Of a stretch of DNA of 64,000 nucleotides, positions 1-64,000 are shown one piece after another. The stretch is taken from the NCBI GenBank assembly GCA_019973935.1, contig BMAU01016994.1, positions 1,008,762 to 1,072,761 on the forward strand, written 5' to 3'. The position numbers and the translations under genes were made by a program. Under the pieces are notes generated by a model, which saw only the letters and a list, made by a program, of their open reading frames with translations, was not told where the DNA came from and did no database searches. This DNA is from Trichonephila clavipes (Eukaryota). Numbering within the stretch: the stretch's first letter is position 1; the number at the start of each line of letters is the position of its first letter.

Positions 1-1300
1 AGAAGACCAGTTTAAAGGCTTTGAGTCCTTCTTACCTTTAGAACCTTTTAAAAATTCACTTAAAAGATACTGTTGTTCAGCTGCTTTGGGCAAGAAACGT
101 CTATAAAAATTTAACAGTCCTAAAAATTTTCTCAGAGAGCCAACAGTCTCTGGTTGTTTGTAATCAAGAACTGCTTGAACTTTGTCAGGCAATGGCTTAA
201 TGCCATCAGGAGTGATAAAGTGGCCAAGGAAAATGAGTTCAGTCACACCAAATACACATTTAGAGATATTTAGTTTTAAACCATATGAGCTCAGTCTTTG
301 GAATATAGTTCTTAAGTGAGAACGATGCTCCTCAGCATTTTCTGAGTAACACAAAATATCATCCAAGTAGACAAAACAAAAAGGAAGTCCTCTTAGTACT
401 TCATGCATGAATCGCATAAAGGTTTGTGGTGCATTCACAAGGCCAAAACACAAATGGGTATATTCGTAAAGACCCCATGGAGTTGTTACAGCTGTCTTAG
501 GAATATCACACTCAGCTATAGGGATTTGGTGGAATGCCTTAAAAACGTCTATTTTGGAAAATATCTTCTTGCCATGTAGTGCATGAGCAAAGTCATTCAA
601 ATAAGGCATGGGGTAGCTGTCGAACTCAGTAACAGAATTCAGCTGCCTGTAATCCCCAACAGGTCTAACTGTAGAGTCAGATTTGGGCACAACATGAAGA
701 GGAGAACAGGGACTTTTGGAAGGTCTAATAATGCCTTGAGCAAGAAGAAATTCAAATTCTACCTTCACTGCATCATACAGTTTAGGGTGTAGCCTTCTAG
801 GCCTGGCAGTGACTGGTGGGCCAGTAGTAATAATATGGTGGACTGTGCCATGTGATGCTGATTTGGAAATTAAAGAAGGGTTGCTGAGGTCTGGATATTC
901 CGATAAGATGTTTTTAAAACTGATGTTTGCATCTACAGTGAGGATTGAGGGCTGTACAATATTTGAAAAACACAAGAAGTGAAAAGAGAAGTTTCCACAT
1001 CCACCAACCTTTTTTTTCTTAAGGTCGATTAAAAGGTTGAAGTGCTTTAGAAAATCAGCACCAATTATAGGAGATGATACATCAGCAATTATGAAAGTCC
1101 AGATAAAAGGTCGCCTCAGACCCAGGTTCAGTTCTTTACGGACCATACCATAGGCTGGAATTTTGGTATTATTAGCAGCAAATAAGGAGAAGTTAGACTG
1201 AGGTGATTTATTCATAGTTGGAGAATGTGGGATGACACAGATTTCACTTCCAGAGTCTATGAGGAATTTCTGGCCAGACTTGCGGTCTAATAAAAATAAC
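1..1300 (-). pseudogene. pol (protease plus reverse transcriptase) with frameshifts
   Basis: RT similarity is spread over several minus frames and there is no long ORF. Confidence 0.7.
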
Positions 1301-1346
1301 CGGCTGGTATGTTTCGAGGGCTCTGCCATTCCAGCTATGACAGAGC

Positions 1347-2144
1347 TTACTCGTTTTTTTGCACAAATGCACAAGTTGAAACACACTTGTGGGCCTGCTC
1401 TTTATAACGGCGATGATAGTAGCAGATGCCACTTCCTCTATTGACACCCCTAGAGCGTGAATGTGATCTCCGGCGGTCAGAACTATATCGTTGGTGGCGA
1501 GAGGAATTGCGCTCTCTTGTCAGTTCAGCAACTTGTAGAGACAGCTCTTGGATCTGCCTGGCGAGAGAGTCCATGGTTGGCTGAGCATTGCATGAAGATG
1601 ACTGGGATGGTGGAGGAACAGTTTTGGCCGCACAGATAGTCGAGGATGCACCAACAACCTCAGAAACCTTATCAGCGATGATAGCCAGTTTATCCAAAGA
1701 CTCTGAGGATGCAGACAAAACAGTCTGGATATGTGGTGGCATTCTTTGAAGCCACAAACTTTGCAGAAAGTCATCCTGGAGTTGGCCATTAGACAGCTCT
1801 TTCATTTTTCACAACAGGTGGCTGGGCTTCTCATATCCTACCTGAAGGTCAGTAAGCAGTTTCTTAATTTTTTGAGTCTCCGAGTCGCTAAATTGGGTGA
1901 TGAGCCGCTGCGAGAAAGTGTGATATTTGTCACTGTTCGGAGGGCTTAACACAATGTCCGACACGTAGGAGAGAGTTTCAGCATCCAGGTTCGCAACCAA
2001 AGCAGAATACTTAGTATCATCACTGGAGATACCACTGAATGTGAATGCATGGTCGCATTGCGCAATCCATAGACGAACGTTGGATTTCCAAAACGGCGGC
2101 AGCCGCAACGCAATACGAGCGACTTCAACGGTTTCACTAGTCAT
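1347..2144 (-). CDS. gag-like capsid/nucleocapsid; two ORFs (1809-2144 and 1347-1805) split by a frameshift
   Basis: ORFs MTSETVEVARIALRLPPFWKS... and ...CYYHRRYKEQAHKC (CCHC knuckle) lie upstream of pol on the same strand. Confidence 0.65.
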
Positions 2145-2514
2145 ATTGTTGAATAAGCAGGAAGCGAAACGAATCTCCGAGCAGATGCTTCAAGTGGCCT
2201 TGAGGAGAAGGAGAAAAAAATCTTTCGCTACGTACTGATCATCCGTAGTAGAAGAATTTGTATTGCATTCGCCAGTAGAACAGAATAGCTTACGTGTTTT
2301 TAAGTCCAAAAAGGGGTCACCACTGCCGCGTTGCGTGGTTAGACATTCTTCACTACAACACGGTTGAATTAAATAACAATAAACATTTATTAACTTTAAA
2401 GATTAAACGAGCAATTAAGAGGTAAACTTTTAAAAACTACAACACATGGAATCAGGCACGCTACAATAATAACAGATCAATTCAGTTCAATTTTGGAGTC
2501 GTTATGTTGAGCTG

Positions 2515-3790
2515 TAAGGTCGCTGCACATACATATTATCATAATGAATATACTTTTTACCCGGAAGTGGTCGCAGGGGACACACAGATTACGAAATCGT
2601 TAATTCTGGCAAAACTGTTTATTAATTACCAAAGAAAAATTGAAAAGTCCTTGAAAGTAGGTAAGTAAACTTTCTCTGAGCTAAATTATTCACTGGAATC
2701 ATGATTTGCATCGTGTACAATAAAATAATTATAAAAAAGAGGATTGGGGTGACTCAATAACCCCGACCGTACCGAGTGCGCGCCTGCTCCCGGGTTAAAA
2801 CATGTTGGTCTTTTCACTTTAAATATTAAAAATAATACAATTATTCTTCATCGATATTTTATATTATTGATCATTATTTAACATCAGTGGCGCACACAAG
2901 GGGTGGGGCAAATTTACGCAAAATTTAGTTAAGTATTAGTTATTAATGATTAATTTTATTAGTTAATGCTAATTATTTATTCAAGAATTAGTTTTTTACT
3001 GTGTTTTGTTCCCGAAAATCGACAAAATCAAAAGGAACTTGATACAAGATTGGTGAACTTTCGACCCCGGACCCTCCCCCTTGAAAAATTCCTGTGTGCG
3101 CTACTGTTTAACATCAATTATAAATGCTAATTCTGTGAGGCTTAAAATTACAATTCGCTTAAAACTAATTATAATTTGAGCAACAATTTTAAAAAAATCA
3201 TTTTACGTTTTTGTAAACATTGTCGAGCACTTGGCTTTGCTTCCCTTACAATTCAGCTATTATATCAATAATGTTTTATTTTCTTATAAATGAACTCGAG
3301 CAAAGAGCTGGCACTTAAGCCGGTATACTTTTAATTTATCAGTGCTGCACAGAATATTTTATAACTAATTAATTAATACTAAATTAAGAACAAGTTTAAT
3401 AAGTATTAATGGCGTCCATGAGCTTGTCTTGGAAAGCAAAGTTTTTATAAGGAATGCTTATTATTAGAAATTGACCCTCTGAGTTCTTTTTCTATATTTA
3501 GCAGATATCTATATTTTGTCTTCTAAGCAGCTATCGCATTTTGTAATATGTTCAATTTAAAAATTAGAGAAAGGAAAAATAACATAATAATTATCCTATT
3601 ATTTTATTTATTTATTTTGCTTAAAAGTAGTATACAAAATTTTTAATACTTATGTTACTAATTTGTATGGTTTATAATTAAGATCGCCTATTGTAACTTT
3701 ATATCGTCAAAGTGCATTATTATTTCATTCAGTACATTATTAATGTATAAGGGGTGCGCGAAAAAAATTGTGATCGAAAAGGGGGGCGCC
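2515..3790 (-). mobile_element. hAT-like non-autonomous DNA transposon copy; inverted orientation; outer end truncated
   Basis: Reverse complement of 2515-3790 matches 4718-6050 at about 97% identity. Terminus CAGTGCTTCTCAAACTTTCAATACTGG lies at 3790 (read on minus). Confidence 0.6.
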
Positions 3791-4163
3791 AGTATTGAAA
3801 GTTTGAGAAGCACTGATATAGACCAATGTGCCCTAAGCGTCTGTACACGGTCTGCCTTGAAACTGTCGTACCGGTAGCCGAAGAGAGCTGACGAGACAGG
3901 TCTGATACTGTGTTCCGTCTGTTTCTTTTGGCAGTAACTGCCAAATATATATACCGGTCCTCATTCGGCGTTGTAACTCAGGGGCGACCTGTGCTGTAAC
4001 ATCTACTCACATTACCATCATCTTGGAATCGTTGCCAAAGCCTGGAGATGACACTCTGGGCGATTCCAATAATTCTACCACGTAAAAAATAATCCAAATG
4101 CTTTCTTTGTGCCATAACTATGCGGTTATTGCACTGAAAGGCTTTTAAAGCGCTTGTGAACAA
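3729..4163 (-). pseudogene. Tc1/mariner-type transposase N-terminal (HTH) remnant
   Basis: ORFs ...RGRIIGIAQSVISRLWQRFQDDGNVSR... and ...TVSRQTVYRRLGHIGLY... resemble the Tc1 transposase N-terminal DNA-binding region. The rest is missing (abuts hAT-like copy and SINE). Confidence 0.55.
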
Positions 4164-4496
4164 TTTTACTTGAATAGGCGTTTTCCTTTGGGCGTCCGGA
4201 CTGTAAAAACAGTCGTCAATCCCATATCGTGAGAGTCCATGATGCTGGGCATGGCAAAAGTGGTGTTTTGCATTCTGCTGAGTGGCATGATGGCAATTGG
4301 TCGAACGATGGAATCCGGGAGGAGTGGCTATGGTGCTTCATCTGGGGGGAAAGTTTTTTGAGTTCTTTGGCTTAGCTGAGAGCTTAGAGGTTGCTCTCTA
4401 ATTGGATGCTGGGTACAGTGAACATTGACTCCAATTGGCTGCCCTGGGGACTGGGTTTATCCTCCCGTTGGTGTGGTGTGGTAGTTAGGAGAGGGG

Positions 4497-4616
4497 GGTG
4501 CCAGCTCAGGTGTCGTCCACGTCACTTGACCATGGTTCAAAATTACGTGGTCCGTCGCCAAAAGCCCTCGTGTAGCTGAACAGTGCGACGTTAATATTCA
4601 TTCATTCATTCATTCG
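4497..4616 (+). mobile_element. SINE1, 5'-truncated copy (3' ~120 bp with (TTCA)n tail)
   Basis: Matches the 3' part of the full SINE1 copies. Flanked by direct repeat GGGGACTGGGTTT (4447-4459 and 4617-4629). Confidence 0.8.
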
Positions 4617-4717
4617 GGGACTGGGTTTTAGAAAATGCGGAAGCGCAAGTCCAATGCGGAGAACAAGTGAAAAATATTTACAAAAATAAAAGAAAGTAAA
4701 ATTTTAGCTATTAAGGC

Positions 4718-6712
4718 AGTGCTTCTCAAACTTTCAATACTGGTGCCCCCCTTTTCGATCACAATTTTTTTCGCGCCCCCCTTATACATTAATAATGTAC
4801 TGAATGCAATAATAATGCACTTTGACGCTAAAGCTACAATAGGCGATCTTAATTATAAACCATACAAATTAGTAACATAAGTATTAAATTTTATATACTA
4901 CTCTTTTAAGCAAAATAAATAAATAAATAAAATAATAAGATAATTATTATGTTATTTTTCCTTTCTCTAATTTTTAAATTGAACATATTGCAAAATGCGG
5001 TAGCTGCTTAGAAGACAAAATATAGATATCTGCTAAATATAGAAAAAGAACTCAGAGGGTCAATTTCTAATCATAAGCATTCCTTATAAAAACTTTGCTT
5101 TCCAAGACAAGCTCATGGACATCATTAATACTTATTAAACTTGTTCTTAATTTAGTATTAATTAATTAGTTATAAAATATTCTGTGCAGCACTGATAAAT
5201 TAAAAGTATACCGGCTTAAGTGCCAGCTCTTTGCACGAGTTCATTTATAAGAAAATAAAACATTGATATAATAGCTGAATTGTAAGGGAAGCAAAGCCAA
5301 GTGCTCAACAATGTTTACAAAAACGTAAAATGATTTTTTTTAAATGGTTGCACAAATTATAATTAGTTTTAAGCGAATTGTAATTTTAAGCCTCACAGAA
5401 TTAGCTTTTATAATTGATGTTAAACAGTAGCGTACACAGGAATTTTTCAAGGGGGGTCCGGGGTCGAAAGTTCACCATTCTTGTATCAGGTTCCTTTTGA
5501 TTTTGTCGATTTTTGGGAACAAAACACAGTAAAAAACTAATTCTTGAATAAATAATTAGCATAAATTAATAAAATTAATCATTAATAACAAATACTTAAT
5601 TAAATTTTGCGTACTATAAACTTAGAATTATAATCAATCGGAAAAAAGTCAAGGGCTTTGGCCCCCCGTGTGTGCGCCACTGATGTAAAATAATGATCAA
5701 TAATATACAATATCGATGAAGAATAATTGTATTATTTTTAATATTTAAAGCGAAAAGACTTCAACATGTTTTAACCCGGGAGCAGGCGCGCACTCGATAC
5801 GGTCGGGGTTATTAAGTCACCCCAATCCTTTTTTTATAATTATTTTATTGTACACGATACAAATCATGATCCCAGTGAATAATTTAATTAAGAGAAAGTT
5901 TACTTACCTACTTTCAAGGACTTTTCAATTTTTCTTTGGTAATTAATAAACAGTTTTGCCAGAATTAACGATTTCGTAATCTGTGTGTCCCGCGTGACCA
6001 CTTACGGGTAAAAAGTATATTCATTATGATAATGTGTATGTTACTGCGAAAAAGATTGTGTGAAACGTTTTTCGTTATGCTTTATATGTTGAGAATATTT
6101 ATAAAAATATGTCTTGGCCAAGTAATCCTTCATGTGCTTTTGTGTGTGTGTGTGCTCTCCGTGGTTTCCCAAATATCATAAAACTCTTTTGCATGGAAAA
6201 AAGCGCAACAGAGAACACATAAGAGAGGGGTCATAACTAACTGTACCAATAACTCAGAAGGTCAAACAGATTACAGCTATAATGTGCAGTATTTCAAAAA
6301 TAATGACAGTGATTAATTTTTTATGTTCCTAAATTTTTTTCGATTCTGTGTCTGGGATCTGTTTTTTCTCTGAAAGAGTAGTATGTTAGGTTAAAAAAAA
6401 GCGTAATAAAAAAATCTCTCATCATGGGATTACAGCAAATCAAATAAAAGTTTTTTTTTATTTGGTTATAGGATCAAAGATAGCTAATTAGGTATTGAAG
6501 AAGTTTTTATTTTTGCTGACTTAATATCGCGCGCTCGCGCCTATAAATTATATCAGAGTAAAAGTGTATTTTTTATTATGTCTGAAAGTATTTTGTTTTA
6601 ATTCTTTCCAGTAAACTAATTACTTTTTAAATCTTTTATTTTCGATATGCTCACGCCCCCCTCGTAAGGTCATCGCCCCCCAGGGGCGCGCCCCACAGTT
6701 TGAGAAGGTATG
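4718..6712 (+). mobile_element. hAT-like non-autonomous DNA transposon, ~2.0 kb, no ORF
   Basis: Termini CAGTGCTTCTCAAAC... and ...GTTTGAGAAGGTATG (imperfect TIR). Flanked by 8-bp direct repeat TATTAAGG (4710-4717 and 6713-6720). Terminal ~100 bp of each end matches the 10398-11165 copy; the copies diverge internally. Confidence 0.55.
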
Positions 6713-9000
6713 TATTAAGGTGTGCAATAAAAATTATTGCACGAATAAAAAGAATTACGGGGGGTGTAGAAATCAAGAAGAATTCTTCTTGGTCTTTTTG
6801 TATTGTCATTAGGGGTGTATTGAGATAAATTTTGCATATTGAAATTATTGGTTGTTTGTAAATCGTTAAAAAAGTTAATTGCTATTTTTTGAATATGAGA
6901 TTTGAAACTATTCATTTTAAGAGCATTACGTATGTCGTCATTACGCATGTATCTTGTGGCTTTGACGATCATACGTATAAGAGAATTCTACAGGGTATCT
7001 AGGATATTGATATTAGTTTTAGCGGCATAAAAAACCCCATACTGGACTTGCGTAAGCTAAAATGGGACGCATAACGGCTGTATAGAGAAGCACTTTGTTT
7101 TCTATACTTAAATGTGAGTTCCGGCCTATAAGGGGGTAAAGTTTAAACATAATTTTCCGGAACTTATCGCGAACGTATAAAATATGTTGCTTCCAAGTTA
7201 GGGGCGCATCGAAAATTATTCCAAGGTGTTTGGCTTCCTGAGACCAGGGGATCTGTTTATTGTACATGATGATTGGTGGTGGGAGTGAAAGCTTTTTCGT
7301 GAAAATTATGGCTGTGGAGTTTTCTACGTTAATACTTATTTTCCATTTGTCATAGAAGTTTTGCAGGTGAAGTAGGTGTTTGTTTATTGCATAGGAAATT
7401 GTTAATAGTTTTTTATACGTAGCATGAATGACAGTATCATCGGCGTAAAGGTTAATTTTTGTTAGTGAGTAGTCGGGGATATCATTAATATAAAGATTAA
7501 AGAGCAAGGGACCGAGCAAGGAACCTTGAAGACACCCTGCAGATACAGAGTGTTAGTTGGAAAGGGTCTCGTTAATTCTAATTCTGAAGGAACGATTAGT
7601 GAGATAGGAGTGAATGAGGTGAATTAGTGGGGGTGGAATTTTATAGGATATTAGTTTGAAAGTGAGTCCATTCATCCAAACACGGTCGAAGGATTTCTGG
7701 ATATCCAGAAAAACTATTCCCGTGCTTTTCTTTTTCTGGAAACCTTCCGAGATATGTTCAGTTAATCTTAAAAGTGGGTGTAAGGTTGAGAGCTTGTTAG
7801 TGAAACCATATTGATTGGGATTGAGAAGGTTATTTTCATTGATGAAATTTTTTTAGTCTATGAAGGATAATAGATTCGGTTAGTTTACCTATAGTGGAAA
7901 GGAGAGATATGGGCCTGTACCTGGATGCTAGGTGGGGATCCTTGCCAGGTTTGTTAATGGGAAAAATAATGGCTTCTTTCCAGTTGTCTGGAAAGTGATT
8001 GAATTTGAGGATTTTGTTAATTAGAATTGTTAAAATAAGGATTAATTTAATGGGAAAATTTTTTAACATGCGGTTAGTAATTGAGTCTACCAGGGGCTTT
8101 TTTAGCATTAACATGTTTAATATAGTGGATTATTTCGTCCGGAAGAGCAGGTTCAATGAAGGAGGTAGGGGGGGGGGTAGAAAGGAAGTTATTTACGGTA
8201 GTGTTAATTAATTCATCATTTTGATTGTAATTATCATTTTCGCGTTCATTTTCGACAAAATTATTTTTAATGTTAGTAACGAGGAGGTTAGCTTTTTGCT
8301 GATCAGTGACTGCCGTACCTGTTGCACAATTTAGTGATGGGATTTTTAGTCTTTTATTTTTAAAAAATCTTTGCGTGCGCCAAAGGCTATTGTCTGCGGT
8401 ATTTAGAACTTCAAGTCTTTTTTGCCAAATGTTATCATTATATTTTTTAAGTTCTTTTTTAAGATCCGATTGTGCTCTATTGTAATGCGATTTAAAAATG
8501 GGATTGAGGGTTTGATGGTAACGTTTTTGGAAGTAATTTTTGATTTTTAGCAGCTGGTTAATATGATGTGAAGTGAAGTTCCTACGGTCTGTTTCTATTA
8601 GTCGGGAGGCGTTGCTATGAGTATCGATGACTTCTTCGGTGAATTCTGTGATTTTTTGCTCTAAGTCGTAAGTGCTATTAATACTATTAGGATGGAAATC
8701 AAAGAGAGAAAGATTCTCATTTAGATTAGTTTTGAAAACATTCCTGTCGGTGGAAACCGCTCTGGGATTTGAGGGTTCCACCGCTAGTTTGAAGTTGAAA
8801 TTTAAGAATACTGGATTGTGGTCAGTAGAAAGATCGTCGATGGAGTTAATAGTAAAGGGGTAATAGAAGTTTTTAATAAGGGCGATGTCTATTGTGTTAG
8901 CGGAATTGTGACCAAATCTAGTAGGAATAGAGGGAAAGGCGATATTTAAGTTGAGCATATTAGCGAAGTTAAACAATTTTACTTTTTTTCCACCATTCCT
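6713..9000 (-). mobile_element. non-LTR (LINE) retrotransposon, Jockey/CR1-like, 5'-truncated, frameshifted ORF2
   Basis: Minus ORFs contain an APE endonuclease C-terminus (..STDHNPV..), RT motifs (YRPISLL, FADDT-like YADDTVI) and a C-terminal domain. Four ORF pieces 6715-8976. Confidence 0.8.
6715..8976 (-). pseudogene. LINE ORF2 (endonuclease-RT) broken into 4 ORFs
   Basis: ORFs 8074-8976, 7836-8114, 7019-7519 and 6715-6972 are collinear RT pieces in different frames. Confidence 0.75.
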
Positions 9001-9285
9001 TATGTACTCCTCTCTTACACTCTCGTCATTGTGACGCGTACTATCCGCGCCATCTGGTGGTTTCCTGTAATTTGCATATTCTTCTTCAAGATGTGTGTGA
9101 TAATTCTACAGGTGAAATTTTTATTTTAGAGTTCAATTTCTGTGTGATTCTGAATTATCCATAATTTATGGACATGAGTGTAGATAAGCACAAGGAAAAT
9201 TGAGAGGTCTTCATAGATTAAAAATTTTCCAAATCAAAATTCTCTTTTCTAGCTTGTGATTGATCACCAAGGCGTATTCTTGAAT

Positions 9286-9550
9286 GGATTAATGGAATAT
9301 TAATGTCGCACTGTTCAGCTGCACGAGGGCTTTTGGCGACGGACCACGTAATTTTGAACCATGGTCAAGTGACGTGAACGACACCTGAGCTGGCACCCCC
9401 CTCTCCTAACTACCACACCACACCAACGGGAGGACGTTTCAGCTCTCGACAGATTTAACGTGCATCGCTGCCCTACACGGCGGGTCTTTAATGGTACTGG
9501 GCTCGAACTCGTGACAAGGCAAGCCACGATCCGATACCTATACCACTCGG
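9286..9550 (-). mobile_element. SINE1 copy (tRNA-derived SINE)
   Basis: Reverse complement matches SINE1 (GCCGCGGTAGCCGAGTGGTATAGG...GTGCGAC). Flanking direct repeat CTTGAATGGA (about 9276-9285 and 9556-9565). Confidence 0.75.
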
Positions 9551-10397
9551 CTACCGCGGCCATATCCTTGAATGGAACGAACTGGTTTGTAGTAACTATG
9601 CACGAGATCATCCACTTGGAAAACTCTCCGCTTGGTAATATATTGTTACGTAGATCCGGGGTTCGATGATTTTATGCAAATCAGTCATAAAGAACAAGAC
9701 AGTTCCTTAAGAGCGATGAGAATTTACAGTCGAAACTCCAATCCTTGAAATATAGGATTCAGCAGCAATATTCACAGAATAAATCTTAGAAGGTCTTTAC
9801 ACCTTCAACAGTATTAAGACACAATTATTGGTGTCTAAAATACACGTATATAAAATATTATTCATAAGCAATCGCTCTTTCAACAACCGAAGTAATCACT
9901 ATTCACTTCAACAATCAGAGCAATAATACCTGATTGCTAGTCAAGACCAGATCAGACTGACTTTCGGCTAGCATCTCTCTTTCTTTATACCCCTCGCGGA
10001 TGATTCGAGAAATACCTGCTTGTGTCATAGGTCTTAAAATTAGTGTATTTCTCTACTAATTTCTAAAAGAATCCAGAGGGTTCCGAACGCACTAAAAATG
10101 GTCGCCAATATGATCACTAAGTCGCAAACTTGGTCGCCAAAAATGACGCCAACTTGGCTCTATCACCATGATTTCGCCAAGTTCCTATTGAATCACCATT
10201 ATAACGTATTATATATTATTATAACGTAACGTTATTTTTAACGTAAATTAAATCTAATTTAGAGTAAGATAAAGGCATTACACATCCAAATACAAATTAT
10301 TGACACTATTTAACACAAAATTCGTATCAATATTGTTGTCTTGACATTTGGAGTTTCTGGAAGACTGATGTTTCCAGAAAATATTATTGGTATAGCT

Positions 10398-11165
10398 CAG
10401 TGCTTCTCAAACTTTCAATACTCGCGACCCAATATTCAATCATCATTTTCATCGCGCCCCCCTCCATACAATAGAATTATATTGAATTCAATAATACTAT
10501 ACTTTGACACTAAAGCTACGACTTTAACCTCCTATGTGCCACTGACATATATAAACGTCTCGCTCAGCCAAAGCATTAATCTTCTGGACGTATATATACT
10601 TCTTTCCGAAGTACGATCTTTTCTGTGCACTGCTATCCATAAAATTATTCCTAAGGTTTTGTATTACAATAAAAGAACCTTGACAGTCTTTGCAAAGGAT
10701 TTACTTATTTCAGAGGATTTTGCTTATTTATTCCTTTTCTTCTCCCCCCTCCCAATAAAACATCACAATACGCGAGTCTACGTGGAAAACCGTGGCATTG
10801 GGAACCAAACCGCATAAATTTTAATCGACAGTTAAAGAATTAATTATAAACCGTACAAATCCTCAATATAAGTGTTAATACAAGCCCATGGGATCACTAG
10901 TAATTATCAAACTTGTTCTTAACTTGTTATTTTTAAATTAATAATAAAATACATTGTACAGTGTACATGTACTTTATAAGTGTATTATATCAGTGTAAAT
11001 GTGTATTTTATATTTTATTATGTCAGAAAGTATTTTCTCTGCTTACTTTCAGTAAATTCATAATGTTTTGAATAATCTTTAGTTTTCAACTTTTCAATAT
11101 GCTCGCCCCCCCTTGTAGAGTTATCACGCCCCTAAAGGGGGGCGAGCCCCACAGTTTGAGAAACG
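10398..11165 (+). mobile_element. hAT-like MITE, 770 bp
   Basis: Termini CAGTGCTTCTCAAACTTTC and CCACAGTTTGAGAAACGCTG (TIR about CAGYGYTTCTCAAACT). Perfect flanking direct repeat TGGTATAGCT, giving an 8-bp target-site duplication GTATAGCT. Confidence 0.65.
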
Positions 11166-12270
11166 CTGGTATAGCTTGAGCTTTTAAGTTTGAACTCTCT
11201 CAAATTGAATTTTTTAAATTTATTAATTTCAAAATGAGACAACTCATACTTCGTTAAATCAACAATAAAAAACTTCATGTTTTTTTATCATACAAAGCAA
11301 TGCATTATAAATATTTAAATACGAAGGCAAGTCATTTTTTTCCTTTACAAATATAAGACATAATTATTAAACTGTGTATAATTTTACTTTTTTGCCTGTT
11401 CTAGTCAAAATAATTATTTACAATTATGAAAAAATTTACATTCGAAGGCATTGTATTTATATGTACTGGCATTTTAGCACAATCAATACAGAAAGTCTAT
11501 CCAAACATATTTGCTACTTCCTTCAGTTTAATGTTTACAGGAAAAGTTCCTTTTAATATTTCATGCGAGACACTATTAAAACGAACCGTTTAAAAAGTAT
11601 CTAAAAGGGGAGAGGTAAATCGAGGTTTCTAATATGTAAAAAAAAATTGCATTTCAACTTAATTAGTTTTTCCTTTCGTAGAAAAAGGCATATAAAATTT
11701 ATACAGAAAGAAAAAAAATTATAAAATCCACCTAAAAGTTCAAGACTAATAATCACTTAAGAAATTTCCTATCTTTTTTTCCCCTAAATTAATATTTTTT
11801 AAAATTTCTATTATCCCCTTGATAAAGAAACTAATTTTTTTTCTTGACTCTCATTTTAAGTACTGAAGATTATCGCTTCCAAATTTTCCGAAATGGTTAA
11901 ATATTTTACTGAAACACATTCGGTTATATTTATTCAAAGCTCATTTGTTGCATAACACACACATCGATTGTTTTTCATACTGAGTTTTTTAAGATTAGAA
12001 TTAATTATTAAAAAATATGTACTTTCTGTGTGTGAAACAAAAACATATAATTACAGTACTGTATTTTTAGACTATATCATTTTCCCCTTTTCATTACTTT
12101 ATCCTTTTTTATAGCTAATAGTCCCCCAACCCCCATATCTATATAAATAAAAATGAATGTTTGTGTGTTTATATCCTAAAATGCTCATCCAATTGCGATG
12201 AAACTTTAGGGAATGGTTGGACGCGTGCCCACAAAGGTTTCTGAGTTACTAAAATTGACCCCAAAGGCAG

Positions 12271-12600
12271 TGTTCCGCAACCTCCGGTCCGTGGATCAAA
12301 TGCTTCCGGTCCGCACAAGAAACATTAAATTATTTCCCTTTTATTTACTGTGGTATATTTTTCTTAGGTTTGGGCTACTTTTTATGAAAATCACTTAATA
12401 TTCCTTGTTAAATCCCTTTATACGCATTTTTTGGTGTAGCTATATTTTATTCAGAAGTCACGATTAAATACACTTAAATTAAAATTATTAAATCAAAGCA
12501 GTCTAAAATATAAACAATCAACATCCTCCCTCTCAGCGGGGCGTGGAAAAATTAACAAACGTTGACCGGTCTGCGGCGATAAAAAGGTTGCGGAGCACTG
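12271..12600. mobile_element. candidate MITE (~330 bp) with 15-bp terminal inverted repeats CAGTGYTCCGCAACC
   Basis: GCAGTGTTCCGCAACC at 12271. GGTTGCGGAGCACTG at about 12586-12600. Flanks CCCAAAGG and ACCTAAAG give an imperfect target-site duplication. Confidence 0.4.
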
Positions 12601-12619
12601 ACCTAAAGGACGTTGCGGT

Positions 12620-13401
12620 GTTATAGATAAGCGGTGTTATATAGATAAAAACTCCCGTTTTTGAACTATTGGTTCTACAAACTTGAAATTTGGTAGGCAT
12701 GCTCCATTTATAAAGTTGTGAATCGCTACATAAGGGGTTTTACAAAAAAAATGAACCATAAGGGACTTAAGGGGCGTTATATGTAAATATTCCTGTTTCT
12801 TAATTATTAGACCTACATGCTAGAAGTTTGGTTGGCCCGTTCCTTTCATGAAGTAGAAAACCACTAAATAAGAGGTTTCGCGAAAATCTACTACAAAGGA
12901 GCATTGCAGGGGCGTTATAGATAATTGTTCTCGTTTTTATAATCTATTAGACCTACAAACTTGAAATTTGGAGGGCATGTTCCTTTCAAGGATTAAAGGT
13001 ACGCCACAAAAGGGGTTTGGGCGAAAAATGAATCCTAAGGGGTGGTGTTATAAATAAATATTCCAGTTTCTGAACTATTGGACCTACAAACTTGTAATTT
13101 GGTAGGCCTGTTCCGTTTATAAAGTTGAGATTCGCAACACAAGGGATTTTTCAAAATTTGAACCCCAAGGAGTGTCGCTAGGGCTTAAGGGGCGTTATAT
13201 ATAAATATTCTCGTTTTTGAACTATTAGACTTACATGCTGGAAATTCGGTAAGTTCGTTCCTTTCATGGAGTCAAAATCCACTACAAGAAGTGTTTTAAA
13301 AATCGACCCGATAGGTCATTGCGAGGGCCTAAAGAGCGTTAGAGGAAAAATATTACCGTATTTGAACTTTTAGACGTACAGACTTGAGATTTTGTTGGTA
13401 T

Positions 13402-13444
<43 letters not shown>

Positions 13445-13700
13445 TTGAATATAGATCCGCTAAGAACGGATTTTACGGAAATCGAGGAGAGGAGGGGAGA
13501 GGAATTCTTTTGCAGCGTATTGATAAAAAATTCCCCATTTTTGAACTATTAGACCTTCAATAAGGAAATTTATCTCTGTTGTTGAACTGAACGGGTTTGT
13601 TGAATGGGTCTTACAAAAATCGACTCTCAATGGTGGTTACTGGAGCTTATTGAAAAAAAAAGATTGTTTTTGATCTAGTAGATTTAAACTTGAAATTTGG
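12620..13700 (+). repeat. satellite-like tandem array, ~135-150 bp unit, about 7 units (left arm)
   Basis: Recurring unit containing GGGGCGTTATA..AATATTC..GTTT..AACTATTAGACCTACAAACTTGAAATTTGGTAGG at ~140-bp spacing. Confidence 0.8.
13403..13443 (+). repeat. poly(T) tract of ~41 nt inside the array
   Basis: Uninterrupted T run. Confidence 0.95.
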
Positions 13701-13806
13701 CAAGCATGTTTATTTAATTGAGTAGATACTCACTAAAAATGGGTTTTGGGAAATCCACTTTGGAGGGGGTTACGAGAGAATAAAATATAATTCTATTACA
13801 ATTTAT

Positions 13807-14135
13807 GACAATCCCCCATGTCGTGTATTCATTGTGTTGAAATAAAGAAGCCTTTTCATTACTGGAACAAATACTATTTAATGTTCTTACGTTCCACAAC
13901 ACAAGGGGTCACTTAAATAAAACAACACACATCCATTATAGTTACAGAAAAATAGCTTAAGGACTAAAAGGGGGGGGACAGGCTTTCCCTGACTCCACGT
14001 GTGCACATCTTTTCCCGGTAGCGATCCAGGGCAGCAGAGCGGGGGGACGAGTTCCCGCTTCTCAAAAGAACAGGTGGTGCCCCCTGGCTGCCACTAATCA
14101 TAAAGGGAAGGCAGGGTTTAAATATAGTTGTTACA
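13807..14135 (-). repeat. 3' LTR (TG...CA)
   Basis: About 95% identical to 22404-22738. Minus-strand read starts TGTAACAAC and ends GGGGGATTGTCA. Preceded by GTAGGGGGAGAA polypurine tract (14136-14150, minus). Confidence 0.8.
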
Positions 14136-14421
14136 TTCTCCCCCTACACCGCCGAAGACCGTCTCGGCGAGGGGGTGTACTAGCAGACATTATGGCATTC
14201 TCTCCGGCAGTCCCTCTAGGAATCAATGGCTGTTTACGTGGCCTTCCTCTTTTCTTGAGAGGTACTACAGGAGACTGGGTCTCTGTGCCATTCAGAAAGG
14301 GTGTTAAAGCTGATGTATGGTAGACACCTAAAGGTTCGTCGGGTTTGTCACAACTGGCTACTACAAAGGTAGTGGGAGATCTCTGGGATAACACAATGTA
14401 CGGCCCGTCTCTCCTAGGCAT
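14131..14421 (-). pseudogene. integrase C-terminal fragment
   Basis: ORF ...GPYIVLSQRSPTTFVV...PLGVYHTSALTPF... (gypsy integrase C-terminus, GPY/F-like) lies immediately upstream of the 3' LTR. Confidence 0.6.
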
Positions 14422-14486
14422 GACTTTTGCACTCCTGTTCTGACTCGCTTTACTTAATGGGTGAAGTGAAGTTTTGATTAGTGGCA

Positions 14487-14773
14487 GCCAGGAGGCACCA
14501 CCTGTTCTTTTGAGAGCGGGAACTCATTCCCCCCTCTCTGCTGCCCTGGATCGCTACCGGGGAAAGATGTGTACACGTGGAGTCAGGGAAAGCCTGTTTC
14601 CCCCCCCCCTTTTAGTCCTTAAGCTATTTTCTGTAACTATAATGGATGTGTGTTGTTTTATTTAAATGACCCCTTGTGTTGTGGAACGTAAGAAAATTAA
14701 ATAGTATTTGTTCCAGTAATGAAAAGGCTTCTTTATTTCAACACAATGAATACACGACATGGGGGATTGTCAA
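14487..14773 (+). repeat. 5'-truncated LTR copy of the same family in inverted orientation, inside the element
   Basis: Reverse complement of 13807-14100. It sits between the RT/RNaseH ORF end (14857) and the integrase C-terminal ORF (14421). Confidence 0.75.
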
Positions 14774-14856
14774 TGTTAAATTCATCAGCCTCTTTAACGG
14801 TTGATGGTCGGATGCCACTGTAATTTCTGCCCCTTCAATATATCCTCTAAATTTGT

Positions 14857-15844
14857 TTAAGGCCCAGACTGCAGCCAAGGCTTCTCGCTCTGTTGTCGAG
14901 TAATTTTTTCAGCAGAACTCAAGAGTCTACTGGCATATTCTACTAGCTGTTCATCGGTGGGGCTTTCTCCTTGTAACAGAACTGCACCGAGGGCGTAACT
15001 GCTTGCATCCGTTCGGATGATAAAAGGCTTTTCAGGATCAACTTGTCTCAATATTGGCGGGGTTATTAAACATTGTTTGAGGGTTTGGAAAGCTTGTTGC
15101 TCAATTTCACTCCATTTCCAAGCAGTACTTTTCTTTGACAAGTTGCTAAGGGGTCTAGCAATATCTGAAAAATTCGGGATGAATTTTCTATACCATGAGC
15201 AGGTCTGTAAAAATGACTGTAGCTGCTTTAGGTTTCTCGGGGAAGGAATGTTTTGTATCGCTGCAGTTTTATCCTGATCCACCTCTATTATCTTAGGAGT
15301 TATCCAAAGTCCAAGGTATTTTACGCGAGAGCAAACAAACTTGCATTTTTCTTTGTTAGCACATAATTTAAATATTTTAAGTCTGTCAAAGACCATTCTT
15401 AAGTCCTCAATGTGTTGTTCAAACGTTTCAGACAACACAACGATATCGTCTAAATACACCAGAATATTTACATTTGGCAATCCATTACGAAACTGGTCCA
15501 TAAGACGCTGAAAGGTTGCTGGGGCATTGCGAAGTCCAAATGGCATTCTTTTGTACCTAAATGTACCAAAAGGGCAAACGAATGCAGTCTTATCCTGGTC
15601 CGCTGGATTGACCTCTACCTGATGATAACCGGATTTTTTTTAAGTCAAGGGTAGACATAAAAGCAGTAGATTTAGCATCATGTAAAAGAACATTCATGAG
15701 GGGCAGTGGATATTTGTCAGGTATAGTAATCGCATTTAATTTACGATAATCTATGCACAACCTAACAGTTCCATTAGACTTGGGCACTAAAACTACTGGG
15801 GCTGCGTATGGGGACTCGCATTCTTCTATAATATTATGAGCCAA
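14857..15844 (-). CDS. reverse transcriptase plus the start of RNase H (two ORFs, 15590-15844 and 14857-15546)
   Basis: Motifs LCIDYRKLN, PFGLRNAPATFQRLM, YLDDIVV, TDASSYALGAVLLQ. Confidence 0.85.
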
Positions 15845-16003
15845 AAGATTATCAATTTCTTTCCTTAAGTGTTCTTTCCTGTTTGGAGATAGTCTATAAG
15901 GTGCAGTTGAAACTGGTGGGTGGTCACCTGTGTTTAAAAAGTGTTTTACGAATGGAGTTGGTTCTCCCCCTAGTCTGAAAACATCTTTACTTTCATTAAG
16001 CAG

Positions 16004-16281
16004 GGGCCGCGGTAGCCGAGTGGTATAGGTATCGGACTGTGGCTTGCTTTGTCACAGGATCGAGCCCAGTACCACTAAAGACCTGCCGTGTAGGGCAGCG
16101 ATGCACGTTAAATCTGTCGAGAGCTGAAACGTCCTCCCGTTGGTGTGGTGTGGTAGTTAGGAGAGGGGGGTGCCAGCTCAGGTGTCGTCCACGTCACTTG
16201 ACCATGGTTCAAAATTACGTGGTCCGTCGCCAAAAGCCCTCGTGTAGCTGAACAGTGCGACGTTAATATTCAATCAATCAA
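16004..16281 (+). mobile_element. SINE1 full-length copy inserted between the gypsy PR and RT
   Basis: tRNA-like head GCCGCGGTAGCCGAGTGGTATAGG...GTTCGAGCCC, then conserved body and (TCAA)n tail. 13-bp target-site duplication TTCATTAAGCAGG (15991-16003 and 16282-16294). Confidence 0.85.
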
Positions 16282-16731
16282 TTCATTAAGCAGGACCATC
16301 AAATCATTTCTTTCTTCTACATTTAGAGCCTGTCCTTCTTCTTCTCGCGAATGGAGATCATTTGTCTCAGTTTCATCAACAGTGTTGCTATGCAATGGAA
16401 TTTCACTGGGAATCGAATTTGTGGGACAAGAACTACTATTTATTTCGACAGGACTGTCGTCTACAGGCAAAGGAACATCTTTTGAAAAAGGTACCCTGAA
16501 GCTTGGTTTGTCACCAAAATACCAAAAATTGTTACGCATGTCCATTACGATTCCTGATGTCCTTAAAAAGTCAACACCTAGAAGAGTGCGGTTACCTTTT
16601 GCATGTGGCAAAAAAATTAAATCGATTTGGAAAGTTCGTTCACCTACAGTGATTGGTACTGTAGCTTTTTGAACAAGGGATGTGGATTTCAGCACAAACT
16701 GTGCCTGTAGCCTCATAGACTTCGATGTCAA
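16270..16731 (-). CDS. aspartic protease
   Basis: ORF with ...IDLIFLPHAKGNRTLLGVDFL... (retropepsin-like). Confidence 0.6.
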   Translation of the reverse strand: MTSKSMRLQAQFVLKSTSLVQKATVPITVGERTFQIDLIFLPHAKGNRTLLGVDFLRTSGIVMDMRNNFWYFGDKPSFRVPFSKDVPLPVDDSPVEINSSSCPTNSIPSEIPLHSNTVDETETNDLHSREEEGQALNVEERNDLMVLLNELID

Positions 16732-17886
16732 GTAGAGCTACTGGGGAGGTAAGACAAGTAAACATGTGTATGGCGTTGACAGAGGCACAGTGTGCATTTT
16801 AGTGAGCATTTTGGACATTTCGATTTTATAAATCCAGGGTTGCTACAACCATAGCAAGAAATAGGTGGATGAAAACCGGTGTTGGTATTCCGAGCTGGCA
16901 TGTAGCTAGGGTTAGCAAAAGCACTATTGTGATTACCCGAAACATTCTTTTCAACTTTGAATGAGTGAGACTTCCTAAACTCCGGATTGCCTGTGTTCCT
17001 AGAAAAACGAGAGTTGCTTAGTTTTGTTAATTTCTGCGAAGAGGGTTTAACATTTTCGAATGAGTCCAGCTTTTCAGCTAACACAACAGGATCATTCAGT
17101 ATTTCCCAAGTGTCTAGGAAATGATTCTTGTAATCTGGTGGACAACTTTTTTTATTTGATCTGCTATGATAAGATCTTTCAAGGTTTCAAATGAATCTAT
17201 TTCTAATTCTTTTAGCCAACCTTCGAAAAAGGTTCTTAGCTCAAAAAAGAAATCTTTCCACGTGGAATGATCCTGTTTCTGGTGTCGGCAAAAAAGGACT
17301 CTGAAACGGTCAGCTGTCAGCTTGAACCCTTGCAATAAAATATTGTGAATGTGAGCCTAATTCCTAAACATCTCTTCCAGTTCTCTTGCAATTAACCTGC
17401 CAATATCACTTGGCAGGACTCCAATTAAGTGTGATACCCAAAAATCGGCAGGTACATTTAGGAGCTTCATTTGTCTTTCGAACATTGTTAAAAACAATGA
17501 TATGTCATCTTTATCAGGGATGAATGTGGGCAAGACTGTTTTTAAATCCAGCCTCATGGGGTTAGAATCCATTTGAGAAGAATTACCTACGGAAGCTGGA
17601 GGATTTTGCGCTTGTAATTTAAGCTTTTCAAGCTCAAATGCTCTCTGATCAGCAAGACACTTATCCTCCCGTTCCATTTTCTTAAGGCTTCGCCTTCAAG
17701 CGATTTACGTTCATCAACAATGTTATCGAACATCTCTTTCACAAACTGCTCATTATTCTGAAAGAATGTACATGAAGTGATTTTTTCGCGTAAGTCAATT
17801 ATTTTATCCTCTAAAGTCACAGAGACTCGTAGCTCACTTGCTAAATTATAGAGGTCTATTTTCTTGCCTTTTGAGAGAAAAGCCAT
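16728..17886 (-). CDS. gag (4 ORF pieces) with CX2CX4HX4C zinc knuckle
   Basis: ORFs 17587-17886, 17357-17677, 17114-17335 and 16728-17084 (CYGCSNPGFIKSKCPKC). Confidence 0.65.
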
Positions 17887-18180
17887 ATTCGTCTTTTAAA
17901 ATAAAACTAGATTCAGGTTTTAAAGTATACAGGAAGTTATAAATTAAATTGGTTTTCCTAATAGCAATGGATAAGTATTAACCAATCATTAAACAACTAC
18001 CTTCCCTGTAAAGAAAACATAAAAAGAAAAAATTCAATATAAAGGGTATAAACAAAACATTTTTTACAAAGATCTTCGGAAAATCTAAATAAAATACCAT
18101 AAATTCAACTGTATATGAAATATAAAATTAATCCTGAGTCACAATAGCATATTGAAAAAACGTGATTACATGTTATGTTA

Positions 18181-18192
18181 TGAAATATATAT

Positions 18193-18264
<72 letters not shown>

Positions 18265-18270
18265 TTATAT
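18181..18270. repeat. (TA)n microsatellite
   Basis: Dinucleotide run. Confidence 0.95.
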
Positions 18271-18779
18271 AGTTGATGGATTATTGGAGTACCTGCTTCC
18301 CGCAGGGAAGCTCAAACTCCTATCATGAATTACTGGGTGGTTACATGGGTTCAGCTTATCTCTTAGCCCTTTGCTGCATCATTAAAAAATTTTGTGTGAA
18401 TGAATAAACGTAAAGTAATTAAGAAATTAAAAAGTGAATAAATAAGAATTTAAGTGTGTGAGAAATTAAATAGAGACTTGAGTATTAAATTAAAATGCTT
18501 GAGTGTTGAATTAAAACATTTGCTTAAAGTTCGCCCAAAATGGGCGCCTATATGAGTGAATTAGTGAGATTCTGAGTGGTCCAATCAGGGGGAGCCTATC
18601 AGAACCTGATGAAGTGGGTGTGTCTGAGAGGGTGGAGTTCTGGAAGCCGAGGCGTTCTCAGAGCTCGTGATGCAATTGGTCGGCTCACTCTTCTCCTATT
18701 GGTCGAGAGCGAGTTCGATAGCGGAATTGTGAATTTCGAGAGAGAGAATGATTTGAGAAGTTAAATTAGGATATTTCGT

Positions 18780-20700
18780 GGTCTATTAAATAAAGGATTA
18801 ATGTTATATTTATCAATGCGAGCAATTGCTCGATTAGTATGAGAGTCTATGTTGTTGAAAAACTTAATCGCGATTTTTTTTGAAGAATTCTTTTAAGGTT
18901 TTAATTTTTAACGCAAATCTGATTTCATCATTTCTGATGTACCAGGGAGAGTCTGTGATGATTTTTAAAATTTTGTTTTGTGCTGTTTCTAACATTTTAA
19001 CATTAGAATAGGCTGCGTGGCCCCAGATTGGACTTGCATATTGTAGGACAGGTCTGAGAACGAGTTTATAAATAAGCAACTTGTTTCTCAAGGATAAACA
19101 TGATTTCCGTGCGATTAAAGGGAAAACTTTAGCGACGGAAATGTTAAAATTTCGGCGAACGCGAATGATATGTTGTTTGAAAGTGAGTCTTTTATCGAGG
19201 ATCACCCCTAAGTATTTGGTGTTATTAGACCAGGGTATGTGTGTGTTGTGAAGGTATAACTTGGGTGGTTCTTTTTTGATGTGATATGAGAAGAAGACGG
19301 CCTCTGTCTTTGCTACATTTAAAGCAATTTTCCAAGTAGAGAACCAGTCTTCTAGTTTAGCAATGTGCTTGTGTAGGAAGTGAGTAACGAGTTGGAGTTC
19401 GTTACTTTGTGCCAGGATCGCCGTGTCATCGGCAAACATGCAAATCGTGGATTGGCTGGTTCTAGGAATATCGTTAACATAGATATTAAATAGAATCGGA
19501 GAGATGGAACTGCCCTGAGGAGTTCCAGCAATTATTCTTCTGTTGGAAGAATGAGAGTTATTTACTTTCACCGTGAAAGAACGGTTATTTAAAAAGGAAT
19601 TAATTAGTTTGATTAAGTGGGGAGGGGTTTTAATTTTAATTAATTTGTAGAGTAGTCCCACATGCCATACTCTATCAAATGCCTTCTGGATGTCTAGGAA
19701 AACAGCGCCGGTAGATTTCCGGTCTTGGAATCCTGATTTTATGTACTCCACCACCCGCAGAAGCTGGTGTGATGTGGAGAGTCCGTCTCGGAAGCCATGT
19801 TGTTGAGGGATTAGGATGTCATTATCGTTTAGATGTAGACAGAGTCTTTTTTTGAATAATTTTCTCAGTTATTTTACTGAGAACAGGTAATAATGAGATT
19901 GGGCGAAAACTATCTGGGAGGGTAGGATCTTTCCCAGGTTTAAGGATCGGAATTACCGATGCTGTTTTCCATAGTTGTGGGAAGTAACCCACTTTAAGAA
20001 TATTGTTAATTAGATTAGTAATTTGGAAGATTACAGATCTATTAAAATGTTTGCACATTTTTGTCGTGATACCTTCTCGGCCGGGGGCCGTTCTGATTTT
20101 AAAGTTATTGATAATGTTAATTATTTCGGAAGGTTTAGTATTAGTAGGAGAGTCATCAAAATTATTTTCGTTATTAAGGAATCTAGAAACCAGCCTAGTG
20201 TGGGTTGAGTCTTGTGTTGGATTTGAAATGTCGTTGAGTTGAAACTGATTTTCTAGCGAGTCCGCTAGTGTTTCAGCTTTTTCGTCGTCTGTAAAGGCGA
20301 TCCTGGTGTTGCCGTTAAGGGCTGGGATGGGGGATCTCTTCTTCTTAAAACCTTTGGTCATGTTCCATAAGGAGCCATCGACCGTGTCTAGAGAAGCGAG
20401 TTTGTCCTCCCATTGTTTTTGTGTGAATGCTTGTGTTTTTCTGTGAATTTTATTCTGAATTCTGTTGAGATCTGTTTTATGAGTGGGATTCCGTGTGAAT
20501 TGATAAAGTTTACGTGTCTTATTTCTAAGTTTAAAGAGTGCTTTTAACTCGTTGTCTATGTAAAAATTATTGTTAGCGTAGATTTTAATGGATGCGTTGT
20601 TGTATGCATTAAGAATGTGGTTGGTGAGAGTGGAGGCCTGCTCTTCAATCTCCTCTCCCGTCTGCGCTGTGATTGGTTGAAAAGTGGGCGTGTTTGAGAG
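18780..20700 (-). mobile_element. nested LINE (Jockey/CR1-like), 5'-truncated, inside the gypsy leader
   Basis: ORFs 19822-20361 (..FRPISLLPVLSKITEKII..) and 18864-19754 (..FADDTAILA.., GTPQGSSISPILFNIYVNDIP). Same family as the 6713-9000 LINE. Confidence 0.8.
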
Positions 20701-22019
20701 GGTGTTGAATCGATGGGGCTGGAGCGCCTGATCTCATTTCGAGATCTTTATCTCCTATCTTTCAGAGTTGGGTTTGTCACTTTCAACTTGATTAATTGCC
20801 CTTTTTTAAATTTAAAATATACAAGAAATTAAGATAAACAGTGATTGCCATAAAATTTAATATGAAAAATAATGCAAAGTGTTGTGAGGACTAGTACTGG
20901 AAGTAGATGTTTGTGTTTGGCTGTCGTGTGTGTGCGAAAATATCACAGGAGCGCCTTTCGACTCATCCTCCGAGGAGGGGGTCGGTGGAAACCGAAAGCG
21001 TTCCCAGTATATATACTTAATAAGTACAAAACATTTAAAAGCTAAATGTATCACACTGTGACTCAATTAGGAATATAAGATTATTTAATATTCATTTTTT
21101 TTTTAAAAAAAAATATTTCTTGTGAAATACTTATATATTTTATGAAACCTTCCTTACGTAATTCTAAAAAACACACCGGAAATGCAATGAATAAAATACA
21201 CAGTATTGCATAATCATGCTATTTTCACAAAAAGAAATATATATATTTAACTAAACAATTTCTCCGCTATCACAGGATGTGACTCATGCAAATTAAACAA
21301 AAAATCTATTCTCAAGAAACATAAAATTTAAAATCACCAAATAGAACTTTTTGAAAGCTATAAATATATCAATTCATGAAATAAACTGTAAAAATATCTA
21401 AATCTGAAAACATTACATATATCAAAGTTTGATAATTAAATGAGGTTTCTCCCCTTCTGCTTGATAGCAGAAATTACCTTTTATTTTAATATTTAACTTT
21501 AGGGAAAAAATATATTCAACAGCTCCTTATAATAATAATAACAACCTAGAATTTCACCATTTACTCAATATAGCAATTATTTACAGCAAATTATTATATA
21601 GCAATTATTTTAAAATGCACCAATACATATTTATCAATAATGTTATTTCAGTTGCTTCTTCCTGAAAGCAGAGATGATTTTTTCACTATTTGAATTTCAC
21701 AGTTATTTCAACAGCAGATTGAAATAATTATAATTAAAAAAATGCTTATAGAAGCAAAATATACAAATACTAATATCTCAAGAAAGATAAATGATCATAT
21801 TCCTCAATATTATTGCACAAAAGATTTGTTACACCTACTCACAGATTTAATTTCAGTTTCCTTGTTCAAGTACAGGTGAAGATTTCAGTAACACATAATC
21901 TCGGGAAGAGATTGTTTTTTCTTCAAAATAGCAGATATCTTGTAAGCACCACTCGCGCACTTCAAAACGATATATTGAATATATTTAGCAGATATCTTAA
22001 GCACACCCCACTTTCTTGA

Positions 22020-22260
22020 TCACGATGGTATTTTTAACACATAAATCAACACAATTTCACTTCGGATTATTTCCTCACTTTTCGAGCACTTTCACCTTAG
22101 TATCCGGATGATACTAACCGATTATTTTCCAACTAAAAGACGAGCACTTTCACCTTAGTATCGGGATGATACTAAAACTGACAATTTTCTAAAAGACGAG
22201 AACTTTTACGTTAGTATCAGGATGATACTAAAATCGATTATTTCCAGATACAATCAAGCA
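22020..22260. repeat. ~58-bp tandem repeat, about 4 units, in the gypsy 5' leader
   Basis: Repeated GACGAGCACTTTCACCTTAGTATCGGGATGATACTAAAA....ATTTTC. Confidence 0.75.
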
Positions 22261-22388
22261 CTTTAACTTTGACTGTCGGGGCGACACACACTAAAATTTC
22301 CATACACGTGGTCAGTTGGTCGAAGAAAAACAACATGTCCGTTCAAGGAAGCGTTGATCAGCATCTCGGTTTCCTGGTCCGGTTAGAA

Positions 22389-22400
22389 CGTTGGGCGCCA
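22389..22400 (-). promoter_or_regulatory. primer-binding site matching tRNA-Lys(1,2) 3' end (TGGCGCCCAACG)
   Basis: Lies 3 nt downstream of the LTR end on the minus strand. Matches the first 13 nt of the TGGCGCCCAACGTGGGGC PBS used by Lys1,2-primed retroelements. Confidence 0.7.
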
Positions 22401-22403
22401 CTA

Positions 22404-22738
22404 TGACAATCCCCCATGTCGTGTATTCCTTGTGTTGAAATAAAGAAGCCTTTTTATTACTGGAACAAACACTATTTAATGTTCTTACGTTCCACAACAC
22501 AAGGGGTCACTTAAATAAAACAACACACATCCATTATAGTTACAGAAAAATAGCTTAAGGACTAAAAAGGGGGAGGGAAACAGGCTTTCCCTGACTCCAC
22601 GTGTACACATCTTTTCCCGGTAGCGATCCAGGGCAGTAGAGCGGGGGACGAGTTCCCGCTTCTCAAAAGAACAGGTGGTGCCCCCTGGCTGCCACTAATC
22701 ATCAAGGGAAAAGGCAGGGTTTAAATGTAGTTGTTACA
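22404..22738 (-). repeat. 5' LTR
   Basis: Direct repeat of 13807-14135. Confidence 0.8.
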
Positions 22739-22795
22739 AATTTTATTATTTGGAAGTTCTGTCCTTTTTAAATCAAGTATTATAAGAATATTTTT

Positions 22796-22800
<5 letters not shown>

Positions 22801-22841
<41 letters not shown>

Positions 22842-22850
22842 TAGCCGTTA
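22801..22850. repeat. (AT)n microsatellite
   Basis: Dinucleotide run. Confidence 0.95.
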
Positions 22851-23089
22851 CCCACCCGCTTCACTGGGTATTTCACGATGTTGTATATATGTATACTGTT
22901 TACATATATATTAATTATTGATATCTAGCATTAGGAATTCGATTGTATTGAAAAATATATTTATAGCTGTTACACTCTCGCCCCTTGATATAAAAAACAT
23001 AAATTATAATATCTAATTTCTATTTATATCTAAAATAGAAGTAGACAGATTTTTTTCGTTCACTTAACCTAATAATCAAGTGGATTCCC

Positions 23090-24240
23090 ACCAAAACAAC
23101 TTTCAGTGGATCTCTACTCTATAAAATAAACATGCATGCTAAATTTGAAGTCTAAATGTAACAGAGCAAAAACGGAATTTTTATCATCAATACCTCGTTG
23201 ACAGCATTCTTAGCGGATTCCAATTCAACAAAAGAAGCACGCAAACCAAATTTTATTATTATAGTCTTAGCAGTTCAAAAACGGGAATTTTGTCTATCAA
23301 TACGCCCCAATAACTCTCCCCGCTTCCCCCTGGAGTTGATTTCCGTAAAATCCGTTCTTAGTGGAACTCTATTCAACTATAAAGAAAAGTGTTCAACAAA
23401 TTTCAAGTAAATGAGTTAAATTCAAAAACAGGAATTTTTCTATAACACGCCTTAATCCCTCGCAATCCCACTCCTTTGGGGGTCCGTTTACGCAAAAATC
23501 TTTGTAAAAGGAACTTTATTCCATGAACGGAACATACCTTCTATTAGTTGAAAAGCGGAAATATTTATCTATTACGCCCCTTAATCTCCCTCAGTGACCC
23601 TTGGGGATCAATTTCCCCCAGAACTATTTTGTAGCGGATCTCTACACCATGAAAGGAATTCGCTTACCAAATTTTAAGACTGTACGTCTAATAGTTTAAA
23701 AATGGAAATAATTAGCTATAACGCCCCTTAAGCCCCCGCAATGCCCCTTAGGAAACGATTTTCACAAAACCCATCTTATAGTGGATTTCTACTTAATGAA
23801 TGAAATCAGCTTACTAAATTTCGAGATTTTACGTCTAATAGTTTAAAAAAAGAGTTAATTGCCTATAATGCCAATTAATTCTCTACAACGCCACTTGGGA
23901 GTCGATTTTGACAAAACCCATTTTGCATCGGATCTGTACGCTATGAAAGGAATCCCCTTACCAAATTTCAAGACTGAACATCTAATAGTTTAAAAATGGA
24001 AATAATTATGTATAACGCCCCTTAAGCTCCCTCAACGCCCCTTGGAGGTCGATTTTTGTAAAAATCATTATGTAGGGAATCTCTACTTTATGAAAGAAAT
24101 CTGTGTAACAATAATTATCTATAACGCCCCTTAATTCCCCGTAACGCCCTTTGGGGTTCGAACTTTGAACAATCCGTTCTTATCTGACGTCTACGCCATG
24201 AAGGGAACCTACCTACCAAATTTCAAGTCTGTAGGTTTAA
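23090..24240 (-). repeat. satellite-like tandem array (right arm), inverted relative to 12620-13700
   Basis: Reverse complement of the left-arm unit (ATAACGCCCCTTAAG...CTAATAGTT...) recurs at ~140-bp spacing. Inner ends also align (13443-13700 versus 23090-23390). Confidence 0.8.
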
Positions 24241-24287
24241 TAGTTCCGGAGATATCGTGATTAGTCAGTGAGTGAGTCGCTTTTCTC

Positions 24288-24290
<3 letters not shown>

Positions 24291-24353
<63 letters not shown>
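24291..24353. repeat. (TA)n microsatellite, BEL insertion site (left part)
   Basis: Dinucleotide run adjacent to the LTR. Confidence 0.95.
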
Positions 24354-24357
<4 letters not shown>

Positions 24358-24504
24358 TGATCACTACACCCGGGATAGCTCAATAACACACACCTCACAC
24401 ATGGACTGTAAAACACGCTCTATTTTTATTCACCTAAACACATAGTAACTAGAGATACACAGACAGCGCCGTCTGGTGCACGGTTTTTGCGACAAGCATG
24501 AACA
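24354..24504 (-). repeat. BEL 3' LTR
   Basis: TGTTTGATCACTACACCC...GACAAGCATGAACA. Polypurine-like GCAGGGGAGAA adjacent (24505-24520, minus). Confidence 0.8.
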
Positions 24505-24960
24505 TTCTCCCCTGCGTTGACATGTAATACATTCAACAATAACACAAATTACAATAAAACATTAAACGATAAAATACTATAGGATTACGTAAAACAATTT
24601 AAGGTACATATAAAAATTCTAATACAAAATATTCAGAGACAAAATTCAAACTGGCATAGGTAAAAGACAAACTCTTGAAATGGCTCTTTTATATTCTCCA
24701 AATTGTGTTTTTACTTTTACAACCCTTATTAGTGCATCACTGCCACTATAAATCTCAGTGATTCTCCCTAAAGGCCATTTAAAGGTTGGCATATTGTCTT
24801 CAATGAGAACTACCAAATCAACCACCTTAACATTTTGTTTTTTAAATTGCCATTTATTGCGTTGTTGTAATTCACTAAGATAACATCTGTGCCACTTATT
24901 CCAAATTAGTTGTACTAGTCTGGTTATCCGTTGCCATTTTTTAAGGGCATTCTCTTTTAA

Positions 24961-25857
24961 TTAAATTAAATTGGGCTCGACTACTGAAGTCATTGACCTC
25001 CCTATCAAAAAGTGGGCTGGAGTTAAAGCGTTCAAGTCATCCGAATTGCTCGATAAAGGGCACAGTGGCCTGGAATTTAAAATTCCCTCTATTTGGATAC
25101 AAACAGTTAAAAATTCCTCATAGGTTAAATTTGAGCCACTGACAACTCTCCTAAGATGGTACTTTATTGATTTAACCGAAGCTTCCCAAAGACCACCAAA
25201 GGATGGCGCTCTAGGTGGTATAAACTTCCATTCTATACCCTCAGCAGATAAGAAACCTGCTAAATTATCATCTGAATCCTCAATAAGTTTTAGAAATCTC
25301 TTGAGCTCTTTATTGGCACCTACAAATGTTTTCCCATTATCGGAATACAATTTAGCACATTTACCTCTGTGACTAAAAAATCTTTTTAATGTAGCAATAA
25401 AAGCATCAGATGTAAGATCTGACACAATTTCTATGTGAATCGCTTTAGACACAAAACATACAAATACACAAATATAAATTTTATGCAAAATTCCTTTTCT
25501 TTGATTTTTGTACCTGATCATGAATGGGCCACAAAAATCCACACCAGAACAGTTAAACCGGTAATCTGGGACTACTCTATCACGGGGTAGATTACCCATT
25601 AGCTGAGAGGTAACAAGGGGTCGGCTTTTAAAACAGACAAGGCACTCATGCACTACTTTTCTGCATAATGAACGACCATTTAATGGCCAGAACTTTTCCC
25701 TTACATAGTGTAGAAGAGAAGAAGCACTAGTATGCAGATTCTTTCTATGGAAATGGACAATTATTTGAACAGTTAAATTATGATTTCCTGGTAAAATTGC
25801 AGGATGTTTATTAACATAAGGTAAATCTGAATTACTCAGCCGGCCTCCAACTCTCAA
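24961..25857 (-). CDS. BEL integrase
   Basis: ORF has an HX3H..CX2C zinc finger and a DDE core (..DNGKTF..). Confidence 0.75.
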   Translation of the reverse strand: MRVGGRLSNSDLPYVNKHPAILPGNHNLTVQIIVHFHRKNLHTSASSLLHYVREKFWPLNGRSLCRKVVHECLVCFKSRPLVTSQLMGNLPRDRVVPDYRFNCSGVDFCGPFMIRYKNQRKGILHKIYICVFVCFVSKAIHIEIVSDLTSDAFIATLKRFFSHRGKCAKLYSDNGKTFVGANKELKRFLKLIEDSDDNLAGFLSAEGIEWKFIPPRAPSFGGLWEASVKSIKYHLRRVVSGSNLTYEEFLTVCIQIEGILNSRPLCPLSSNSDDLNALTPAHFLIGRSMTSVVEPNLI

Positions 25858-25976
25858 TAATCCATCACTGTCTATAAAGGGGTTTAAATTTCTAAGTTTA
25901 CTATTAGGTGAGATAACTCCTTTACTTTATAAGCTCTTCATTTCAGCCAAAAAAACATGTTCTTGGACCATTCTGA

Positions 25977-27407
25977 TCAGTTTAGTTTCTGCTTGGTCTT
26001 ATCTGTAGCAGAAAGGGGACCACTCAATGTTAGTTTACGTTTGTTTACATTATTGCTAAATCTTAACACATAACTAACTATACGAACAATTTTCATATAA
26101 CTATTACTTTTACATAACAGAGTAGATAAAATAGAAGATACACAATTAGTTGAAACACAAACACTAGATGTAATTATATCAGAACTCGAACCAGTTTTCA
26201 GTTCCTTAGAATACTCGCATTCCTTAACTGGTGACAAACTTGTTTCTTCACTTGACAACTTACCTTTTTCAAGGAATTGTGGACCATGCCACCATAACCT
26301 TAAATTTGGAAGGTCACAAGGGCGCAGTCCCCGAGACAAAAGATCTGCTGGGTTGAGAACAGATGGCACATGGTTCCACTGGAATCCTTCAGTCAATTCT
26401 TGCACCTTGGCGACACGATTGGCCACGAAAGTTTTTAAACGATTGGCAGGTGTATTTAACCATGCCAATGCAATAGTGGAATCCGTATGTAGCACAATAT
26501 CACTTATGTTTAACCTCAAGGTGGAGTGTATTTTCTTGACGAGTTGAGCTAATAAAACACAGGCACAAAGCTCGAGTCGAGGTATGGAAATAACTCGAAT
26601 TGGTGCAACACGAGATTTGCTGGCAAGAATGCACACTTTGGCAACACCGTTGTGAAGAAAACACTGTAGGTAAACGACCGCTCCGTAGGCCGCTTCAGAT
26701 GCATCCGCAAATCCTTGGAGAACGATTCTAACATTATTGTCAGCCATAACAAATCTGTTAATTTTCACTTCCTCGATACATTTTAATGTTGTCACAAATT
26801 CTCTCCACTCGTTGGCAATTGAATTAGGTAACACATCATCCCAATCCAGTTTACATTGCCATAATTGCTGCAGAAACAACTTTGCTTTCGCAATCACTGG
26901 GCCTAAGAAATCCAAAGGGTCGTATAGCTTAGCAATTACATTTAAAACTTCACGTTTTGTATATATATGTTTAGCTGAAACAGATACCTTAAACACGAAA
27001 CAATCTTCAAATGGCTTCCAACTAATTCCCAATGTCTTCACAGATAAGTCAATGTCAGTAGAAAATGAATGCTCGACATCTGATGACAACGAACTATTTA
27101 ATAACTCAGGAGAATTAGATGACCACTTATGAAGGTTCATTCCACAAGATTGCAGGGCGTCTTTCAGTTGCGATTGCAATTGTTGAGCAGCCTCCAAATC
27201 CGGCGCTCCGCTCACAATATCATCCATGTAGGTATCATATAACAGGGTTTCAGAAGCTAAAGGAAATCTCGATTTTTCATCCTTCGCCAACTGCTGCAGG
27301 GTTCTTATGGCAAGGAAGGGTGCGTTGGACAGCCCGTAAGTGACAGTCTTTAGTCGGTACGTTAAAATTTCTGCATCTGGTCCATGTTTCCATATAATGC
27401 GTTGCAA
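25977..27407 (-). CDS. BEL RT (YMDD) plus RNase H
   Basis: ORF contains YMDDIVSG and the RNase H motifs ADASEAAYGAVVYLQ and HTDSTIALAWL. Confidence 0.8.
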   Translation of the reverse strand: MQRIIWKHGPDAEILTYRLKTVTYGLSNAPFLAIRTLQQLAKDEKSRFPLASETLLYDTYMDDIVSGAPDLEAAQQLQSQLKDALQSCGMNLHKWSSNSPELLNSSLSSDVEHSFSTDIDLSVKTLGISWKPFEDCFVFKVSVSAKHIYTKREVLNVIAKLYDPLDFLGPVIAKAKLFLQQLWQCKLDWDDVLPNSIANEWREFVTTLKCIEEVKINRFVMADNNVRIVLQGFADASEAAYGAVVYLQCFLHNGVAKVCILASKSRVAPIRVISIPRLELCACVLLAQLVKKIHSTLRLNISDIVLHTDSTIALAWLNTPANRLKTFVANRVAKVQELTEGFQWNHVPSVLNPADLLSRGLRPCDLPNLRLWWHGPQFLEKGKLSSEETSLSPVKECEYSKELKTGSSSDIITSSVCVSTNCVSSILSTLLCKSNSYMKIVRIVSYVLRFSNNVNKRKLTLSGPLSATDKTKQKLN

Positions 27408-27434
27408 ATCCTGCTGATCAGGATTTATTAATAT

Positions 27435-27905
27435 TTACCTGTACATCTTTTGGATGTCAGTCGTAAAAGCAAATTTGTGTGTTCTAAAACGAGATATTGT
27501 CTCAAATACATCTTCCTTCACTTCACCTTTCAATAAAATGTCATTAAGGCTTATGCCTGTTGTGGTGGGGGATGAACCGTTAAAGACGATTCTTAGTTTA
27601 GTAGTCAGTTTTTCAGGGCGTAATACACCATGGTGGGGTATGTAGTGATGTGTGGGTGGTTCACTTGACTCAACTACCCTTTCCAAATGACCTAACTCCT
27701 CATACTCCTTCAAAAATTCCGCATATAACGATAAATATCTAGAATCCCTAGATAACCGTTTCCATAATGAATTAAGTCGCCTAATAGCAATATCTTTGGA
27801 GTTTCCTAAACAAGACGGATCTTTATTTAATGCCATCGATACTACATACCTACCCTCACAATTCCTCCTATGATTGCGCACAAAATGATCCTCACACAAG
27901 GACAC
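27435..27905 (-). CDS. BEL RT N-terminal part
   Basis: ORF ...PHHGVLRPEKLTTKLRIVFNGSS... (BEL/Pao RT finger region). Confidence 0.6.
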   Translation of the reverse strand: MSLCEDHFVRNHRRNCEGRYVVSMALNKDPSCLGNSKDIAIRRLNSLWKRLSRDSRYLSLYAEFLKEYEELGHLERVVESSEPPTHHYIPHHGVLRPEKLTTKLRIVFNGSSPTTTGISLNDILLKGEVKEDVFETISRFRTHKFAFTTDIQKMYR

Positions 27906-27988
27906 CTCTGTATCAACCTTAGGCTCTATGTGAACACCCTCAATTTCCCAGAATTTTTTCAGTGTTTTGTTTAAATCGTCATCAACAA

Positions 27989-28267
27989 TTAATCCGCAAT
28001 GAACGCGATTCTCTGTAACTTGTGATCTACACTTCCACTTACAACATAACTAAACACCGTATTTTGTAACACTAAATGCGAATTATCACAATAAAATTTT
28101 CCAGGCTTTAACAATTCGTAAAAGATTTCAGCACCAAGTAACATATCAATTCTATCTGATATATTAAATTTATCATCCGCTAAGGGCACAAACTCTGAAA
28201 CATTAACATCTACATCAATCACCTTGTTTGGAATGAGATCTGTAATCTTATTAACTACTAACAACAT
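27989..28267 (-). CDS. BEL protease fragment
   Basis: ORF lies between gag and RT. Confidence 0.5.
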   Translation of the reverse strand: MLLVVNKITDLIPNKVIDVDVNVSEFVPLADDKFNISDRIDMLLGAEIFYELLKPGKFYCDNSHLVLQNTVFSYVVSGSVDHKLQRIAFIAD

Positions 28268-28271
28268 TAAC

Positions 28272-29966
28272 TCACTCTAAAGTTTTGGCTTTATTTGCAA
28301 CTGAAGTTTTTACGCAATTTTTAACAACCATAGAAGCATCATTAACGCACGAAACCACTGTATTTATTTTCTCCATTTTCAGCTGCAACTTCTCAGCACA
28401 TGCCCTCGTACATAAACAAGACTGCGATCCTACATCTAACAAGCATCTGACCTCCACCCATTGAGAGTATTTATTTTTAACAAGCGCGCGAACAGTACTC
28501 AAAAACACATTCTTTAGTCTGCCTTTCTCAAACCCAGTCGCCACAAACTGTGATTGTGAATTTGCTTCAACTGATCCTTCAATCTGCCCTGGAACAAAGG
28601 TAGGAGCATCCAAATTTAAATTACTAGTGGAAGTGGGATTCCTCGTTTTGTCACGTGAAAAATGAATCAAGCTATTATATATATGAGGTCTAAGGCAAAA
28701 ACAGTTTTTCTCTGAACGGCATTCCTTCAATCTATGAGGTAAAAAACAACGAAAACAAAGATTATTCCGTTTAACTACCTCTACTCTATCCTCAACTAAC
28801 AGTTTCTTAAACTGATAACACTTAGAAAGGGGATGAAAATTATTACCCTTACATAGAACACAATTTGTTTTGGTTTCGGCCACGAAAACATTCGACGAGT
28901 TTCTCTCTCGCCGCCAAGTGCCAACCGTCTGCAGTCTATATCGCCCATTTGTTTTGACTCCACTCCCTGGAATTCTGCTCATTAAATCATTCGAAACCTT
29001 TCCTCTCGCGGATAAATAGACATCACATTCCCTCCCAAGCTGTTGAGGCTTGAAATATGTTTCTCCCTGTTTCGTTGCAATATGATTCATCGTATCTCTA
29101 TCTAGCGTTTCAAATATTTTATCTGAAATTATTAGACCACACAAAGAGCGGAATTCATTAACTTTACGCAACTGACAATAATAATCGAAAGTTGCACTTA
29201 AGCGGGAAGCAAACTGAACATAGTTTTCGAATGGTAGTTTATGAGCCTTTTTAAAGTTGCTCAGGCATTCTTGAGGTGTCGGTTCAAATTCTCTTAATAT
29301 TAATTCTTTAATTTTAACATAATTGCTTAAATCCTCTTGACTGACATATGTTAGCAAATTATTGACTCTTTCTCCTAAAATATTTAATAGAACTTCGGCT
29401 TTTAGCTCATCAGGCACGGATTTGATTTGAAATGCCTTTTCTAAAGAATGAAAAAATAAATTAAATGACTCTGACCTAACCGGTACTTGAATTGTCAAAG
29501 TTTTAATGCTCTTTACCAAACTCTCCAATTTATCAGTTATGGAGCTTGGTTCTCCGCTTTCAAGAGATTGAGAATTTTTTTCGGATTCCTTCCTAACCTT
29601 CTCCAATTCTAATTGTTTTTCAATCTGAGATAATTTAATTTTTTCTAATTGAATTTCAGCCTCGTGCTTATATTTCTCAGCCTCGCGCTTATTTTTCTCA
29701 GCCTCGCGCTTATTTTTCTCAGCCTCGCGCTTATTTTTCTCAGCCTCTTGTTTACTTTTCTCTACAGCATTTTCAACAAGACTACGCACAAATTCAATAT
29801 CATTTTTATACACGGCACTTGATTCAATTAACTTTTTTAAATCTATTATTTTAGCTTTGCTAGGAATCTCCAAACCCATTTCCACAGCAACCGAGATAAG
29901 CTCGTCTTTCTTTAGATTTAATTTCAACGCCATTTTTAAACTTATTTTGTCACAACATCTACACAA
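28272..29966 (-). CDS. BEL gag (564 aa) with a zinc-knuckle region and an internal KNKREAE tandem peptide repeat
   Basis: Long ORF. The DNA repeat CTTATTTTTCTCAGCCTCGCG is present 4 times at 29640-29760. Confidence 0.7.
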   Translation of the reverse strand: MCRCCDKISLKMALKLNLKKDELISVAVEMGLEIPSKAKIIDLKKLIESSAVYKNDIEFVRSLVENAVEKSKQEAEKNKREAEKNKREAEKNKREAEKYKHEAEIQLEKIKLSQIEKQLELEKVRKESEKNSQSLESGEPSSITDKLESLVKSIKTLTIQVPVRSESFNLFFHSLEKAFQIKSVPDELKAEVLLNILGERVNNLLTYVSQEDLSNYVKIKELILREFEPTPQECLSNFKKAHKLPFENYVQFASRLSATFDYYCQLRKVNEFRSLCGLIISDKIFETLDRDTMNHIATKQGETYFKPQQLGRECDVYLSARGKVSNDLMSRIPGSGVKTNGRYRLQTVGTWRRERNSSNVFVAETKTNCVLCKGNNFHPLSKCYQFKKLLVEDRVEVVKRNNLCFRCFLPHRLKECRSEKNCFCLRPHIYNSLIHFSRDKTRNPTSTSNLNLDAPTFVPGQIEGSVEANSQSQFVATGFEKGRLKNVFLSTVRALVKNKYSQWVEVRCLLDVGSQSCLCTRACAEKLQLKMEKINTVVSCVNDASMVVKNCVKTSVANKAKTLE

Positions 29967-30275
29967 TATACACTATTTTCAACCAAAAAGCATTTGTAAG
30001 CACCTAAATTACACTATTGAGAATAGGAAAGTATACAAAAACACACAACAAGAATATCACAATCAACACAAATCTACAAACACTAATTTCAACCATGATA
30101 TCCGTTAAAACTATTCAACTATTAACACCAACTTTAGCGAACACAACCAAATAACTCCTAAAAACATCATTAAGAATAGAAACACTCACCTATTCAAAAA
30201 TTTCACCACCAAATACTCAACTAATAAAGCACAAAACCATAGTTGCTTGTTGAACTCCGGCTCGACGGACCAAAA

Positions 30276-30422
30276 TGTTTGATCACTACACCCGGGATAG
30301 CTCAATAACACACACCTCACACATGGACTGTAAAACACTCTCTATTTTTATTCACCTAAACACATAGTAACTAGAGATACACAAACAGCGCCGTCTGGCG
30401 CACGGTTTTTGCGACAAGCATG

Positions 30423-30426
<4 letters not shown>
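30276..30426 (-). repeat. BEL 5' LTR
   Basis: Direct repeat of 24354-24504. On the minus strand it is followed by TTTTGGTCCGTCGAGCCGGAG (TGG-initiated PBS-like). Confidence 0.8.

Positions 30427-30501
<75 letters not shown>
30427..30501. repeat. (TA)n microsatellite, BEL insertion site (right part)
   Basis: Dinucleotide run adjacent to the LTR. Confidence 0.95.
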
Positions 30502-30502
<1 letters not shown>

Positions 30503-30691
30503 CCAATATAATTTTTTTTTCAATATATAACTATGTACATATACATACACATATAAATTTATACATATATATACATATACACAGATATATAAACAAAAAT
30601 ATAAAAATAAACATATAGTTATATACCTAAGATAACTAAAATTAGGAAGGAGGCACATAGTATAAAGACAAACTCCTGGCCCTAGGAACCA

Positions 30692-30727
<36 letters not shown>

Positions 30728-31513
30728 CGTCATGAAATACCCAGCGAAGTGGACGGGTAACGGCTAGTAAGTAAATAAAATAGCAATTTAAAATCCCAAG
30801 AAAATTTCCTTTATTGACTTTGCATATGTCAGTGAACAGATAGGGAAAATATAGTTTCTTATCCAAATAGTAAAATGCTTCATGTGAATCCGGAATTCCT
30901 AACAGCTGAAAAAGAATCATAATGACTGCCCGTAAGTAAGATTTTTTGAAAGAGGCAACTGTAAATTGAAACGTTATCTAAAACTTATGAGAGAACAAAA
31001 AAAAAAAACATTACTCGAGAGTTTATTAGGAAAAAAAACATTGGTCTTTTAAAAGAAAAAAAAATTACTTAACATGTCGAAATTTGAGAGTTGAATTTTT
31101 AACAAATTAATATACTGTGGTGGTCAAAGCTGTAGACACTTTTGAAAATTGTTGTGTTTTTCAAGTTATGCATATAGTTTTTCAAGTATGCTTATAGAAA
31201 ATGTTACGTTGTACAAAATGCAAAGTCTGATATCATTTTAAAGAGAATTCAATACCGAATTCAATACAAAAAACAAAATTCGTTGCCACGCAAAAAGAGT
31301 TATGCTGCAAAAATTATCGATATACATTAGATACTGATGATAGCAGTGGGTTATTAGTGCTTTGTAGGGTAGTCTTGATTTTTATTACAGATTCACATCA
31401 TTGTTTCATTGAGCTGAAAGTAGTTTTAAACTTTTCCTTCGTTATTAAATGATGCCAGAAAATAATTATTGCCAACTTAAAAAGTTGGAGAATAAATAGG
31501 AAAGAACGTTTCT

Positions 31514-31790
31514 TTGTTTATAAACTCAAACTCAGTGGCGCAACAGCCTATGAGCGCCAGGGCCTATTGTGCATATCCCAGTATACGTGACTATTGGGCG
31601 CTGAGGTGCATGAGCAGATGTCCCGATCAGGTGGTCAGTCTGAAGCGTGACTTGGTACTCATTTATCCACTCATTGCAGTAGGGATGAAAGGTTGAGTCG
31701 ACGTTGTCCAACCCGGGAGTAGAACCCGGACCTGTGGAAGCGCTATACGCTACCACTCGGCCACTGAGCCTTTTCTTTATGTATATCTAT
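31514..31790 (-). mobile_element. SINE2 (second tRNA-derived SINE family) copy
   Basis: Reverse complement begins GGCTCAGTGGCCGAGTGGTAGCG (A box) ...GGTTCTACTCCCGG (B box). The downstream body is about 75% identical to 51421-51693. Confidence 0.65.
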
Positions 31791-34769
31791 GTAAAATAAA
31801 AATTGCAACTATAAGATAGAAAGCTATACCGTGTCACTATAGCTTTTGGTTTACTACGGTTTTGAATCATCCACACTATGGTTTTGGATGAAAACTTGTG
31901 GATTTCTCTTTTGCCTAGTTTATATTTCCCAAATTAAAAAACACCCTTTAAAGAGAAATCAAGAGTAAAGGATAAAAAAGTTAAAAAATGTCACAGAAAA
32001 ATTGAAAGCTGTTTATAAAATATGACAATATATGTATAATTTAATTCAACGGAAATCATTAAAGTAATGAAAAATAAAAACTTTAAAAAATGTATTAATC
32101 CTTTTTTTAAAAAGCTAAAACCATAAGAAAGACGAAGAAATATTTATAATTTTTTTTCTTAGCAATAAACATTCAAACGAGAATTTCTTGTTTTTTGTAA
32201 TTTTATTTGCATATCTGAAATGATCAAGTATGAACTTTTATTTTTAAAAATTACCGAATTACAGTTAACTGTTATTATTGTGTAATGATAAAAAAGAAAT
32301 ATTATTATATAATAATAATAAAGCAGAGAGAGAGAGAGAGAAGCAGTTATTATTCTGCAATAATAATATAGAAGAGAAGCGAAAAAACTTGAAAAATTCG
32401 GTTCTTTCTTCATATTTTTGTAAACTTTTTATAGCAGTCATCATATCTTGCGTTTTAATATCCGGAAAAAAATTTTACGCTCGCGATAACGAAAAATGAA
32501 TCTACAAATATGTTAAAAACGTAGAAATCTAAAACGATAGAAAAATTAAAGAATAAATTGAAAAATACTATATAAAAGTACTGAAAAAAAATAACTCGAT
32601 ATTATAATCCAATTTATGAAATATCGCTGTAACAAAACTAGTGACTCGAATTTCAGCTAGTCAGTGAACTCACAGTATATGATATTGTGTGGTTCAATAA
32701 TAAACCGAACGAATGAAATTTAGCGATTTTCAAAAAGCATCCAATATGACAGTAACCCTGATGTTTCATAGAGTATAGATTTCGTTGCCATCATAGAAAA
32801 CTTACTTTACTTATCCGTTCAAAATTAATAAATTTTTATATGTGATAATCAAAATCGAACGAATTGAAATAAATTATTGTCAGCCTTTCAATAAAAATAT
32901 TACTTAATGAACGAGTATTTTTTTATCTATATTTATACTCACTTGTTCCCTTTATTAAATTTAACCATTATTTGACCTAAATTCTTCAAGACCCTTCAGT
33001 TTTTCTTTCCAGTTTTTTTTATTAATTTTAATTAAAACTTGCAGGAAATTAAAAGTATTATTTAGAAACTTTTCGTATAATTTTACTTATGTTTTAAAAA
33101 ATATTTCTATGATTTCAAACATAATACATTATTTGTTTTGAGAAAATTTAGTTGAAAACAAATTGTGTTGATTCGTTGCTGTTTTAAGTGTCATCTGTGT
33201 GCTTTGTATCAAAAATGTAGTCTTTCTATTTTGGTGTATCTATTCTAGCTACTTGCTATATTATTTTCGTGATTTCGAGCGATGCAAAAATCGAATTACA
33301 TGGGCAATCTTTGAAAATTTGAATTAGTTTGTTTCACAGAAATTATATTATGAGCTTCTGATGAAATTGCCAAAGAGGTTAGTATAAACAACTTCTATTT
33401 ATAAGAACAATTGCTGCATTACGCGTTATTTATAGATGATTATTTTATGCATTAAACAGTTTTAAACCAAAGTGCTTGAATGAAGATTATAATTCCTACA
33501 GAAACTGTTAATTGTGTTGTTTTAGTAGAATTAAACTTGCTAGTTATGGTTTCTCTTTCTGGTATATGAAACATGAATTGTGTTTTGTTAGAAATTTTTG
33601 ACAGCGTGTGATTTATTTAGCATTCAATGTATCAAATTTATTTTTTAAATATTTAGAGTTATAAAATTGAAATAAAAATATCCTTGCTTTTGTAAAGGTG
33701 ATGACGCCTTTCAAACACATGCGAACGCATTCAATCTTAAAATTAGATAATACATGTTTCGAAATAAACACATTCAAAGAAAGGAAAATAAAACGTTTTC
33801 AAACATTGTTGTTCAAAGACATTTTAACTGATTCAAGGTTATTTAACTATGGGCTTAAGTTATTTACAAAACACATTTCTAATACATATTATATATTTAA
33901 AAAGTAATTTGATCTAATTCTTTTTACAAATAAAATTATTATTTAGTTTAATATATGTTACTATTTCTAATTCATGAAGTTTTTCCTTTTATATTTTATA
34001 AATCTTAATTTTCTATTGCATTAAATATATAAGGCAATAGTATTTATTAATTTTCCTTATTCTTGATTGACTGTGTATTATTAGATAATATCTTAAAAAG
34101 AAAGATTTATAGAATAATTATGTTTATTTTTTTCACTGATATAAATATTTTTATTTCAAAGGTAGCCTTTTTCTGTAGTTGAATATTACATTTTCAGTAA
34201 ATTTATTGTTGATAGTATTTATATATAATTATGCAAGTAAGGCATTTATTATCAAAAAGATGGATATAATTATAATTTTCCATTGTTAATTTACTTTTTG
34301 GAATTTTTATGATATTGATTGCTCTGGAAAAACATTGGATAATTTTTTTTAAAAAAATTTTGTGATTGACCATTTTTTTTTTAAAGTGTATTACGTTATT
34401 TGATTTTTTCAATTCTTTAATACATTAAATATTTTTTGCTGTGTAAAAACCAATAATTATAAAATTTTGTGACCTAAATTTTAAGTTTTTGTATTTTTTA
34501 TATTTTAACTAAGATTGTCACAAATATTTTTTTGTTTGTGATAAATTAAAAACTATTTTATATTTGAAAATTTTGCAGGATATTTAATTAAATCCCTGAA
34601 TATGAACTGAAGTTTTCATTTACTTACTTCAAAGGCTGTGGTACTCTCCAGTGGCAAAGTTAATATATGTTTTAATCACTTCTGTATATTATCATAAGTG
34701 TAGAAAGTGTTGTTTAGGTTTATCTTCATATGATATAATTATTTGTGAAGACTTAATATCAAAATTGGG

Positions 34770-34915
34770 CCAAAGTGCAAATTGAGTGGGAGGGGGGGCT
34801 TTGGATTTGGCTACTAGATGTCATGGTGAGATAACGAATTCATTCTGGCCAAGAAAATCGCCAAAGGAAATTGACATTGCCAAGGAGCCCCTCCCTCTTA
34901 TACTACACTTTAAAA
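34770..34915. mobile_element. candidate small MITE (~145 bp)
   Basis: Terminal inverted repeats AAAGTGCAAATTGAGTGGGAGGGGGGGCTTTGG and CCAAGGAGCCCCTCCCTCTTATACTACACTTT. Confidence 0.35.
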
Positions 34916-37467
34916 AAAATTGATATTAAGTAAAAAATACTTAAGTGAAGTACTTCTTGTTATAGTTAAATTATTTATAAGGCTGCCTTTGGTAGGCAGA
35001 CTGACTAGGCTTTCTATTATTGACTTTGCATTATTCTTACAATGGGAACAATTATTTTAAATATATTAAAAAAATTAAGTAGTTGTTTTTAAGTATTTTT
35101 ATTGTCATATTTATTAGAGTTTAAGCCATCATTCATTCTAAGCTGCATCCCAAATTCTCAATATGTTTTTATGGTAAAATAAAAAAGATGGTGTAAAATA
35201 GTTTGTTGATAATCCATATTTGTGAAATTAAAAAAAAATTAAGATGAGAATGAATGAGAAGTGAATAATTTATTTTACCAGAGTACTAAAATTTTTTAAA
35301 TATATACATCTGTAATTGTTCTAACGTTAGCATCATGTTCAGTTTTCCCTATCCTATGAAGTTTTCCAGCTTCAATTCTTATCTATACTCGAGTTTTAGT
35401 AGCATTATAATTGAAACAAAATTGTGACTTGGATTTGAATTTATACGGTTATTTATTCTATGTATTAGCTGTTATGGAACTTGAGTTATAAAGCATATCT
35501 TGACAAGTCATTCCAAAATTAAGTCTTTTATTGTTTTCCATAAACTTCTAAAACATGTTTCATAAAAGTTATCTAAGAACTGGAGAAAAATAGCTTAAAA
35601 ACTAAAAATTTTGTTAATTTTAATTCTAAATTTTATTTCCAGCAAAATTTAGAACTAAGCATTACATTAAATAAGAATATTTTTTGAACATATGTTTTTC
35701 TAAATGTAATGTTCTTTCCACTTTTTTAAACATCTTTCAGGAAAAATATTTTGATTTTTAATTTTTGTAAAAACTGATGACTAATTTTGATTTTGGAGCT
35801 TATATATATTAGTATATGTGTTTTGTCCAAATTATATTATCATATAAATATTTTAAAGTATAACAACTAGATCTTGTTTAAAAATTCATTTTGTATGTAT
35901 TTATGTATGATGTAGTAAAGAGATATATGCAATTAAATCTTGTTCTTTTTTGGCATTTTCATGTAGTTATTGTTCAGCTTCATAGTGTATGTTACATATA
36001 CTCTTATTTTATGCATTTTTACTATTATATATTTGTAAGAAATTTAATGTACTGGCTTTTATTATATATTTTTTTTATCTTCTCTGCAAAATAACTAACT
36101 TTTTAACTACATAAGATAATTAACTCATTGTTCAACATAAGTGGAATTTGTAGTTAAAAATTTTTCTGTTTGTTGATAACTAGAATGTTTAAAAAAGGGG
36201 AACTAAAATTTTTAATACATTTCATAAAATATTTTATAAATTATTAATAAAGTATTGTATTAATAAAGTATGAAACTAAACCAATTTATCATATTTAAAC
36301 TTTTAAGCTTGGCAGTTTGTGTCTGGAAAAACAAAACAGTACCATGTAGTCTTATGAAAGTGTTGTAATCTTATAATTTCAATGTTGTATATTTTATTAC
36401 ATAGGAGTGAATATAATAATTAATTTAGAGTTTTTAGTATTTTTATTTTTCCTATTTGTCCTACTAATATATATCAAATATATTCAGAATATAACTAAAT
36501 TATATATTAATATTAAAGAAGATTATCAATTTAATTTTTAATATCTTTTTCCCTTTAAAATTTTTTAGACACATCAAACATTATAATTGCATAAAATTAT
36601 TTGTTAATATGATCATAATGATAATTTTCATAAATGATAAAAATATTCTTATAAATGTCACCCATTTTAATCTTTTATAATACTTCTAAATTTGAGTTTT
36701 TTTTCCAATTTGCTTTTATTGGGTAACATTAAGTTAGAAATATTGATGTAACATGTATTAAGAGATATTAAATTTAAAGGCTAAACTTATCTATTGAATG
36801 CATGTGTAAATTTTGCTTAATATTTTTTTTCATGAATAAAATTTTTCAATTATCTCATGATGTTCATTCATGATCTAAAAAACAGCAATTCACAAGTTTT
36901 AAAGAAAGTAAGTTTTAAAGTATCTGGTCAAAAGATAATTTTGTTTAATAATGGAGGAAACTTTGGAAAAAATTTTTTTTTTAGCAGTAGTGATTTTATA
37001 TTTAGAAATAAAAATTTCAGTTAGCAAACTAAGAAAATATTTAATTTTTAGAATTTAATGGGATTTATGTATAAATAAAAAAACACATATTTCGAGTTAA
37101 AATGTAATGGGTTGACTATTCCATAAATTTTTTTTCTTTGAAATTTTTATGTATCATATATAAATTAAGAACTAAAAGAACTCATTTTTTTAATTGGAAT
37201 TCAGATGTAATTTGAAAAAAAACTTCAAAACATCTTTAAAAACTTTCTATATAATATGTCAATTCTTGCAATGTGATGATTTATGACTTCTACTGTTTAA
37301 GAATTTATGTATTTCTATAGCATGTTTAAATAAGCATATAATCAAAATTTAGTGTATTAAATAGTTTCTTTTGGTAAAATATTTAAAATATACTTTCTTT
37401 TTTAGATTTGTTTGAAGAGGAAATAGTAGTTTGCAGAGGTTTTTTCCTCTTCATTGTCATAATTTAA

Positions 37468-37496
37468 ATGGACAGAGCAAGTAAAGTACTGCGAAG
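37468..37496 (+). CDS. host gene coding exon 1 (ATG; MDRASKVLRR)
   Basis: ATG then donor AAG|GTAATA. The reading frame continues in exon 2. Confidence 0.5.
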
Positions 37497-38609
37497 GTAA
37501 TATGCTTATTTGTCTTTTAAATCTTATTTAGGTAAATTCAAGCTTATGTATTTAATGTTTTGCACATTTTAATATATATTAATTAATAATTTTGCTTACA
37601 AGTATATAAAAATTGAAATAAAGTATATTTTTAAATGCAACAAAAAATATTAGGAATAATATGAGGGCAATTTCAAAATTAATGCATAAAATGACATTAC
37701 TGCTGCAGGGTAGAGACATCACAAGGGTGATAAGTCAATTGTAGTTTGAACTTTGAGGAAGCAACTTGTATTCTTCTTCTATCAGTAGCTTGTATGTTTT
37801 AAATTAATGAGAGTTGCAAATGGAGCCTACAGCAGTCTCTGGTACTGTGAATGCTAAAGATTAAAGACTGAAACTTAACGTTCTGCCTGAAGAAGTATGT
37901 GATAATTTAACTATAGACTGTTTTGTGATTTAACAATAGATAGTTCTTATTGGAGAGCTCCATATTACCCATGAACCAAAAAATTATATTAAGATTTGTT
38001 GAAGGTCAAACAGAGGGTGATTTTTGTTTGTAGTTACCAAGGTCTAATCATTACAAAAAACAGGTTCATGTGGACAAAGTGTCATAAGACTATACTATCA
38101 TCCTTTACTGAAAAAAGGAAGAATGAATGTGCACAAAACTCAATCTCGATTGCTTTAGCTTGGACTACTTGTTCTCCTTGACAATGCTTGGCTGCTTGTT
38201 GCCCAGATTGTAATAGGACAGCTGCTTTAATATGGTAGGAAGGTGTTACCCCTTTATGCACCTTTCAGTCCTGACACAAGTCCATCAAATTTTGACTTAC
38301 AAAATTGAAAGAACCTATGTGAGAACTTATTTTTTTTATTTATGATCGACCATTTTACTTCCATTAATTTTCCGTCCATTTGGTAAATGAACAAAGATAA
38401 TGTATTAGATAGAATTAGAAAGCTTCCAAGCTGTTTGAATCCATCTCTGTGATGAAGGGAGACTACACTGAAAGCTTATAAAGAACTATTACCATCCAAA
38501 TTGATATGTAAATTTTAAAGAAATAAATGCATAACTTTTTTTATTAATTTTCCTATTTATTTCTTGCACCATTAATATTAGTGATGCACGCTTAACTTCC
38601 ATATGTGTA

Positions 38610-38745
38610 TCTTGGTGTGGAAGTTAGGAGAGGGAGGTACCAGCTCAAGTGTAGTCCTCCTCACTTGACCATGGTTTAAAATAATGAGGTTCATCTCCAA
38701 AAGCCCTCGTGTAGCTGAATAGCCCAACACTAATATTTATTTACT
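38610..38745 (+). mobile_element. old, diverged SINE1 3' fragment
   Basis: About 80% match to the SINE1 3' region (GGTACCAGCTCAAGTGTAGTCC...CCCTCGTGTAGCTGAATAGC). Confidence 0.55.
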
Positions 38746-41498
38746 CACTCCATATGTGTATCTGTTAATATTGATTAAAGCCGTTTTTTTTGCATTTTTG
38801 TGCTTATTTCCATAATTTTGTAATTAAATGCTGTTTTAGCCTTAAAATACATTTTGATAGCTCTATTTTGCAGTCTGATACAACATATTTAATGGCATTC
38901 ACAACAAGTTTGTGTGCATGATGTTACTACATAAATATGAATAATTCTGTATCTCAGGAAGATGAATTTGAGGAGTACTTAAAACTAGCTTTGAAATTTG
39001 GTTCAGAAATTAATTGAAGGATTCACATCATCCACAGAAAGCTATTTGAAAATAATTGAGCTTGTAATGTCTAGATATGAGAAAGAGGAATTTTTAATAT
39101 AATTATATGTTAGAGAATTGTTACTCTTGTTCTTCAAAAAGGATGGGAAATTCCAGTTGTCTAGTTATATAATAAATTAGAATCTCAATTGCATACCCTA
39201 GATTCCTTGGGAACTTAGAACTTACTGAAAAAGAACTCTCCTTAGAACAGAGTCTAATAACTATTATCATTTAACTTTTGTTCTTTTTTAGTATTAAGGT
39301 GCATATATATAACTGTAATTGATGACAGTGTAATTAACTTTTTAGCTTAATTTTAAGAGAAATTACCATTCTTCAGACTGAGAAATATTTTTTAGACAAT
39401 CATTAAAAATAAACTTTTGTTGAATTGTTTAATCAGTTATATTGATTTTTGTCATATTGACTCTTTGCAATTAGATTGTCTAAAATGTAATTCATAGGAT
39501 GTCTAAATATTTTCTGTGTGTGTGTAAATATCAGTTATTCTGAAAAATTACTTAATATTGACAAAAATAGGGTTATTGAAAAATTAAAGGGAATGTTTTC
39601 AAAAATATTAATAATTTTTTACCTCAAAATGCAGTTATGTCAACAGTATTACTTTTTTTTTCATTTTGGAAGTAAATTCATAATAAATTCGTGATATTTA
39701 TGAATTATTTTCATGCTTGTGATTTATTACCAATGATTAAAACTGCATGCCAGAGAATTTTCCAAAGACATTACATGTTATGACAACCAATTTGATATCC
39801 TAAAAATATTTTCTAAAATTTATTGAAATCCCCTGAAGATCACAGATGACATGGGGTTAGTATTTAAGTACTAAGAAGTTGATTATAGATTTCAGTTGTG
39901 TAATTGTTTTAAGGTGCATGTTGTGTCAGTTTTTGCAATTTTAGATTTTAAAACTATTTAAAAAGAACAAAAAAATTTAATTTTTCAAACTGTGATTTAT
40001 GAAATAATGCTAAAAATGATAATTTTTAAAAATTACTATTTGTTACATTTAAAGGTCAAAAACTCAGAATAATTGTTGGCTTGACAGTGATTAAAAAAGG
40101 AATGCAATTGTGACTCAAATACTTCAACTGATTCTTACTGTCTAAAAAAGTTTTTTGTCTCTGTTTTACTAAGATAGATTGTGTATTTTAGGAACATGTT
40201 GTTGGTCTAAAATTGAAGTTACTCATGTGTAAAATGATTAATAAATACAAAAGTTACATATATTCAGAGAATAGCTGTTATGTGGCTTAAAACTTAATAC
40301 ACAAATATCGTACCTTGTTGATATTTAAGTATCAAATTAACTCTTTTTTTAATTTTTGATATGTGTCTAAATTGTGATTTAGAAATGTCAATGAGAAATG
40401 TTTTCATAAGTGTACTACAGATATGAAATTTGTATATGTAACGTTTTTAACTCTAAAGAAACCTTTGACTTGTCTTTTCACTTTTATGCATTTAGCAGTT
40501 TAATGGAAGCCAGTATAGTATATATAAAGGCAATAGATTTTAATTAGTGGGTTATGGATTAACCAGAAAGCAAATTATTGTCGGGATACTGGAAAAATAG
40601 AAAGAAAAAAAATTCTCCATTTTCAAATAATTTTACCAAACTGAAATAAATCTACAAGTTAAAATCTGACCCAAACTGTAATTTTTTAGAGATAAGACAT
40701 GTGCTCTACCTATAGGAAGAGTTCATGTGTGAGGATTTTATAATATTGGATATGATATACAACATTACTACTGCTTGTAAAATAATTAATGGTTAACTTT
40801 AAAAAACATTAGGGCAGAAAATATTACTTGAAATTTTCATGAGTAATTACTTAGTTTTCAAAAGAGTGCTGTGTGAAGCAGTGTAAAAATATTAAATACT
40901 TTACAAAGCACAGATAGATGTAAAAATATTGATTAGGAGGCAGTGCCTGATTAATTAAATAAGAATAATAAATCATCCAGACATGAAATATGGAAAAATG
41001 ATGAAATTGGGCAGTAAGTATATTAAGATTTTACATAATGAACCAATCCCCATTAAAGAAGGGGAGTTATACCAAAGGAAGTGTAAGTCACACACACACA
41101 ATTCTATGTAAATGTTCTTAATTATTTAGAACTCTCAAGAAGATGGTAACTGCTCAAAAAAATCCAATCCTGGATTTAAAAGGAAATTAATCCTGGGCAA
41201 TCTAAGCACATTATTTGGCAAAAACTTTTTGAAAACACAGAATACAAATACAAAATTGTCATTTCAAGCGGTGATAAATCAAGTACTATGCTCTTCATCA
41301 ATTTCACATATATTATGATTTAATCTAAATTTTTTATCCAGGATTTTACCTTTCATTCCGAACAATCTGTTGCAAATGTTTCAGCAATAGTTTTATTTAT
41401 TGTATATATAATTTTTCTGTCATGAAATAATGTACTTTATTAACTCTAATGATCTACAATATGAATTAAATTTTACATGCATTATATTTACATAATAG

Positions 41499-41614
41499 GA
41501 GCAGTGTTCGTTTGAGGTCTTTAGGAGCTGGCCATTCTGATCTGAATATGGTTATATCAGAGCTAAAAGATCTGAGGCATGCTACAAAAGCATTTATGTC
41601 TGCACAAAATTCTG
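41499..41614 (+). CDS. host gene exon 2
   Basis: Acceptor ATAG|GAGC and donor CTG|GTAAGT. Open in one frame only (SSVRLRSLGAGHSDLNMVISELKDLRHATKAFMSAQNS). Confidence 0.6.
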
Positions 41615-43560
41615 GTAAGTAAAATTTTAGCATTGATTTTATTTAATCAATATTTTTGGTTTTGTGTAACATTTTGATGAATATCTTTACATATGTATTT
41701 CATATTTTCTTAAAATATAGATTAATTAATTCATTAGTTTATTGAATTTAATTAATAACAACTTATCATATCTTGTTAAAAGAGGGAAAATATGAATCAT
41801 TTGGGCATTGTAATTTATTATGTATTCTTTGATTGTTTTTCTTCAAATATCTCTGAAACTAATCATCATATTGAAATGGAATTTAGATTTTAGGTTATTT
41901 AGACTTGTCATCGCAATTAGTGGTCAGTAAAAAATTCCACAAAAATATTGAAATTTTACTGCATGTGTAATATTTACATAAACTAAAATTTTCCATTTTT
42001 TTTAAAATTATATAATTACTCTATAACTTTGTTATCTTTAATAGGTGCATATCACATTAATAGAAGTTTTTTGATTGTTATATTAAAAAAAATTCTAAAT
42101 TCTCGTATTAGTCATCTACCAAATATAAAAGTATACATTTAATGGTCCATGAAGTTCTCAAGGTTTGCATCCCCTGATTTAAGTAATTTTTTTACATGTA
42201 AATCTATAAGAAAATATGGTTTAAACATAATGAAAGAATTCATTTTAAATATGTGTTAATTTTATTAATAACTTAACTGTTAATATATTTAGCTTCTTTT
42301 GAATCATTAAAATTGATTTCAATTTGTCAAACTGTGGTATAAATTAAGGTCTATTCAGAATGTTGCATTTTGTGATGATTTGACAAAAGATATAAACAGA
42401 TTAAAGCATTTTTATGGAAAGTCAAATATTCTTAATCAGATCAACACTCATACATTTTATAAGTTGAGATTTATAATGTATTTGTGGTTCAATTAAAATT
42501 CATTTAAAGTTTTAAGATATGAAAAAAATTATGGTTAAAAATTTCATTTTGAAAAATATGGCAATTTAGTAAAAATTGGTGTTTATTTTCTGTCATTATG
42601 AGGGCAAAATTAGCAGTTCTAAAAATAATCATAAAATATAACATTGCTAGGGGCAGAATTTTGCAAAGGCTATTTGTATGGGGAGGTATGAATGTAGTAA
42701 CATTTAATTAAATTGGGAATATATTGGAGCAAATTTAAATGCCTAACTTTTTTTTTCTGCTTAAAGCATTTTAAATTGTATTTAGCAGTTCCCCTGTGTC
42801 ACAGGTTCATATAAGAGGAATTCATATAACCATCTGGTTGATTGCAGAGGTGTTATATAACACACTAAAAAAATTCCATACAACATGGTAGAGATAGATG
42901 TTTCAATTTTAATGAGTTTTATTAACTCCAATAAATTTTTGGCTGTTACATTAAATGTCGTTGTGCTTCTCAAATTTTCCGACCAATTTTTATAGGAGAT
43001 CATCTCAGCTTATTTCTTGTTATGATATATGTTAAACGAGTTTAAAAAAATCTTTTATTTTATACTATTTATTTCATTCAACTTACATTGGAGGGTAAGT
43101 TTTAAGAAAATAAATTTTCGAAAATTGAACCTGATTTCATCTAGAGGAAATGCATGTTTTTCTGGCACATACATAGTATAAATTAAATTGCTTAAAATCA
43201 AGTATTTTCCTAATCTCAGTGACTCGTACATAACAGATTCATATAACACACAACATATCTACCGTGTTATAGGGGGGTTACTGTACTTTTTTTTAAAACA
43301 TTGATTGACTAGCTTGGGGATTTTCTCTATTCACAAATTTTTCATTTCTTGCATGACATTGGTTTTTTCACAATACATTTAATTTCAATGAAAATAGCTG
43401 TATTAAATAAAAATTATTAACTAAATGTTTGGCACAACATTTCCCATGAAGATTTGCCTCCAAAGATTAAACCAACCATGAAAATTCTGAAAATGGTACT
43501 GGAATTAATGGATACTTGTAGTTTTTGTTAAAAAAAATACCAATGGTTTTTATTTTATAG

Positions 43561-43613
43561 CTTCTCAAGATATGGTTAAATGGGCTACCTGTGATGAAAA
43601 CAGAGCAATTCAA
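43561..43613 (+). CDS. host gene exon 3
   Basis: Polypyrimidine tract then TATAG acceptor. Donor CAA|GTAAGT. Phase-consistent (ASQDMVKWATCDENRAIQ). Confidence 0.6.
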
Positions 43614-44422
43614 GTAAGTTTTATCTATATGTCATTTTAAAAAGTAAAGGAACAAAACACTTTTTTTTAAAAAAAGAATATTTTGGAAAGAATGATTAAG
43701 TAGTCTAATTTAAAAATTTCTTTATAGTTAATCTAATTATAGATGATTTGCAATTTTAATCTTTTTTCTCAATTTCTAAGTCTTCCACCCCTTTTAAAAT
43801 TTTAAATATTTTCTTATTTCAATGTTTTAATTGTTGTATTTTTAATAATGTTATAGCGATTGTTTTAAACAGATGTATAGTAATTTGAAATATCTTTGTT
43901 ACATGTTTCCAAATCTTCAGATTTTAATTTCATCAGTCACTATTTTATGTAAAAATTGTGACAAAATACTGGGCTTGAAAATCATTTAGCATGCTTTAAA
44001 AGTTTAACAATAAAGATACTAATTAAAGTGCTTTTGCCATTTAAGGATTATTTGGAATTATTTTTTCTGTTTTCATTAGCTGTTACACAGTTTTAATATA
44101 TTAAATACACAAAACAAGCAATTAAGTTGACTTGATTGACTTGAACAATATTCAATTTTCTCATCCCAATTGCATGTATACAAACACATACTTTATTATA
44201 TAAAGAGGTAGGAACAAAAAAATTCAGAAATTGAGATAATCCATGTCAACAAAAATTTGCAGTATTTGAAATGCATTTTCTCTTCCTTTCATGATTGTTT
44301 CACTTCTGCTATCTTGATTGAATTGCATGCACAAATGTCTTTGTTCTATGATGTAAAAAATATGGATTTTTTTTTCAAAAGCAACACTGTAACACTAAAT
44401 TTTGTCAGCATTTGGGAAAACT

Positions 44423-44540
44423 TCGGTGCCAGCTCAGGTGTCGTCCACGTCACTTGACCATGGTTCAAAATTACGTGGTCCGTCGCCAAAAGCCCTCGTG
44501 TAGCTGAACAGTGCGACGTTAATATTCAATCAATCAATCA
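44423..44540 (+). mobile_element. SINE1 5'-truncated copy (SINE-a), left boundary of the tandem duplication
   Basis: SINE1 3' ~120 bp with (TCAA)n tail. Flanked on both sides by TTGGGAAAACTTC (44410-44422 and 44541-44553). Confidence 0.8.
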
Positions 44541-45454
44541 ATTGGGAAAACTTCATTTGAAACTTATGCTAACAAAATTATAGTAATTCTACAATGTTGA
44601 TTTCATGGGTGTATACATGATATCAGCATTTTAAAATCTGATGATCCAGTGCAGGTAAGTTCTCTGACAGACCTGCAGTTTTACTAATTGAGCTAAAAAT
44701 TTATTTCTGGAGGCAGAACAGTGGTCAAATGCCATTATCTTGACAGCTTAGAACAATTCAGGAAGTGCATTCATCATAAATTATCTCGGATGTTGCAAAA
44801 TGGACAATTGTGTATCATCTGAGACCAATATACAGGCGCACATTGGTCTCAAAGTGTCATACAGTTTTTTGCCGAATTTGAAAGTGAATGCTTTCACATT
44901 TTGCCTATTTACAGGATTTAGCCCTGTGTTAGTTTTACTTATTTTAAGAATGAAACTTAAATATCTGCTAGGGTATCATTTTTTGTTTTTATATCATATA
45001 ACAACAGCTTTGCGAGAGGTTTTATGGATAGTTGCAAAAGATGGCTTTTGTATTGCTTCCATAAGTTGTACCACTTCTGTCAAAGGTGTATTGTTGCCCT
45101 AAAGGAATATTTTGAAGGTTGTTGTGTATTAATATTTTTAGATATTAGAGTTTTGAAAATTTTATGCCTTCAACTTTAGGATCCTGCTTCATAGGATAAT
45201 TTTAGAAACAGAGTTTTTATACCTTTGGCAGTTGTTAAGCTTAGAAAAATTGAATACTTTTGCATTTTACCTATATGGTAATATTAATAATATTATTTAA
45301 TCATAACTTTATTAACATTAGTTTAATATCTTAGGAATTGCAACTTGATTTTAAGTATATTGAGCCAGTCTTTTTTCAATTCCCACTATTAGCTCACACT
45401 CTCTATATATTTATTTATCTTGTTCAAATTTTCAATCATTAATAAAATACATTT

Positions 45455-45900
45455 TAAAGTGCGCAGTTGAGCTGAAATTTTATATACATGATTATTTTGG
45501 ATGACAATACAGTAATTTAATTATAAATGATAAAAATTAATTGATTAAAACTAATTCAAAGAATTACAAATACAGCAACGTTGGCATAATTTTTTGCGAC
45601 TTAGCAACCCTTTTGGCGACTTGTGTCAAAACTTGAAAAAGTTTTTTTCTCACATTTTAAAGCACTCATTTGAGCTGAAATTTTCTATACTCTATTTTTT
45701 TGGGTGACAATTGATAATTTAATTATAATTAATTAAAATTAATTTACTGAAACAATTATATTTATAGATACAGCCACGTTGGTTTCATTTTTATCGACTT
45801 GTGTTAAAATTTTAGCAGATTTTTTTTTTCTCAAGTTCTAAAGCATTCTTTTGAACTGAAATTTATACACAATTGTTTTGGATGACAAATTAATTGCCAC
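45455..45900 (+). repeat. ~190-bp tandem repeat, about 2.5 units (duplicated again at 47790-48235)
   Basis: Units begin AAAGYRCKCAKTTGAGCTGAAATTT. A related fragment with GTCGCCAA motifs lies at 10080-10180. Confidence 0.6.
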
Positions 45901-46601
45901 TTAACATTGTGATTCTGTCATATGTATATACATATTTATATTAATTGTAACTATTTAATAATAAGTAGCTAAAAAATAAATTTTTTGTTTTTTGATCTAA
46001 GCAGGAATTGACTTTTTATATTACTTGTTTTTAAATTTTGTTTACCTTATTTTCTCTGAATCATAAATAAAATGAGGATAAGAAAAAATTTTTCAAGCTA
46101 GTGTAGGATCTTGATTTGGAAGTGTTTGTAATTATTGATAAAACTGTTATGTATGCTTAAATATGCAATTTCTTAAAAACATTTGCATTACTTTTTGGCT
46201 TTGTAAATGGTTTTGTGATCTTAATTTAAATTATATTGGAAAAAATACCAAATGTATGAAAGATTTTACATCATTTAGTGTTTAACTTTTCAATCATAAT
46301 AGGCACTATAATTTTGAAAAATGTCCATTATTTTAAATTATTGTTATTGTAAGATAAAATTAAAATAATAAATCTACCTTATTTGTTACTCTTGTATATG
46401 ACATAATTTTCTGAAATCAAGATTTGTACCAAGTTTTCATAAAAACTTTTTCAATATTTAAGATTACATGGAGGTTATACCATAGACCGGTGGTCTTCAA
46501 AGTTTTTCAACTCATGAAACCCCTAGAACAAGAATGTGTTTTCATGGAAACCCTATAACTAGAGAGTATTTTCATGGGACCCTACTCCCCACACACACAG
46601 T

Positions 46602-46876
46602 GGCTGCGGTAGCCGAGTGGTATAGGTATCAGACCGTGGCTTGCCTTGTCACGAGTTCGAGCCCAGTACCACTAAAGACCCGCCGTGTAGGGCAGCGATG
46701 CACGTTAAATCTGTCGAGAGCTGAAATGTCCTCCCGTTGGTGTGGTAGTTAGGAGAGGGGGTGCCAGCTCAGGTGTCGTCCACGTCACTTGACCATGGTT
46801 CAAAATTACGTGGTCCGTCGCCAAAAGCCCTCGTGTAGCTGAACAGTGCGACGTTAATATTCAATCAATCAATCAA
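46602..46876 (+). mobile_element. SINE1 full-length copy (recombinant junction copy)
   Basis: 5' flank CCCCACACACACAGT. 3' flank TTGGGAAAACTTC. So the 5' flank comes from the downstream SINE and the 3' flank from the upstream SINE. Confidence 0.8.
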
Positions 46877-48936
46877 TTGGGAAAACTTCATTTGAAACTT
46901 ATGCTAACAAAATTATAGTAATTCTACAATGTTGATTTCATGGGTGTATACATGATATCAGCATTTTAAAATCTGATGATCCAGTGCAGGTAAGTTCTCT
47001 GACAGACCTGCAGTTTTACTAATTGAGCTAAAAATTTATTTCTGGAGGCAGAACAGTGGTCAAATGCCATTATCTTGACAGCTTAGAACAATTCAGGAAG
47101 TGCATTCATCATAAATTATCTCGGATGTTGCAAAATGGACAATTGTGTATCATCTGAGACCAATATACAGGCGCACATTGGTCTCAAAGTGTCATACAGT
47201 TTTTTGCCGAATTTGAAAGTGAATGCTTTCACATTTTGCCTATTTACAGGATTTAGCCCTGTGTTAGTTTTACTTATTTTAAGAATGAAACTTAAATATC
47301 TGCTAGGGTATCATTTTTTGTTTTTATATCATATAACAACAGCTTTGCGAGAGGTTTTATGGATAGTTGCAAAAGATGGCTTTTGTATTGCTTCCATAAG
47401 TTGTACCACTTCTGTCAAAGGTGTATTGTTGCCCTAAAGGAATATTTTGAAGGTTGTTGTGTATTAATATTTTTAGATATTAGAGTTTTGAAAATTTTAT
47501 GCCTTCAACTTTAGGATCCTGCTTCATAGGATAATTTTAGAAACAGAGTTTTTATACCTTTGACAGTTGTTAAGCTTAGAAAAATTGAATACTTTTGCAT
47601 TTTACCTATATGGTAATATTAATAATATTATTTAATCATAACTTTATTAACATTAGTTTAATATCTTAGGAATTGCAACTTGATTTTAAGTATATTGAGC
47701 CAGTCTTTTTTCAATTCCCACTATTAGCTCACACTCTCTATATATTTATTTATCTTGTTCAAATTTTCAATCATTAATAAAATACATTTTAAAGTGCACA
47801 GTTGAGCTGAAATTTTATATACATGATTATTTTGGATGACAATACAGTAATTTAATTATAAATGATAAAAATTAATTGATTAAAACTAATTCAAAGAATT
47901 ACAAATACAGCAACATTGGCATAATTTTTTGCGACTTAGCAACCCTTTTGGCGACTTGTGTCAAAACTTGAAAAAGTTTTTTTCTCACATTTTAAAGCAC
48001 TCATTTGAGCTGAAATTTTCTATACTCTATTTTTTTGGGTGACAATTGATAATTTAATTATAATTAATTAAAATTAATTTACTGAAACAATTATATTTAT
48101 AGATACAGCCACGTTGGTTTCATTTTTATCGACTTGTGTTAAAATTTTAGCAGATTTTTTTTTTCTCAAGTTCTAAAGCATTCTTTTGAACTGAAATTTA
48201 TACACAATTGTTTTGGATGACAAATTAATTGCCACTTAACATTGTGATTCTGTCATATGTATATACATATTTATATTAATTGTAACTATTTAATAATAAG
48301 TAGCTAAAAAATAAATTTTTTGTTTTTTGATCTAAGCAGGAATTGACTTTTTATATTACTTGTTTTTAAATTTTGTTTACCTTATTTTCTCTGAATCATA
48401 AATAAAATGAGGATAAGAAAAAAATTTTCAAGCTAGTGTAGGATCTTGATTTGGAAGTGTTTGTAATTATTGATAAAACTGTTATGTATGCTTAAATATG
48501 CAATTTCTTAAAAACATTTGCATTACTTTTTGGCTTTGTAAATGGTTTTGTGATCTTAATTTAAATTATATTGGAAAAAATACCAAATGTATGAAAGATT
48601 TTACATCATTTAGTGTTTAACTTTTCAATCATAATAGGCACTATAATTTTGAAAAATGTCCATTATTTTAAATTATTGTTATTGTAAGATAAAATTAAAA
48701 TAATAAATCTACCTTATTTGTTACTCTTGTATATGACATAATTTTCTGAAATCAAGATTTGTACCAAGTTTTCATAAAAACTTTTTCAATATTTAAGATT
48801 ACATGGAGGTTATACCATAGACCGGTGGTCTTCAAAGTTTTTCAACTCATGAAACCCCTAGAACAAGAATGTGTTTTCATGGAAACCCTATAACTAGAGA
48901 GTATTTTCATGGGACCCTACTCCCCACACACACAGT

Positions 48937-49211
48937 GGCTGCGGTAGCCGAGTGGTATAGGTATCAGACCGTGGCTTGCCTTGTCACGAGTTCGAGCCCA
49001 GTACCACTAAAGACCCGCCGTGTAGGGCAGCGATGCACGTTAAATCTGTCGAGAGCTGAAATGTCCTCCCGTTGGTGTGGTAGTTAGGAGAGGGGGTGCC
49101 AGCTCAGGTGTCGTCCACGTCACTTGACCATGGTTCAAAATTACGTGGTCCGTCGCCAAAAGCCCTCGTGTAGCTGAACAGTGCGACGTTAATATTCAAT
49201 CAATCAATCAA
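48937..49211 (+). mobile_element. SINE1 full-length copy (SINE-b)
   Basis: Flanked by CCCCACACACACA on both sides (target-site duplication). Confidence 0.8.
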
Positions 49212-51420
49212 ACCCCACACACACACTTAGAAGAATATTTCTTAAAATAATATTTAAAGTATATCAACAATAGATCAATATAAAGGAAATTGAAAAAAGT
49301 ATTGCATTTATTAAAACATTTTTAATCTACATTTAATAATCTACTCATTAATAATATTAATCTGTGATCCAAGTGTTACCTACCCATGCATTATGCTTAG
49401 TAACTGGGATGTGCTTGCATTTTTTTCATTTATACTGTCAAAGTCTAGGTCTATTGAAAATAACTGCAATAACATTATATATTTGGAGTTTCATTTGTTT
49501 CTATGCTTTTTGTTTGTAGTCAATCATGTTGCAAAATACTTTTCACTTATATATTGCAATGACAGTAAAATGTTTATGGCTATGTGAGAAATACTGTGTA
49601 TTTTGCATGAGAGAGAGAATTTGCAACATAAAATTTAGGATCTGTTCTTGCTTAAATTTAGATTTTTAACATCAAATTTGTTGTTATATTGTAGGTGTTT
49701 TTCCACAAATATAAAAAGGTGTATTTTCGTTTAGAAAACTATTAGTTTTGCAAAACAATACTAACGAGTATAAAATTATCTCGTAGAATTCAGAATAGTA
49801 AGCAATAAAATATTCACAATCTAGTAAGTAATGTATGTATAAAGATAAAAAGTTTCAATATTCTTTTATTATATTATAATAAAAGTTAAAAAAGTATTGC
49901 AAAATAAAGTTATGTATGAATAAAATTTTCAGTTTCTTAATGACAGGGATGAACTTTAAATTCGTGTGAGTGTATAAACATATTAAAGAACGTGAATCTA
50001 TTTTGCATACTCTTTTATAAGTTTCTTTTTGATTTTTTTTTATTGTGGAACCTCTGGGTATGCCTCATGGAACCCCAGGGTTATGTCTGCGATATATAAT
50101 AAGGCTTCACAACCTGTGGTATATGTATGTCCAGGGATACATGAAATGATCTCAGGAGGTGCATGGGAAAAAAAGGTGTAATGGTCAACATTGGTGGATA
50201 GACTGAACATAAGAGAAAATATCTGTTGTTATTCTATATATCTTAAATGGATCTTGATAGATGAGGAGTTGTGACATTATAATTCTTATTTTTCATATGT
50301 AATACAGGTAATACACTTTCATTCATATGAAATCAGGATTTCCTGTTAAAACGAACCACTAATACTTTTTTTTTACTTGTGTATGGACATCATTTCATGA
50401 ATATTTTTTTGTGGTGAAATAACTCGTAAATTACATAAGTAAAGTAAAAATTAAACATATTTGTCTTTTAATTATCGTATCACAGAATAACCAATTGTAT
50501 ATTCTTGTAGAATGTACTGTAATTTATTTATTGGTTGTACTGTAATGGACTTCACTAAAGTTGGTAATACTGCTTTGTCTGTATCTGTATTATTTTTGTC
50601 ATAATAGTTTTTAATAAGTTTAGCTTGCTCTTGAAGTAATAGTGCCGTAGTGTTATATATTTTAAATAGTTTAACTAAAAGTGTGTAATTACTAATGTAC
50701 ATTTATTACTAAATGGTGAAAATAAAAATATATTTGTATTGCAGAATTATTACTGTATCTAATTTTGGTAATTGTTCATGGCAGTCAATGATTCTATGTT
50801 GAGAGGTACATGAGTAAAACAAGTTGAGAAATGCTATTATAGTGTATAGTTCTTTATAATTCACACATTATATTTAAGTTATCAGTTGGAACAAATTTAT
50901 TTGAAATGTCATATAGTAATCAGAATTTATAATTATTTTAATGTAGATATTTGTTTTTAGTAGTACAGAAAAGTTTTCTGTATATTGACTTGTATTTTTA
51001 TACTAATTTTAACTTAATATTTTAGTTTCACTTTATTATGTATATAATCTGGTATGCATTATCATTGCTGGATTTTGATTTTTGGAAATTGAATGAGAAT
51101 TAAGAATTTTTCCTTTCTATTACTGTAAAAAGAATGATTTTCGGTCTTCAAAATGTTTGCAAGAAATGTAACTAATAAATTATTTTTGAATGTAAAATTA
51201 AATTTTTTAAATTGTGTAATTGAATAGTTCATGATCTTACTGTGTCACCATTGATAGTCAATGTAATGAATAGATGTCGTATATGAATTATCTAAGTGTA
51301 CATATTTTTTCTCCACATATTCAGTGTAATATTTTTAATGTCTATTTTAGTAAATTATTTTAAATTTAATTTAGATTTGATGTGATAGCTTATCATATTT
51401 ATGATGAATTAAAAAAAAAG

Positions 51421-51693
51421 AGGGAAGCCTAGTGGCTGAGTGGTAAGTGTATCGCACTTCCACACCACAGGTCTGGGGTTCAAACCCCGAGCTGGGCAAG
51501 GTTGACTCAGCCTTTCATCCCTTCAGTAGGCTGATAAATGAGTGCCAAGCTTGCTTGGGAACTTAACACTGTGAGTTTCGCACCTGACCGGAACATCTGC
51601 TCATGCACCTCAGAGCCCAAGGTCGTGTATATTGAGTTGGTCACAGTAGGCCTTGGCCCTCATGGGCTGTCGTGCCACTGAGTTAAGTTAAAA
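51421..51693 (+). mobile_element. SINE2 copy
   Basis: GCCTAGTGGCTGAGTGGTAAG...GGTTCAAACCCC tRNA-like head plus conserved body. Preceded by an A-rich stretch. Confidence 0.65.
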
Positions 51694-52102
51694 AAAGAAG
51701 TATTGAAATAAGATATTAATTAAAGAGAGAGGGGTTATTTTGTATTATAATTTTTTTTATCTTATGGGTGATAATATGTGTGATTAATTACCGTAAAATC
51801 CGAGGTATAGTGCACAATGGTGTATAACGCACATCCTCTTTTTTACGAAGAAACCTGAAGTATATGTGTGCATTGATCTTATATTTTGAAGTCATTTATT
51901 CGAGGTATTACCCTAAGCATTAGCAAAAATAGTATACTTCTAGATGAAAATAGTTTCACTTCATCATGTCATTTCTTTTGAATAAGCAGTATTTTGTTAT
52001 ATGTCGAATTTTGAATACTTGTAACTATTTTACACGCTTTAAAATGTTCTGTGTTTTCTATTAACATATTTGACAGTTTGATTTTTTCTCATAAATTTGC
52101 AG

Positions 52103-52166
52103 GACATTATGAGTCAGTTGGGTGAATTAAATAACATGTGGACTGATGTACAAAAAGACTTTATTG
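52103..52166 (+). CDS. host gene exon 4
   Basis: Acceptor TTTGCAG|GAC and donor TTG|GTATGT (DIMSQLGELNNMWTDVQKDFI). Confidence 0.6.
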
Positions 52167-55067
52167 GTATGTTTTTATTTTACAATTTCTTTTGAAATAT
52201 ATTGCAGTACTTTTTTAATTGTGAGAATATTGAATGTCAGAAAATCTTATATATTGTGTAATTTAGTATTTCTTTTTAAAAAAAATTGTCAAAATTTTAC
52301 ATTGGAATTTGCATTACAACAATTCTAACCTTTTTCTTTATAGTCTATATATACTATGTTTTGTAAAATTTTTTTACAAATTTACTAAATGTTTAATTTG
52401 ACTCTTTGTCAATTTTTCTGTGCAGTTTCTATTTTGATTTAGAATAAGTAATCCTCTGTCTTCACTCAAGTGACATTGCTAGCATGGAAAAATTTCTTAA
52501 ACAATATTTATTTTTAAAATTTAATCTTGTTTGATAAGTGTTTGAGACATGTTTTTAAGTAAATTACTATTGTAATATAAATTTTCTTTTTACAATTTTA
52601 TTTTTGCATGGAAGCTTGGACCTTAATTTAATTTCAAGTAACTTGTAAACTTAATCTTACTTTTAATTTATTGATTCAATAAATAAATGCTCAACAATAT
52701 TAGGGCACTTACTAGCTTGCATAACTAGCTTCTGAATCCCATCTTCTTTGAAGTCTGCCACCTGGTTTATTATTTATTTCAGCTTGATTGTTTTGATGTT
52801 GTTGCATCACTGATGCTAAGGTGCTGTTTCAAGTGCATGAACAAAATTAGTGTCATATGTCATCATTTGTTGTCACTTTGAGAAAAAATTTCCACAATCA
52901 AAACAATTTGTTTAAAAGCTTGTACACATGAGAACAGTTAAAGCATAACCAAAATGACTCATTTTGTGCAATTCATTTAGCCTTTTTAGAATCCATCTTT
53001 AGCATAAATGTTCTGTCATAATTTCAGAAAAAATACTTCTTGCATCTAGATAGATAGTTTAATCATGAGATAATTATGAAATTACTCTCTATGATCAAAA
53101 ATACCTGGGCACTTCTTGAAATAGTAGATTAATAGTATAAAAGAAGTTGGTTGAATTGACAATCAGGCTTTCACTGCTAGAAATGTACAATGGAAGGAAA
53201 ATGTGAGTGAAGGGATTTTGAACATGGTTAAGTGATCGGTTGTCACTGGTGTGGAAAGTGTTTAAGACATTGAAGAGATTTTGCCCTTCTACAATGATGT
53301 TATGAAGTGAAGTGACTGAGCAAAAATACAATCTGATGTATTGTGCTGCAAGTGAAATTTGTAGGAGTGGCATAATGGTTCTGGAATATTTTTTTATAGT
53401 TTGACATTGGTCCTTTGGTTGCTGTACAAGAACTCTTAACCCTTTATCTACTGCATTAGGATTTACTGCAGTTTTTTTCATGCAATACTTTTTTTTTAAT
53501 CACTAAATTGAAAATTAAGCAATATACATAAACAAAATATTCCACTTTGGGAAGTAGAATCCATTACAGCTAATTAATTAATTAAAGATAATCAACTGTA
53601 AAATTAATCATGTACACTTTTCACTTAAAATAAAGAGTCAAATCGTTTTCTAAGGTCTTCATTAACATTCAAAAGAAATAAGACACTTATCTTTTGACAT
53701 TAAGTATTTTTTCCGAAACAAAAATGACAATCATCGCAATCCACTGAAAATGTCAGCTGAAAATGCAATTTCTGCTCTAAAATACTCATCATAGAACCCA
53801 TGCTGCCATATATGTTGGAAGAGTGGATTTCAAAGAATATTCGTGCTAAGTATCGTCAGAGTATTCGTAAAAATAGTTATTCTATGTTTTAAAGTGAGTG
53901 GTACTTATATAAGTACCTTCAGCAAATAATGGCTTAATAGGTTTTGAAATAACATAGCATCTTTTTTTCGCATGCCTTGTCTACTCATTCAAGATTTAAA
54001 ATCCCTGTTTGATAAGATCATTATTAAAAGAACATTCAGGGTTGAGATGGAAGTCCATCTAGTCATTTTGGGAAATTCCATGCTATTTGCATTATGGCAA
54101 CAGTTAGGATTAGGTCTATTCCTGTCTCAACAAAACCATGTCCCCCCTTGTTCATGCTGCATGGCTTGTGCAGATGTGATTTACTGACATGCATGTTCAG
54201 GAATAAGACTAATCTATCCAAAACCTAGACCTAAATCCCATAAAGTGCCTGTGGGATGGCTGCAAGGTAATACCATGATATCCCAATTCAGTAGCAGAGC
54301 TGACCATTGTTCTGCCAGATTTGTATGCAATTCCTGCTACAATCTTAAAAAAAACTAGTGGATAAGTCTTCTCTAAAGATTGATATCACTTGGAGGTTGC
54401 TTGCAAAAGAGGGCCCATTCTCATGATCTTTTTATGTATCTATGGGTAACACTAAACACAAGTGTCCAGTTACTTTTGCTCATACAATATATATAGTGTA
54501 TACTACTTCACTAGGTCATCATTAATGATAAACTGTCCCCTACTTTGTTCTTCAGCCTACTCATTTGTTTGACTTGTCGCTCTGTAACCTATTACCTTAC
54601 AATTCCACTGTTGTCTCTATTTGTTTCATTAATCTGCCTATGATTTGTAGATCATTCATGTTTCTTCTATAAAATCAGTGACATCAGGTATATCACTATT
54701 GGGGAAAATACCAATAGTCTGAAGCTTTATAGGTGCTCATAAACATCAACACAAATAGTGTCAATATATGAAGATATTTAGTAAATCATAGTGCTTCAAT
54801 GGTTCTATTTCAAAATGGTGTTCAACATGCCTCATATTATTTTTTAGTAAAGAAATTTGTGAACTAATTAATTTGTTTTAGCGGATCGTATATTTTTTCT
54901 ATGTATGGTATGCATGCAACTCGTGACACTCATGTACTAAAAATTATGATTTTTTTTATCAAGAGTATTTCCTGTTTTGAAAAATAATAAAATGCATTAT
55001 AAAATTTGTATAACTTACATTAAAAGTTATGTAACTGAGAAGGATTATTATTTCACCATTTTTATAG

Positions 55068-55147
55068 AGCACCTGAAAACTTTCAAGAATCATTTTGAGT
55101 TGATTTTGGAAGGTGAAAAGCAATTCGACATTGCACAGAATCAATTG
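55068..55147 (+). CDS. host gene exon 5
   Basis: Acceptor TTTTATAG|AGC and donor TTG|GTTTGT. Restores the frame between exons 4 and 6 (EHLKTFKNHFELILEGEKQFDIAQNQL). Confidence 0.6.
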
Positions 55148-55505
55148 GTTTGTATTTAATCATATTTTACTTTTATATTATGATGAACTTGAAAACTACG
55201 TAGTAGTAATGGTTTTTTGTAATTTTTACTATTGAAATATTCCTTAGTAACAAATGAATGTAATGACATCCATCATATAATATTAAAAGAAGTTTCTAAG
55301 TTTTGCAAATTATATGTCATTTGGGGTTTATATACATTTAAATATTGAAATATTTGAGTTATTTTATTCATGCTGCAAATATTTTTTAAGTTAAAAATAT
55401 TGTTGTAATTACTGAATTTTAAAGCAGGATTAAATAGTAATAAACATGAAGGCTTAGCTAAAAAATTATAGGCAAAAATTTGTATTTTGTATTTTAAATT
55501 TTTAG

Positions 55506-55562
55506 GCAAGCTGTGAGCTCAATGAACAAAGGATACGTAAAGAATTGAAAAGAGCTTCAAAG
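55506..55562 (+). CDS. host gene exon 6
   Basis: Acceptor TTTTTAG|GCA and donor AAG|GTATGG (ASCELNEQRIRKELKRASK). Confidence 0.6.
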
Positions 55563-57067
55563 GTATGGAAATTTTGTATCACAGTAGTTCGTTAATTATA
55601 TAATTAGATAATGATTAGTAATAAAACACATGTAATATATTTATCAAGTTGTAATTTTTATATATATATACACCTTGTTTTAGAGAATTGAGTATTATAA
55701 ACTGTATTTTAAATTTTTTTTTAAAAGAACGGCTTTTAGATACACTTTTATGGATGCAATTAAGACCAGTTAAATGTTAAATATTGTTCAAGTTAAGAGG
55801 ACACAGTACGATTCAATTGACAAAAATTGGTCAAAAACTCAAATCTAACTTTTTTAGCCTAAATTATTCTCTATATACTTTTTTATAACCTCACAAAATT
55901 TGAAAGCTCTAAACTTAAAAAATGCAGAAGTATAACTTTTACGTTCATTTTTATTCCCATCCCTATGGCAAATCAAAACTTTAAAGTTACTTATCTCAGA
56001 AAGATAAAATAACTGGTTTATCTTCATTTAAAATGCTAAGGATTTTTTTCTATTGTGCCTATTGCTTTGAATTTTTTTTAACCTATTGCTAATAGAACAT
56101 GTAACAAAAGTTAGTATGCATTTTTGAATCCAAGCAATACTTATTTTTTTAAAAAAATAATTGAACTCTGAATTAATACATTTTTAAGGAATTTTCAATA
56201 AGCATTCATAAAAAGAAGTATTGTACAATACCAATCATGTTATCGCAAAATCTATACCAACTTTTGTTACACATAGTTAGATGTACTTGTAAATCACATT
56301 TCATGTGTTAATGAAAGTTTTGTAGGAGGAGTAGCATTTAAAAATCACTTCACAAATTTTTTCTTAAAAAATTAAATGAAAATGAAATTATGAAATGAGT
56401 TATGAAATTTTGAGCACAAAATCTGTTTCACATCATACATGAGACAACCAAAAAATTTTGAAAATCCTTTAATTAAAAATTTTTTGTGTAAATTGTACCA
56501 TGTCCCCTTAAAGAAGATACTACTTTACATTAATCATTTCAAATTATTTGCATCTTAATATTATTTAAAGTTAATTATTATTAAAGGTCAAGTAATACTG
56601 TATATTATTCTCCATGAAGTTATTTTTTTAAAGGTATGCATTTTAGAGTATTATAAATTAATAACTAAACACATTAGTCATCTACAATATAGTAAGGCAA
56701 CTTGTCAACCTGGCTTAAATACAGTTCTAACTATAACTGTATTAAATATTATTATTATAATTGGTAATTATATTGTGTGTGTGTTCTTAGTTTAAAGTAT
56801 GTAAATTGGGTAGTTGTTGAAGATGGGGAAAAAGAGCTGTAATCACATTAGTTATTGATTAGCGGTATCATACTTGTTTTATTTTGAATTTGAGATACCT
56901 TTAGTTAATTAGTAAAAAGTGAAGTAAAAATAACAAAGTAAAATAAAAATAATAAATCATTGCAATTATAGTAATATTATTTGTTATGTATTTTCAGTTA
57001 TTTTGTATTGATAAAAACAATTTTTTTTTAACATGTTACAATTTTTTGCCTTTACAATTATTTTTAG

Positions 57068-57149
57068 AAAGCAACCGAGGAAGAAATAAATAACTTGGAA
57101 ATAAAGTTATCTCAAGCTGAAAGAGCTAAATATTTAGCTCAATTGGAAG
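57068..57149 (+). CDS. host gene exon 7
   Basis: Acceptor TTTTTAG|AAA and donor GAAG|GTGTG (KATEEEINNLEIKLSQAERAKYLAQLE). Confidence 0.6.
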
Positions 57150-58355
57150 GTGTGTTTCATAAATGTCTTTGTGTTTTAATTATATTTATATCATTCTATT
57201 CATATTTAAGGTGCCAACATTTTGAATGTTTGCGTATTTTTTTTTAATAATATATATATACTGCCAACTGCAAGGTATCTCATTGTAAGTGTTACAGGTT
57301 TTGATTGATTGCAATTTGTCTCAAAATAAGTTTATAGCTTTTAATATAGGAATTATTTTAAAGGATGGGTTTTTTTAATATAAATATCACTTTTATTATC
57401 AAAATAATCACTTTGATAATTTGATTGTAATATTTTTACATATTGTGTGTGTATTACAAAATTATGATGTTTTTATTGTTGTGCCAGTGTTTGATGAGCT
57501 TTGAAGCAAGAATTGAAGTAGAGAGATAACTAACTGGCTTTTGGGGGCATACTGGACAAAAATGTTTCACTGTATCAATTTTGCTTTATACTCATGTGAC
57601 ATAGTTTTTCAGGCTTTGGTATTTTTATATGTGGCATTTACTGCCGTGTCTTAACAAAAATATTTCTTTGTATCTGAAAAATTTCATTGAAAGGCGAAAA
57701 AAATGTCCAGAGCTATTTCATTAGTAGTATTCAGCGCAGAAATTTTATTCAGTGATACCTGCTACAAGTTTTTTTTTTATTTTCATTTTCAAAAGATATT
57801 TCAATAATATATCTTGTGACATATTATTAGATTTTGTGCAATTCCATGTTTTCTTTGAAATAAAATCTTGGCACACAAGGCAAGACGATCTAAATTTGCC
57901 TGGAATTGAATGGGTTAATTAAGTTCTCATTTTAAATTGTATGATAGGTTTTTTTTTTGTTTTGTTTTTTCAATAATTTTTTTTATTCCCTATATATATA
58001 TATAATTTATGGAAACTATTTGTAATGCATTTAGAATTCTGATTCTAATTTCTTAAAATAAATTATAAAACATTAGGACTTTTGTAGAACTAGAACTGTT
58101 ATTTTTCAAGAAAAGTGATATTTTATCAACTTTTAAAATGTAATATTTGTGAAATAATGAACATTAAGCATTTTAAATTATAATTAAAATATTGATTATT
58201 AAAATAACTTAGATTAGTTCCTTGTTTCTAAAATTTTTAACTGAGTTTAATTTTTTAAATAATTTCTGTTATTAATTTCAAAATTTAGTTTGATTTTTAT
58301 TTTAAACAATGTGTTTGTATTAATAAACATTTCTAATTTACTGTTTTAATATCAG

Positions 58356-58480
58356 TTGTAGAATTGTCTCATAAAAATGAAGCTATTAAGGTTGTTCGAC
58401 TGAAGGAAGGTTTGCTAAAACTCTCTGAAGCTTATGTGGAGCTTGCAAATAAATGTGCAATAATTTTTGAAGCACAGCGA
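58356..58480 (+). CDS. host gene exon 8
   Basis: Acceptor ATCAG|TTG and donor CGA|GTAAGT (VVELSHKNEAIKVVRLKEGLLKLSEAYVELANKCAIIFEAQR). Confidence 0.6.
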
Positions 58481-59597
58481 GTAAGTTACAAATCACAAAT
58501 TTACTGTTACAAAAATAATTTTATGATAATTTACATTTATGTGTAAATTACTCTTAAATTAGTTAATATTTTATATTTTTATGATAGATAATTATTTGAT
58601 AATTATTTACAGCATTAAAAGAAACATAAGAACTTGTAAGACTTGAAATATTCTTCATAAATTCAAATATGAAAGAATGTTTTTCTTCTCATTAATTTTT
58701 TTGTTGACTAATTAGAATTAAATGTGGTTTACATATACAACATAATTTATAATAAAATTAAAGAAATATATTTTTTGAAAATTAAAAATATTTAAAAAAA
58801 AGTTCAAAGCTAATCTGTTGTTGTTTTACTCAAAATTTCCCTCAAAAATCACTGAAAAAGAAACAGTATTGTATTCATATTAATTCATGACATTTTAGTC
58901 CATTCTATATTCATTGTCTTTTATTGAATAAAATTTGTGAAATAGGTATAAATTAAGTGAATATTCTATTTCATATTTAATGCTTAAATATTATCCCTAA
59001 GCAGCTTTAAAAATAAACTTGACATTGATTTGTGGCTATATGGTATTTATTTAAATCTCATTGAAATTCCATTGTGTGATTTGTATTTATCATCTCCTAT
59101 TCTAAAATACAAATTAAAATATTGTAAAATGCATCCTGAAGAATACAAAGATAATAGTGTTACTGGTTATAAAACGAACAAACAAAAAAATCTCAGGGAA
59201 TGACTCAGTAAATTAGTATACAAGTAACCGAGTAAATAAAAATTTAAAAATATTTTATACTTTTTTTTTTTTGTAATTTAGTTACATTAACCTACATATA
59301 TATTTTTTGAAGATCATTATCCCAAATCCACCACTTGTTAAGAATATAATCTTTGAAATAATCATTAAATATAACTGTTTATTCCTTATATTTATCTTGG
59401 TAAATTTCTCAAAATTCATGTATTAATTTATTTTTAATTTAAACTTTGCGATGTGTATTTACACATGTGTAACTATTCATAATCTTCATACCTCATGTTT
59501 ATTAATAATTTATGTTTCTATTAAAAGATTGTGCTTTTTTTTTTCAAAAATAATTCTTGTAGCTATTAATTTTTGTAATGGAATATTTATTTTGCAG

Positions 59598-59658
59598 GAA
59601 GTATCTCATTATTTACCAGATGTTCACAGTCGAGATATGAATGAATTAAAGTATACTG
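59598..59658 (+). CDS. host gene exon 9
   Basis: Acceptor TTTTGCAG|GAA and donor CTG|GTGAGT (EVSHYLPDVHSRDMNELKYT). Confidence 0.6.
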
Positions 59659-60608
59659 GTGAGTATACTTTTATAAACTATGAAAGAAAATTATGGGATT
59701 GTTCAGATTCTCCAAAATAAATGAAATTGTTCACAAATATATGAGGAACATAGCTTAAGAAAGGTTTGACAGTACAACAAACCTTAATAAATTATGAAGT
59801 TTCCCAGGGAAATATCTTCATAATCTCAAATATCAATAACCAGTGATATTACAGAAATATTTATTATTACTGTGGATATTGAATCAGTCTCTTACATACT
59901 GAGGAGTAACTGCAGTAATCAAGGTCATCTTTTTTTTCTTCTTGTGTAGTAGGGCTGACCTACCTTAATCTGTCAAGGCTCAAAATCCTCACATTGGAAT
60001 GGTATGTTAGTTTGAAGAATAAACTGCCATTTCGGGTCTCATTTGACTGGGGTTTAGAATCGTAAGGTCTAATTTCAATAGCCTTTGTGTTGCTTCAGAA
60101 TGCAACATTAATATAATCAAATTAGAATATAATCTTTTAAAATACTCAAGCTTCTTTTATTTTGCTTCTTGCCATGTTTGTATTATTTTAAGTGTATGTT
60201 TAATCTTAGTTGCATCTCTCTCTCTTTTTTTAAAACCAGTCTTGCAGATTCAAATATTAGAGATAAGATTTTTGTTATGAAAGCAGTTCTCAACCCTTTA
60301 ATGGATTGTTTGCCTGTTAAAAATTTACTGAAGACAATAGAGTTAAAACGAGATAGAGAGAGAGAAGGAAAACTGTAGTATTTTACAGCATATGACACAA
60401 ATAAGTTCAATTTAATTTGCTATCCATACTTTTATTAATAAAATTTGATTAATGTTATTCTTCATTAGTTCTAGTATTCTGTTTTAGACCTTTTTTTTTT
60501 TAAAAAAAAATTAAGGATTTGTTTGAGTGGTAAATTTAAATATTAGTGTGTATAATAAAATTGGATGGTTAAAGGTATTAATTTTTTAAATATTACATTT
60601 ATTCTTAG

Positions 60609-60707
60609 GTTCTGGTGCTTGTAAACAAGCAGTTGCCAAAGCACGAGATAGAGTGCAACTGTATAAACGCCACAATTATCGCTTAGTACCTTCAAGCTCA
60701 ATCATAG
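60609..60707 (+). CDS. host gene exon 10
   Basis: Acceptor TTCTTAG|GTT and donor TAG|GTATAA (GSGACKQAVAKARDRVQLYKRHNYRLVPSSSII). Confidence 0.6.
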
Positions 60708-61098
60708 GTATAATTAGTTTTTAATATAGTTTTGAATATGAATTTTTTGTATGTGCTTTTAGTTTTTTTAAATTCTGTTTAAAAATTGAACTGAGTAAAT
60801 TTTCAATGAATTCAAACTAAAGAAAAAATTTAAAATGTTTTTAGTTGATTCACTTTTTTTTTAATTATATAAAAAGTCAAAAATATGTCCCTTATTATCT
60901 CCATATAACTTTTTAAATTTTAAAAAGAACTTGTTATCAGTATATTTAAGGCAGATTTATCCTTGACATTTTTTGCTAAAAGAATAAAATCTTAAAAACG
61001 TGTTTTTTCTCCCAATTAACCATTAACAGGTAGGGTAAGTTTGAGATTAATATTTAAACTAAATTTATTCCTCAAAACTGTTTTACTGTATTTACCAG

Positions 61099-61397
61099 AA
61101 GATCCTCCACCCCCTTATACACCAGGCTTCTACAATCCGGCTACTGGGCGGCCATATAATGAAGCCACTGATAACTGCCTGAACAGTCAGCCTCCTGTGA
61201 TTCAACGACAAAGAGCTGTTGCCACTGTTACCATCTCACCATCATGCCCACCTTATCCATCACCCTCACCTCCTCATTATAACATCTCAACTTCCATTGC
61301 TCCTGGTGCCAGGCAATCCAATGAAGTATATCGCAGTGGCAGTGGAAATAACTATGAAGATGAACTCTCTGGAGCTATGGGAGCTTCACGCATTTGA
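61099..61397 (+). CDS. host gene terminal coding exon; proline-rich tail with PPPY (WW-domain-binding type) motif; stop TGA
   Basis: Acceptor TATTTACCAG|AAG. ORF EDPPPPYTPGFYNPATGRPY...SPSCPPYPSPSPPHY...ends at 61397. AATAAA-like signals in the AT-rich 3' flank. Confidence 0.65.
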
Positions 61398-64000
61398 GAT
61401 TTATTCTTCATTTTTATTTACAAAAATAAAAATCCAGCCTTGGATTTTTAAATTTTTTAAAAGATATTTCTTTTGTGATTAAGTAACAAGAAATCAATTT
61501 CCTAAGATAATCTAAGTCGATTAATGGTGTACATATAGGAAAATTACTTGCAGATATACAAATCAATTATTTTTAAGTATAATTTAATGCTGAATACAGC
61601 TGCCACACTTGATGAACAGTGATATTTATTCTACTTCAAATTAGAGAACTCCAGCAAGATGTTACATATTTTGTATGATTTCATGCTGCATGTATATCTC
61701 TTGAACTTAGAACTAATTGTATATTTTAAGTTTACTTGTTATGGAGCTTGTTAAAAATAGTAATTAATAGTTTTTTTTTAGGTAAAAGGGTTTGTGTTTG
61801 ACACTTTAAAATGTAGTTGTTACTTTTTATTTTGTTTTTCTTCCCATTTTGACACCAGAAACATATAAATGAGACTATTATAACACTGTACAAATATATG
61901 GAATATTTATTATGACAGTGCTTCCCACAGGTGTTCTGGTAATTTCTATGTAAATTTTGAATATGGCTTTAAAAGAATAGTGTGTGTTTTTTGTGTAATA
62001 CGTACTTAAGTGTATAATAAAGTTAAAGGCATTTAATGGCTGATTGGCTTATATAACGAAAGAAAATCTGCTTAGTGGATATTGGATGTTTAAGGATTGG
62101 CTATGCATTTGAACTATTATAATGCCTTATGTAATTTTCAGTCTTTTGAATGTGTAATTGTTTCCAGATTTACTATGGCATATATGAAATGTAAATCTGC
62201 ATTAGTTAAATTGTTCTATCGTTTTGATACTTGTATAACTGAAAAGCATACACAGAATATAGTAGTGGATTTCATCTTAAGAAAAGGATTCTTTATTATT
62301 GTAGCAAGTTATATCAGTTTATTCCTAACACAATCATAACAGGCTCATTAATCTTTTGTGAACTACCTATTTACATTGCTGCAAAGCACTTCACCAGAGT
62401 TCATTTATGATCTCTAAAGATTTATTAACAAAAAGTGCCCTTGGTATACATACATGTGATACTTTTTTTTTATTATTTTTTGTTTTTTTATGCACATAGT
62501 TTACTAAATATACTTACTAATTTTACTTTATTTCGTAATTCGTATTTATGTATGATTGTTCTAACAAGTACTAGATGGATTTATTCAAATGATTTCATTT
62601 TGTTTCAAAAATAATAATTTGGGAAAGTTGTTTTATTTAGGAAATTTTACTGTGTGTTGGAGCTTCTTTATTAATTTAATGAAATTGTGTGATTTAAATG
62701 ATTAATTTGGTTTTGTACAATTCATGTACAAAGGTAACACACTATTTATGTGAAATTATTTTTAAGATATTTTATTAATCTCATTTTTTGACTCATTATA
62801 TTAAATTTTTCATAATTTATAATATTGTGCCACATCCTCTATGAATAGCTTGATATAATTTTTGTATCTTCATAAAAATATATTGAATGTTAATAATGCT
62901 TCTATCAGCAATGCTGAGAATATTTAAATATAAACTATAATATGTATTATACTCATATCATTAAAAAGTTTAAATATAATTCAAAGGTTGTATTTGTTTC
63001 TGAAATTCTGAAAATGTGTCTTATGTAATGTTGTCACTAAAAATAAACATGTAAATTTATACTCCGACATATATATATATTTTTTTGTGTGTATTATGAA
63101 ACAGTTCTTAATTAATTGAAAAAATATTTATTTTAGTATTTGACAGATATTTTGTGGTAAAAGTTTTCCTTAAACTACATATTAAATCTATATTCTGCAT
63201 AGATTTTCATTAATTAAAACAATGTTGAGTGATCATCGGAGCACATTCTCTCTTATAAGATCGTCATCCACTACCTTCAGGTTATGTTGGGCTTTAATCA
63301 TAGAGCTTGCCATGATTGAGTAGGGTATTGAGATTTTAAAAATAAGAATTAAAGATTTAAAAATGGAAGTTAAGAATTTTGAAATTGGGACCTTATAAAA
63401 ATTTTAAAGTAATTGCTGGAGCTATGAGTGTTGTCTGTGTTGAAAGAATATGAGAGTGTGAGAAAAATAATTTAAAAGCATGGAGTTTTCCTTTATTAGG
63501 ATTTACACAAATATCTCTTGGATAATATATAATAGGGTAGATAAATTTTTTTTTTTCAGATTTTCAAAATCTACCTATAAGGAAAAGATGTTCTCCCATG
63601 TATTAATGAGGGGGAAAATATAATAAAAAATTAATTTTTGTGTTAAGTACTGCCACAAGGGGAATGAAGTTTAGATGTATGTAGGTTGTTTATGGTAAAA
63701 AAACTAAGTAATTTTTGTCACAGTGAAACAGCATTTTAGTACTTTTTAGCATTTATTGCCATGAGAGGACATGTGCTAAATAGTTTCTTTAAAAAACATG
63801 AGGTACATTTAGTAGCTTCTTTAGTATCAATTTTTTAAGAAGTTAAAAATATGTTTTTAACTGTGGAAATTTACCGTGCATGATAAAGTGGACGATGGAA
63901 AACAACTTGGATCAGAGAGAAGGAGGAATATATTGTAGAAAAATAATTATTTTGAGTCTGAAATCATCTTACCAAAATTAAGTATTATCCATTACTTTTG

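Follow-up and report, generated by a model that had tools for sequence, protein, structure and literature searches.

An inverted pair of non-autonomous hAT-type elements in a transposon-rich stretch of Trichonephila clavipes

The window, a 64,000-nt stretch of contig BMAU01016994.1 from the spider Trichonephila clavipes, contains two copies of one element, A and B, which lie close together in opposite orientation, and a shorter relative, element C. The features of the region are, in coordinates of the window:

1 to 2520, minus strand: retroelement adjoining the broken end of copy A
below about 700: RT-like region of the retroelement
1347 to 2144: gag-like ORFs of the retroelement (DUF7041, E 1e-20)
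about 2524 to 2323: putative 5' LTR of the retroelement, TG...CA, read directly from the sequence, as was a PBS-like sequence, TGGTGACCCC
2521 to 3815, minus strand: copy A (1,295 bp), the 5' part of a non-autonomous hAT element of the B type, collinear with 4717-6046
3801 to 3815, minus strand: 5' terminal inverted repeat of copy A, CAGTGCTTCTCAAAC, an exact match
3816 to 3823: minus-strand flank of copy A, GTCTATAT, with a central TA
3816 to 4163, minus strand: N-terminal remnant (HTH) of a Tc1-like transposase
4459 to 4615, plus strand: 5'-truncated copy of a 281-bp tRNA-derived SINE
4709 to 4716: left target-site duplication of copy B, TATTAAGG
4717 to 6712, plus strand: copy B, a complete non-autonomous hAT element of 1,996 bp with terminal repeats and target-site duplications
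6713 to 6720: right target-site duplication of copy B, TATTAAGG
10390 to 10397: left target-site duplication of element C, GTATAGCT
10398 to 11168, plus strand: element C (771 bp), MITE-like in size and structure, from a related family; its terminal repeats are CAGTGCTTCTCAAACT and CAGCGTTTCTCAAACT
11169 to 11176: right target-site duplication of element C, GTATAGCT

A repeat search found nine collinear inverted blocks of 74 to 348 nt, with 90-98% identity, between 2527-3815 and 4717-6041. Using blastn, nucleotides 1-1325 of B and positions 3815-2527 were joined in a single alignment of 1,338 columns with 92.2% identity and 62 gap positions. In a global MAFFT alignment of the reverse complement of 2521-3815 with 4717-6046, the 1,285 aligned bases were 95.25% identical, with 31 transitions, 30 transversions (K2P 0.049) and 8 indel events, one of them of 39 bp. 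The inverted repeat reported in the earlier note is real, but its identity, given there as about 97% over about 1.3 kb, is about 95% over aligned bases and about 91% with gaps counted; the arm of copy A ends at 3815 instead of 3790, and the spacer, put at about 930 bp, measures 901 bp (3816-4716). On both sides the homology ends inwards exactly at the CAGTG terminus, and the flanks beyond are unlike each other. The pair can also fold back, as had been predicted: the minimum free energy of 2521-6046 as single-stranded DNA was -1452 kcal/mol against about -320 kcal/mol for shuffled sequences, with 1,242 pairs between A and B. Such folding is trivially true. Long inverted repeats are potentially fragile or a source of hairpin RNA. 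The A-B pair has no demonstrated function, and nothing in the analysis points to fragility or hairpin RNA.

Copy B begins with CAGTGCTTCTCAAACT and ends with AGTTTGAGAAGGTATG, a degenerate repeat matching at 13 of 16 positions, and the same 8 bp stand on either side of it, exactly as claimed for the 2-kb copy. It contains no ORF above 70 aa, and a six-frame Pfam scan for a decayed transposase returned no domain at E up to 1; hence, B is non-autonomous. Each end has GCCCCCC motifs no further than about 70 bp away. The 3' terminus has changed from CAG to CAT, and because of this decay B is probably immobile now. With 1,996 bp it exceeds the size of a MITE (below about 800 bp) and is better termed a non-autonomous hAT-N element.

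Copy A has an intact 5' terminus and stops at the equivalent of nucleotide ~1330 of B, its homology to B ceasing at about 2521-2527. It is probably immobile now, since its 3' end is missing. A second copy of its flank, ATATAGAC, would be expected on the missing side had A once been complete. The insertion point of A lies within the N-terminal HTH coding region of the Tc1-like transposase, which is cut after '...RRLGHIGLY'. In the minus-strand ORF 3729-3944, which matches Pfam PF01498 (HTH_Tnp_Tc3_2, E 4e-8), the Tc1 codons run directly into the terminal repeat of A (QCFSNF), and residues 9-108 of the T. clavipes Tc1 transposase P0034 gave a tblastn match to 4109-3783. The DDE part of a Tc1 transposase is absent throughout the 64-kb window. 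The earlier note had placed A next to a Tc1 remnant; the remnant is there, but the relation is closer than adjacency, as A is inserted into its reading frame.

The second component of the spacer is the SINE copy, bracketed by a 13-bp duplication, GGGGACTGGGTTT, at 4446-4458 and 4616-4628. The 281-bp repeat to which it belongs occurs seven times in the window, and the spacer copy is 93-98% identical to five of the others and about 83% identical to the sixth. A full-length copy (9562 to 9281) carries a Pol III A box, TAGCCGAGTGG, and B box, GAGTTCGAGCC. These boxes, the dispersed copies, the duplication and the 5' truncation are those of a tRNA-derived SINE. Rfam (E up to 1, 2000-11500) and ARAGORN (whole window) recognised nothing, so the A and B boxes read from the sequence carry this assignment. 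Both spacer contents named in the earlier note, a Tc1-type N-terminus and a truncated SINE, are therefore present. On its other side, A is adjoined by the retroelement, and near-identical paralogues of the gag ORF of this retroelement occur on 4 further T. clavipes contigs. The retroelement probably interrupts A, rather than A having been shortened by deletion.

Element C was introduced in the earlier note as a third copy of 770 bp at 10398-11165. Its termini and 8-bp duplication stood as described, but the element ends at 11168 and belongs to a different, related family. In blastn comparisons, the similarity of C to B was limited to two short internal patches and to the ends, with about 120 bp (80%) on the 5' side and about 180 bp (72%) on the 3' side. 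Judged by its sequence, C is a shorter sister family and not a third copy of the B-type element. In size, terminal repeats and duplications it resembles a MITE, a non-coding, multi-copy element below about 800 bp.

Terminal inverted repeats of hAT elements are short (about 10-25 bp) and start with (C/T)A(G/A). The 16-bp repeats of B and C, beginning with CAGTGCTTCTCAAACT, are of this kind, and the two ends of each element match at 13 of 16 positions in B and 14 of 16 in C. In both complete spider copies (n=2), the 8-bp duplications are perfect (8/8), and among flank lengths from 2 to 12 only length 8 gave a duplication match. The CAG-initiated short terminal repeats and 8-bp duplications are exactly as the earlier note had stated. 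Charlie/SPIN-type hAT elements prefer the target NYYTARRN or NTCTAGAN, with a central TA. The insertion sites of A, B and C share a TA at positions 4-5. Of the specified positions of NYYTARRN, which has been reported for SPIN/hAT-N elements (PMC3014272), two sites, among them that of A, fit 5/6 and one fits 4/6; with three sites in all, this preference is weak support when taken by itself. Comparison of the terminal repeat only with published SPIN/hAT-N repeats gave 14 of 16 matches. GCCCCCC heptamers occur ten times in the 64 kb; nine are within these elements, eight of them no more than about 70 bp from a terminus, while about one would be expected by chance. The domains of a hAT transposase are a BED finger, an RNase-H-like DDE core and, at the C terminus, a hAT dimerisation domain. 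No ORF for such a protein was seen in the window. As no transposase gene with matching termini was found, the superfamily is assigned by termini, duplications and target-site preference, and on these and the likeness to SPIN/hAT-N repeats the earlier hAT reading holds. Together with Tc1/mariner, hAT elements are the dominant DNA transposon classes in spider assemblies (PMC8693713).

Our preferred reading, to which we give a probability of about 85%, is that the region is a nest of ordinary transposable elements in which A, B and C are deletion derivatives of hAT elements, non-autonomous and encoding nothing. The B-type family, of which at least 15 copies were sampled, is dispersed in the genome: 13 T. 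clavipes gene models, on 13 other contigs, carry fragments of it joined to different host TE ORFs. A recurrent composite unit was rejected, since the Tc1+MITE gene models P0034 and P0037 represent different Tc1 families and do not have the element at the same position. In the first 36 codons, B is separated by 2-4 residues from those other copies and by 3 from A; the resemblance between A and B thus does not exceed that to copies at other loci. As copies on other contigs resemble B no less than A does, we favour reading the pair as two independent insertions of a young family that is dispersed in the genome. Its 1.3-kb inverted repeat is a by-product of these two transposition events and not a functional unit.

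Alternatively, A and B could be parent and daughter, one copy having been excised or copied and reinserted, inverted, a few hundred bases away. The elements Ac/Ds, hobo, Hermes and Tol2 tend to make such local hops, A and B are 901 bp apart, and three related elements lie within 9 kb. Moreover, A and B have in common a derived T, which gives F instead of I at codon 18 (IFF vs IFI); C lacks this base, and so do 9 of the 10 other copies sampled at the site. However, the remaining copy, P0033, carries the same derived base on another contig, and at a variable L/M site A goes with P0036 and B with P0030. The K2P distance of 0.049 between A and B equals the divergence of B from copies on other contigs, and in a nest of transposable elements co-occurrence is unsurprising. 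We regard a local hop as unlikely, although it is the strongest of the alternatives.

The long inverted repeat with its short spacer could also suggest that 1.3 kb was copied without any transposase, as a segmental inverted duplication arising from a fold-back replication error or palindrome formation. Such copying is very improbable, as each of the two inner breakpoints falls, to the base, at the element terminus and the sequence beyond is unrelated. In addition, B has its own perfect 8-bp duplication, A is flanked by a good hAT target site that lies in a Tc1 ORF, and a divergence of about 5% is normal for the family. Equally slim is the chance that a different superfamily which makes 8-bp duplications, such as P or Merlin, gave rise to the elements. 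A duplication of this length is not unique to hAT, and no transposase was seen; the 14/16 match to published hAT repeats and the fit of the target sites to NYYTARRN argue against it.

Membership in Tc1/mariner, which the earlier note had offered as an alternative, is hardly credible. Some Tc1/mariner MITEs do start with CAGTG, for example TcMar-N9/N16_AC (PMC3014272), and a Tc1 remnant lies between the copies. Yet that remnant is the target of the insertion of A and not its parent, and the duplications are of 8 bp. No pair of TA dinucleotides brackets any of the elements: the flanking dinucleotides are GG/TA for B, CT/GT for C and AT for A, and the bases adjoining the termini are G|CAG...ATG|T, T|CAG...CTG|G and T|CAG, respectively. 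The alternative is refuted because no flank has a TA duplication. Finally, inverted duplicates are known artefacts of long-read and amplified libraries, but a chimeric or palindromic read is a negligible explanation for arms that differ by 61 substitutions and 8 indels, have a different and sensible flank each, and enclose 901 bp of unique, interpretable spacer.

Under the reading as two separate hAT insertions, a hAT transposase acting in trans would recognise the 16-bp repeat and probably also the subterminal GCCCCCC motifs. It would excise the element and reinsert it at an nYYTARRn-like site with a staggered 8-bp cut, the repair of which would give the 8-bp duplication. The order of events that we infer begins with a Tc1-like element on the minus strand, into whose HTH coding region copy A would have inserted. 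A SINE would then have been retroposed some 650 bp from there, losing its 5' part and gaining a 13-bp duplication. Copy B may have inserted after this, independently, at TATTAAGG in the opposite orientation and 901 bp from A, and last an LTR retroelement would have entered A, or a deletion removed the 3' third of A.

The A-B pair is thus ordinary genomic debris in a transposon-rich stretch of T. clavipes, with little meaning beyond annotation. For annotation, the termini, duplication and target site are now defined for a B-type hAT-N family of about 2 kb and a related, MITE-like element of 771 bp in this species, and several of the deposited T. clavipes gene models are chimeric, joining TE ORFs to the B-type element. 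The region also provides an example of nested insertions for ordering transposon activity, with a hAT element in a Tc1 element, a retroelement in the hAT element and a SINE nearby.

We compared the pair and its family with known systems. Like the paired or 'double' Ac/Ds elements of maize, A and B are neighbouring copies of a single hAT family, inverted and with termini facing each other. Unlike maize Ac/Ds doubles and reversed-ends configurations, the A-B pair has 5' ends at both of these termini and lacks the outer end of A. It gives no evidence of alternative transposition or of a rearrangement associated with it.

Searches with the exact 25-nt terminus gave no match in bacterial or archaeal genomes, viral contigs or metagenome contigs, and the 20-nt terminus had none among genome contigs. 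Unrelated JGI metagenome contigs of eukaryotic origin (L003-L039) contained elements with an identical 20-nt 5' terminus, namely one of 728 bp and MITEs of about 170-205 bp. A LINE endonuclease ORF from these contigs matched nothing but unnamed JGI/ENA proteins. The loci were chosen by this 5' terminus, with the 3' terminus playing no part in the selection. At 14 flank pairs, which come from other organisms and are in several cases non-independent (one locus in several samples; an element within a larger repeat), the match fraction was 0.72 at 8 bp, with each of the remaining lengths between 2 and 12 giving about 0.25. The earlier note had proposed looking for TA duplications on other copies, and here, too, the signal is at 8 bp. 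The metagenome MITEs have in common with the spider elements the asymmetry of 5' and 3' repeats, subterminal GGGGCC/GGCCCC runs and 8-bp duplications of nYYTAGRn type; their 3' end, GTTTGAGAAACCCTG, differs at 1 of 15 positions from that of C, GTTTGAGAAACGCTG. They are unlike the spider elements in being much shorter, in their host and in having no likeness past about 30-45 nt of the termini. Reading the ORFs of at least 130 aa in 39 metagenome loci revealed no recognisable hAT transposase or autonomous copy.

Among the SPIN ('Space Invaders') and related hAT-N/Charlie-type non-autonomous elements of vertebrates, terminal repeats and 8-bp NYYTARRN duplications have been published for SPIN_AC, SPIN_NA1_AC and hAT-N1_AC of Anolis (PMC3014272, Table 1). 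A literature search with the SPIN subterminal sequence had an unrelated mouse promoter paper as its sole match. Since they were compared by the published repeat alone, we call the spider elements SPIN-like at their termini and not members of SPIN. It is a long shot that the spider family belongs to a widely travelling SPIN-like hAT lineage, which would have entered Trichonephila by horizontal transfer rather than being united by ancient terminal conservation; the basis cited is the exact 20-nt terminus and near-identical asymmetric 3' terminus in a probably invertebrate metagenome host and a mammal-like MITE. No less speculative is a separate idea, that the 1.3-kb hairpin, if transcribed, could be a source of small RNA directed against the family. 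The spider family differs from SPIN in its host, in having no known transposase and in the length of B, which at 2 kb is long for a non-autonomous derivative. The likeness lies in the terminal repeat, where CAGTGCTTCTCAAACT of the spider and the SPIN-type CAGYGGTTCTCAACCT differ at two of 16 positions, in 8-bp duplications with a central TA and 4-5 of the 6 NYYTARRN positions, and in short or internally deleted non-coding derivatives with G/C-rich subterminal motifs.

In a repeat search, 2527-3815 and 4717-6041 were linked by nine inverted blocks in collinear order, each 74-348 nt long and 90-98% identical, and gapped blastn joined the two arms, copies A and B of one element, in a single alignment of 1,338 columns (92.2%). 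Global alignment of the reverse complement of 2521-3815 with 4717-6046 gave 95.25% identity over 1,285 aligned bases; the arms differ by 31 transitions and 30 transversions (K2P 0.049) and by eight indels, of which one spans 39 bp. The inverted repeat described in an earlier note, made from sequence alone, was thus present; its identity of 97% was slightly high, its arm ended at 3790 where the repeat extends to 3815, and its spacer of ~930 bp measured 901 bp. The same note predicted a fold-back stem, and, folded as single-stranded DNA, the two arms form 1,242 pairs with each other in a hairpin, at an MFE of -1452 kcal/mol vs about -320 for shuffles. This predicted hairpin is a consequence of the repeat and no independent evidence of function. 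The features of the region are as follows.

1-2524, minus strand: retroelement with putative 200-bp LTR, DUF7041 gag and RT, adjoining the broken end of A and continuing past the window edge
3801-3815, minus strand: intact 5' terminus of A
4459-4615: spacer SINE fragment, comprising 157 bp from the 3' end of a 281-bp repeat
4717-6712: B, 1,996 bp, start CAGTGCTTCTCAAACT, end AGTTTGAGAAGGTATG, terminal repeat 13/16
4709-4716 and 6713-6720: duplications of B, TATTAAGG on each side
10398-11168: element C, 771 bp, terminal repeat CAGTGCTTCTCAAACT / CAGCGTTTCTCAAACT, 14/16
10390-10397 and 11169-11176: duplications of C, GTATAGCT on each side
9281-9562 (minus strand), 16005-16287, 38613-38750, 44425-44546, 46601-46881 and 48936-49210: other copies of the 281-bp SINE

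When lengths 2 to 12 were compared, the flanks of B and of C agreed at length 8 only, in keeping with the 8-bp duplications proposed earlier. C had been taken for a third copy of the same element. Its similarity to B is limited to 120 bp at the 5' end (80%), 180 bp at the 3' end (72%) and two small stretches in between, so we regard it as a sister family that shares its ends with B. B is non-autonomous: its longest stop-free stretch is at most 70 codons, and no frame gave a Pfam match at E up to 1. Over the 64 kb, the heptamer GCCCCCC is present ten times vs about 1 expected; nine of the ten lie within A, B or C, eight of them no more than about 70 bp from a terminus. These heptamers resemble the repeats that serve hAT elements as subterminal binding sites, and may have such a role.

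We consider that transposase inserted A and B, two members of a young family, in separate events, with a probability of roughly 85%. Searching with stop-free translations of B identified 13 T. clavipes gene models (P0027-P0039) that contain the element; they lie on 13 other contigs, and the B-type family is therefore dispersed. In these models the element is entered, at differing positions, by a TE ORF (Tc1, gypsy, BEL or other); of about 14 known insertions of the family, 3 hit Tc1 elements, each time at another site. Within the first 36 codons, A has 3 residues that differ from B and other copies have 2-4; A and B are no closer to each other than random members of the family are. A derived base is common to A, B and the model P0033 and absent from C and from the nine other sampled copies covering the site; at a second variable site A groups with P0036 and B with P0030. 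A local hop from parent to daughter would be a less probable sub-case of two insertions. An inverted duplication without transposase is unlikely, because on each inner side the A-B similarity stops, with single-base precision, at the CAGTG terminus, with unrelated sequence beyond, and B carries its own duplication; the flank of A, inside an ORF, is a good hAT target. It is also unlikely that the pair is an assembly artefact or that A, spacer and B form a recurrent composite unit. We know of no published description of this T. clavipes hAT family.

The 13 models, which include GenBank entries named DUF1758, KRAB-A domain and Tcb2 transposase, are chimeras in which TE ORFs continue into non-coding hAT-N and the terminal repeat is translated (AVLLKLSIL..., ...IESLRST). 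As deposited, they are annotation artefacts.

Within the spacer, the minus-strand ORF 3729-3944 matched HTH_Tnp_Tc3_2 (E 4e-8) and a T. clavipes Tc1 transposase aligned to 4109-3783, confirming a Tc1 transposase N-terminus. The Tc1 frame '...TVYRRLGHIGLY' continues directly into the terminal repeat of A ('QCFSNF...'), so A is inserted in a Tc1 transposase gene; the DDE part of the interrupted Tc1 was not found anywhere in the window. The truncated SINE was likewise recovered, with a perfect 13-bp duplication, GGGGACTGGGTTT, on both sides. The 281-bp repeat has seven copies in the 64-kb window, mostly at 93-98% identity, and an ATTC-rich tail; an A box (TAGCCGAGTGG) and a B box (GAGTTCGAGCC), both tRNA-like, stand at the start of the full copy 9562->9281, and neither Rfam nor ARAGORN recognised the element. 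The fragment at 4459-4615 is a 5'-truncated retroposition of a tRNA-derived SINE. Overall, the earlier picture of a hAT pair with Tc1 remnant and SINE held, with identity, arm end, spacer length and the status of C revised.

A tracks B up to B position ~1330, where similarity ends abruptly. The retroelement left of 2521 (minus strand) begins with TG at this junction; ~200 bp inward, ...GCGGCA is followed by a single G and by TGGTGACCCC, similar to a primer-binding site, and after these come DUF7041 gag-like ORFs, an RT-like region and the window edge. Near-identical paralogues of the gag ORF occur on four other contigs. The most economical inference is that A was once complete and was then interrupted by an LTR retroelement, so that the remainder of A would lie outside the window.

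Three window ORFs are identical to deposited T. clavipes proteins (GFV75494.1, GFV75497.1 and GFV75501.1), all on the same 1.21-Mb contig, which identifies the window as nuclear DNA of the golden orb-weaver. Transposon ORFs crowd the left 30 kb (DUF7041 gag, reverse transcriptases, integrase, BEL/Pao- and gypsy-type pol). G+C content contrasts sharply, at 30-43% with abundant retroelement ORFs in 1-32000 vs 22-30% with few long ORFs in 32000-64000. A long (TA/TATA)-type microsatellite (translation YIYIYI...) occupies 30371-30733, and 12638-13750 resembles a tandem or satellite-like repeat that has degenerated, with 5-7 diverged ~140-bp units at 60-84% identity, spaced 131-147 bp and then more loosely. 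The inverted pair, Tc1 nesting and adjoining SINE are expected contents of a TE-rich spider genome; hAT and Tc1/mariner are the dominant DNA-transposon classes of spider assemblies in published repeat surveys (PMC8693713).

As a check named in advance, further copies were sought to distinguish 8 bp from TA by scanning metagenome contigs with the 20-nt terminus, resulting in 39 loci. Most are 170-205-bp MITEs or a 728-bp element on eukaryote-derived contigs (L003-L039; JGI contigs Ga0210059_*, JGI24158J21664_*, JGI24159J19872_*, JGI24021/24022* and Ga0081606_*), and their 3' end GTTTGAGAAACCCTG, not selected by the search, is one base different from that of C. Several are embedded in a larger repeat, and their flanks there (ACTTAGAA...ACAAGAGCTGCAAACG) are identical. 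Two loci (L002, L019) hold a different MITE with the 20-nt terminus in common; its interior appears similar to that of mammalian MER-type Charlie MITEs, and we presume mammalian contamination. Across 14 distinct flank pairs, which come from other organisms, are in several cases not independent and support the terminus class and not the spider family itself, the match fraction was 0.72 at 8 bp vs 0.20-0.32 at each other length (8/8 in two pairs, 7/8 in five; site pattern nYYTAGRn). The alternative raised earlier, a Tc1-like element with CAGTG termini, fails because TA brackets none of the termini of A, B and C, and Tc1/mariner identity is ruled out.

The spider target sites TATTAAGG (B), GTATAGCT (C) and GTCTATAT (A, single flank) have a central TA in 3/3 and agree with NYYTARRN at 4-5 of its six specified positions. 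SPIN_AC (CAGYGGTTCTCAACCT), SPIN_NA1_AC and hAT-N1_AC of the Anolis catalogue all have 8-bp NYYTARRN duplications, and the spider terminal repeat matches their repeats at 14/16 (PMC3014272). The 8-bp duplications, terminal repeat match and central-TA sites argue for the hAT superfamily, as first proposed. Judged by termini and duplications, A, B and C would be placed among the non-autonomous hAT elements whose ends are of SPIN/Charlie type, being SPIN-like in terminal repeat, duplications and target sites.

Follow-up and report, generated by a model that had tools for sequence, protein, structure and literature searches.

How does an LTR retrotransposon come to carry, between its RNase H and integrase coding regions, a third LTR that points in the opposite direction to the two at its ends? 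The question is raised by a Ty3/gypsy LTR retrotransposon of Trichonephila clavipes, which lies on the minus strand of a 64-kb stretch of genomic DNA (the window, analysed at its full length) and runs from a 5' LTR at 22404–22738 to a 3' LTR at 13806–14135. The original prediction held that part of RNase H and most of the integrase had been replaced by an inverted partial LTR, and it attributed this arrangement to LTR–LTR recombination or to an aberrant integration such as autointegration.

The outer parts of the element have a conventional layout. The 5' LTR (335 nt, TG...CA) is a direct repeat of the 3' LTR (330 nt), both on the minus strand with the termini TGTAAC...TTGTCA; the pair is 95.2% identical, and diverges at ~4–5% of positions. 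Beside the U5 end of the 5' LTR, 3 nt (TAG) past it, a primer binding site (PBS), TGGCGCCCAACGT, was read from the sequence at 22388–22400 on the minus strand; it may correspond to tRNA-Lys. A polypurine tract (PPT) on the same strand, AGGGGGAGAA (14136–14145), likewise read from the sequence, adjoins the 3' LTR. Directly outside the outer LTRs lie AATTTA (13800–13805) and AATTTT (22739–22744), the left and right copies of a putative target-site duplication (TSD), which is 5 or 6 bp long by the flank match; the two copies agree at 5/6 positions, with a chance probability of ~0.012 at the local base composition. The PBS, the PPT and the matching flanks therefore indicate that the outer LTRs belong to one integration event.

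The pol regions are found on the minus strand in the order protease, RVT_1, RT_RNaseH_2/RT_RNaseH and an integrase tail of the SH3_Tf2-1 type, which fits Ty3/gypsy (Metaviridae). The best protein matches are TE-derived T. clavipes gene models, at 93–97% identity. A long leader separates the PBS from the gag region (16728–17886, minus strand), in which ORFs and tblastn of P0012 revealed several frameshifts and a CCHC knuckle, CYGCSNPGFIKSKCPKC. The protease region (16286–16731, minus strand) corresponds to an ORF at 16270–16731 and is matched by P0006, P0023 and P0118 in tblastn, with up to 97% identity. It is followed by the reverse transcriptase and the first half of RNase H (14905–15940, minus strand), identified by the Pfam families RVT_1, RT_RNaseH_2 and RT_RNaseH and by tblastn matches of 94–98% to T. 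clavipes models, with a frameshift near 15636. The rve integrase core, present in the relative P0229 (PF00665), is missing from this copy. Two further insertions interrupt the element. The leader harbors a nested non-LTR (LINE-like) reverse transcriptase (18864–20361, minus strand), recognized by its ORFs and a Pfam RVT_1 match (E 1.3e-31), while pol is interrupted by a nested 281-nt dispersed repeat (SINE/MITE-like; 16005–16285), found by repeat comparison within the window and present in copies of 94–98% identity at least at 9281–9561, 46598–46873 and 48933–49208. The divergence of the LTRs, the several frameshifts and the two nested insertions mark this copy as old and defective.

The third LTR copy occupies 14472/14475–14772 on the plus strand, and is therefore inverted with respect to the element, as established by inverted-repeat analysis, alignment and blastn. 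Its identity with the 3' LTR amounts to 95.05% across 303 nt (E 2e-134), and that with the 5' LTR to 94.7%; the alignment of the three LTRs thus bears out the inverted similarity that had been predicted, at ~95% to both outer copies. The predicted span of 14487–14773 needs correction at both ends: the copy is real, but extends ~12–15 nt further on the left and ends at 14772. It was rightly described as 5'-truncated. In element orientation, it lacks LTR positions 1 to ~35, i.e. the start of U3, and its U5 terminus, ...GGGGGATTGTCA, has its last base at 14772. A TATA-like motif, TATATTTAAA, at LTR positions 10–19 and an Inr-like TTAGT at 39–43 are motif guesses in this part of the LTR, and a second TATA-like motif lies near position 194. 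Together, the inverted LTR and the 3' LTR form a 300-bp inverted repeat with a 368-nt spacer, and the corresponding hairpin (300-nt arms, 368-nt loop) has an RNA fold z of −34.

When the three LTRs of the element were compared, 9 private changes were found in the inverted copy, 7 in the 5' LTR and 2 in the 3' LTR, counts by which equal age is not rejected (exact p = 0.10). Seven states are common to the inverted LTR and the 3' LTR and differ from the 5' LTR. The branch of the inverted LTR is thus the longest, as it might be if the source copy was a separate or an older one, but the excess is not significant. The use of LTR divergence as a clock to choose between models was rejected, the counts of 7, 2 and 9 being too small (p about 0.1).

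The inverted LTR meets RNase H at junction 1. The RT/RNase H ORF does stop at 14857, as had been noted, but its stop is due to a 1-nt slip in an A-run near 14905–14908 and does not mark the end of homology. Translation, Pfam and tblastn show that RNase H continues in a shifted frame, ...STTEREALAAVWALNKFRGYIEGAEITVASDHQPLKRLMNLT, over 14773–14908 on the minus strand. The shifted-frame sequence, ...ASDHQPLKRLMNLT, reaches 14774 and matches positions 48–87 of the 105 of the RT_RNaseH profile (E 3e-11, Pfam), and residues 263–307 of P0001 map to 14908–14774 in tblastn. As the RNase H homology reaches 14774, RNase H meets the LTR terminus directly, with no filler. In element orientation, the junction (14772/14773) joins ...AATTTAACAT to TGACAATCCC and is nucleotide-exact: the first bases of the LTR are its terminal TG, which read CA on the opposite strand. 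Exactly at this terminus the resemblance to the outer LTRs is lost, the flanks at 13805 and 14773 being different. Neither the TAG spacer nor the PBS (TGGCGCC) is present at junction 1, where the inverted copy ends ...TTGTCA, and there is no microhomology at this junction. Because the exact CA terminus of the inverted LTR abuts the RNase H coding sequence, integrase-type joining is implied; an exact CA terminus in such a position is, judged from the sequence, the signature of integrase strand transfer.

On the other side, at junction 2, the truncated end of the LTR is followed by the C-terminal ~113 residues of the integrase (14134–14474, minus strand), identified by translation and by tblastn of P0121 at 94% identity. 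A C-terminal remnant of the integrase was thus correctly recognized, although its length was underestimated: the ~95 residues of the original prediction correspond to the ATG-initiated ORF alone, which has 96. The tail begins ~5 residues inside the SH3-like domain, as SH3_Tf2-1 spans residues 24–86 of P0121; the domain was assigned through this relative, the element's own 115-residue integrase tail giving no match in Pfam. The junction reads ...CCACTAATCA joined to AAACTTCA-CTTCACCCATTAAG, the truncated LTR being attached at the K of VWVK-LHPLSKA, with a microhomology of 0–1 nt at most. Comparison of the sequence with the relatives' protein VWVK-LHPLSKA points to an adjacent 5-nt tandem duplication, CTTCA/CTTCA (14462–14471, minus strand), which shifts the integrase frame. 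The near absence of microhomology (0–1 nt) and the putative duplication beside it resemble what is found at end-joining scars. The integrase tail and the PPT that follows it, which lead up to the 3' LTR, have kept their forward orientation.

If the same arrangement were found in other members, it would be a feature of the family. We therefore compared protein gene models of the family across both breakpoints. Nine same-family T. clavipes models (P0001, P0003, P0007, P0009, P0026, P0034, P0055, P0072 and P0118) run ...ASDHQPLKWLMNLT-SPTGRLA... (LMNLT-SPTGRLA) past junction 1, and at least five relatives, P0121 (a cluster of 43 members), P0122, P0124, P0152 and P0156, run ...NDLVWVK-LHPLSKASQNRSAK... 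(VWVK-LHPLSKA) across junction 2. Of the same-family gene models, roughly 15 extend to one breakpoint or the other, and 0 of them have the rearrangement. Judging by these models, which are canonical at both breakpoints, it is not the normal layout of the family, although a minor subfamily may have it too, and the view that this is a real rearrangement is upheld by gene models that continue without interruption where the element breaks. Pieced together from the relatives, the missing segment amounts to ~420 residues, or ~1.3 kb, and comprises the end of RNase H, the zinc-binding domain, the rve core, the linker and the sequence up to the start of the SH3-like domain; the earlier estimate of ~1.2 kb was reasonable. 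In tblastn with the relatives, no trace of the missing RNase H–integrase segment was found anywhere in the 64-kb window, and its displacement elsewhere in the window is therefore rejected. A 24-mer on which the three LTRs agree was absent from the metagenome and viral contigs. A peptide search with the RNase H end and the LTR read-through gave 4 word-sharing candidates and no match, and is uninformative. The RNase H frameshift, ...SAEKITRQQSEKPWL, is common to the element and the independent models P0004, P0023 and P0093. As this shared frameshift is disabling, defective lineages of the family seem to amplify in trans.

The three LTR copies, the junction at an exact terminus, the missing segment and the canonical layout of the relatives were observed; in what order the events took place, how the deletion came about, and whether the rearrangement arose here or in a progenitor that was later retrotransposed are what we infer from them. 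Our preferred explanation, to which we assign a probability of about 0.6, is that a sibling copy was inserted by integrase in antisense orientation and was then mostly deleted, be it here or in a progenitor. Another copy belonging to the family would have inserted, in the opposite orientation, into the RNase H coding region of the old defective copy, with integrase joining the U5 CA terminus of the nested copy to the target at 14772/14773. At least one later deletion would have removed most of the nested copy, together with the first ~35 nt of U3 from the LTR that survived and ~1.3 kb from the host element, either in a single illegitimate-recombination or end-joining event, or by solo-LTR formation followed by deletion. 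The large inverted repeats contributed by an antisense sibling may have promoted this loss. The remnant would then be a 5'-truncated, inverted solo LTR.

Several observations favor this course of events. The host element is colinear past the insert, with the integrase tail resuming on the same strand at 14474, and the inserted LTR belongs to the same family, at ~95% identity to both outer LTRs. Nesting is frequent in this element, as witnessed by the LINE-like insertion and the 281-nt repeat, and genome surveys routinely list LTR structures that are nested or truncated (PMC5379124). Some points also count against a nested insertion. No TSD is visible for the nested copy, whose U3 side has been deleted along with the adjacent host sequence, and direct proof of nesting has gone with it. 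At least two events are required. The inverted LTR is not visibly younger than the outer pair, contrary to what simple in-situ nesting predicts. The truncation lies near a possible transcription start; if that start is real, the surviving piece would be R-U5, which would hint at reverse transcription. The structure is nevertheless most likely of an already known kind, a case of ordinary transposon decay. The original prediction overstated its case in denying simple decay, as the decay of transposons commonly takes the form of a nested insertion with a subsequent deletion, and the element already carried two other nested insertions.

The same nesting and deletion may have occurred earlier, in a progenitor, the rearranged and non-autonomous element having then been retrotransposed to this site, after transcription had passed through its inverted LTR, as one of a subfamily. 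The outer LTRs and their 5/6 TSD show that the composite boundaries integrated as one unit, the longest branch belongs to the inverted LTR, as expected if it is older than the present insertion, and the RNase H frameshift is common to P0004, P0023 and P0093. A subfamily of this kind, however, has no representative among the roughly 15 gene models that reach a breakpoint, a 300-bp RNA hairpin might hinder reverse transcription, and the excess in branch length is not significant, which leaves us doubtful about an origin in a progenitor. True autointegration, where a cDNA is attacked internally by its own LTR ends, would likewise place an exact LTR terminus inside sequence of the same family. But each cDNA has two LTRs, and there are three here; host sequence and a putative TSD flank the outer LTRs, the integrase tail and the PPT are not inverted, and the products of autointegration, as far as they are outlined in PMC7197481, are non-integrating "suicide" circles. 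True autointegration is accordingly left with next to no probability, and in its strict form this proposal of the original prediction fails on the three LTRs, the host flanks with their 5/6 target duplication and the forward integrase tail. Nor can LTR–LTR recombination alone make an extra inverted LTR. Both strict autointegration and pure LTR–LTR recombination are thus ruled out by the number of LTRs, their orientation and the TSD.

Reverse transcription offers the main alternative route, as an error within one cycle could generate the deletion and the inverted LTR at once, through snap-back or strong-stop copying. Nascent minus-strand DNA whose synthesis had already proceeded through the 3' R-U3, PPT and integrase tail would switch template, either folding back on its own 5' LTR region or moving to free minus-strand strong-stop DNA; it would copy to the end of U5, jump to the RNA within RNase H, and the product would undergo normal two-LTR integration. 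A single event would then account for the inversion as well as the deletion, and also for the outer LTRs being intact and having a TSD. The hairpin geometry (RNA fold z = −34) and the branches of 7, 2 and 9, by which equal age is not rejected (exact p = 0.10), are in keeping with such an error, as is the stutter-like 5-nt duplication just ahead of the switch point, and the position of the truncation, near TATA+27–31 and the Inr-like site, means that the piece could be about R-U5. Comparable defects are on record, since inverted segments occur in 6% of 531 sequenced integrated HIV-1 proviruses, and the authors attributed the provirus defects with inversions to reverse transcription (PMC6235535). 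Run-off copying should, however, have added TAG and probably the PBS, whereas the copy halts exactly at the integrase-processing CA, and junction 1 is without microhomology. The transcription start is moreover a guess, given the second TATA-like motif near LTR position 194. We consider an error of this type unlikely, if still worth keeping in mind. The exact halt at the LTR terminus would be a coincidence for any sequence-blind process, and this weighs on the proposal that an inverted duplicate of the 3' LTR arose, with loss of the adjacent sequence, when DNA folded back or replication switched template, or that the structure is an assembly chimera. The 7 states common to the inverted and 3' LTRs against the 5' LTR would be explained in this way, and the arms are 368 nt apart. 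Sister LTRs should nevertheless have equal private branches, and 9 and 2 were seen (p = 0.065); a read-level palindrome artefact is contradicted by arms that differ by 5%. We give these proposals little credence.

The proposed antisense nested insertion followed by deletion has counterparts among known systems. The reduction of nested LTR elements by unequal and illegitimate recombination was described in the classic studies of maize, rice and Arabidopsis. As in the nested LTR elements cut down to truncated or solo LTRs that are catalogued for plants and animals, for instance with LTRtype (PMC5379124), a same-family exact terminus interrupts the host element here, the adjacent sequence of both elements has been lost, and the host LTR pair and its TSD are kept. 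In contrast to those scars, the nested copy of our element is both of the same family and antisense, and the scar mimics an internal rearrangement. For annotation, this means that antisense same-family nesting with deletion can be mistaken for an exotic internal event, and that an exact LTR terminus at a junction is a pointer to a join made by integrase.

The resemblance to autointegration is more limited. Autointegration of retroviruses and of Ty1 gives rise to circles of a deletion and an inversion type (Garfinkel et al. 2006, cited in PMC7197481). In these, as in our element, integrase has attached an LTR CA terminus to a site in the interior of the element. The products outlined in that account are, however, extrachromosomal circles with at most two LTRs, in which the internal segment is inverted in the inversion type. 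Our element differs in its three LTRs, its chromosomal location with a TSD, and its forward integrase tail. With regard to errors of reverse transcription, minus-strand self-priming is a source of inversions or deletions in proviruses. Aberrant strand transfers have likewise been described as a source of defective proviruses (PMC12657518). Similar to the defective HIV-1 proviruses analysed by FLIPS (PMC6235535), the element is a single copy with intact outer LTRs, a large internal deletion and an inverted segment; unlike them, it has an inverted LTR that ends at the integrase-processing site, with neither spacer nor PBS. If it were nonetheless the product of a single reverse-transcription cycle, it would be one of the rare cases in which the strand-transfer errors of a gypsy element from an arthropod are preserved in a chromosome.

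Finally, the inverted repeat invites a comparison with the maize Mu killer and the Drosophila hpRNA loci, which are inverted-duplication transposon loci that produce hairpin RNA. Like these, the element is a transposon copy with a long inverted self-repeat, which would yield ~300 bp of dsRNA if transcribed. A transcribed hairpin could then contribute to RNAi directed at this family, of which very many copies are annotated in Trichonephila. We regard as improbable the combined proposal that the element is the fossil of one aberrant reverse-transcription cycle and that its 300-bp hairpin, whatever its origin, may serve as a source of RNA directed against its own abundant family. Unlike the Mu killer and hpRNA loci, this copy is heavily decayed and is interrupted by the LINE-like insertion.

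The 3' LTR (13806-14135) of the decayed Ty3/gypsy copy carries promoter-like motifs close to its 5' end. In element orientation, TATATTTAAA occupies LTR positions 10-19, just 10 nt inside the LTR 5' end, and an Inr-like TTAGT lies about 30 nt beyond it, at positions 39-43; an ATTAAA is found at positions 254-259. If this putative promoter is used, U3 would be about 40 nt, which is unusually short, and the inverted LTR fragment (14472/14475-14772), a third copy without the first ~35 nt of U3, would correspond near-exactly to R-U5.

The RNase H reading frame contains a 1-nt frameshift at an A-run (14905-14908), yielding ...SAEKITRQQSEKPWL. Because this frameshift is common to three independent T. 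clavipes gene models (P0004, P0023 and P0093), the sequence comparison suggests either that a defective subfamily was amplified in trans or that slippage recurs at this site.

The element also harbors other repeats. In its 5' leader, just downstream of the PBS, a 56-58-nt unit occurs three times in tandem (22075-22243), and a LINE-like reverse transcriptase (18864-20361, minus strand; RVT_1, 1e-31), adjoined by a long AT microsatellite, (AT)n, at 18177-18270, is nested in the leader. The protease/RT interval of pol encloses a copy (16005-16285) of a SINE/MITE-like dispersed repeat of 281 nt, whose copies are 94-100% identical throughout the window. Further copies lie at 4460-4614, 9281-9561 (minus strand), 38613-38753, 44425-44538, 46598-46873 and 48933-49208. 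Two of these, near 46.6 kb and 48.9 kb, have identical alignment statistics, suggesting that the pair arose by local duplication.

LINE-like ORFs at 8074-8976 and 7836-8114, both on the minus strand, adjoin a copy of the 281-nt repeat; a Pfam search with the 300-aa ORF among them returned no matches. The minus strand also encodes a BEL/Pao-type retrotransposon pol (24961-27407), with Peptidase_A17 (5e-49), RVT_1, Integrase_H2C2 and rve domains, and another gypsy-like reverse transcriptase (88-819), with 35-45% protein identity to the studied family.

Diverged tandem arrays of 140-147-nt units flank the gypsy element on either side (12638-13750 and 23105-24245), mutually inverted and about 70-77% complementary. 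Together, they form a large foldback-like inverted repeat, with the gypsy element near its centre.

What the first reader, a model, noticed from the sequence alone, without database searches (positions are those of the whole stretch)
37468..61397. Host gene with 11 coding exons: ~355-aa coiled-coil protein with C-terminal PPPY tail, family not recognised
Eleven exons with canonical GT-AG boundaries keep one frame from ATG (37468) to TGA (61397). The conceptual protein begins MDRASKVLRRSSVRLRSLGAGHSDLNMVISELKDLRHATKAFMSAQNSASQDMVKWATCDENRAIQDIMSQLGELNNMWTDVQKDFIEHLKTFKNHFELILEGEKQFDIAQNQL... and ends ...EDPPPPYTPGFYNPATGRPY..SPSCPPYPSPSPPHY.. Heptad-rich helices of about 250 aa plus a PPxY/PY-rich tail suggest an adaptor for Nedd4-family WW-domain ligases, possibly endosomal or BAR-like. 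I could not assign it to a named family. Intron 3 (8.5 kb) hosts the SINE-mediated duplication.
Basis: partly seen in the sequence, partly recalled or inferred. Interest (0 to 1): 0.6.

Follow-up and report, generated by a model that had tools for sequence, protein, structure and literature searches.

The report
Spider gene for eisosome-like BAR protein
This is a real, already annotated but unnamed spider gene of 11 coding exons, and its protein is a distant animal relative of the yeast membrane-shaping proteins Pil1 and Lsp1, a family the papers I read describe as confined to fungi.

Summary
Eleven GT-AG exons (37468-61397, + strand) splice into a 1065-nt reading frame of 354 aa. The product is identical to GFV75503.1, an "uncharacterized protein" of Trichonephila clavipes. 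Two intron-less RNA-derived contigs from a close relative align end to end with the spliced model. Against the orthologous Larinioides locus, only the 11 exons and the 3'UTR are conserved.

The family can now be named. Residues ~23-245 form a BAR domain of the Pil1/Lsp1 (yeast eisosome) type:
- A broad profile of the animal and choanoflagellate relatives hits only Lsp1 and Pil1 in the PDB (E 6.6e-10 to 6.5e-5).
- hhalign against fungal Pil1/Lsp1 gives 95.8% probability.

The family occurs in choanoflagellates, sponges, nematodes, a priapulid, arthropods, molluscs, a brachiopod and a nemertean. I saw no vertebrate, Drosophila or C. elegans member.

Every one of the 35 aligned relatives has a PPxY motif just after the BAR domain. 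Binding to Nedd4-type WW domains is plausible but untested.

Two differences from yeast stand out: Pil1's N-terminal lattice-contact region is absent, and its PI(4,5)P2-binding triad is not conserved.

An ordinary host gene, but from an undescribed animal branch of a family the literature describes as fungal.

The parts
37406..37467 (+). 5'UTR part of the first coding exon. It is preceded by a T-rich tract and an AG at 37404-37405, a possible acceptor for an unseen upstream non-coding exon.
   Evidence: cDNA contig L001 starts at window 37406/37407 and runs into the ATG without a break.
37468..37496 (+). Coding exon 1 (ATG; aa 1-10, start of the basic N-terminal segment).
41499..41614 (+). Coding exon 2. 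It holds the rest of the basic N-terminal segment (aa 1-22, net charge +5; R9, R10 and S11 nearly invariant) and the start of BAR helix 1.
43561..43613 (+). Coding exon 3 (BAR helix 1, including the conserved W56 and N62).
52103..52166 (+). Coding exon 4 (BAR helix 2).
55068..55147 (+). Coding exon 5 (BAR helix 2).
55506..55562 (+). Coding exon 6, 57 nt and in frame (ASCELNEQRIRKELKRASK, the distal tip of the BAR arm). It is absent from a predicted Tachypleus isoform (P0009), so it may be a cassette exon.
57068..57149 (+). Coding exon 7 (BAR helix 3).
58356..58480 (+). Coding exon 8 (BAR helix 3). It holds the most conserved motif, E169..K172..R175.K177; K172 is invariant in all 45 aligned sequences.
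59598..59658 (+). Coding exon 9 (the loop with conserved P209-D-V and the Y221-T-G223 motif, which aligns with the fungal Y-D-G).
60609..60707 (+). Coding exon 10, 99 nt and in frame (last BAR helix, aa 224-241, plus linker). It is skipped in the predicted Parasteatoda isoform X2 (P0008).
61099..61397 (+). Coding part of exon 11: the disordered tail up to the TGA stop.
61104..61118 (+). PPPPY (aa 258-262). The PPxY core is conserved in 35 of 35 close relatives, and Y262 is present in 43 of 45 sequences of the broad alignment.
61269..61280 (+). Second PPxY (PPHY, aa 313-316). In the alignment it appears only in the three spider sequences.
61347..61394 (+). Conserved acidic C-terminal end motif, NNYEDELSGAMGASRI. 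The bilaterian consensus is [DE]-x-DL-S/T-GAMGGAKI at the C-terminus. Its partner is unknown.
61398..63014 (+). 3'UTR of exon 11. cDNA supports it to 62614 and conservation with Larinioides extends to 63014. Candidate poly(A) signals lie at 62960 (ATTAAA) and 63042 (AATAAA).

Best explanation
The region is a functional protein-coding gene of the orb-weaving spider Trichonephila clavipes. It encodes a 354-aa cytosolic protein built from four modules.

1. A short, strongly basic N-terminal segment (aa 1-22) that probably lies on or in the membrane as an amphipathic helix.
2. A three-helix BAR domain (aa ~23-245) that is homologous to the yeast eisosome core proteins Pil1 and Lsp1.
3. A disordered proline-rich tail carrying a near-invariant PPPPY motif directly after the BAR domain.
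4. A conserved acidic C-terminal end motif.

Most likely mechanism: the BAR domain dimerises into a crescent that binds acidic-lipid membranes and senses or stabilises their curvature. The exposed PPxY motif then recruits a WW-domain protein to that membrane patch, most plausibly a Nedd4-family ubiquitin ligase.

Shown here: the gene structure, its transcription in a close relative, purifying conservation of the exons, homology and fold similarity to Pil1/Lsp1, and deep conservation of the PPxY motif.

Inferred only: dimerisation, membrane binding, lipid specificity, higher-order assembly and the identity of the WW partner.
For: Gene:
- All 11 exons have canonical splice sites and keep one frame.
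- The product is identical to GFV75503.1.
- The spliced model aligns colinearly with intron-less cDNA contigs L001 and L002.
- Only the exons and the 3'UTR are conserved against the Larinioides locus.

Homology to Pil1/Lsp1:
- Pfam Pil1 (PF13805) matches 17 of 35 relatives. The best is E 6.4e-08; 4 of the 10 relatives rescanned reach the 27-bit cut-off, always colinear over profile positions 58-264 of 265.
- The broad holozoan profile A5 searched against PDB sequences finds Lsp1 at E 6.6e-10 and 1.8e-09 and Pil1 at 3.9e-05 and 6.5e-05. The next hit is at E 0.028.
- hhalign of A5 against 20 fungal Pil1/Lsp1 sequences gives probability 95.8%, E 6.7e-09, over 202 columns.
- In a decoy control, a fungal-only HMM scored real animal sequences up to 19.8 bits, against a maximum of 8.3 for reversed and 6.0 for shuffled sequences.

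Fold:
- The AlphaFold2 model has pLDDT >90 across aa ~20-245, with helices at 23-58, 63-134, 137-205 and 224-241; the tail has low confidence.
- The six best Foldseek hits are all Lsp1 or Pil1 (E 1.1e-08 to 1.5e-06). The next is SNX1-SNX5 at 3.3e-05.

Membrane-facing features:
- The N-terminal 22 aa have net charge +5, with R9, R10 and S11 nearly invariant.
- Many basic positions in the BAR domain are conserved (K/R33, R/K36, K40, K91, R/K94, K126, K133, K172, R175, K177, K193).

Tail:
- A PPxY motif sits at the same place in 35 of 35 relatives. It is also present in the sponge, nematode and choanoflagellate members I examined.
- Established knowledge (not tested here): PPxY motifs are the ligands of class I WW domains, such as those of Nedd4-family ligases.
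Against: - The window's own protein does not reach Pfam's Pil1 threshold: 14.4 bits against 27 for the 335-aa draft, and no hit at E <= 0.01 for the 354-aa form.
- The first, narrower profile gave only weak signals: PDB E 0.027 and hhalign probability 6.9%. The homology call therefore rests on the broadened alignment.
- The Pil1 PI(4,5)P2-binding triad R126/K130/R133 (PMC11324527) maps by the hhalign register onto K94/E98/L101. Only one of the three is basic, and E98 and L101 are conserved in the family.
- Pil1's folded N-terminus, which makes the lattice contacts and precedes the amphipathic helix at residues 39-48, has no counterpart. The animal protein begins at about the equivalent of Lsp1 residue 34.
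- The BAR domain as a whole is not basic (net charge -1).
- No dimer model, lipid data, localisation or WW-binding data exist.
Confidence: 0.65

Rival explanations
1. The PPxY tail recruits WW-domain proteins other than Nedd4-family ligases, for example Yorkie/YAP, Kibra, MAGI or WWOX. The protein would then be a membrane-anchored signalling scaffold or sequestering factor rather than a ubiquitin-ligase adaptor.
For: The motif is a generic class I WW ligand and nothing in the sequence selects among WW proteins. The family goes back to choanoflagellates and sponges. From established knowledge, several WW-protein families already exist in those lineages.
Against: From established knowledge, short disordered tails with one or two PPxY motifs next to a membrane-targeting module are typical of Nedd4 adaptors such as arrestin-related proteins and Ndfip. 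This is an analogy, not a test.
Confidence: 0.2
2. It is a BAR-domain protein of a different subfamily (arfaptin/ICA69-like, SNX-BAR-like or F-BAR, as some automatic UniRef names say), and the resemblance to Pil1/Lsp1 is only general BAR-fold similarity.
Against: Sequence profiles hit only Lsp1 and Pil1 in the PDB, down to E 6.6e-10. hhalign gives 95.8% probability. No other BAR Pfam family (BAR, FCH, arfaptin, Vps5) was reported for any of the members scanned. Both structure aligners separate Lsp1/Pil1 clearly from the next BAR proteins.
Confidence: 0.07
3. It is a non-membrane coiled-coil or cytoskeletal protein, as the 'tropomyosin-like' and 'CCDC39-like' names in some annotations suggest, and the profile matches reflect helical composition.
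For: There are weak sub-threshold Pfam hits to coiled-coil families such as TMF_TATA_bd, Dynactin_p22 and PUMA_CC. Annotators' names are heterogeneous.
Against: Reversed and shuffled decoys of the same sequences score far lower against the fungal profile. The high-confidence model is a compact antiparallel three-helix BAR unit, not an extended parallel coiled coil. Coiled-coil chains in the PDB appear only at E >= 0.028.
Confidence: 0.04
4. The exon chain is a pseudogene or a prediction artefact.
Against: The frame is intact. cDNA contigs from a close relative carry the same 11 exons. Conservation is restricted to the exons. Orthologues of 352-355 aa exist in at least eight araneoid spiders.
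Confidence: 0.01

Closest known systems
Pil1 and Lsp1, core BAR-domain proteins of the yeast eisosome (Pfam PF13805; PDB 3PLT, 8QB7, 8QB8)
   Same: - Homologous BAR domain over its whole length (hhalign 95.8%, 202 columns, about 19% identity).
- A basic segment directly N-terminal to the BAR domain. Its hydrophobic-R-[RK]-S motif resembles Pil1 F42-R43-R44-S45 by eye and in register with hhalign (Pil1 R43 and the helix at 39-48 from PMC11324527).
- A shared Y-x-G...K motif before the last helix.
- Equivalents of K66 and R126 remain basic.
   Different: - No counterpart of Pil1's folded N-terminus, the part before the helix at residues 39-48, which makes the lattice contacts.
- K130 and R133 of the PI(4,5)P2 pocket map to conserved E98 and L101, and R70 maps to a variable position.
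- Longer BAR arms, with about 7-residue insertions in two places. One insertion contains the invariant K172.
- A PPxY motif and an acidic C-terminal end motif that the fungal proteins lack.
- Found in animals and choanoflagellates, not fungi.
- Lattice or furrow formation is unknown.
Meu14 (S. pombe) and Ssp1 (S. cerevisiae), sporulation-specific Pil1-family BAR proteins (PMC12470953)
   Same: They show that divergent Pil1-family BAR domains can act on membranes other than eisosome furrows. [quoted passage not shown]
   Different: They are fungal and shape the forespore membrane. They have no PPxY tail. I did not compare them directly with the spider protein.
Arfaptin, SNX1/SNX5 and Bin1/amphiphysin BAR domains
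   Different: No sequence-profile relationship was detected. Their structural scores are clearly lower than for Lsp1/Pil1.
PPxY-bearing Nedd4 adaptors (arrestin-related ARRDC/ART proteins, Ndfip1/2)
   Same: A membrane-targeting module followed by an exposed PPxY motif. This is a functional analogy from established knowledge.
   Different: The folds are unrelated (arrestin fold or transmembrane protein against a BAR domain). No binding data exist for this protein.

Membership tests
Pil1/Lsp1 BAR family (Pfam PF13805) | The protein itself scores at or above Pfam's gathering threshold of 27 bits. | tested here: not met
   The window protein scores 14.4 bits (E 0.028) as the 335-aa draft and gives no hit at E <= 0.01 as the 354-aa form. 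Orthologous relatives do pass: Pomacea 32.9, P0019 28.0, P0076 27.8, P0046 27.6 and the nematode P0308 27.0 bits.
Pil1/Lsp1 BAR family (Pfam PF13805) | Family-level sequence homology to fungal Pil1/Lsp1 over the whole BAR domain. | tested here: met
   hhalign of A5 against fungal A3 gives probability 95.8%, E 6.7e-09, 202 columns. The A5 profile against the PDB finds Lsp1 at E 6.6e-10 and Pil1 at 3.9e-05, with no other family below E 0.028.
Pil1/Lsp1 BAR family (Pfam PF13805) | A three-helix BAR fold closest to the Lsp1/Pil1 structures. | tested here: met
Pil1/Lsp1 BAR family (Pfam PF13805) | An N-terminal amphipathic helix inserted in the membrane (Pil1 residues 39-48, including R43). | tested here: inconclusive
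   A conserved basic segment with L8-R9-R10-S11 lines up with F42-R43-K/R44-N/S45 by eye and within one residue of the hhalign register. AF2 predicts a helix at aa 2-10, but only at pLDDT of about 47.
Pil1/Lsp1 BAR family (Pfam PF13805) | A folded N-terminus that forms lattice contacts between dimers (in Pil1, the part before the helix at residues 39-48). | tested here: not met
   The animal proteins start at about the equivalent of Lsp1 residue 34, so there is no sequence for this region. The feature is defined in PMC11324527.
Pil1/Lsp1 BAR family (Pfam PF13805) | The PI(4,5)P2 pocket R126/K130/R133 and the phosphatidylserine pocket R43/K66/R70. | tested here: inconclusive
   By the hhalign register, R126 maps to K94 (K/R in 30 of 35), K130 to E98 (E/D in 34 of 35), R133 to L101, K66 to K33 (K/R in 32 of 35) and R70 to variable H37, next to the conserved R36. 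At about 19% identity the register may be off by a helical turn. No coordinates were available to map the surface.
Pil1/Lsp1 BAR family (Pfam PF13805) | Homodimerisation, self-assembly into a lattice or filaments, and membrane tubulation or furrow formation. | not testable with these tools
   Only monomer prediction was available. No biochemical data exist.
PPxY (PY-motif) ligands of class I WW domains | A P-P-x-Y core in an exposed, disordered region, conserved across orthologues. | tested here: met
   PPPY lies at aa 259-262 in a region with pLDDT below 60. A motif is present at the equivalent position in 35 of 35 sequences. Y262 is present in 43 of 45 sequences of the broad alignment. The sponge, nematode and choanoflagellate sequences I examined also carry PPxY.
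PPxY (PY-motif) ligands of class I WW domains | Physical binding to a WW domain, for example of a Nedd4-family ligase. | not testable with these tools
   No interaction data or complex prediction were available.
F-BAR (FCH/EFC) domain proteins, the automatic UniRef name of some relatives | A match to F-BAR profiles and an elongated F-BAR fold. | tested here: not met

The most novel reading that the evidence does not exclude
Many invertebrate animals and some choanoflagellates retain an eisosome-type membrane scaffold inherited from the opisthokont ancestor. It would be a Pil1/Lsp1-like BAR coat that organises a plasma-membrane microdomain. In the animal lineage it would be wired through its near-invariant PPxY motif to Nedd4-family ubiquitin ligases, coupling membrane curvature or tension to the turnover of membrane proteins. 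That would overturn the statement that animals have no orthologues of the eisosome core (PMC10010689; PMC3128537). It would also explain why the family stayed unnoticed: I did not see it in vertebrates, Drosophila or C. elegans.
Probability: 0.2. Interest if true: 0.7.

Novelty: new variant of a known kind. Interest (0 to 1): 0.45.

Why it matters
As a genome feature this is an ordinary, correctly predicted host gene. The value lies in what the protein turned out to be.

The two papers I read on the point describe the eisosome core proteins Pil1 and Lsp1 as having most significant hits restricted to fungi (PMC3128537) and as having no direct orthologues in animals (PMC10010689).

This gene belongs to a well-conserved family found in choanoflagellates, sponges and many protostomes. 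It shares the Pil1/Lsp1 BAR domain and adds a near-invariant PPxY motif. I found no paper describing this family in the library searched.

If followed up, it offers two things:
- an animal entry point to eisosome-like membrane organisation;
- a testable link between a curvature scaffold and WW-domain or ubiquitin-ligase signalling.

It also gives a consistent name to a family that now carries a scatter of misleading automatic names: rickA, staphylocoagulase, MTI1-like, tropomyosin-like, CCDC39-like and ZADH2.

Tried and rejected
- Pfam on the N-terminal 114 aa and on the full protein gave only sub-threshold hits (Dynactin_p22, DUF7553, TMF_TATA_bd, Ntox15 and Pil1 at 14.4 bits). I set these aside as helical-composition noise, except Pil1, which I followed up.
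- My first 10-exon model (335 aa) lacked exon 6. Alignment with orthologues corrected it.
- I rejected a candidate exon at about 60250 (open frame ADSNIRDK...). It has no usable donor, exons 9 and 10 join in frame without it, and neither cDNA nor conservation supports it.
- The narrow arthropod and mollusc profile A2 gave only weak links to Lsp1 (PDB E 0.027; hhalign probability 6.9%). Adding sponge, choanoflagellate, nematode and priapulid members (A5) made the link strong.
- The afdb50 fold library was unavailable, so I obtained no structural census of UniProt relatives.
- The last word-indexed protein search, with the nematode and choanoflagellate alignment, was limited by its candidate cap. 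It returned 7 proteins and no C. elegans member.
- Absence from vertebrates, Holometabola, Rhabditina, cnidarians and echinoderms is therefore only 'not seen' among roughly 75 named hits. The exhaustive search found 607 representatives, of which only the best 150 were listed.
- Rfam and tRNA scans of the window found nothing.
- Literature searches for animal Pil1 homologues found none. The PF13805 mention in a Schistosoma paper is a spurious sub-threshold hit. Lee et al. 2015 (PMC4588622) is not held.

Full report

Yes.

Reading the flanks of each block gave a chain of exons with AG acceptors and GT donors. My first chain had 10 exons and 335 aa. Alignment with spider and horseshoe-crab orthologues showed a missing 19-aa segment. 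It is encoded by a 57-nt exon at 55506-55562.

The final model is:
- 37468-37496
- 41499-41614
- 43561-43613
- 52103-52166
- 55068-55147
- 55506-55562
- 57068-57149
- 58356-58480
- 59598-59658
- 60609-60707
- 61099-61397

It gives a 1065-nt CDS of 354 aa ending in TGA at 61395-61397.

**2. Independent support for the gene model**

- The 354-aa product is identical to GFV75503.1, 'uncharacterized protein TNCV_1483471 [Trichonephila clavipes]'. The window is therefore golden orb-weaver DNA, and the gene is already annotated but unnamed. Orthologues of 352-355 aa exist in Argiope, Nephila, Trichonephila clavata, Caerostris and Larinioides.
- Two Logan contigs, L001 (2344 nt) and L002 (1252 nt), encode a 354-aa cluster member and have no introns. 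They align to the window in exactly 11 blocks. The spliced model aligns to each as one continuous match: 95.5% over 1253 columns with one gap, and 93.6% over 2355 columns. At 92-98% identity these are transcripts of a close relative, not of this individual.
- Against the orthologous Larinioides sclopetarius locus (L003), the only colinear conserved blocks between 30 and 64 kb are the 11 exons (82-96% identity) and a block at 61096-63014. The introns do not align.

Three further details follow:
- The terminal exon continues as a 3'UTR to at least 62614 by cDNA and to about 63014 by conservation.
- Intron 3 (43614-52102, 8489 nt) hides no exon.
- L001 begins at 37406, exactly after the T-rich tract and the AG at 37404-37405. 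It does not prove it, and nothing upstream of 37441 is conserved within the 10 kb of L003 upstream sequence.

**3. What is the protein?**

Alone, the sequence gives only sub-threshold Pfam hits. One of them is Pil1 (PF13805) at 14.4 bits against a cut-off of 27.

Its relatives are many. A first search found 116 proteins, all uncharacterised or carrying unrelated automatic names, from chelicerates, insects, crustaceans, molluscs, a brachiopod and a nemertean. An exhaustive profile search found 607 cluster representatives at E <= 0.001 and 96 at E <= 1e-30. Sampling the more distant ones identified:
- two choanoflagellates (Salpingoeca kvevrii and S. urceolata);
- two sponges (Oscarella and Sycon);
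- Priapulus, Artemia and Diaphorina;
- many nematodes, none of them Caenorhabditis.

I saw no vertebrate, Drosophila, cnidarian or echinoderm member. Only roughly 75 hits carried names, so that absence is not established.

**4. Homology to the yeast eisosome proteins**

- Pfam's Pil1 model matches 17 of 35 aligned relatives (best E 6.4e-08). Four of the ten relatives rescanned reach the curated threshold. The match is always colinear, covering profile positions 58-264 of 265.
- A narrow profile (A2) was only weakly linked to Lsp1: PDB E 0.027 and hhalign probability 6.9%.
- After adding the sponge, choanoflagellate, nematode and priapulid sequences (A5), the profile finds Lsp1 at E 6.6e-10 and 1.8e-09 and Pil1 at 3.9e-05 and 6.5e-05. 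Nothing else in the PDB falls below E 0.028.
- hhalign against 20 fungal Pil1/Lsp1 sequences gives 95.8% probability, E 6.7e-09, over 202 columns.
- In a decoy control, a fungal-only HMM scored the real animal sequences up to 19.8 bits. The same sequences reversed reached at most 8.3 bits and shuffled at most 6.0. The signal is therefore not helical composition.

**5. Fold**

An AlphaFold2 model built on the family alignment is confident (pLDDT >90) for aa ~20-245. It has long helices at 23-58, 63-134 and 137-205 and a shorter one at 224-241. The tail is disordered.

**6. Same as Pil1/Lsp1, and different from it**

The cryo-EM study of native eisosomes (PMC11324527) defines four features of Pil1:
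- a folded N-terminus that makes the lattice contacts;
- an amphipathic helix at residues 39-48, buried in the membrane;
- a PI(4,5)P2 pocket of R126, K130 and R133;
- a phosphatidylserine site of R43, K66 and R70.

In the hhalign register, the spider protein begins at about the equivalent of Lsp1 residue 34. It therefore has no lattice-contact region.

Its basic N-terminal segment has net charge +5 over 22 aa. R9 and S11 are each present in 34 of the 35 aligned sequences and R10 in all 35. It contains L8-R9-R10-S11, which lines up by eye, to within one residue, with F42-R43-K/R44-N/S45 of the fungal helix.

The pocket residues map as follows:

| Pil1 residue | Spider position | Conservation in the family |
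|---|---|---|
| K66 | K33 | K/R in 32 of 35 |
| R126 | K94 | K/R in 30 of 35 |
| R70 | H37 | variable |
| K130 | E98 | E/D in 34 of 35 |
| R133 | L101 | L in 33 of 35 |

At about 19% identity the register could be off by a helical turn, so I call the lipid pocket inconclusive. It leans towards a different lipid-binding geometry.

The animal family has conserved basic residues of its own, notably K172 (45 of 45), R175 and K177. By the hhalign register, K172 sits within an insertion relative to the fungal proteins.

**7. The tail**

All 35 aligned relatives have a PPxY motif at the same position, 10-20 residues after the BAR domain. In the broad alignment Y262 is present in 43 of 45 sequences. 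The lineages I examined show:
- nematodes: TPPPPYS;
- sponges: PPSY;
- choanoflagellates: PPPY, PPAY or PPVY.

Spiders add a second PPHY.

The extreme C-terminus is also conserved. In bilaterians it reads W-x-S-D-Y-E-D-D-L-S-G-A-M-G-G-A-K-I, and in sponges G-W-[GA]-S-D-E-F-[SD]-D. I cannot assign a partner to it.

From established knowledge, PPxY is the ligand of class I WW domains. A Nedd4-family ligase is the most likely partner, but Yorkie-, Kibra- or MAGI-type WW proteins are not excluded.

**8. Mechanism**

Shown:
- a transcribed gene under purifying conservation;
- homology and fold similarity to Pil1/Lsp1;
- deep conservation of the basic N-terminal segment, the PPxY motif and the C-terminal motif.

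Inferred:
- the BAR domain dimerises into a crescent and binds acidic membranes with help from the N-terminal helix;
- it senses or stabilises curvature;
- the PPxY motif brings a WW-domain protein to that site.

Whether it forms an eisosome-like lattice is open. The missing N-terminal contact region argues for caution.

**9. Novelty**

The gene and its orthologues are in public databases as uncharacterised proteins. Pfam's precomputed hits already tag some relatives as Pil1.

The literature I could search describes the eisosome core differently. Olivera-Couto et al. found the most significant hits restricted to fungi, with Pil1/Lsp1 homologues in Dikarya (PMC3128537). [quoted passage not shown] I found no paper describing this animal and choanoflagellate family.

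I therefore rate it a new variant of a known kind: a Pil1/Lsp1-type BAR domain joined to a PPxY tail in Holozoa.

**10. Verdict**

The finding is correct and, as a genome feature, ordinary. Its interest is moderate. It comes entirely from the family assignment and its evolutionary reach, not from anything unusual in the locus.

Noticed in passing
window 44425-49211 (inside intron 3): A near-perfect tandem duplication. A 2335-bp unit at 44425-46759 is repeated at 46760-49094 at >= 99% identity in every full 100-nt window tested. A third copy of its first 117 nt lies at 49095-49211, giving an A-X-A-X-A layout. This fits a recent repeat-mediated duplication or an assembly artefact. It contains no exon of the gene.
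   Followed up: partly
window 24961-29966, minus strand: A BEL/Pao-type LTR retrotransposon coding region. It has a 564-aa gag-like ORF with no Pfam hit (28272-29966), Pao peptidase A17 plus reverse transcriptase (25977-27407) and an integrase (24961-25857).
   Followed up: partly
window 7019-8976, 14857-16731 and 18864-20361, minus strand: Further retroelement fragments with reverse-transcriptase and RNase H domains. The first 30 kb of the window is rich in transposable elements at 30-43% GC. The gene region is 22-32% GC.
   Followed up: partly
window 55563-55592 (intron after exon 6), compared with P0002: The annotated Trichonephila inaurata orthologue (GFY45220.1, 336 aa) reads through the exon 6 donor into the intron (VWKFCITVV...) and lacks exon 7. 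This looks like an annotation error in that species.
   Followed up: partly
window 55506-55562 and 60609-60707: Exon 6 (57 nt) and exon 10 (99 nt) are in-frame and are missing from predicted isoforms in other chelicerates (Tachypleus X4, P0009; Parasteatoda X2, P0008). Skipping exon 10 would remove the last BAR helix. I could not check whether this spider uses the same alternatives.
   Followed up: no
window 37404-37406: cDNA contig L001 begins exactly at the base after an AG preceded by a T-rich tract. This suggests a splice acceptor and an unseen upstream 5'UTR exon, or alternative first exons that broke the assembly. No conserved upstream block was found within 10 kb in Larinioides.
   Followed up: partly
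relatives P0052, P0053, P0067, P0074, P0079, P0081, P0085, P0108, P0288: Orthologues carry unrelated automatic names: rickA, staphylocoagulase, MTI1-like, CCDC39-like, tropomyosin-like and zinc-binding alcohol dehydrogenase domain-containing protein 2. These are probably transferred from low-complexity tail matches.
   Followed up: no
P0026 (Centruroides sculpturatus orthologue): This scorpion model has a Sina RING-finger segment (Pfam PF21362, E 2.6e-08 in the family scan) replacing part of BAR helices 1-2. It is probably a fused or mis-joined gene model.
   Followed up: no

Follow-up and report, generated by a model that had tools for sequence, protein, structure and literature searches.

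The array described here lies in an intron of a conserved, uncharacterized coiled-coil/BAR-like gene, with its closest homologue match in the spider Araneus ventricosus. In the window, by which we mean the whole 64,000-nucleotide (64-kb) stretch of Trichonephila clavipes DNA that was analysed, this intron occupies positions 43614 to 52102 on the plus strand (8,489 bp, GT..AG, phase 0; 6,154 bp if the extra unit is subtracted), with the donor GT at 43614 and the acceptor AG at 52101-52102. The upstream exon (43561 to 43613, plus strand) encodes ..SQDMVKWATCDENRAIQ, which ends in ENRAIQ and corresponds to homologue residues ~49 to 66, and the downstream exon (52103 to 52166, plus strand) encodes DIMSQLGELNNMWTDVQKDFI.., which starts with DIMSQLGELNNMWTDVQKDF and corresponds to residues ~65 to 88. 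A first-pass annotation had placed the array in a host-gene intron, and the canonical splice sites and the consecutive homologue residues encoded by the two exons bear this out. No coding exon is apparent in the duplicated unit. ORFs within and around the unit have no Pfam match, and searches with an ORF inside it (44752 to 45099) yielded neither a homologue among 5.8 billion proteins nor an exact match in public assemblies. The perfect motif CAG/GTAAGT at 44652 (duplicate at 46987) was considered as an exon end and rejected, as chance alone would give ~0.5 copies of this 9-mer in the window and the homologue residues run continuously across the intron.

Within this intron, a 2,335-bp unit is present in 2.05 head-to-tail copies at positions 44425 to 49211, with 99.83% identity between the units. 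At a fixed offset of 2,335 bp, positions 44425 to 46876 pair without interruption with positions 46760 to 49211, with four substitutions and no indels. The substitutions (first/second copy) are G/A at 45228, 45463, and 45580 and T/A at 46089, and their second-copy partners lie at 47563, 47798, 47915, and 48424. This comparison, a unit alignment with mismatch count of the kind that the first-pass annotation had proposed, upholds its claim of a tandem duplication of 2 x 2,335 bp. The units that it called identical are near-identical, the periodicity that it started at 44423 begins at 44425, and the two units, which it sized at 2.06 kb, each hold 2,032 bp of unique DNA between TSDs. The unit match collapses completely just beyond both ends of the periodicity, giving sharp boundaries.

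The unique intronic segment, U, spans 44555 to 46586 in the first unit and 46890 to 48921 in the second (both plus strand, 2,032 bp), with four differences between the copies (99.80% identity over 2,032 bp). Apart from its duplicate, it is single copy in the window, and thus U is not itself a transposon. Neither copies of U beyond the two units nor further amplification were seen within the 64-kb window, and no other near-identical tandem duplicates were found there. The first copy of U contains an internal array of ~3 x 203 bp (45449 to 45900) and a 30-bp minisatellite in 2.5 copies (46512 to 46584).

Three SINE copies bound the units, as had been claimed, but the upstream one is not a whole element. 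SINE A (44425 to 44541, plus strand) is 5' truncated and comprises only the 3'-terminal 117 nt, (TCAA)n tail included, a 100% match to positions 163 to 279 of a full-length copy. SINE B (48935 to 49211, plus strand) is full length (GT plus ~275 nt). A and B belong to the same family, bound the duplicated segment in direct orientation, and are the putative upstream and downstream recombination substrates, respectively. Between the two copies of U lies a third element, M (46600 to 46876, plus strand), which consists of two extra bases (GT) and a full-length body, with a head that matches B and a last 117 nt common to A and B. M and B (~277 nt, full length) are 100% identical over 279 nt, and M has every head variant that sets B apart from the rest of the family, namely three substitutions and deletions of 5 bp and 1 bp. 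The junction is in register, with a complete SINE reconstituted and zero bases inserted or deleted. A separate repeat search recovered the shared tract as three 117-nt copies, 100% identical, at 44425, 46760, and 49095, spaced by 2,335 bp. The limits of the duplication are, to the base, the limits of inter-SINE homology, from the first base of A (44425) to the last base of the tail of B (49211).

SINE A lies between two copies of TSD1 (TTGGGAAAACTTC; 44412 to 44424 on its 5' side and 44542 to 44554 on its 3' side), and SINE B lies between two copies of TSD2 (CCCCACACACACA; 48922 to 48934 on its 5' side and, after one extra A at 49212, 49213 to 49225 on its 3' side). SINE M has no TSD of its own. 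It is flanked 5' by TSD2 (46587 to 46599), the 5' TSD of the downstream parent, and 3' by TSD1 (46877 to 46889), the 3' TSD of the upstream parent, probably inherited from the flank of A. All six TSD copies, each on the plus strand, are perfect. With both strands of the 64-kb window counted together, TSD1 occurs exactly three times (at 44412, 44542, and 46877), as does TSD2 in the same window (at 46587, 48922, and 49213). With the 13-mers only at the predicted junctions, the first-pass annotation was right to enclose the upstream copy in one TSD and the downstream copy in the other, and to call the middle copy chimeric, sharing its 5' flank with the downstream SINE and its 3' flank with the upstream SINE. 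Its reading of the middle copy as the junction expected from recombination between the two SINEs also agrees with what M carries, a head and 5' TSD from B and a 3' TSD from A, as predicted if A and B, on different chromatids, exchanged unequally. What is observed directly is how the array is built, how the TSDs are swapped, that the junction is in register, and that the array lies in an intron.

The SINE-like retroposon family is dispersed, with six independent insertions in 64 kb (A, B, and four more), each with a different 13- to 14-bp TSD. Full-length members are ~280 nt and noncoding, and the tails are (TCAA)n or (ATTC)n simple repeats. Three of the six insertions are 5' truncated with an intact tail and TSD: A, a copy at 4460-4612 (TSD GGGGACTGGGTTT), and a copy at 38612-38750 (TSD CCATATGTGTATCT). 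Given its complete tail, its 13-bp TSD, and a 5' truncation like those of the two other window copies, SINE A is a bona fide independent insertion. The 3' 117 nt are conserved across the family, with no difference from A in the body of the copies at 4460 and 16001; perfect identity between A and B before the event is thus unsurprising. Divergence of the other SINE copies in the window is ~6%. In SINE B, a box A motif (TAGCCGAGTGG) fits the consensus and a box B-like motif (AGTTCGAGCCC) fits at 10 of 11 positions, with the expected spacing. Rfam (for the whole window at gathering thresholds, for the SINE at E<=10) and ARAGORN at its default returned no tRNA or other RNA family, so that "tRNA-derived" is a label taken solely from the box motifs. 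A tRNA-Thr-like fold appeared with ARAGORN at a lowered threshold only, in one SINE copy only, and the SINE RNA fold is no more stable than that of shuffled sequence (z = -0.95). A partner LINE tail was sought 3' of the two LINE-like reverse transcriptase ORFs in the window, with no similarity to the SINE tail; the LINE partner of this SINE may sit elsewhere in the genome. Five SINE subsequences gave no match in a full-text literature search of 8 million papers.

We consider it very probable, from the sequence, that the duplication is a real germ-line event mediated by SINE homology. The age and the pairing are inferred, as is the following succession of events. The 5'-truncated SINE A (117 nt) would have inserted at TTGGGAAAACTTC via target-primed reverse transcription, and full-length B would have inserted at CCCCACACACACA, 2,032 bp downstream of it in direct orientation. 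A pairing of B with A across two chromatids or homologues may have followed, and an exchange inside the shared 117 bp (100% identity) would have joined flank-A-U-B head to A tail-U-B-flank. The exchange point probably lies somewhere within 46760-46876; A, M, and B do not differ anywhere in their common 117 nt, which prevents finer mapping. The predicted product is A, U, chimeric M, U, and B, with the intron longer by 2,335 bp, none of it coding. The reciprocal product would be a 2,335-bp deletion with a single 117-nt fragment, flanked 5' by TSD1 and 3' by TSD2. An origin of the second unit by retrotransposition or 3' transduction was rejected, as it would already require A: the stretch bounded by TSD1 copies would have to begin with the 3' part of a SINE.

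The exchange itself could have been a crossover (NAHR or unequal sister-chromatid exchange) or a template switch at a replication fork. Within the SINE-homology-mediated reading, we roughly favor crossover as the likelier route, and we regard replicative template switching or break-induced replication (MMBIR/FoSTeS-like), which is a variant of the same reading rather than a departure from it, as possible but the less likely of the two. By that route, a fork would have collapsed within or after B and reprimed on the identical 117 nt of A in the sister template. With just 117 bp of homology, the sequence does not separate classical crossing-over from replicative template switching, and the product would look the same. 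A minimum of ~300 to 500 bp has been quoted for efficient homologous recombination in mammalian systems (PMC6071635), which weakens a strictly crossover version, and the Alu/Alu literature holds that tracts this short serve template switching more often than classical NAHR (PMC6071635; PMC9675761). However, 117 bp at 100% identity is far beyond microhomology, and the junction is in register, without the templated insertions or extra breakpoints that MMBIR often leaves.

The main rival reading, which we consider unlikely, is an assembly artifact, in which the true haplotype would be single unit (A, U, and B) and the 117-bp repeat would close a graph cycle (repeat, U, SINE head, repeat) that was traversed twice, placing two heterozygous haplotypes of U in tandem. 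The topology of the array is exactly that of a repeat-closed graph loop, and the units differ by only four SNP-like substitutions and no indels (0.17%), within the range of heterozygosity. The four differences might just as well be heterozygous SNPs built into a false duplication. Searches of proteins and public assemblies also turned up no independent sequence of the locus. In contrast, the 64 kb pass without a single N through nested LTR elements, LINEs, and long microsatellites, which suggests long reads, and these would span the 4.8-kb array. No other tandem repeat resembling a false duplication occurs in the window. Moreover, an artifact would require reads that connect the SINE head with TSD1 over 117 bp, and any read longer than ~150 bp would contradict such a false link. 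No single-unit allele or orthologous empty-site contig was retrieved from the A. ventricosus contig or from searches of proteins and assemblies with the unit ORF. The A. ventricosus contig, which carries the orthologous last exon, aligns only to 61095-63014 (at 74%) and has no copy of this SINE, and is therefore of no use as an outgroup here. Should the array be an artifact after all, it would flag a local assembly error.

The first-pass annotation took the near-identity of the units as the mark of a recent event. The near-identity stands; recency itself depends on the four differences, a number that gene conversion could keep low. We think it very unlikely that the duplication is old and that ongoing gene conversion between the tandem copies holds the units together. 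Tandem copies of 2.3 kb are good conversion substrates, only four differences are left, and nothing polarizes the changes. However, the units differ by 0.17%, compared to ~6% for other SINE copies and ~2% for LTR pairs in the window, and all six TSD copies are perfect. Complete homogenization over 2.3 kb, with no conversion-tract mosaic, is required by no observation, and a young event appears to be the simplest reading. A nonhomologous segmental duplication with later, independent SINE insertions at three sites has nothing in its favor beyond the abundance of this SINE (six independent insertions in 64 kb). The TSD pattern of M, which has no TSD of its own but one half of the TSD of each neighbor, effectively refutes it; also against it are the 100% match of M to B over 279 nt, B-private indels included, and duplication boundaries that meet the limits of SINE homology to the base.

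The SINE-mediated duplication leaves coding sequence unaltered, introduces no new mechanism, and opens no long-standing question. It shows a spider SINE family young and uniform enough to drive ectopic exchange. The locus is unusually legible, with both parental TSDs perfect, one parent truncated, and an unambiguous junction, and could therefore be used in teaching or as a positive control for callers of structural variants or TE-mediated rearrangements in arthropods. That the two-unit array is a segregating structural polymorphism at the first step in the birth of a TE-seeded tandem array seems to us quite unlikely. If it were, its 2.3 kb of perfect inter-unit homology would promote further unequal exchange far more readily than the original 117 bp, the locus would mark an intronic copy-number-variable site in a conserved BAR-like gene, and the added sense-oriented SINE might affect splicing.

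By analogy, the array is probably an arthropod counterpart of Alu/Alu-mediated duplications. In Alu/Alu- and other TE-mediated duplications, directly oriented TEs of the same family are associated with a chimeric TE that restores a complete element at the junction, and Alu TEMRs have a median size of ~1.1 to 1.3 kb (PMC6071635; PMC9675761). The spider array, at 2.3 kb within the reported size range, shares with the human AAMR/TEMR duplication class the direct same-family SINEs, the head-to-tail duplication of the intervening DNA, the in-register chimeric junction element restoring a complete SINE, and the intragenic, intronic setting. It differs in that its SINE has box A and box B-like motifs and a (TCAA)n tail and is unrelated to the 7SL-derived Alu, that one substrate is a 117-nt 5'-truncated fragment, making the chimera asymmetric, and that its substrates match at 100% across their common tract, against the 10 to 20% divergence typical of Alu pairs. 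Sen et al. 2006 reportedly described the reciprocal class, Alu recombination-mediated deletions. A human-chimpanzee comparison of such deletions is attributed to Han et al. 2007 (cited in PMC6071635). These deletions follow the same substrate logic, and a chimeric element with mismatched flanking TSDs is likewise diagnostic, but they lose the inter-element DNA, whereas the spider array is the gain product and the predicted 2,335-bp deletion allele was not observed. TE-seeded tandem repeats and the birth of satellites are outlined in reviews (PMC9659126, PMC3389668). The spider array differs from TE-seeded satellites in having only two units, with no further amplification or copies elsewhere in the window; like TE-seeded tandem arrays, it is a TE-bounded tandem unit that could expand by further unequal exchange, here now with 2.3 kb of homology. 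Overall, the array is of an ordinary kind, a clean textbook case of a well-known mutation mechanism.

When the window is compared with a copy of itself shifted by 2335 bp, 44425-46876 matches 46760-49211 without a break, a tract of 2.05 copies of a 2335-bp unit arranged head to tail; outside these limits the offset identity drops at once. The two units had been described as identical in the first-pass annotation; near-identity holds (99.83%), and strict identity does not, as there are four substitutions and no indels (45228 G/A, 45463 G/A, 45580 G/A, and 46089 T/A), with two of the G/A differences in a CpG context. A separate repeat search returned three copies of a 117-nt sequence, at 44425, 46760, and 49095, that are 100% identical. 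The intronic segment between the SINE copies (U, 2032 bp; 44555-46586 and 46890-48921) is single-copy in the window except for its own duplicate. No RNA family was found in it by Rfam search, nor any homologue of its longest ORF by Pfam and database search. The unit also contains about three tandem copies of an AT-rich sequence of ~203 bp (45449-45900, duplicated at 47784-48235), mutually ~72 to 83% identical, and a minisatellite (30 bp x 2.5, TCATGGAAACCCTAGAACAAGAAAGTATTT; 46512-46584, duplicated at 48847-48919) directly upstream of the insertion site of the downstream SINE.

Two 13-bp target-site duplications (TSDs) mark the junctions. Counting both strands of the 64-kb window, TTGGGAAAACTTC (TSD1) has exactly three occurrences, at 44412, 44542, and 46877, and CCCCACACACACA (TSD2) likewise exactly three, at 46587, 48922, and 49213; all six copies are perfect. 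The upstream SINE copy (A, 44425-44541, + strand) lies between two copies of TSD1 and retains no more of the element than its final 117 nt, tail intact; it is a 5'-truncated insertion resembling two others in the window. The downstream copy (B, 48935-49211, +) is full length, has an additional GT dinucleotide ahead of it, and lies between two copies of TSD2. The middle copy (M, 46600-46876, +) is preceded by TSD2 and followed by TSD1. Over 279 nt it matches B at 100%, and multiple alignment shows that it shares the two deletions (5 bp and 1 bp) and three substitutions that set B apart from other family members. The swapped flanks of a chimeric middle copy, proposed previously, are thus borne out, with the 13-mers present only at the junctions. 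Three SINE copies do bound the units as claimed, with the correction that the upstream one is a 117-nt fragment rather than a whole SINE.

With the 279-nt middle copy as query, blastn against the window and subsequent multiple alignment identified four further copies: 4460-4612 (+, 5'-truncated, TSD GGGGACTGGGTTT), 9284-9562 (-, TSD CCATTCAAG[G/A]ATA), 16001-16282 (+, TSD TTCATTAAGCAGG), and 38612-38750 (+, 5'-truncated, 82% identical, TSD CCATATGTGTATCT). Full-length copies are ~94% identical to the query. Each dispersed copy has its own direct flanks of 13 to 14 bp, and the 3' end of every copy is a (TCAA)n or (ATTC)n tail. In the head are a perfect box A (TAGCCGAGTGG) and a sequence resembling box B (AGTTCGAGCCC). 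ARAGORN and Rfam recognized no tRNA in the element, even at E<=10, and a tRNA-Thr-like fold appeared in one copy only when the ARAGORN threshold was lowered. No partner LINE tail was found in the window, and a full-text literature search for the SINE sequence gave no match. Judged by structure and behavior, the element is a SINE; its derivation from a tRNA is unproven. The copies at 4460-4612 and 16001-16282, in direct orientation 11.5 kb apart and identical in their 3' region, are another potential substrate for such unequal exchange, and no rearrangement was seen there.

We propose that A and B would have inserted in two separate events, into empty target sites GCATTTGGGAAAACTTCATTTG and CTACTCCCCACACACACACTTAG, that B on one chromatid may then have paired with A on the other, and that strand exchange within their common 117 nt would have given the product flank-A-U-[B head + shared tail]-U-B-flank. 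The observed flank pattern is exactly what such pairing and exchange would be expected to leave. All junctions are accounted for by three events (two insertions and one exchange), and the other schemes that we constructed needed more. Perfect identity of A and B before the exchange is plausible: the 3' 117 nt are the conserved part of a family whose full-length copies differ overall by ~6%, and the copies at 4460 and 16001 match A perfectly over the body of this segment. Because A, M, and B are identical over 117 nt, the exchange point can be placed no more finely than 46760-46876. Reciprocal crossover and replicative template switching are inseparable here, since the homology, though perfect, spans only 117 bp and either process yields the product seen here. 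The junction, clean and in register, tips the balance slightly toward simple homologous exchange.

Of the rivals, only an assembly artefact would mean that the feature does not exist; in this case the 117-bp repeat closes a cycle in the assembly graph that is crossed twice, threading both haplotypes of U. Such a loop would give exactly the observed picture, with the four differences as heterozygous SNPs. However, the window runs gapless for 64 kb through far harder repeats, and this, together with the lack of any further near-identical tandem duplicate in it, suggests assembly from long reads. We regard the array as probably real. The unit had no match in public protein and contig indices, and the alignment of an Araneus ventricosus contig is confined to the last exon and 3' UTR of the host gene. 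An old duplication kept alike by gene conversion is an unnecessary assumption. The four differences in 2335 bp give K = 0.0017 (Poisson 95% interval roughly 0.0005-0.0044), compared with ~6% between dispersed SINE copies and ~2% between LTR pairs in the window. With an assumed, arthropod-like rate of ~3e-9 per site per generation, K/2u would place the exchange on the order of 3e5 generations ago, an order of magnitude at best, which gene conversion, if acting, would pull downward. A nonhomologous duplication with three independent SINE insertions is contradicted by the TSD pattern.

The host gene lies on the + strand from 41.5 kb onward. Three candidate exons, when joined, match an A. ventricosus hypothetical protein (90% identity) and an Ixodes protein, and an exhaustive search with HMMER added full-length relatives of 300 to 400 aa, which are uncharacterized arthropod proteins (e.g., Centruroides XP_023240841). 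One Homalodisca relative is named "F-BAR domain-containing," and a Pil1 (eisosome) Pfam match is weak and subthreshold. Mapping of homologous proteins by tblastn gave colinear exons, all +, at 41499-41614, 43561-43613 (ending ..ENRAIQ before gtaagt), 52103-52166 (cag before GACATTATG, DIMSQLGEL..), about 55061-55150, about 55509-55562, 57068-57150, 58355-58480, 59599-59659, about 60602-60691, and 61100-61397 (stop). The residues on either side of the intron at 43614-52102 (8489 bp, phase 0, GT..AG; 6154 bp with the extra unit removed) are contiguous in homologues (..ENRAIQDALTQVGEL..), and the array therefore lies wholly within it, confirming the intronic location first suggested. As no coding residue is missing across the intron, none of the gene's exons lies in the duplicated unit. 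The SINEs run in the sense direction of the gene. A perfect splice-donor consensus (CAG/GTAAGT) occurs ~100 bp into each unit copy, at 44652 and 46987, with no sign of use found and ~0.5 sites expected by chance in the window. The gene (41499-61397, +) encodes a conserved, uncharacterized arthropod protein of ~300 to 400 aa, coiled-coil/BAR-like, with two motifs, PPPPY and a conserved C-terminal ..LSGAMGA... The available gene models are poor: AVEN_195258 of A. ventricosus is a fragment of 136 aa, ISCW015663 of Ixodes has an internal duplication, and XP_023240841 looks chimeric, with a Sina RING segment replacing residues about 50-115.

The window is AT-rich (31.5% G+C, 0 Ns), and positions 1-31000, which either precede the host gene or fall in its 5' portion, form a dense nest of retroelements. 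On the - strand are LINE-like RT ORFs (7022-9105, 18867-20733, and 1-1401), a gypsy-like RT/RNase H (14860-15639; candidate LTRs at 13804 and 22402, 98%), and a BEL/Pao element with Peptidase_A17 and integrase (24964-29972; candidate LTRs at 24354 and 30276, 98%). Long (TA)n/(TATA..)-type microsatellite tracts at 18108-18325 and 30351-30763 are gapless in the assembly. Inverted repeats of ~1.1 kb, in several blocks (2527-3617 versus 4917-6041, 94 to 98% complementary), enclose ~1.3 kb with an ORF (3981-4337, -) and the truncated SINE at 4460-4612; the whole (2527-6041) resembles a DNA transposon or foldback element, bounded by long terminal inverted repeats, in which the SINE arrived later.

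Overall, the original reading of a SINE-mediated tandem duplication is supported, with the upstream copy a fragment and the units near-identical. In human Alu/Alu-mediated and other transposable element-mediated rearrangements (TEMRs), direct elements of the same family recombine and leave a chimeric yet complete element at the junction (PMC9675761; PMC6071635), and the gain class, duplications, is the rarer one (33 of 493 TEMRs; PMC9675761). The spider array shares this architecture. The mechanism is already known; what is new here is a spider instance of tandem duplication mediated by SINE homology.

Follow-up and report, generated by a model that had tools for sequence, protein, structure and literature searches.

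The general biology of tRNA-derived short interspersed elements (SINEs) with LINE-type tails other than poly(A) has been summarised previously (PMC4824008). Simple-repeat-tailed examples are MIR with its partner L2, the tortoise Pol III SINE with CR1, and the salmonid and cichlid families, all of which combine a Pol III head, a family-specific body and a 3' end made of short tandem repeats. They further show target-site duplications (TSDs) of variable length, 5' truncation, subfamily structure and high copy number. The spider element analysed here has the same layout and the same features, and in predicted structure and function it is a standard tRNA-headed SINE with a simple-repeat tail of the stringent type. 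It differs from those families in that its sequence is unrelated to theirs as far as compared (the MIR CORE), and in that those families share their 3' ends with known LINEs. Membership of the CORE/MIR group, suggested by a GTCACTTGACC motif, was rejected: the alignment to a MIR consensus gave z <0.6, and 143-428 of 500 shuffles scored as high.

Among chelicerates, the Ruka SINE of ixodid ticks was reportedly described by Sunter and co-workers in 2008. Two others are Isc-Nin-DC of Ixodes scapularis and the Limulus CORE-SINE 'Lipo' (PMC5804259). Like the present family, these three have tRNA heads and conserved central domains that persist for a long time, a likeness drawn from their descriptions with no claim of homology; in the spider element the body and 3' modules are common to Trichonephila clavipes and Araneus ventricosus. 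Another described set is that of Trichonephila antipodiana, in which RepeatModeler reported SINEs classed as tRNA-Deu, MIR and tRNA-Core, with 106,507 copies making up 1.1% of the genome (PMC7976613). These SINEs were published without sequences, and they belong to the same genus and the same element class and reach a similar order of abundance. The T. clavipes family is very probably among the automatically generated consensus sequences of that paper, and it is very likely contained in automatically generated repeat libraries in general, and a sequence-level description of spider SINEs was not found in the literature searched. We hold with good confidence that the element is a member of a lineage-specific family of tRNA-headed SINEs of T. 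clavipes, which is young and very abundant, and that the copy under study was made by unequal crossing-over.

An element of ~275 bp with a tRNA-like head, a conserved body and a microsatellite tail had been described at 46602-46876 of a 64-kb stretch of T. clavipes DNA (the window), and it is present there exactly as claimed. Its GC content is 54%, against 25-32% around it. With this focal copy as the query, seven SINE copies were found in the window by blastn, and one divergent copy was detected by a profile HMM alone, the profile being made from all SINE copies at hand (Table 1). Relatives were also sought in a T. clavipes contig of an older assembly (L001, 17.8 kb of non-N sequence) and in two further loci from other spider genera. 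The initial annotation had spoken of eight copies with clear TSDs; the number of copies stands, but only six of the eight have a TSD of their own (12-15 bp) and the focal copy has none. One copy start was moved from 4497 to 4460, and the remaining listed copies were recovered by blastn. All five flanking repeats listed earlier exist and are confined to the expected sites in the window, and a sixth flanks copy 38612, where it is a perfect 13-bp repeat (CCATATGTGTATC). The duplication around copy 9289 matches at 13 of 15 positions, with the core CTTGAATGGA on the plus strand. The TSDs vary in both length and sequence, and each of the four at 4460, 9289, 16005 and 38612 is found at its two expected sites and nowhere else in the 64 kb.

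Table 1 Coordinates of the SINE copies, predicted promoter boxes and duplicated segments in the window
Feature	Position	Strand	Remarks
Focal full-length SINE	46602..46876	+	~275 bp; head GGCTGCGGTAGCCGAGTGGTATAGG...GAGTTCGAGCCC, GC-rich body, (TCAA)4 tail
(TCAA)4 microsatellite tail of focal copy	46861..46876	+	
Predicted Pol III A box TAGCCGAGTGG	46610..46620	+	TRGCNNAGTGG matched 11/11
Predicted Pol III B box AGTTCGAGCCC	46654..46664	+	GGTTCGANNCC matched 10/11; starts 33 nt after A-box end
5'-truncated SINE, (ATTC)5 tail	4460..4615	+	TSD GGGGACTGGGTTT 4446-4458 / 4616-4628
Full-length SINE, degenerate tail	9289..9561	-	TSD 9274-9288 / 9562-9576
Full-length SINE, (TCAA)n tail, private B-box mutation	16005..16282	+	TSD TCATTAAGCAGG 15993-16004 / 16283-16294
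5'-truncated SINE, older or different subfamily	38612..38749	+	about 81-82% identity to young copies; TSD 38599-38611 / 38750-38762
5'-truncated SINE, insertion 'A'	44425..44541	+	consensus positions ~159-275; TSD-A TTGGGAAAACTTC 44412-44424 / 44542-44554
Full-length SINE, insertion 'B'	48937..49211	+	TSD-B CCCCACACACACA 48922-48934 / 49213-49225
Old degraded relative, body and 3' part	59945..60114	+	nhmmer E 2.6e-16, profile positions 84-264
Duplicated unique segment, first copy	44542..46601	+	2060 bp; begins with TSD-A, ends with TSD-B (46587-46599) then GT
Duplicated unique segment, second copy	46877..48936	+	2060 bp; begins with third TSD-A (46877-46889)

Truncation at the 5' end is real, but it affects three copies and not the two noticed earlier: half of the six TSD-flanked copies are cleanly cut, at consensus positions ~128 (4460), ~136 (38612) and ~159 (44425), and each truncation point abuts the left TSD. 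The 3' ends are intact in all TSD-flanked copies. Tails of the family, in the window and in L001, are (TCAA)n, (TTCA)n, (TCAC)n or degenerate, and terminal inverted repeats are absent from the element. Variable TSDs, 5' truncation and intact 3' ends are signatures of target-primed reverse transcription and not of a DNA transposon. According to established SINE biology, from which the insertion mechanism of the family is drawn, transcription by RNA polymerase III would start from the A and B boxes that lie inside the ~70-nt head, a LINE-encoded reverse transcriptase would recognise the 3' body and the simple-repeat tail, and the RNA would be copied into a staggered chromosomal nick by target-primed reverse transcription, leaving TSDs of 12-15 bp and frequent 5' truncation; the focal copy arose otherwise. 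The core of the earlier reading is supported: a short non-autonomous retroposon that was recently active, has its Pol III promoter inside the element, ends in a simple repeat and shows 5' truncation and TSDs that vary. It was to be given up if the head failed as a tRNA or promoter and TSDs were absent; A and B boxes and TSDs are all present.

The focal copy had been taken for an insertion with a clear TSD, which it does not have. On its left lies CCCCACACACACA followed by GT and on its right TTGGGAAAACTTC, so that the two repeats do not pair around 46602-46876. Its left flank matches that of copy 48937 and its right flank that of the truncated copy 44425; the element itself matches 48937-49211 with 100% identity, and its last 117 bp are the same as 44425-44541. 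The segments 44425-46876 and 46760-49211 form a tandem duplication with a period of 2335 bp and 4 differences in 2452 bp (99.84% identity), and the resemblance breaks off precisely where 44425 is truncated, on the left, and where the tail of 48937 ends, on the right. There are exactly three TSD-A and three TSD-B repeats, arranged along the locus as A,A then B,A then B,B. The unit differences fall at first-copy sites 45228, 45463 and 45580 (G/A) and 46089 (T/A). The simplest reading makes the focal copy the point where the two units of this 2335-bp tandem duplication meet, a chimera and not a fresh insertion. The copies at 44425, 46602 and 48937 share flanks and duplicated DNA, and they therefore represent two insertions and one recombination; the 100% identity of the three is therefore no evidence for three recent transpositions. 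As to the course of events, the 5'-truncated insertion 44425 and the full-length insertion 48937, originally 2.06 kb downstream and in the same orientation, would have misaligned through their shared 117 bp. Unequal crossing-over between the two SINEs would then have produced the 2335-bp tandem duplication, with a chimeric full-length copy at 46602-46876 as its junction, taking the left flank from one parent and the right flank from the other.

In primates, non-allelic homologous recombination (NAHR) between Alu elements yields tandem duplications and deletions. The spider locus resembles Alu-Alu NAHR in having SINEs of the same orientation a few kb apart, a chimeric junction SINE with swapped flanks, and a duplication of the intervening DNA. 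It differs in that the homology tract is merely 117 bp, because one parent is 5'-truncated, and in that the event was read from assembly sequence. The locus is a clean invertebrate case of recombination between two SINEs creating a tandem duplication, and it illustrates that SINEs shape spider genome structure beyond simple insertion.

Other origins of the three copies were weighed against unequal crossing-over. Three independent recent insertions, the origin implicit in the initial annotation, would agree with the 100% identity of the shared parts among all three, but 2060 bp of unique flanking DNA were duplicated along with the copies, and the flanks of the focal copy are mismatched, each being identical to the flank of a neighbouring copy; this origin has practically no probability left. 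The duplication and the focal copy could also be products of the assembly, if a repeat loop of 117 bp had been traversed twice and the two alleles of a heterozygous animal had supplied the 4 differences. The junction does lie inside an exact repeat, the locus is known from one assembly, and differences at 4 of 2452 positions (0.16%) could be allelic. However, the window contains no Ns or gaps, long reads or read pairs easily bridge 117 bp of repeat, and the architecture is exactly the reciprocal product expected of biological unequal crossing-over. Three of the four differences are G/A transitions, two of them at CpG sites, which fits real mutation, though it fits alleles as well. An assembly artefact is on these grounds considered quite improbable. 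Slightly less remote, and still improbable, is a real duplication made by replication-based template switching (slippage or an event of the FoSTeS/MMBIR type) primed by the 117 bp of SINE homology. The same product would be expected, with the junction likewise within the shared repeat, and the sequence itself does not discriminate this route from crossing-over; a tract of 117 bp at 100% identity is, from what is known of Alu-Alu events, more typical of homologous recombination than of microhomology-driven events.

A different kind of alternative concerns the nature of the element, which might be a short protein-coding gene, or a DNA transposon or MITE, instead of a retroposon. In one of its frames the SINE is free of stops over 81 codons, and this frame is intact in one sub-subfamily and confined to it. 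When the SINE-encoded peptide was used as a probe of protein databases, it matched 2,203 protein clusters (90% clustering) and 2,551 representatives (50% clustering), and the translated SINE was 98-99% identical to T. clavipes gene models. The best 120 matches and ten more sampled down to 63% identity were all T. clavipes entries named 'uncharacterized protein TNCV_*' or similar. These gene models, 83-400 aa long, join an arbitrary N-terminus to the same SINE-encoded C-terminus, ...RHLTMVQNYVVRRQKPSCS (e.g., P0125, P0126, P0128, P0145, P0185 and P0229), and some of the N-termini are fragments of a Tc1-like transposase or a LINE endonuclease. An open frame contained in >2,200 models could be taken to favour a gene. 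Against this, the frame is interrupted in every older subfamily and, at 49 codons, also in the focal subtype itself, and the N-termini of the models are unrelated to one another and drawn from whatever lies upstream; a DNA transposon or MITE is opposed by the lack of terminal inverted repeats, the variable TSD length, truncation at the 5' end only and the simple-repeat tail. A gene or MITE is accordingly given next to no credence, and coding potential of the 81-codon frame was rejected in favour of a chance ORF. Judging from their composition, the >2,200 'uncharacterized protein' models of T. clavipes are read-throughs of the SINE from flanking DNA, that is, annotation artefacts. Such models inflate gene counts, estimates of orphan genes and protein-family clustering, and masking of the SINE is advisable.

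The promoter evidence for the retroposon lies in the head. The A-box consensus has 6 matches in the window vs 0.35 expected, and the combined pattern AGTGG-N28-42-GTTCGANNCC has 3 vs 0 expected. The sense strand of the element has no TTTT run. The copy at 16005-16282 and a relative at 10277-10554 of L001 have a GA>AG change in common, which creates a canonical B box (GGTTCGAGCC, 11/11); compared with the focal subtype, the Pol III promoter of this sub-lineage may be the stronger one.

The head had been called tRNA-derived on account of its A and B boxes. The boxes are there, at tRNA-like spacing, but the young head was recognised as a tRNA neither by ARAGORN at default settings nor by Rfam at E<=10. 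At 70% of the default thresholds ARAGORN gave a match to the young head with a 4-nt anticodon, and at 60% the body was called a tRNA too. No matches at all were obtained with Rfam over the whole window at gathering thresholds. Folding of the head as a tRNA had been proposed as a way to find the parent. The young head alone has a stable fold (z -3.8), not a cloverleaf but a long hairpin. An older head, that of the relative at L001:1240-1307, gave a full-length Rfam tRNA match of 23.8 bits, below the gathering score of 29, with E 0.52 when corrected for 4227 families and ~1e-4 when taken as a single prior hypothesis. This older head has a good D-arm, a T-stem paired at 5/5 positions and a CUCGUGG anticodon-like loop, and one base of the anticodon-like loop has been lost in the young subfamily. 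No parent emerged consistently best from a panel of 26 tRNA sequences; tRNA-Arg, suggested by the 5' GGCCGCG and the D-arm, did not stand out, and Lys, Arg, Ile, Thr and His each rank first with one head or another. Overall, a tRNA ancestry, for which the A and B boxes are the main ground, is weakly supported, and we regard it as likely but degraded. The initial annotation was right in the kind of element, wrong for the copy that it flagged, and it overstated the tRNA evidence.

At the 3' end, we infer that the SINE depends on a LINE. The search for a partner with a (TCAA)n 3' tail, advised earlier, came out empty: among the LINEs of the window and of L001-L003, none was found to have a 3' end in common with the SINE. 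When compared with the SINE tail, the 3' ends of the two Jockey-like LINEs in the window score no better than shuffled sequence. A Jockey-like 3' UTR with ACGTTTATTCATTCA, which resembles the SINE end, was rejected, about a third of shuffles scoring as high. The simple-repeat nature of the SINE tail speaks against a Jockey partner of the poly(A) type. Penelope, I, I-Jockey and R1 have been reported as LINE clades of Trichonephila, and among them an element of the I clade would be the most plausible class of partner.

Conservation of the body and 3' modules extends to subfamilies whose heads differ. Three candidate 3' helices are paired in 81.5% of cells, vs 29-50% with slid partners, and one 3' stem reads CCACG...CGTGG in the young subfamily vs CCTCG...CGAGG in older ones, a single A:U to U:A swap at the level of the subfamily. 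As the helices were derived from the very sequences scored, a conserved 3' structure is suggestive only. At 18380-18620 of L001, a divergent relative combines the common body and 3' modules and a (TCAA)n tail with a tRNA-like head of another sequence (GGTCGCTATAGTCCAGTGGTTATG...). This copy suggests that heads may have been exchanged on a conserved 3' module within a group of spider SINEs. A wider reading, which we offer tentatively as a possibility, is that the modules CGTTAAATCT ... CTTGACCATGGTTCAAAATTAC ... GACGTTAAT and the tetranucleotide tail belong to an undescribed SINE superfamily of araneoid spiders, that they predate the split of Araneus and Trichonephila, and that heads would have been exchanged while the 3' stem was kept by compensatory change as the recognition element of a still-active LINE. 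Were this so, the family would still be moving in T. clavipes at present; it would drive structural variation and could serve as a presence/absence marker.

The relatives outside the window bear on abundance and age. L001 contains about 16 of them, with 70-97% identity and (TCAA)n or (TCAC)n tails, several with TSDs. A relative of the body and 3' part was found in Araneus ventricosus (L003:7221-7347, E 5.7e-16), and no relative was found in the small Stegodyphus sample of 24.6 kb. A metagenome scan for the SINE gave 0 matches. Scans of viruses and prokaryotes gave one 20-mer match each, which did not extend beyond ~22 nt and was hence dismissed as chance.

Recent activity, as had been proposed, is supported: independent insertions do not differ at all over their 3' 110 bp, and the CpG observed/expected ratio, ~1.0 in young copies, falls to 0.67-0.85 in old ones. 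By shared diagnostic changes the young copies fall into at least three sub-lineages, namely 16005 with L001 10277, 9284 with L12773, and the 48937 type, which is marked by deletions of 5 bp and 1 bp. This pattern supports recent activity from probably several source copies. Spider genomes are large and repeat-rich, and a SINE consensus with sub-lineages is a usable marker system for Trichonephila. The general understanding of how SINEs work is unchanged by these results; their practical yield lies in the recombination junction and in the finding that gene models are contaminated on a large scale.

The region from 1 to 30000 of the window is dense in retroelement debris. Fragments of Jockey/X-like LINEs lie at 7019-8976 (-) and 18864-20361 (-), and a Jockey/X-element-like reverse transcriptase ORF at 18864-19754 (-) is 88-95% identical to T. 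clavipes proteins. Copy 16005 adjoins a Gypsy-like pol fragment, with reverse transcriptase and RNase H at 14857-15546 (-). A BEL/Pao element at 24961-29966 (-) has gag-like, protease/reverse transcriptase and integrase ORFs, and just downstream of its integrase ORF there is a tandem array at 23540-24101 with a 147-bp unit, 3.8 copies and 73% match. In L001, a sub-threshold Rfam match to SNORD12/106, a C/D-box snoRNA, lies at 11658-11725 (-) with 28.4 bits (E 0.042; gathering score 43) and is unrelated to the SINE. Finally, a second, unrelated family of tRNA-headed SINEs, which the profile of the first does not match, is present in the window at 51424-51693 (+) and 31520-31770 (-). Both copies contain the A box TGGC(T/C)GAGTGG and, in the body, the common motif GACTCA(G/A)CCTTTCATCCCT...GATAAATGAGT(G/A)CCAAG, and the copy at 51424 is flanked by an A-rich repeat, AAAAAAAGA.
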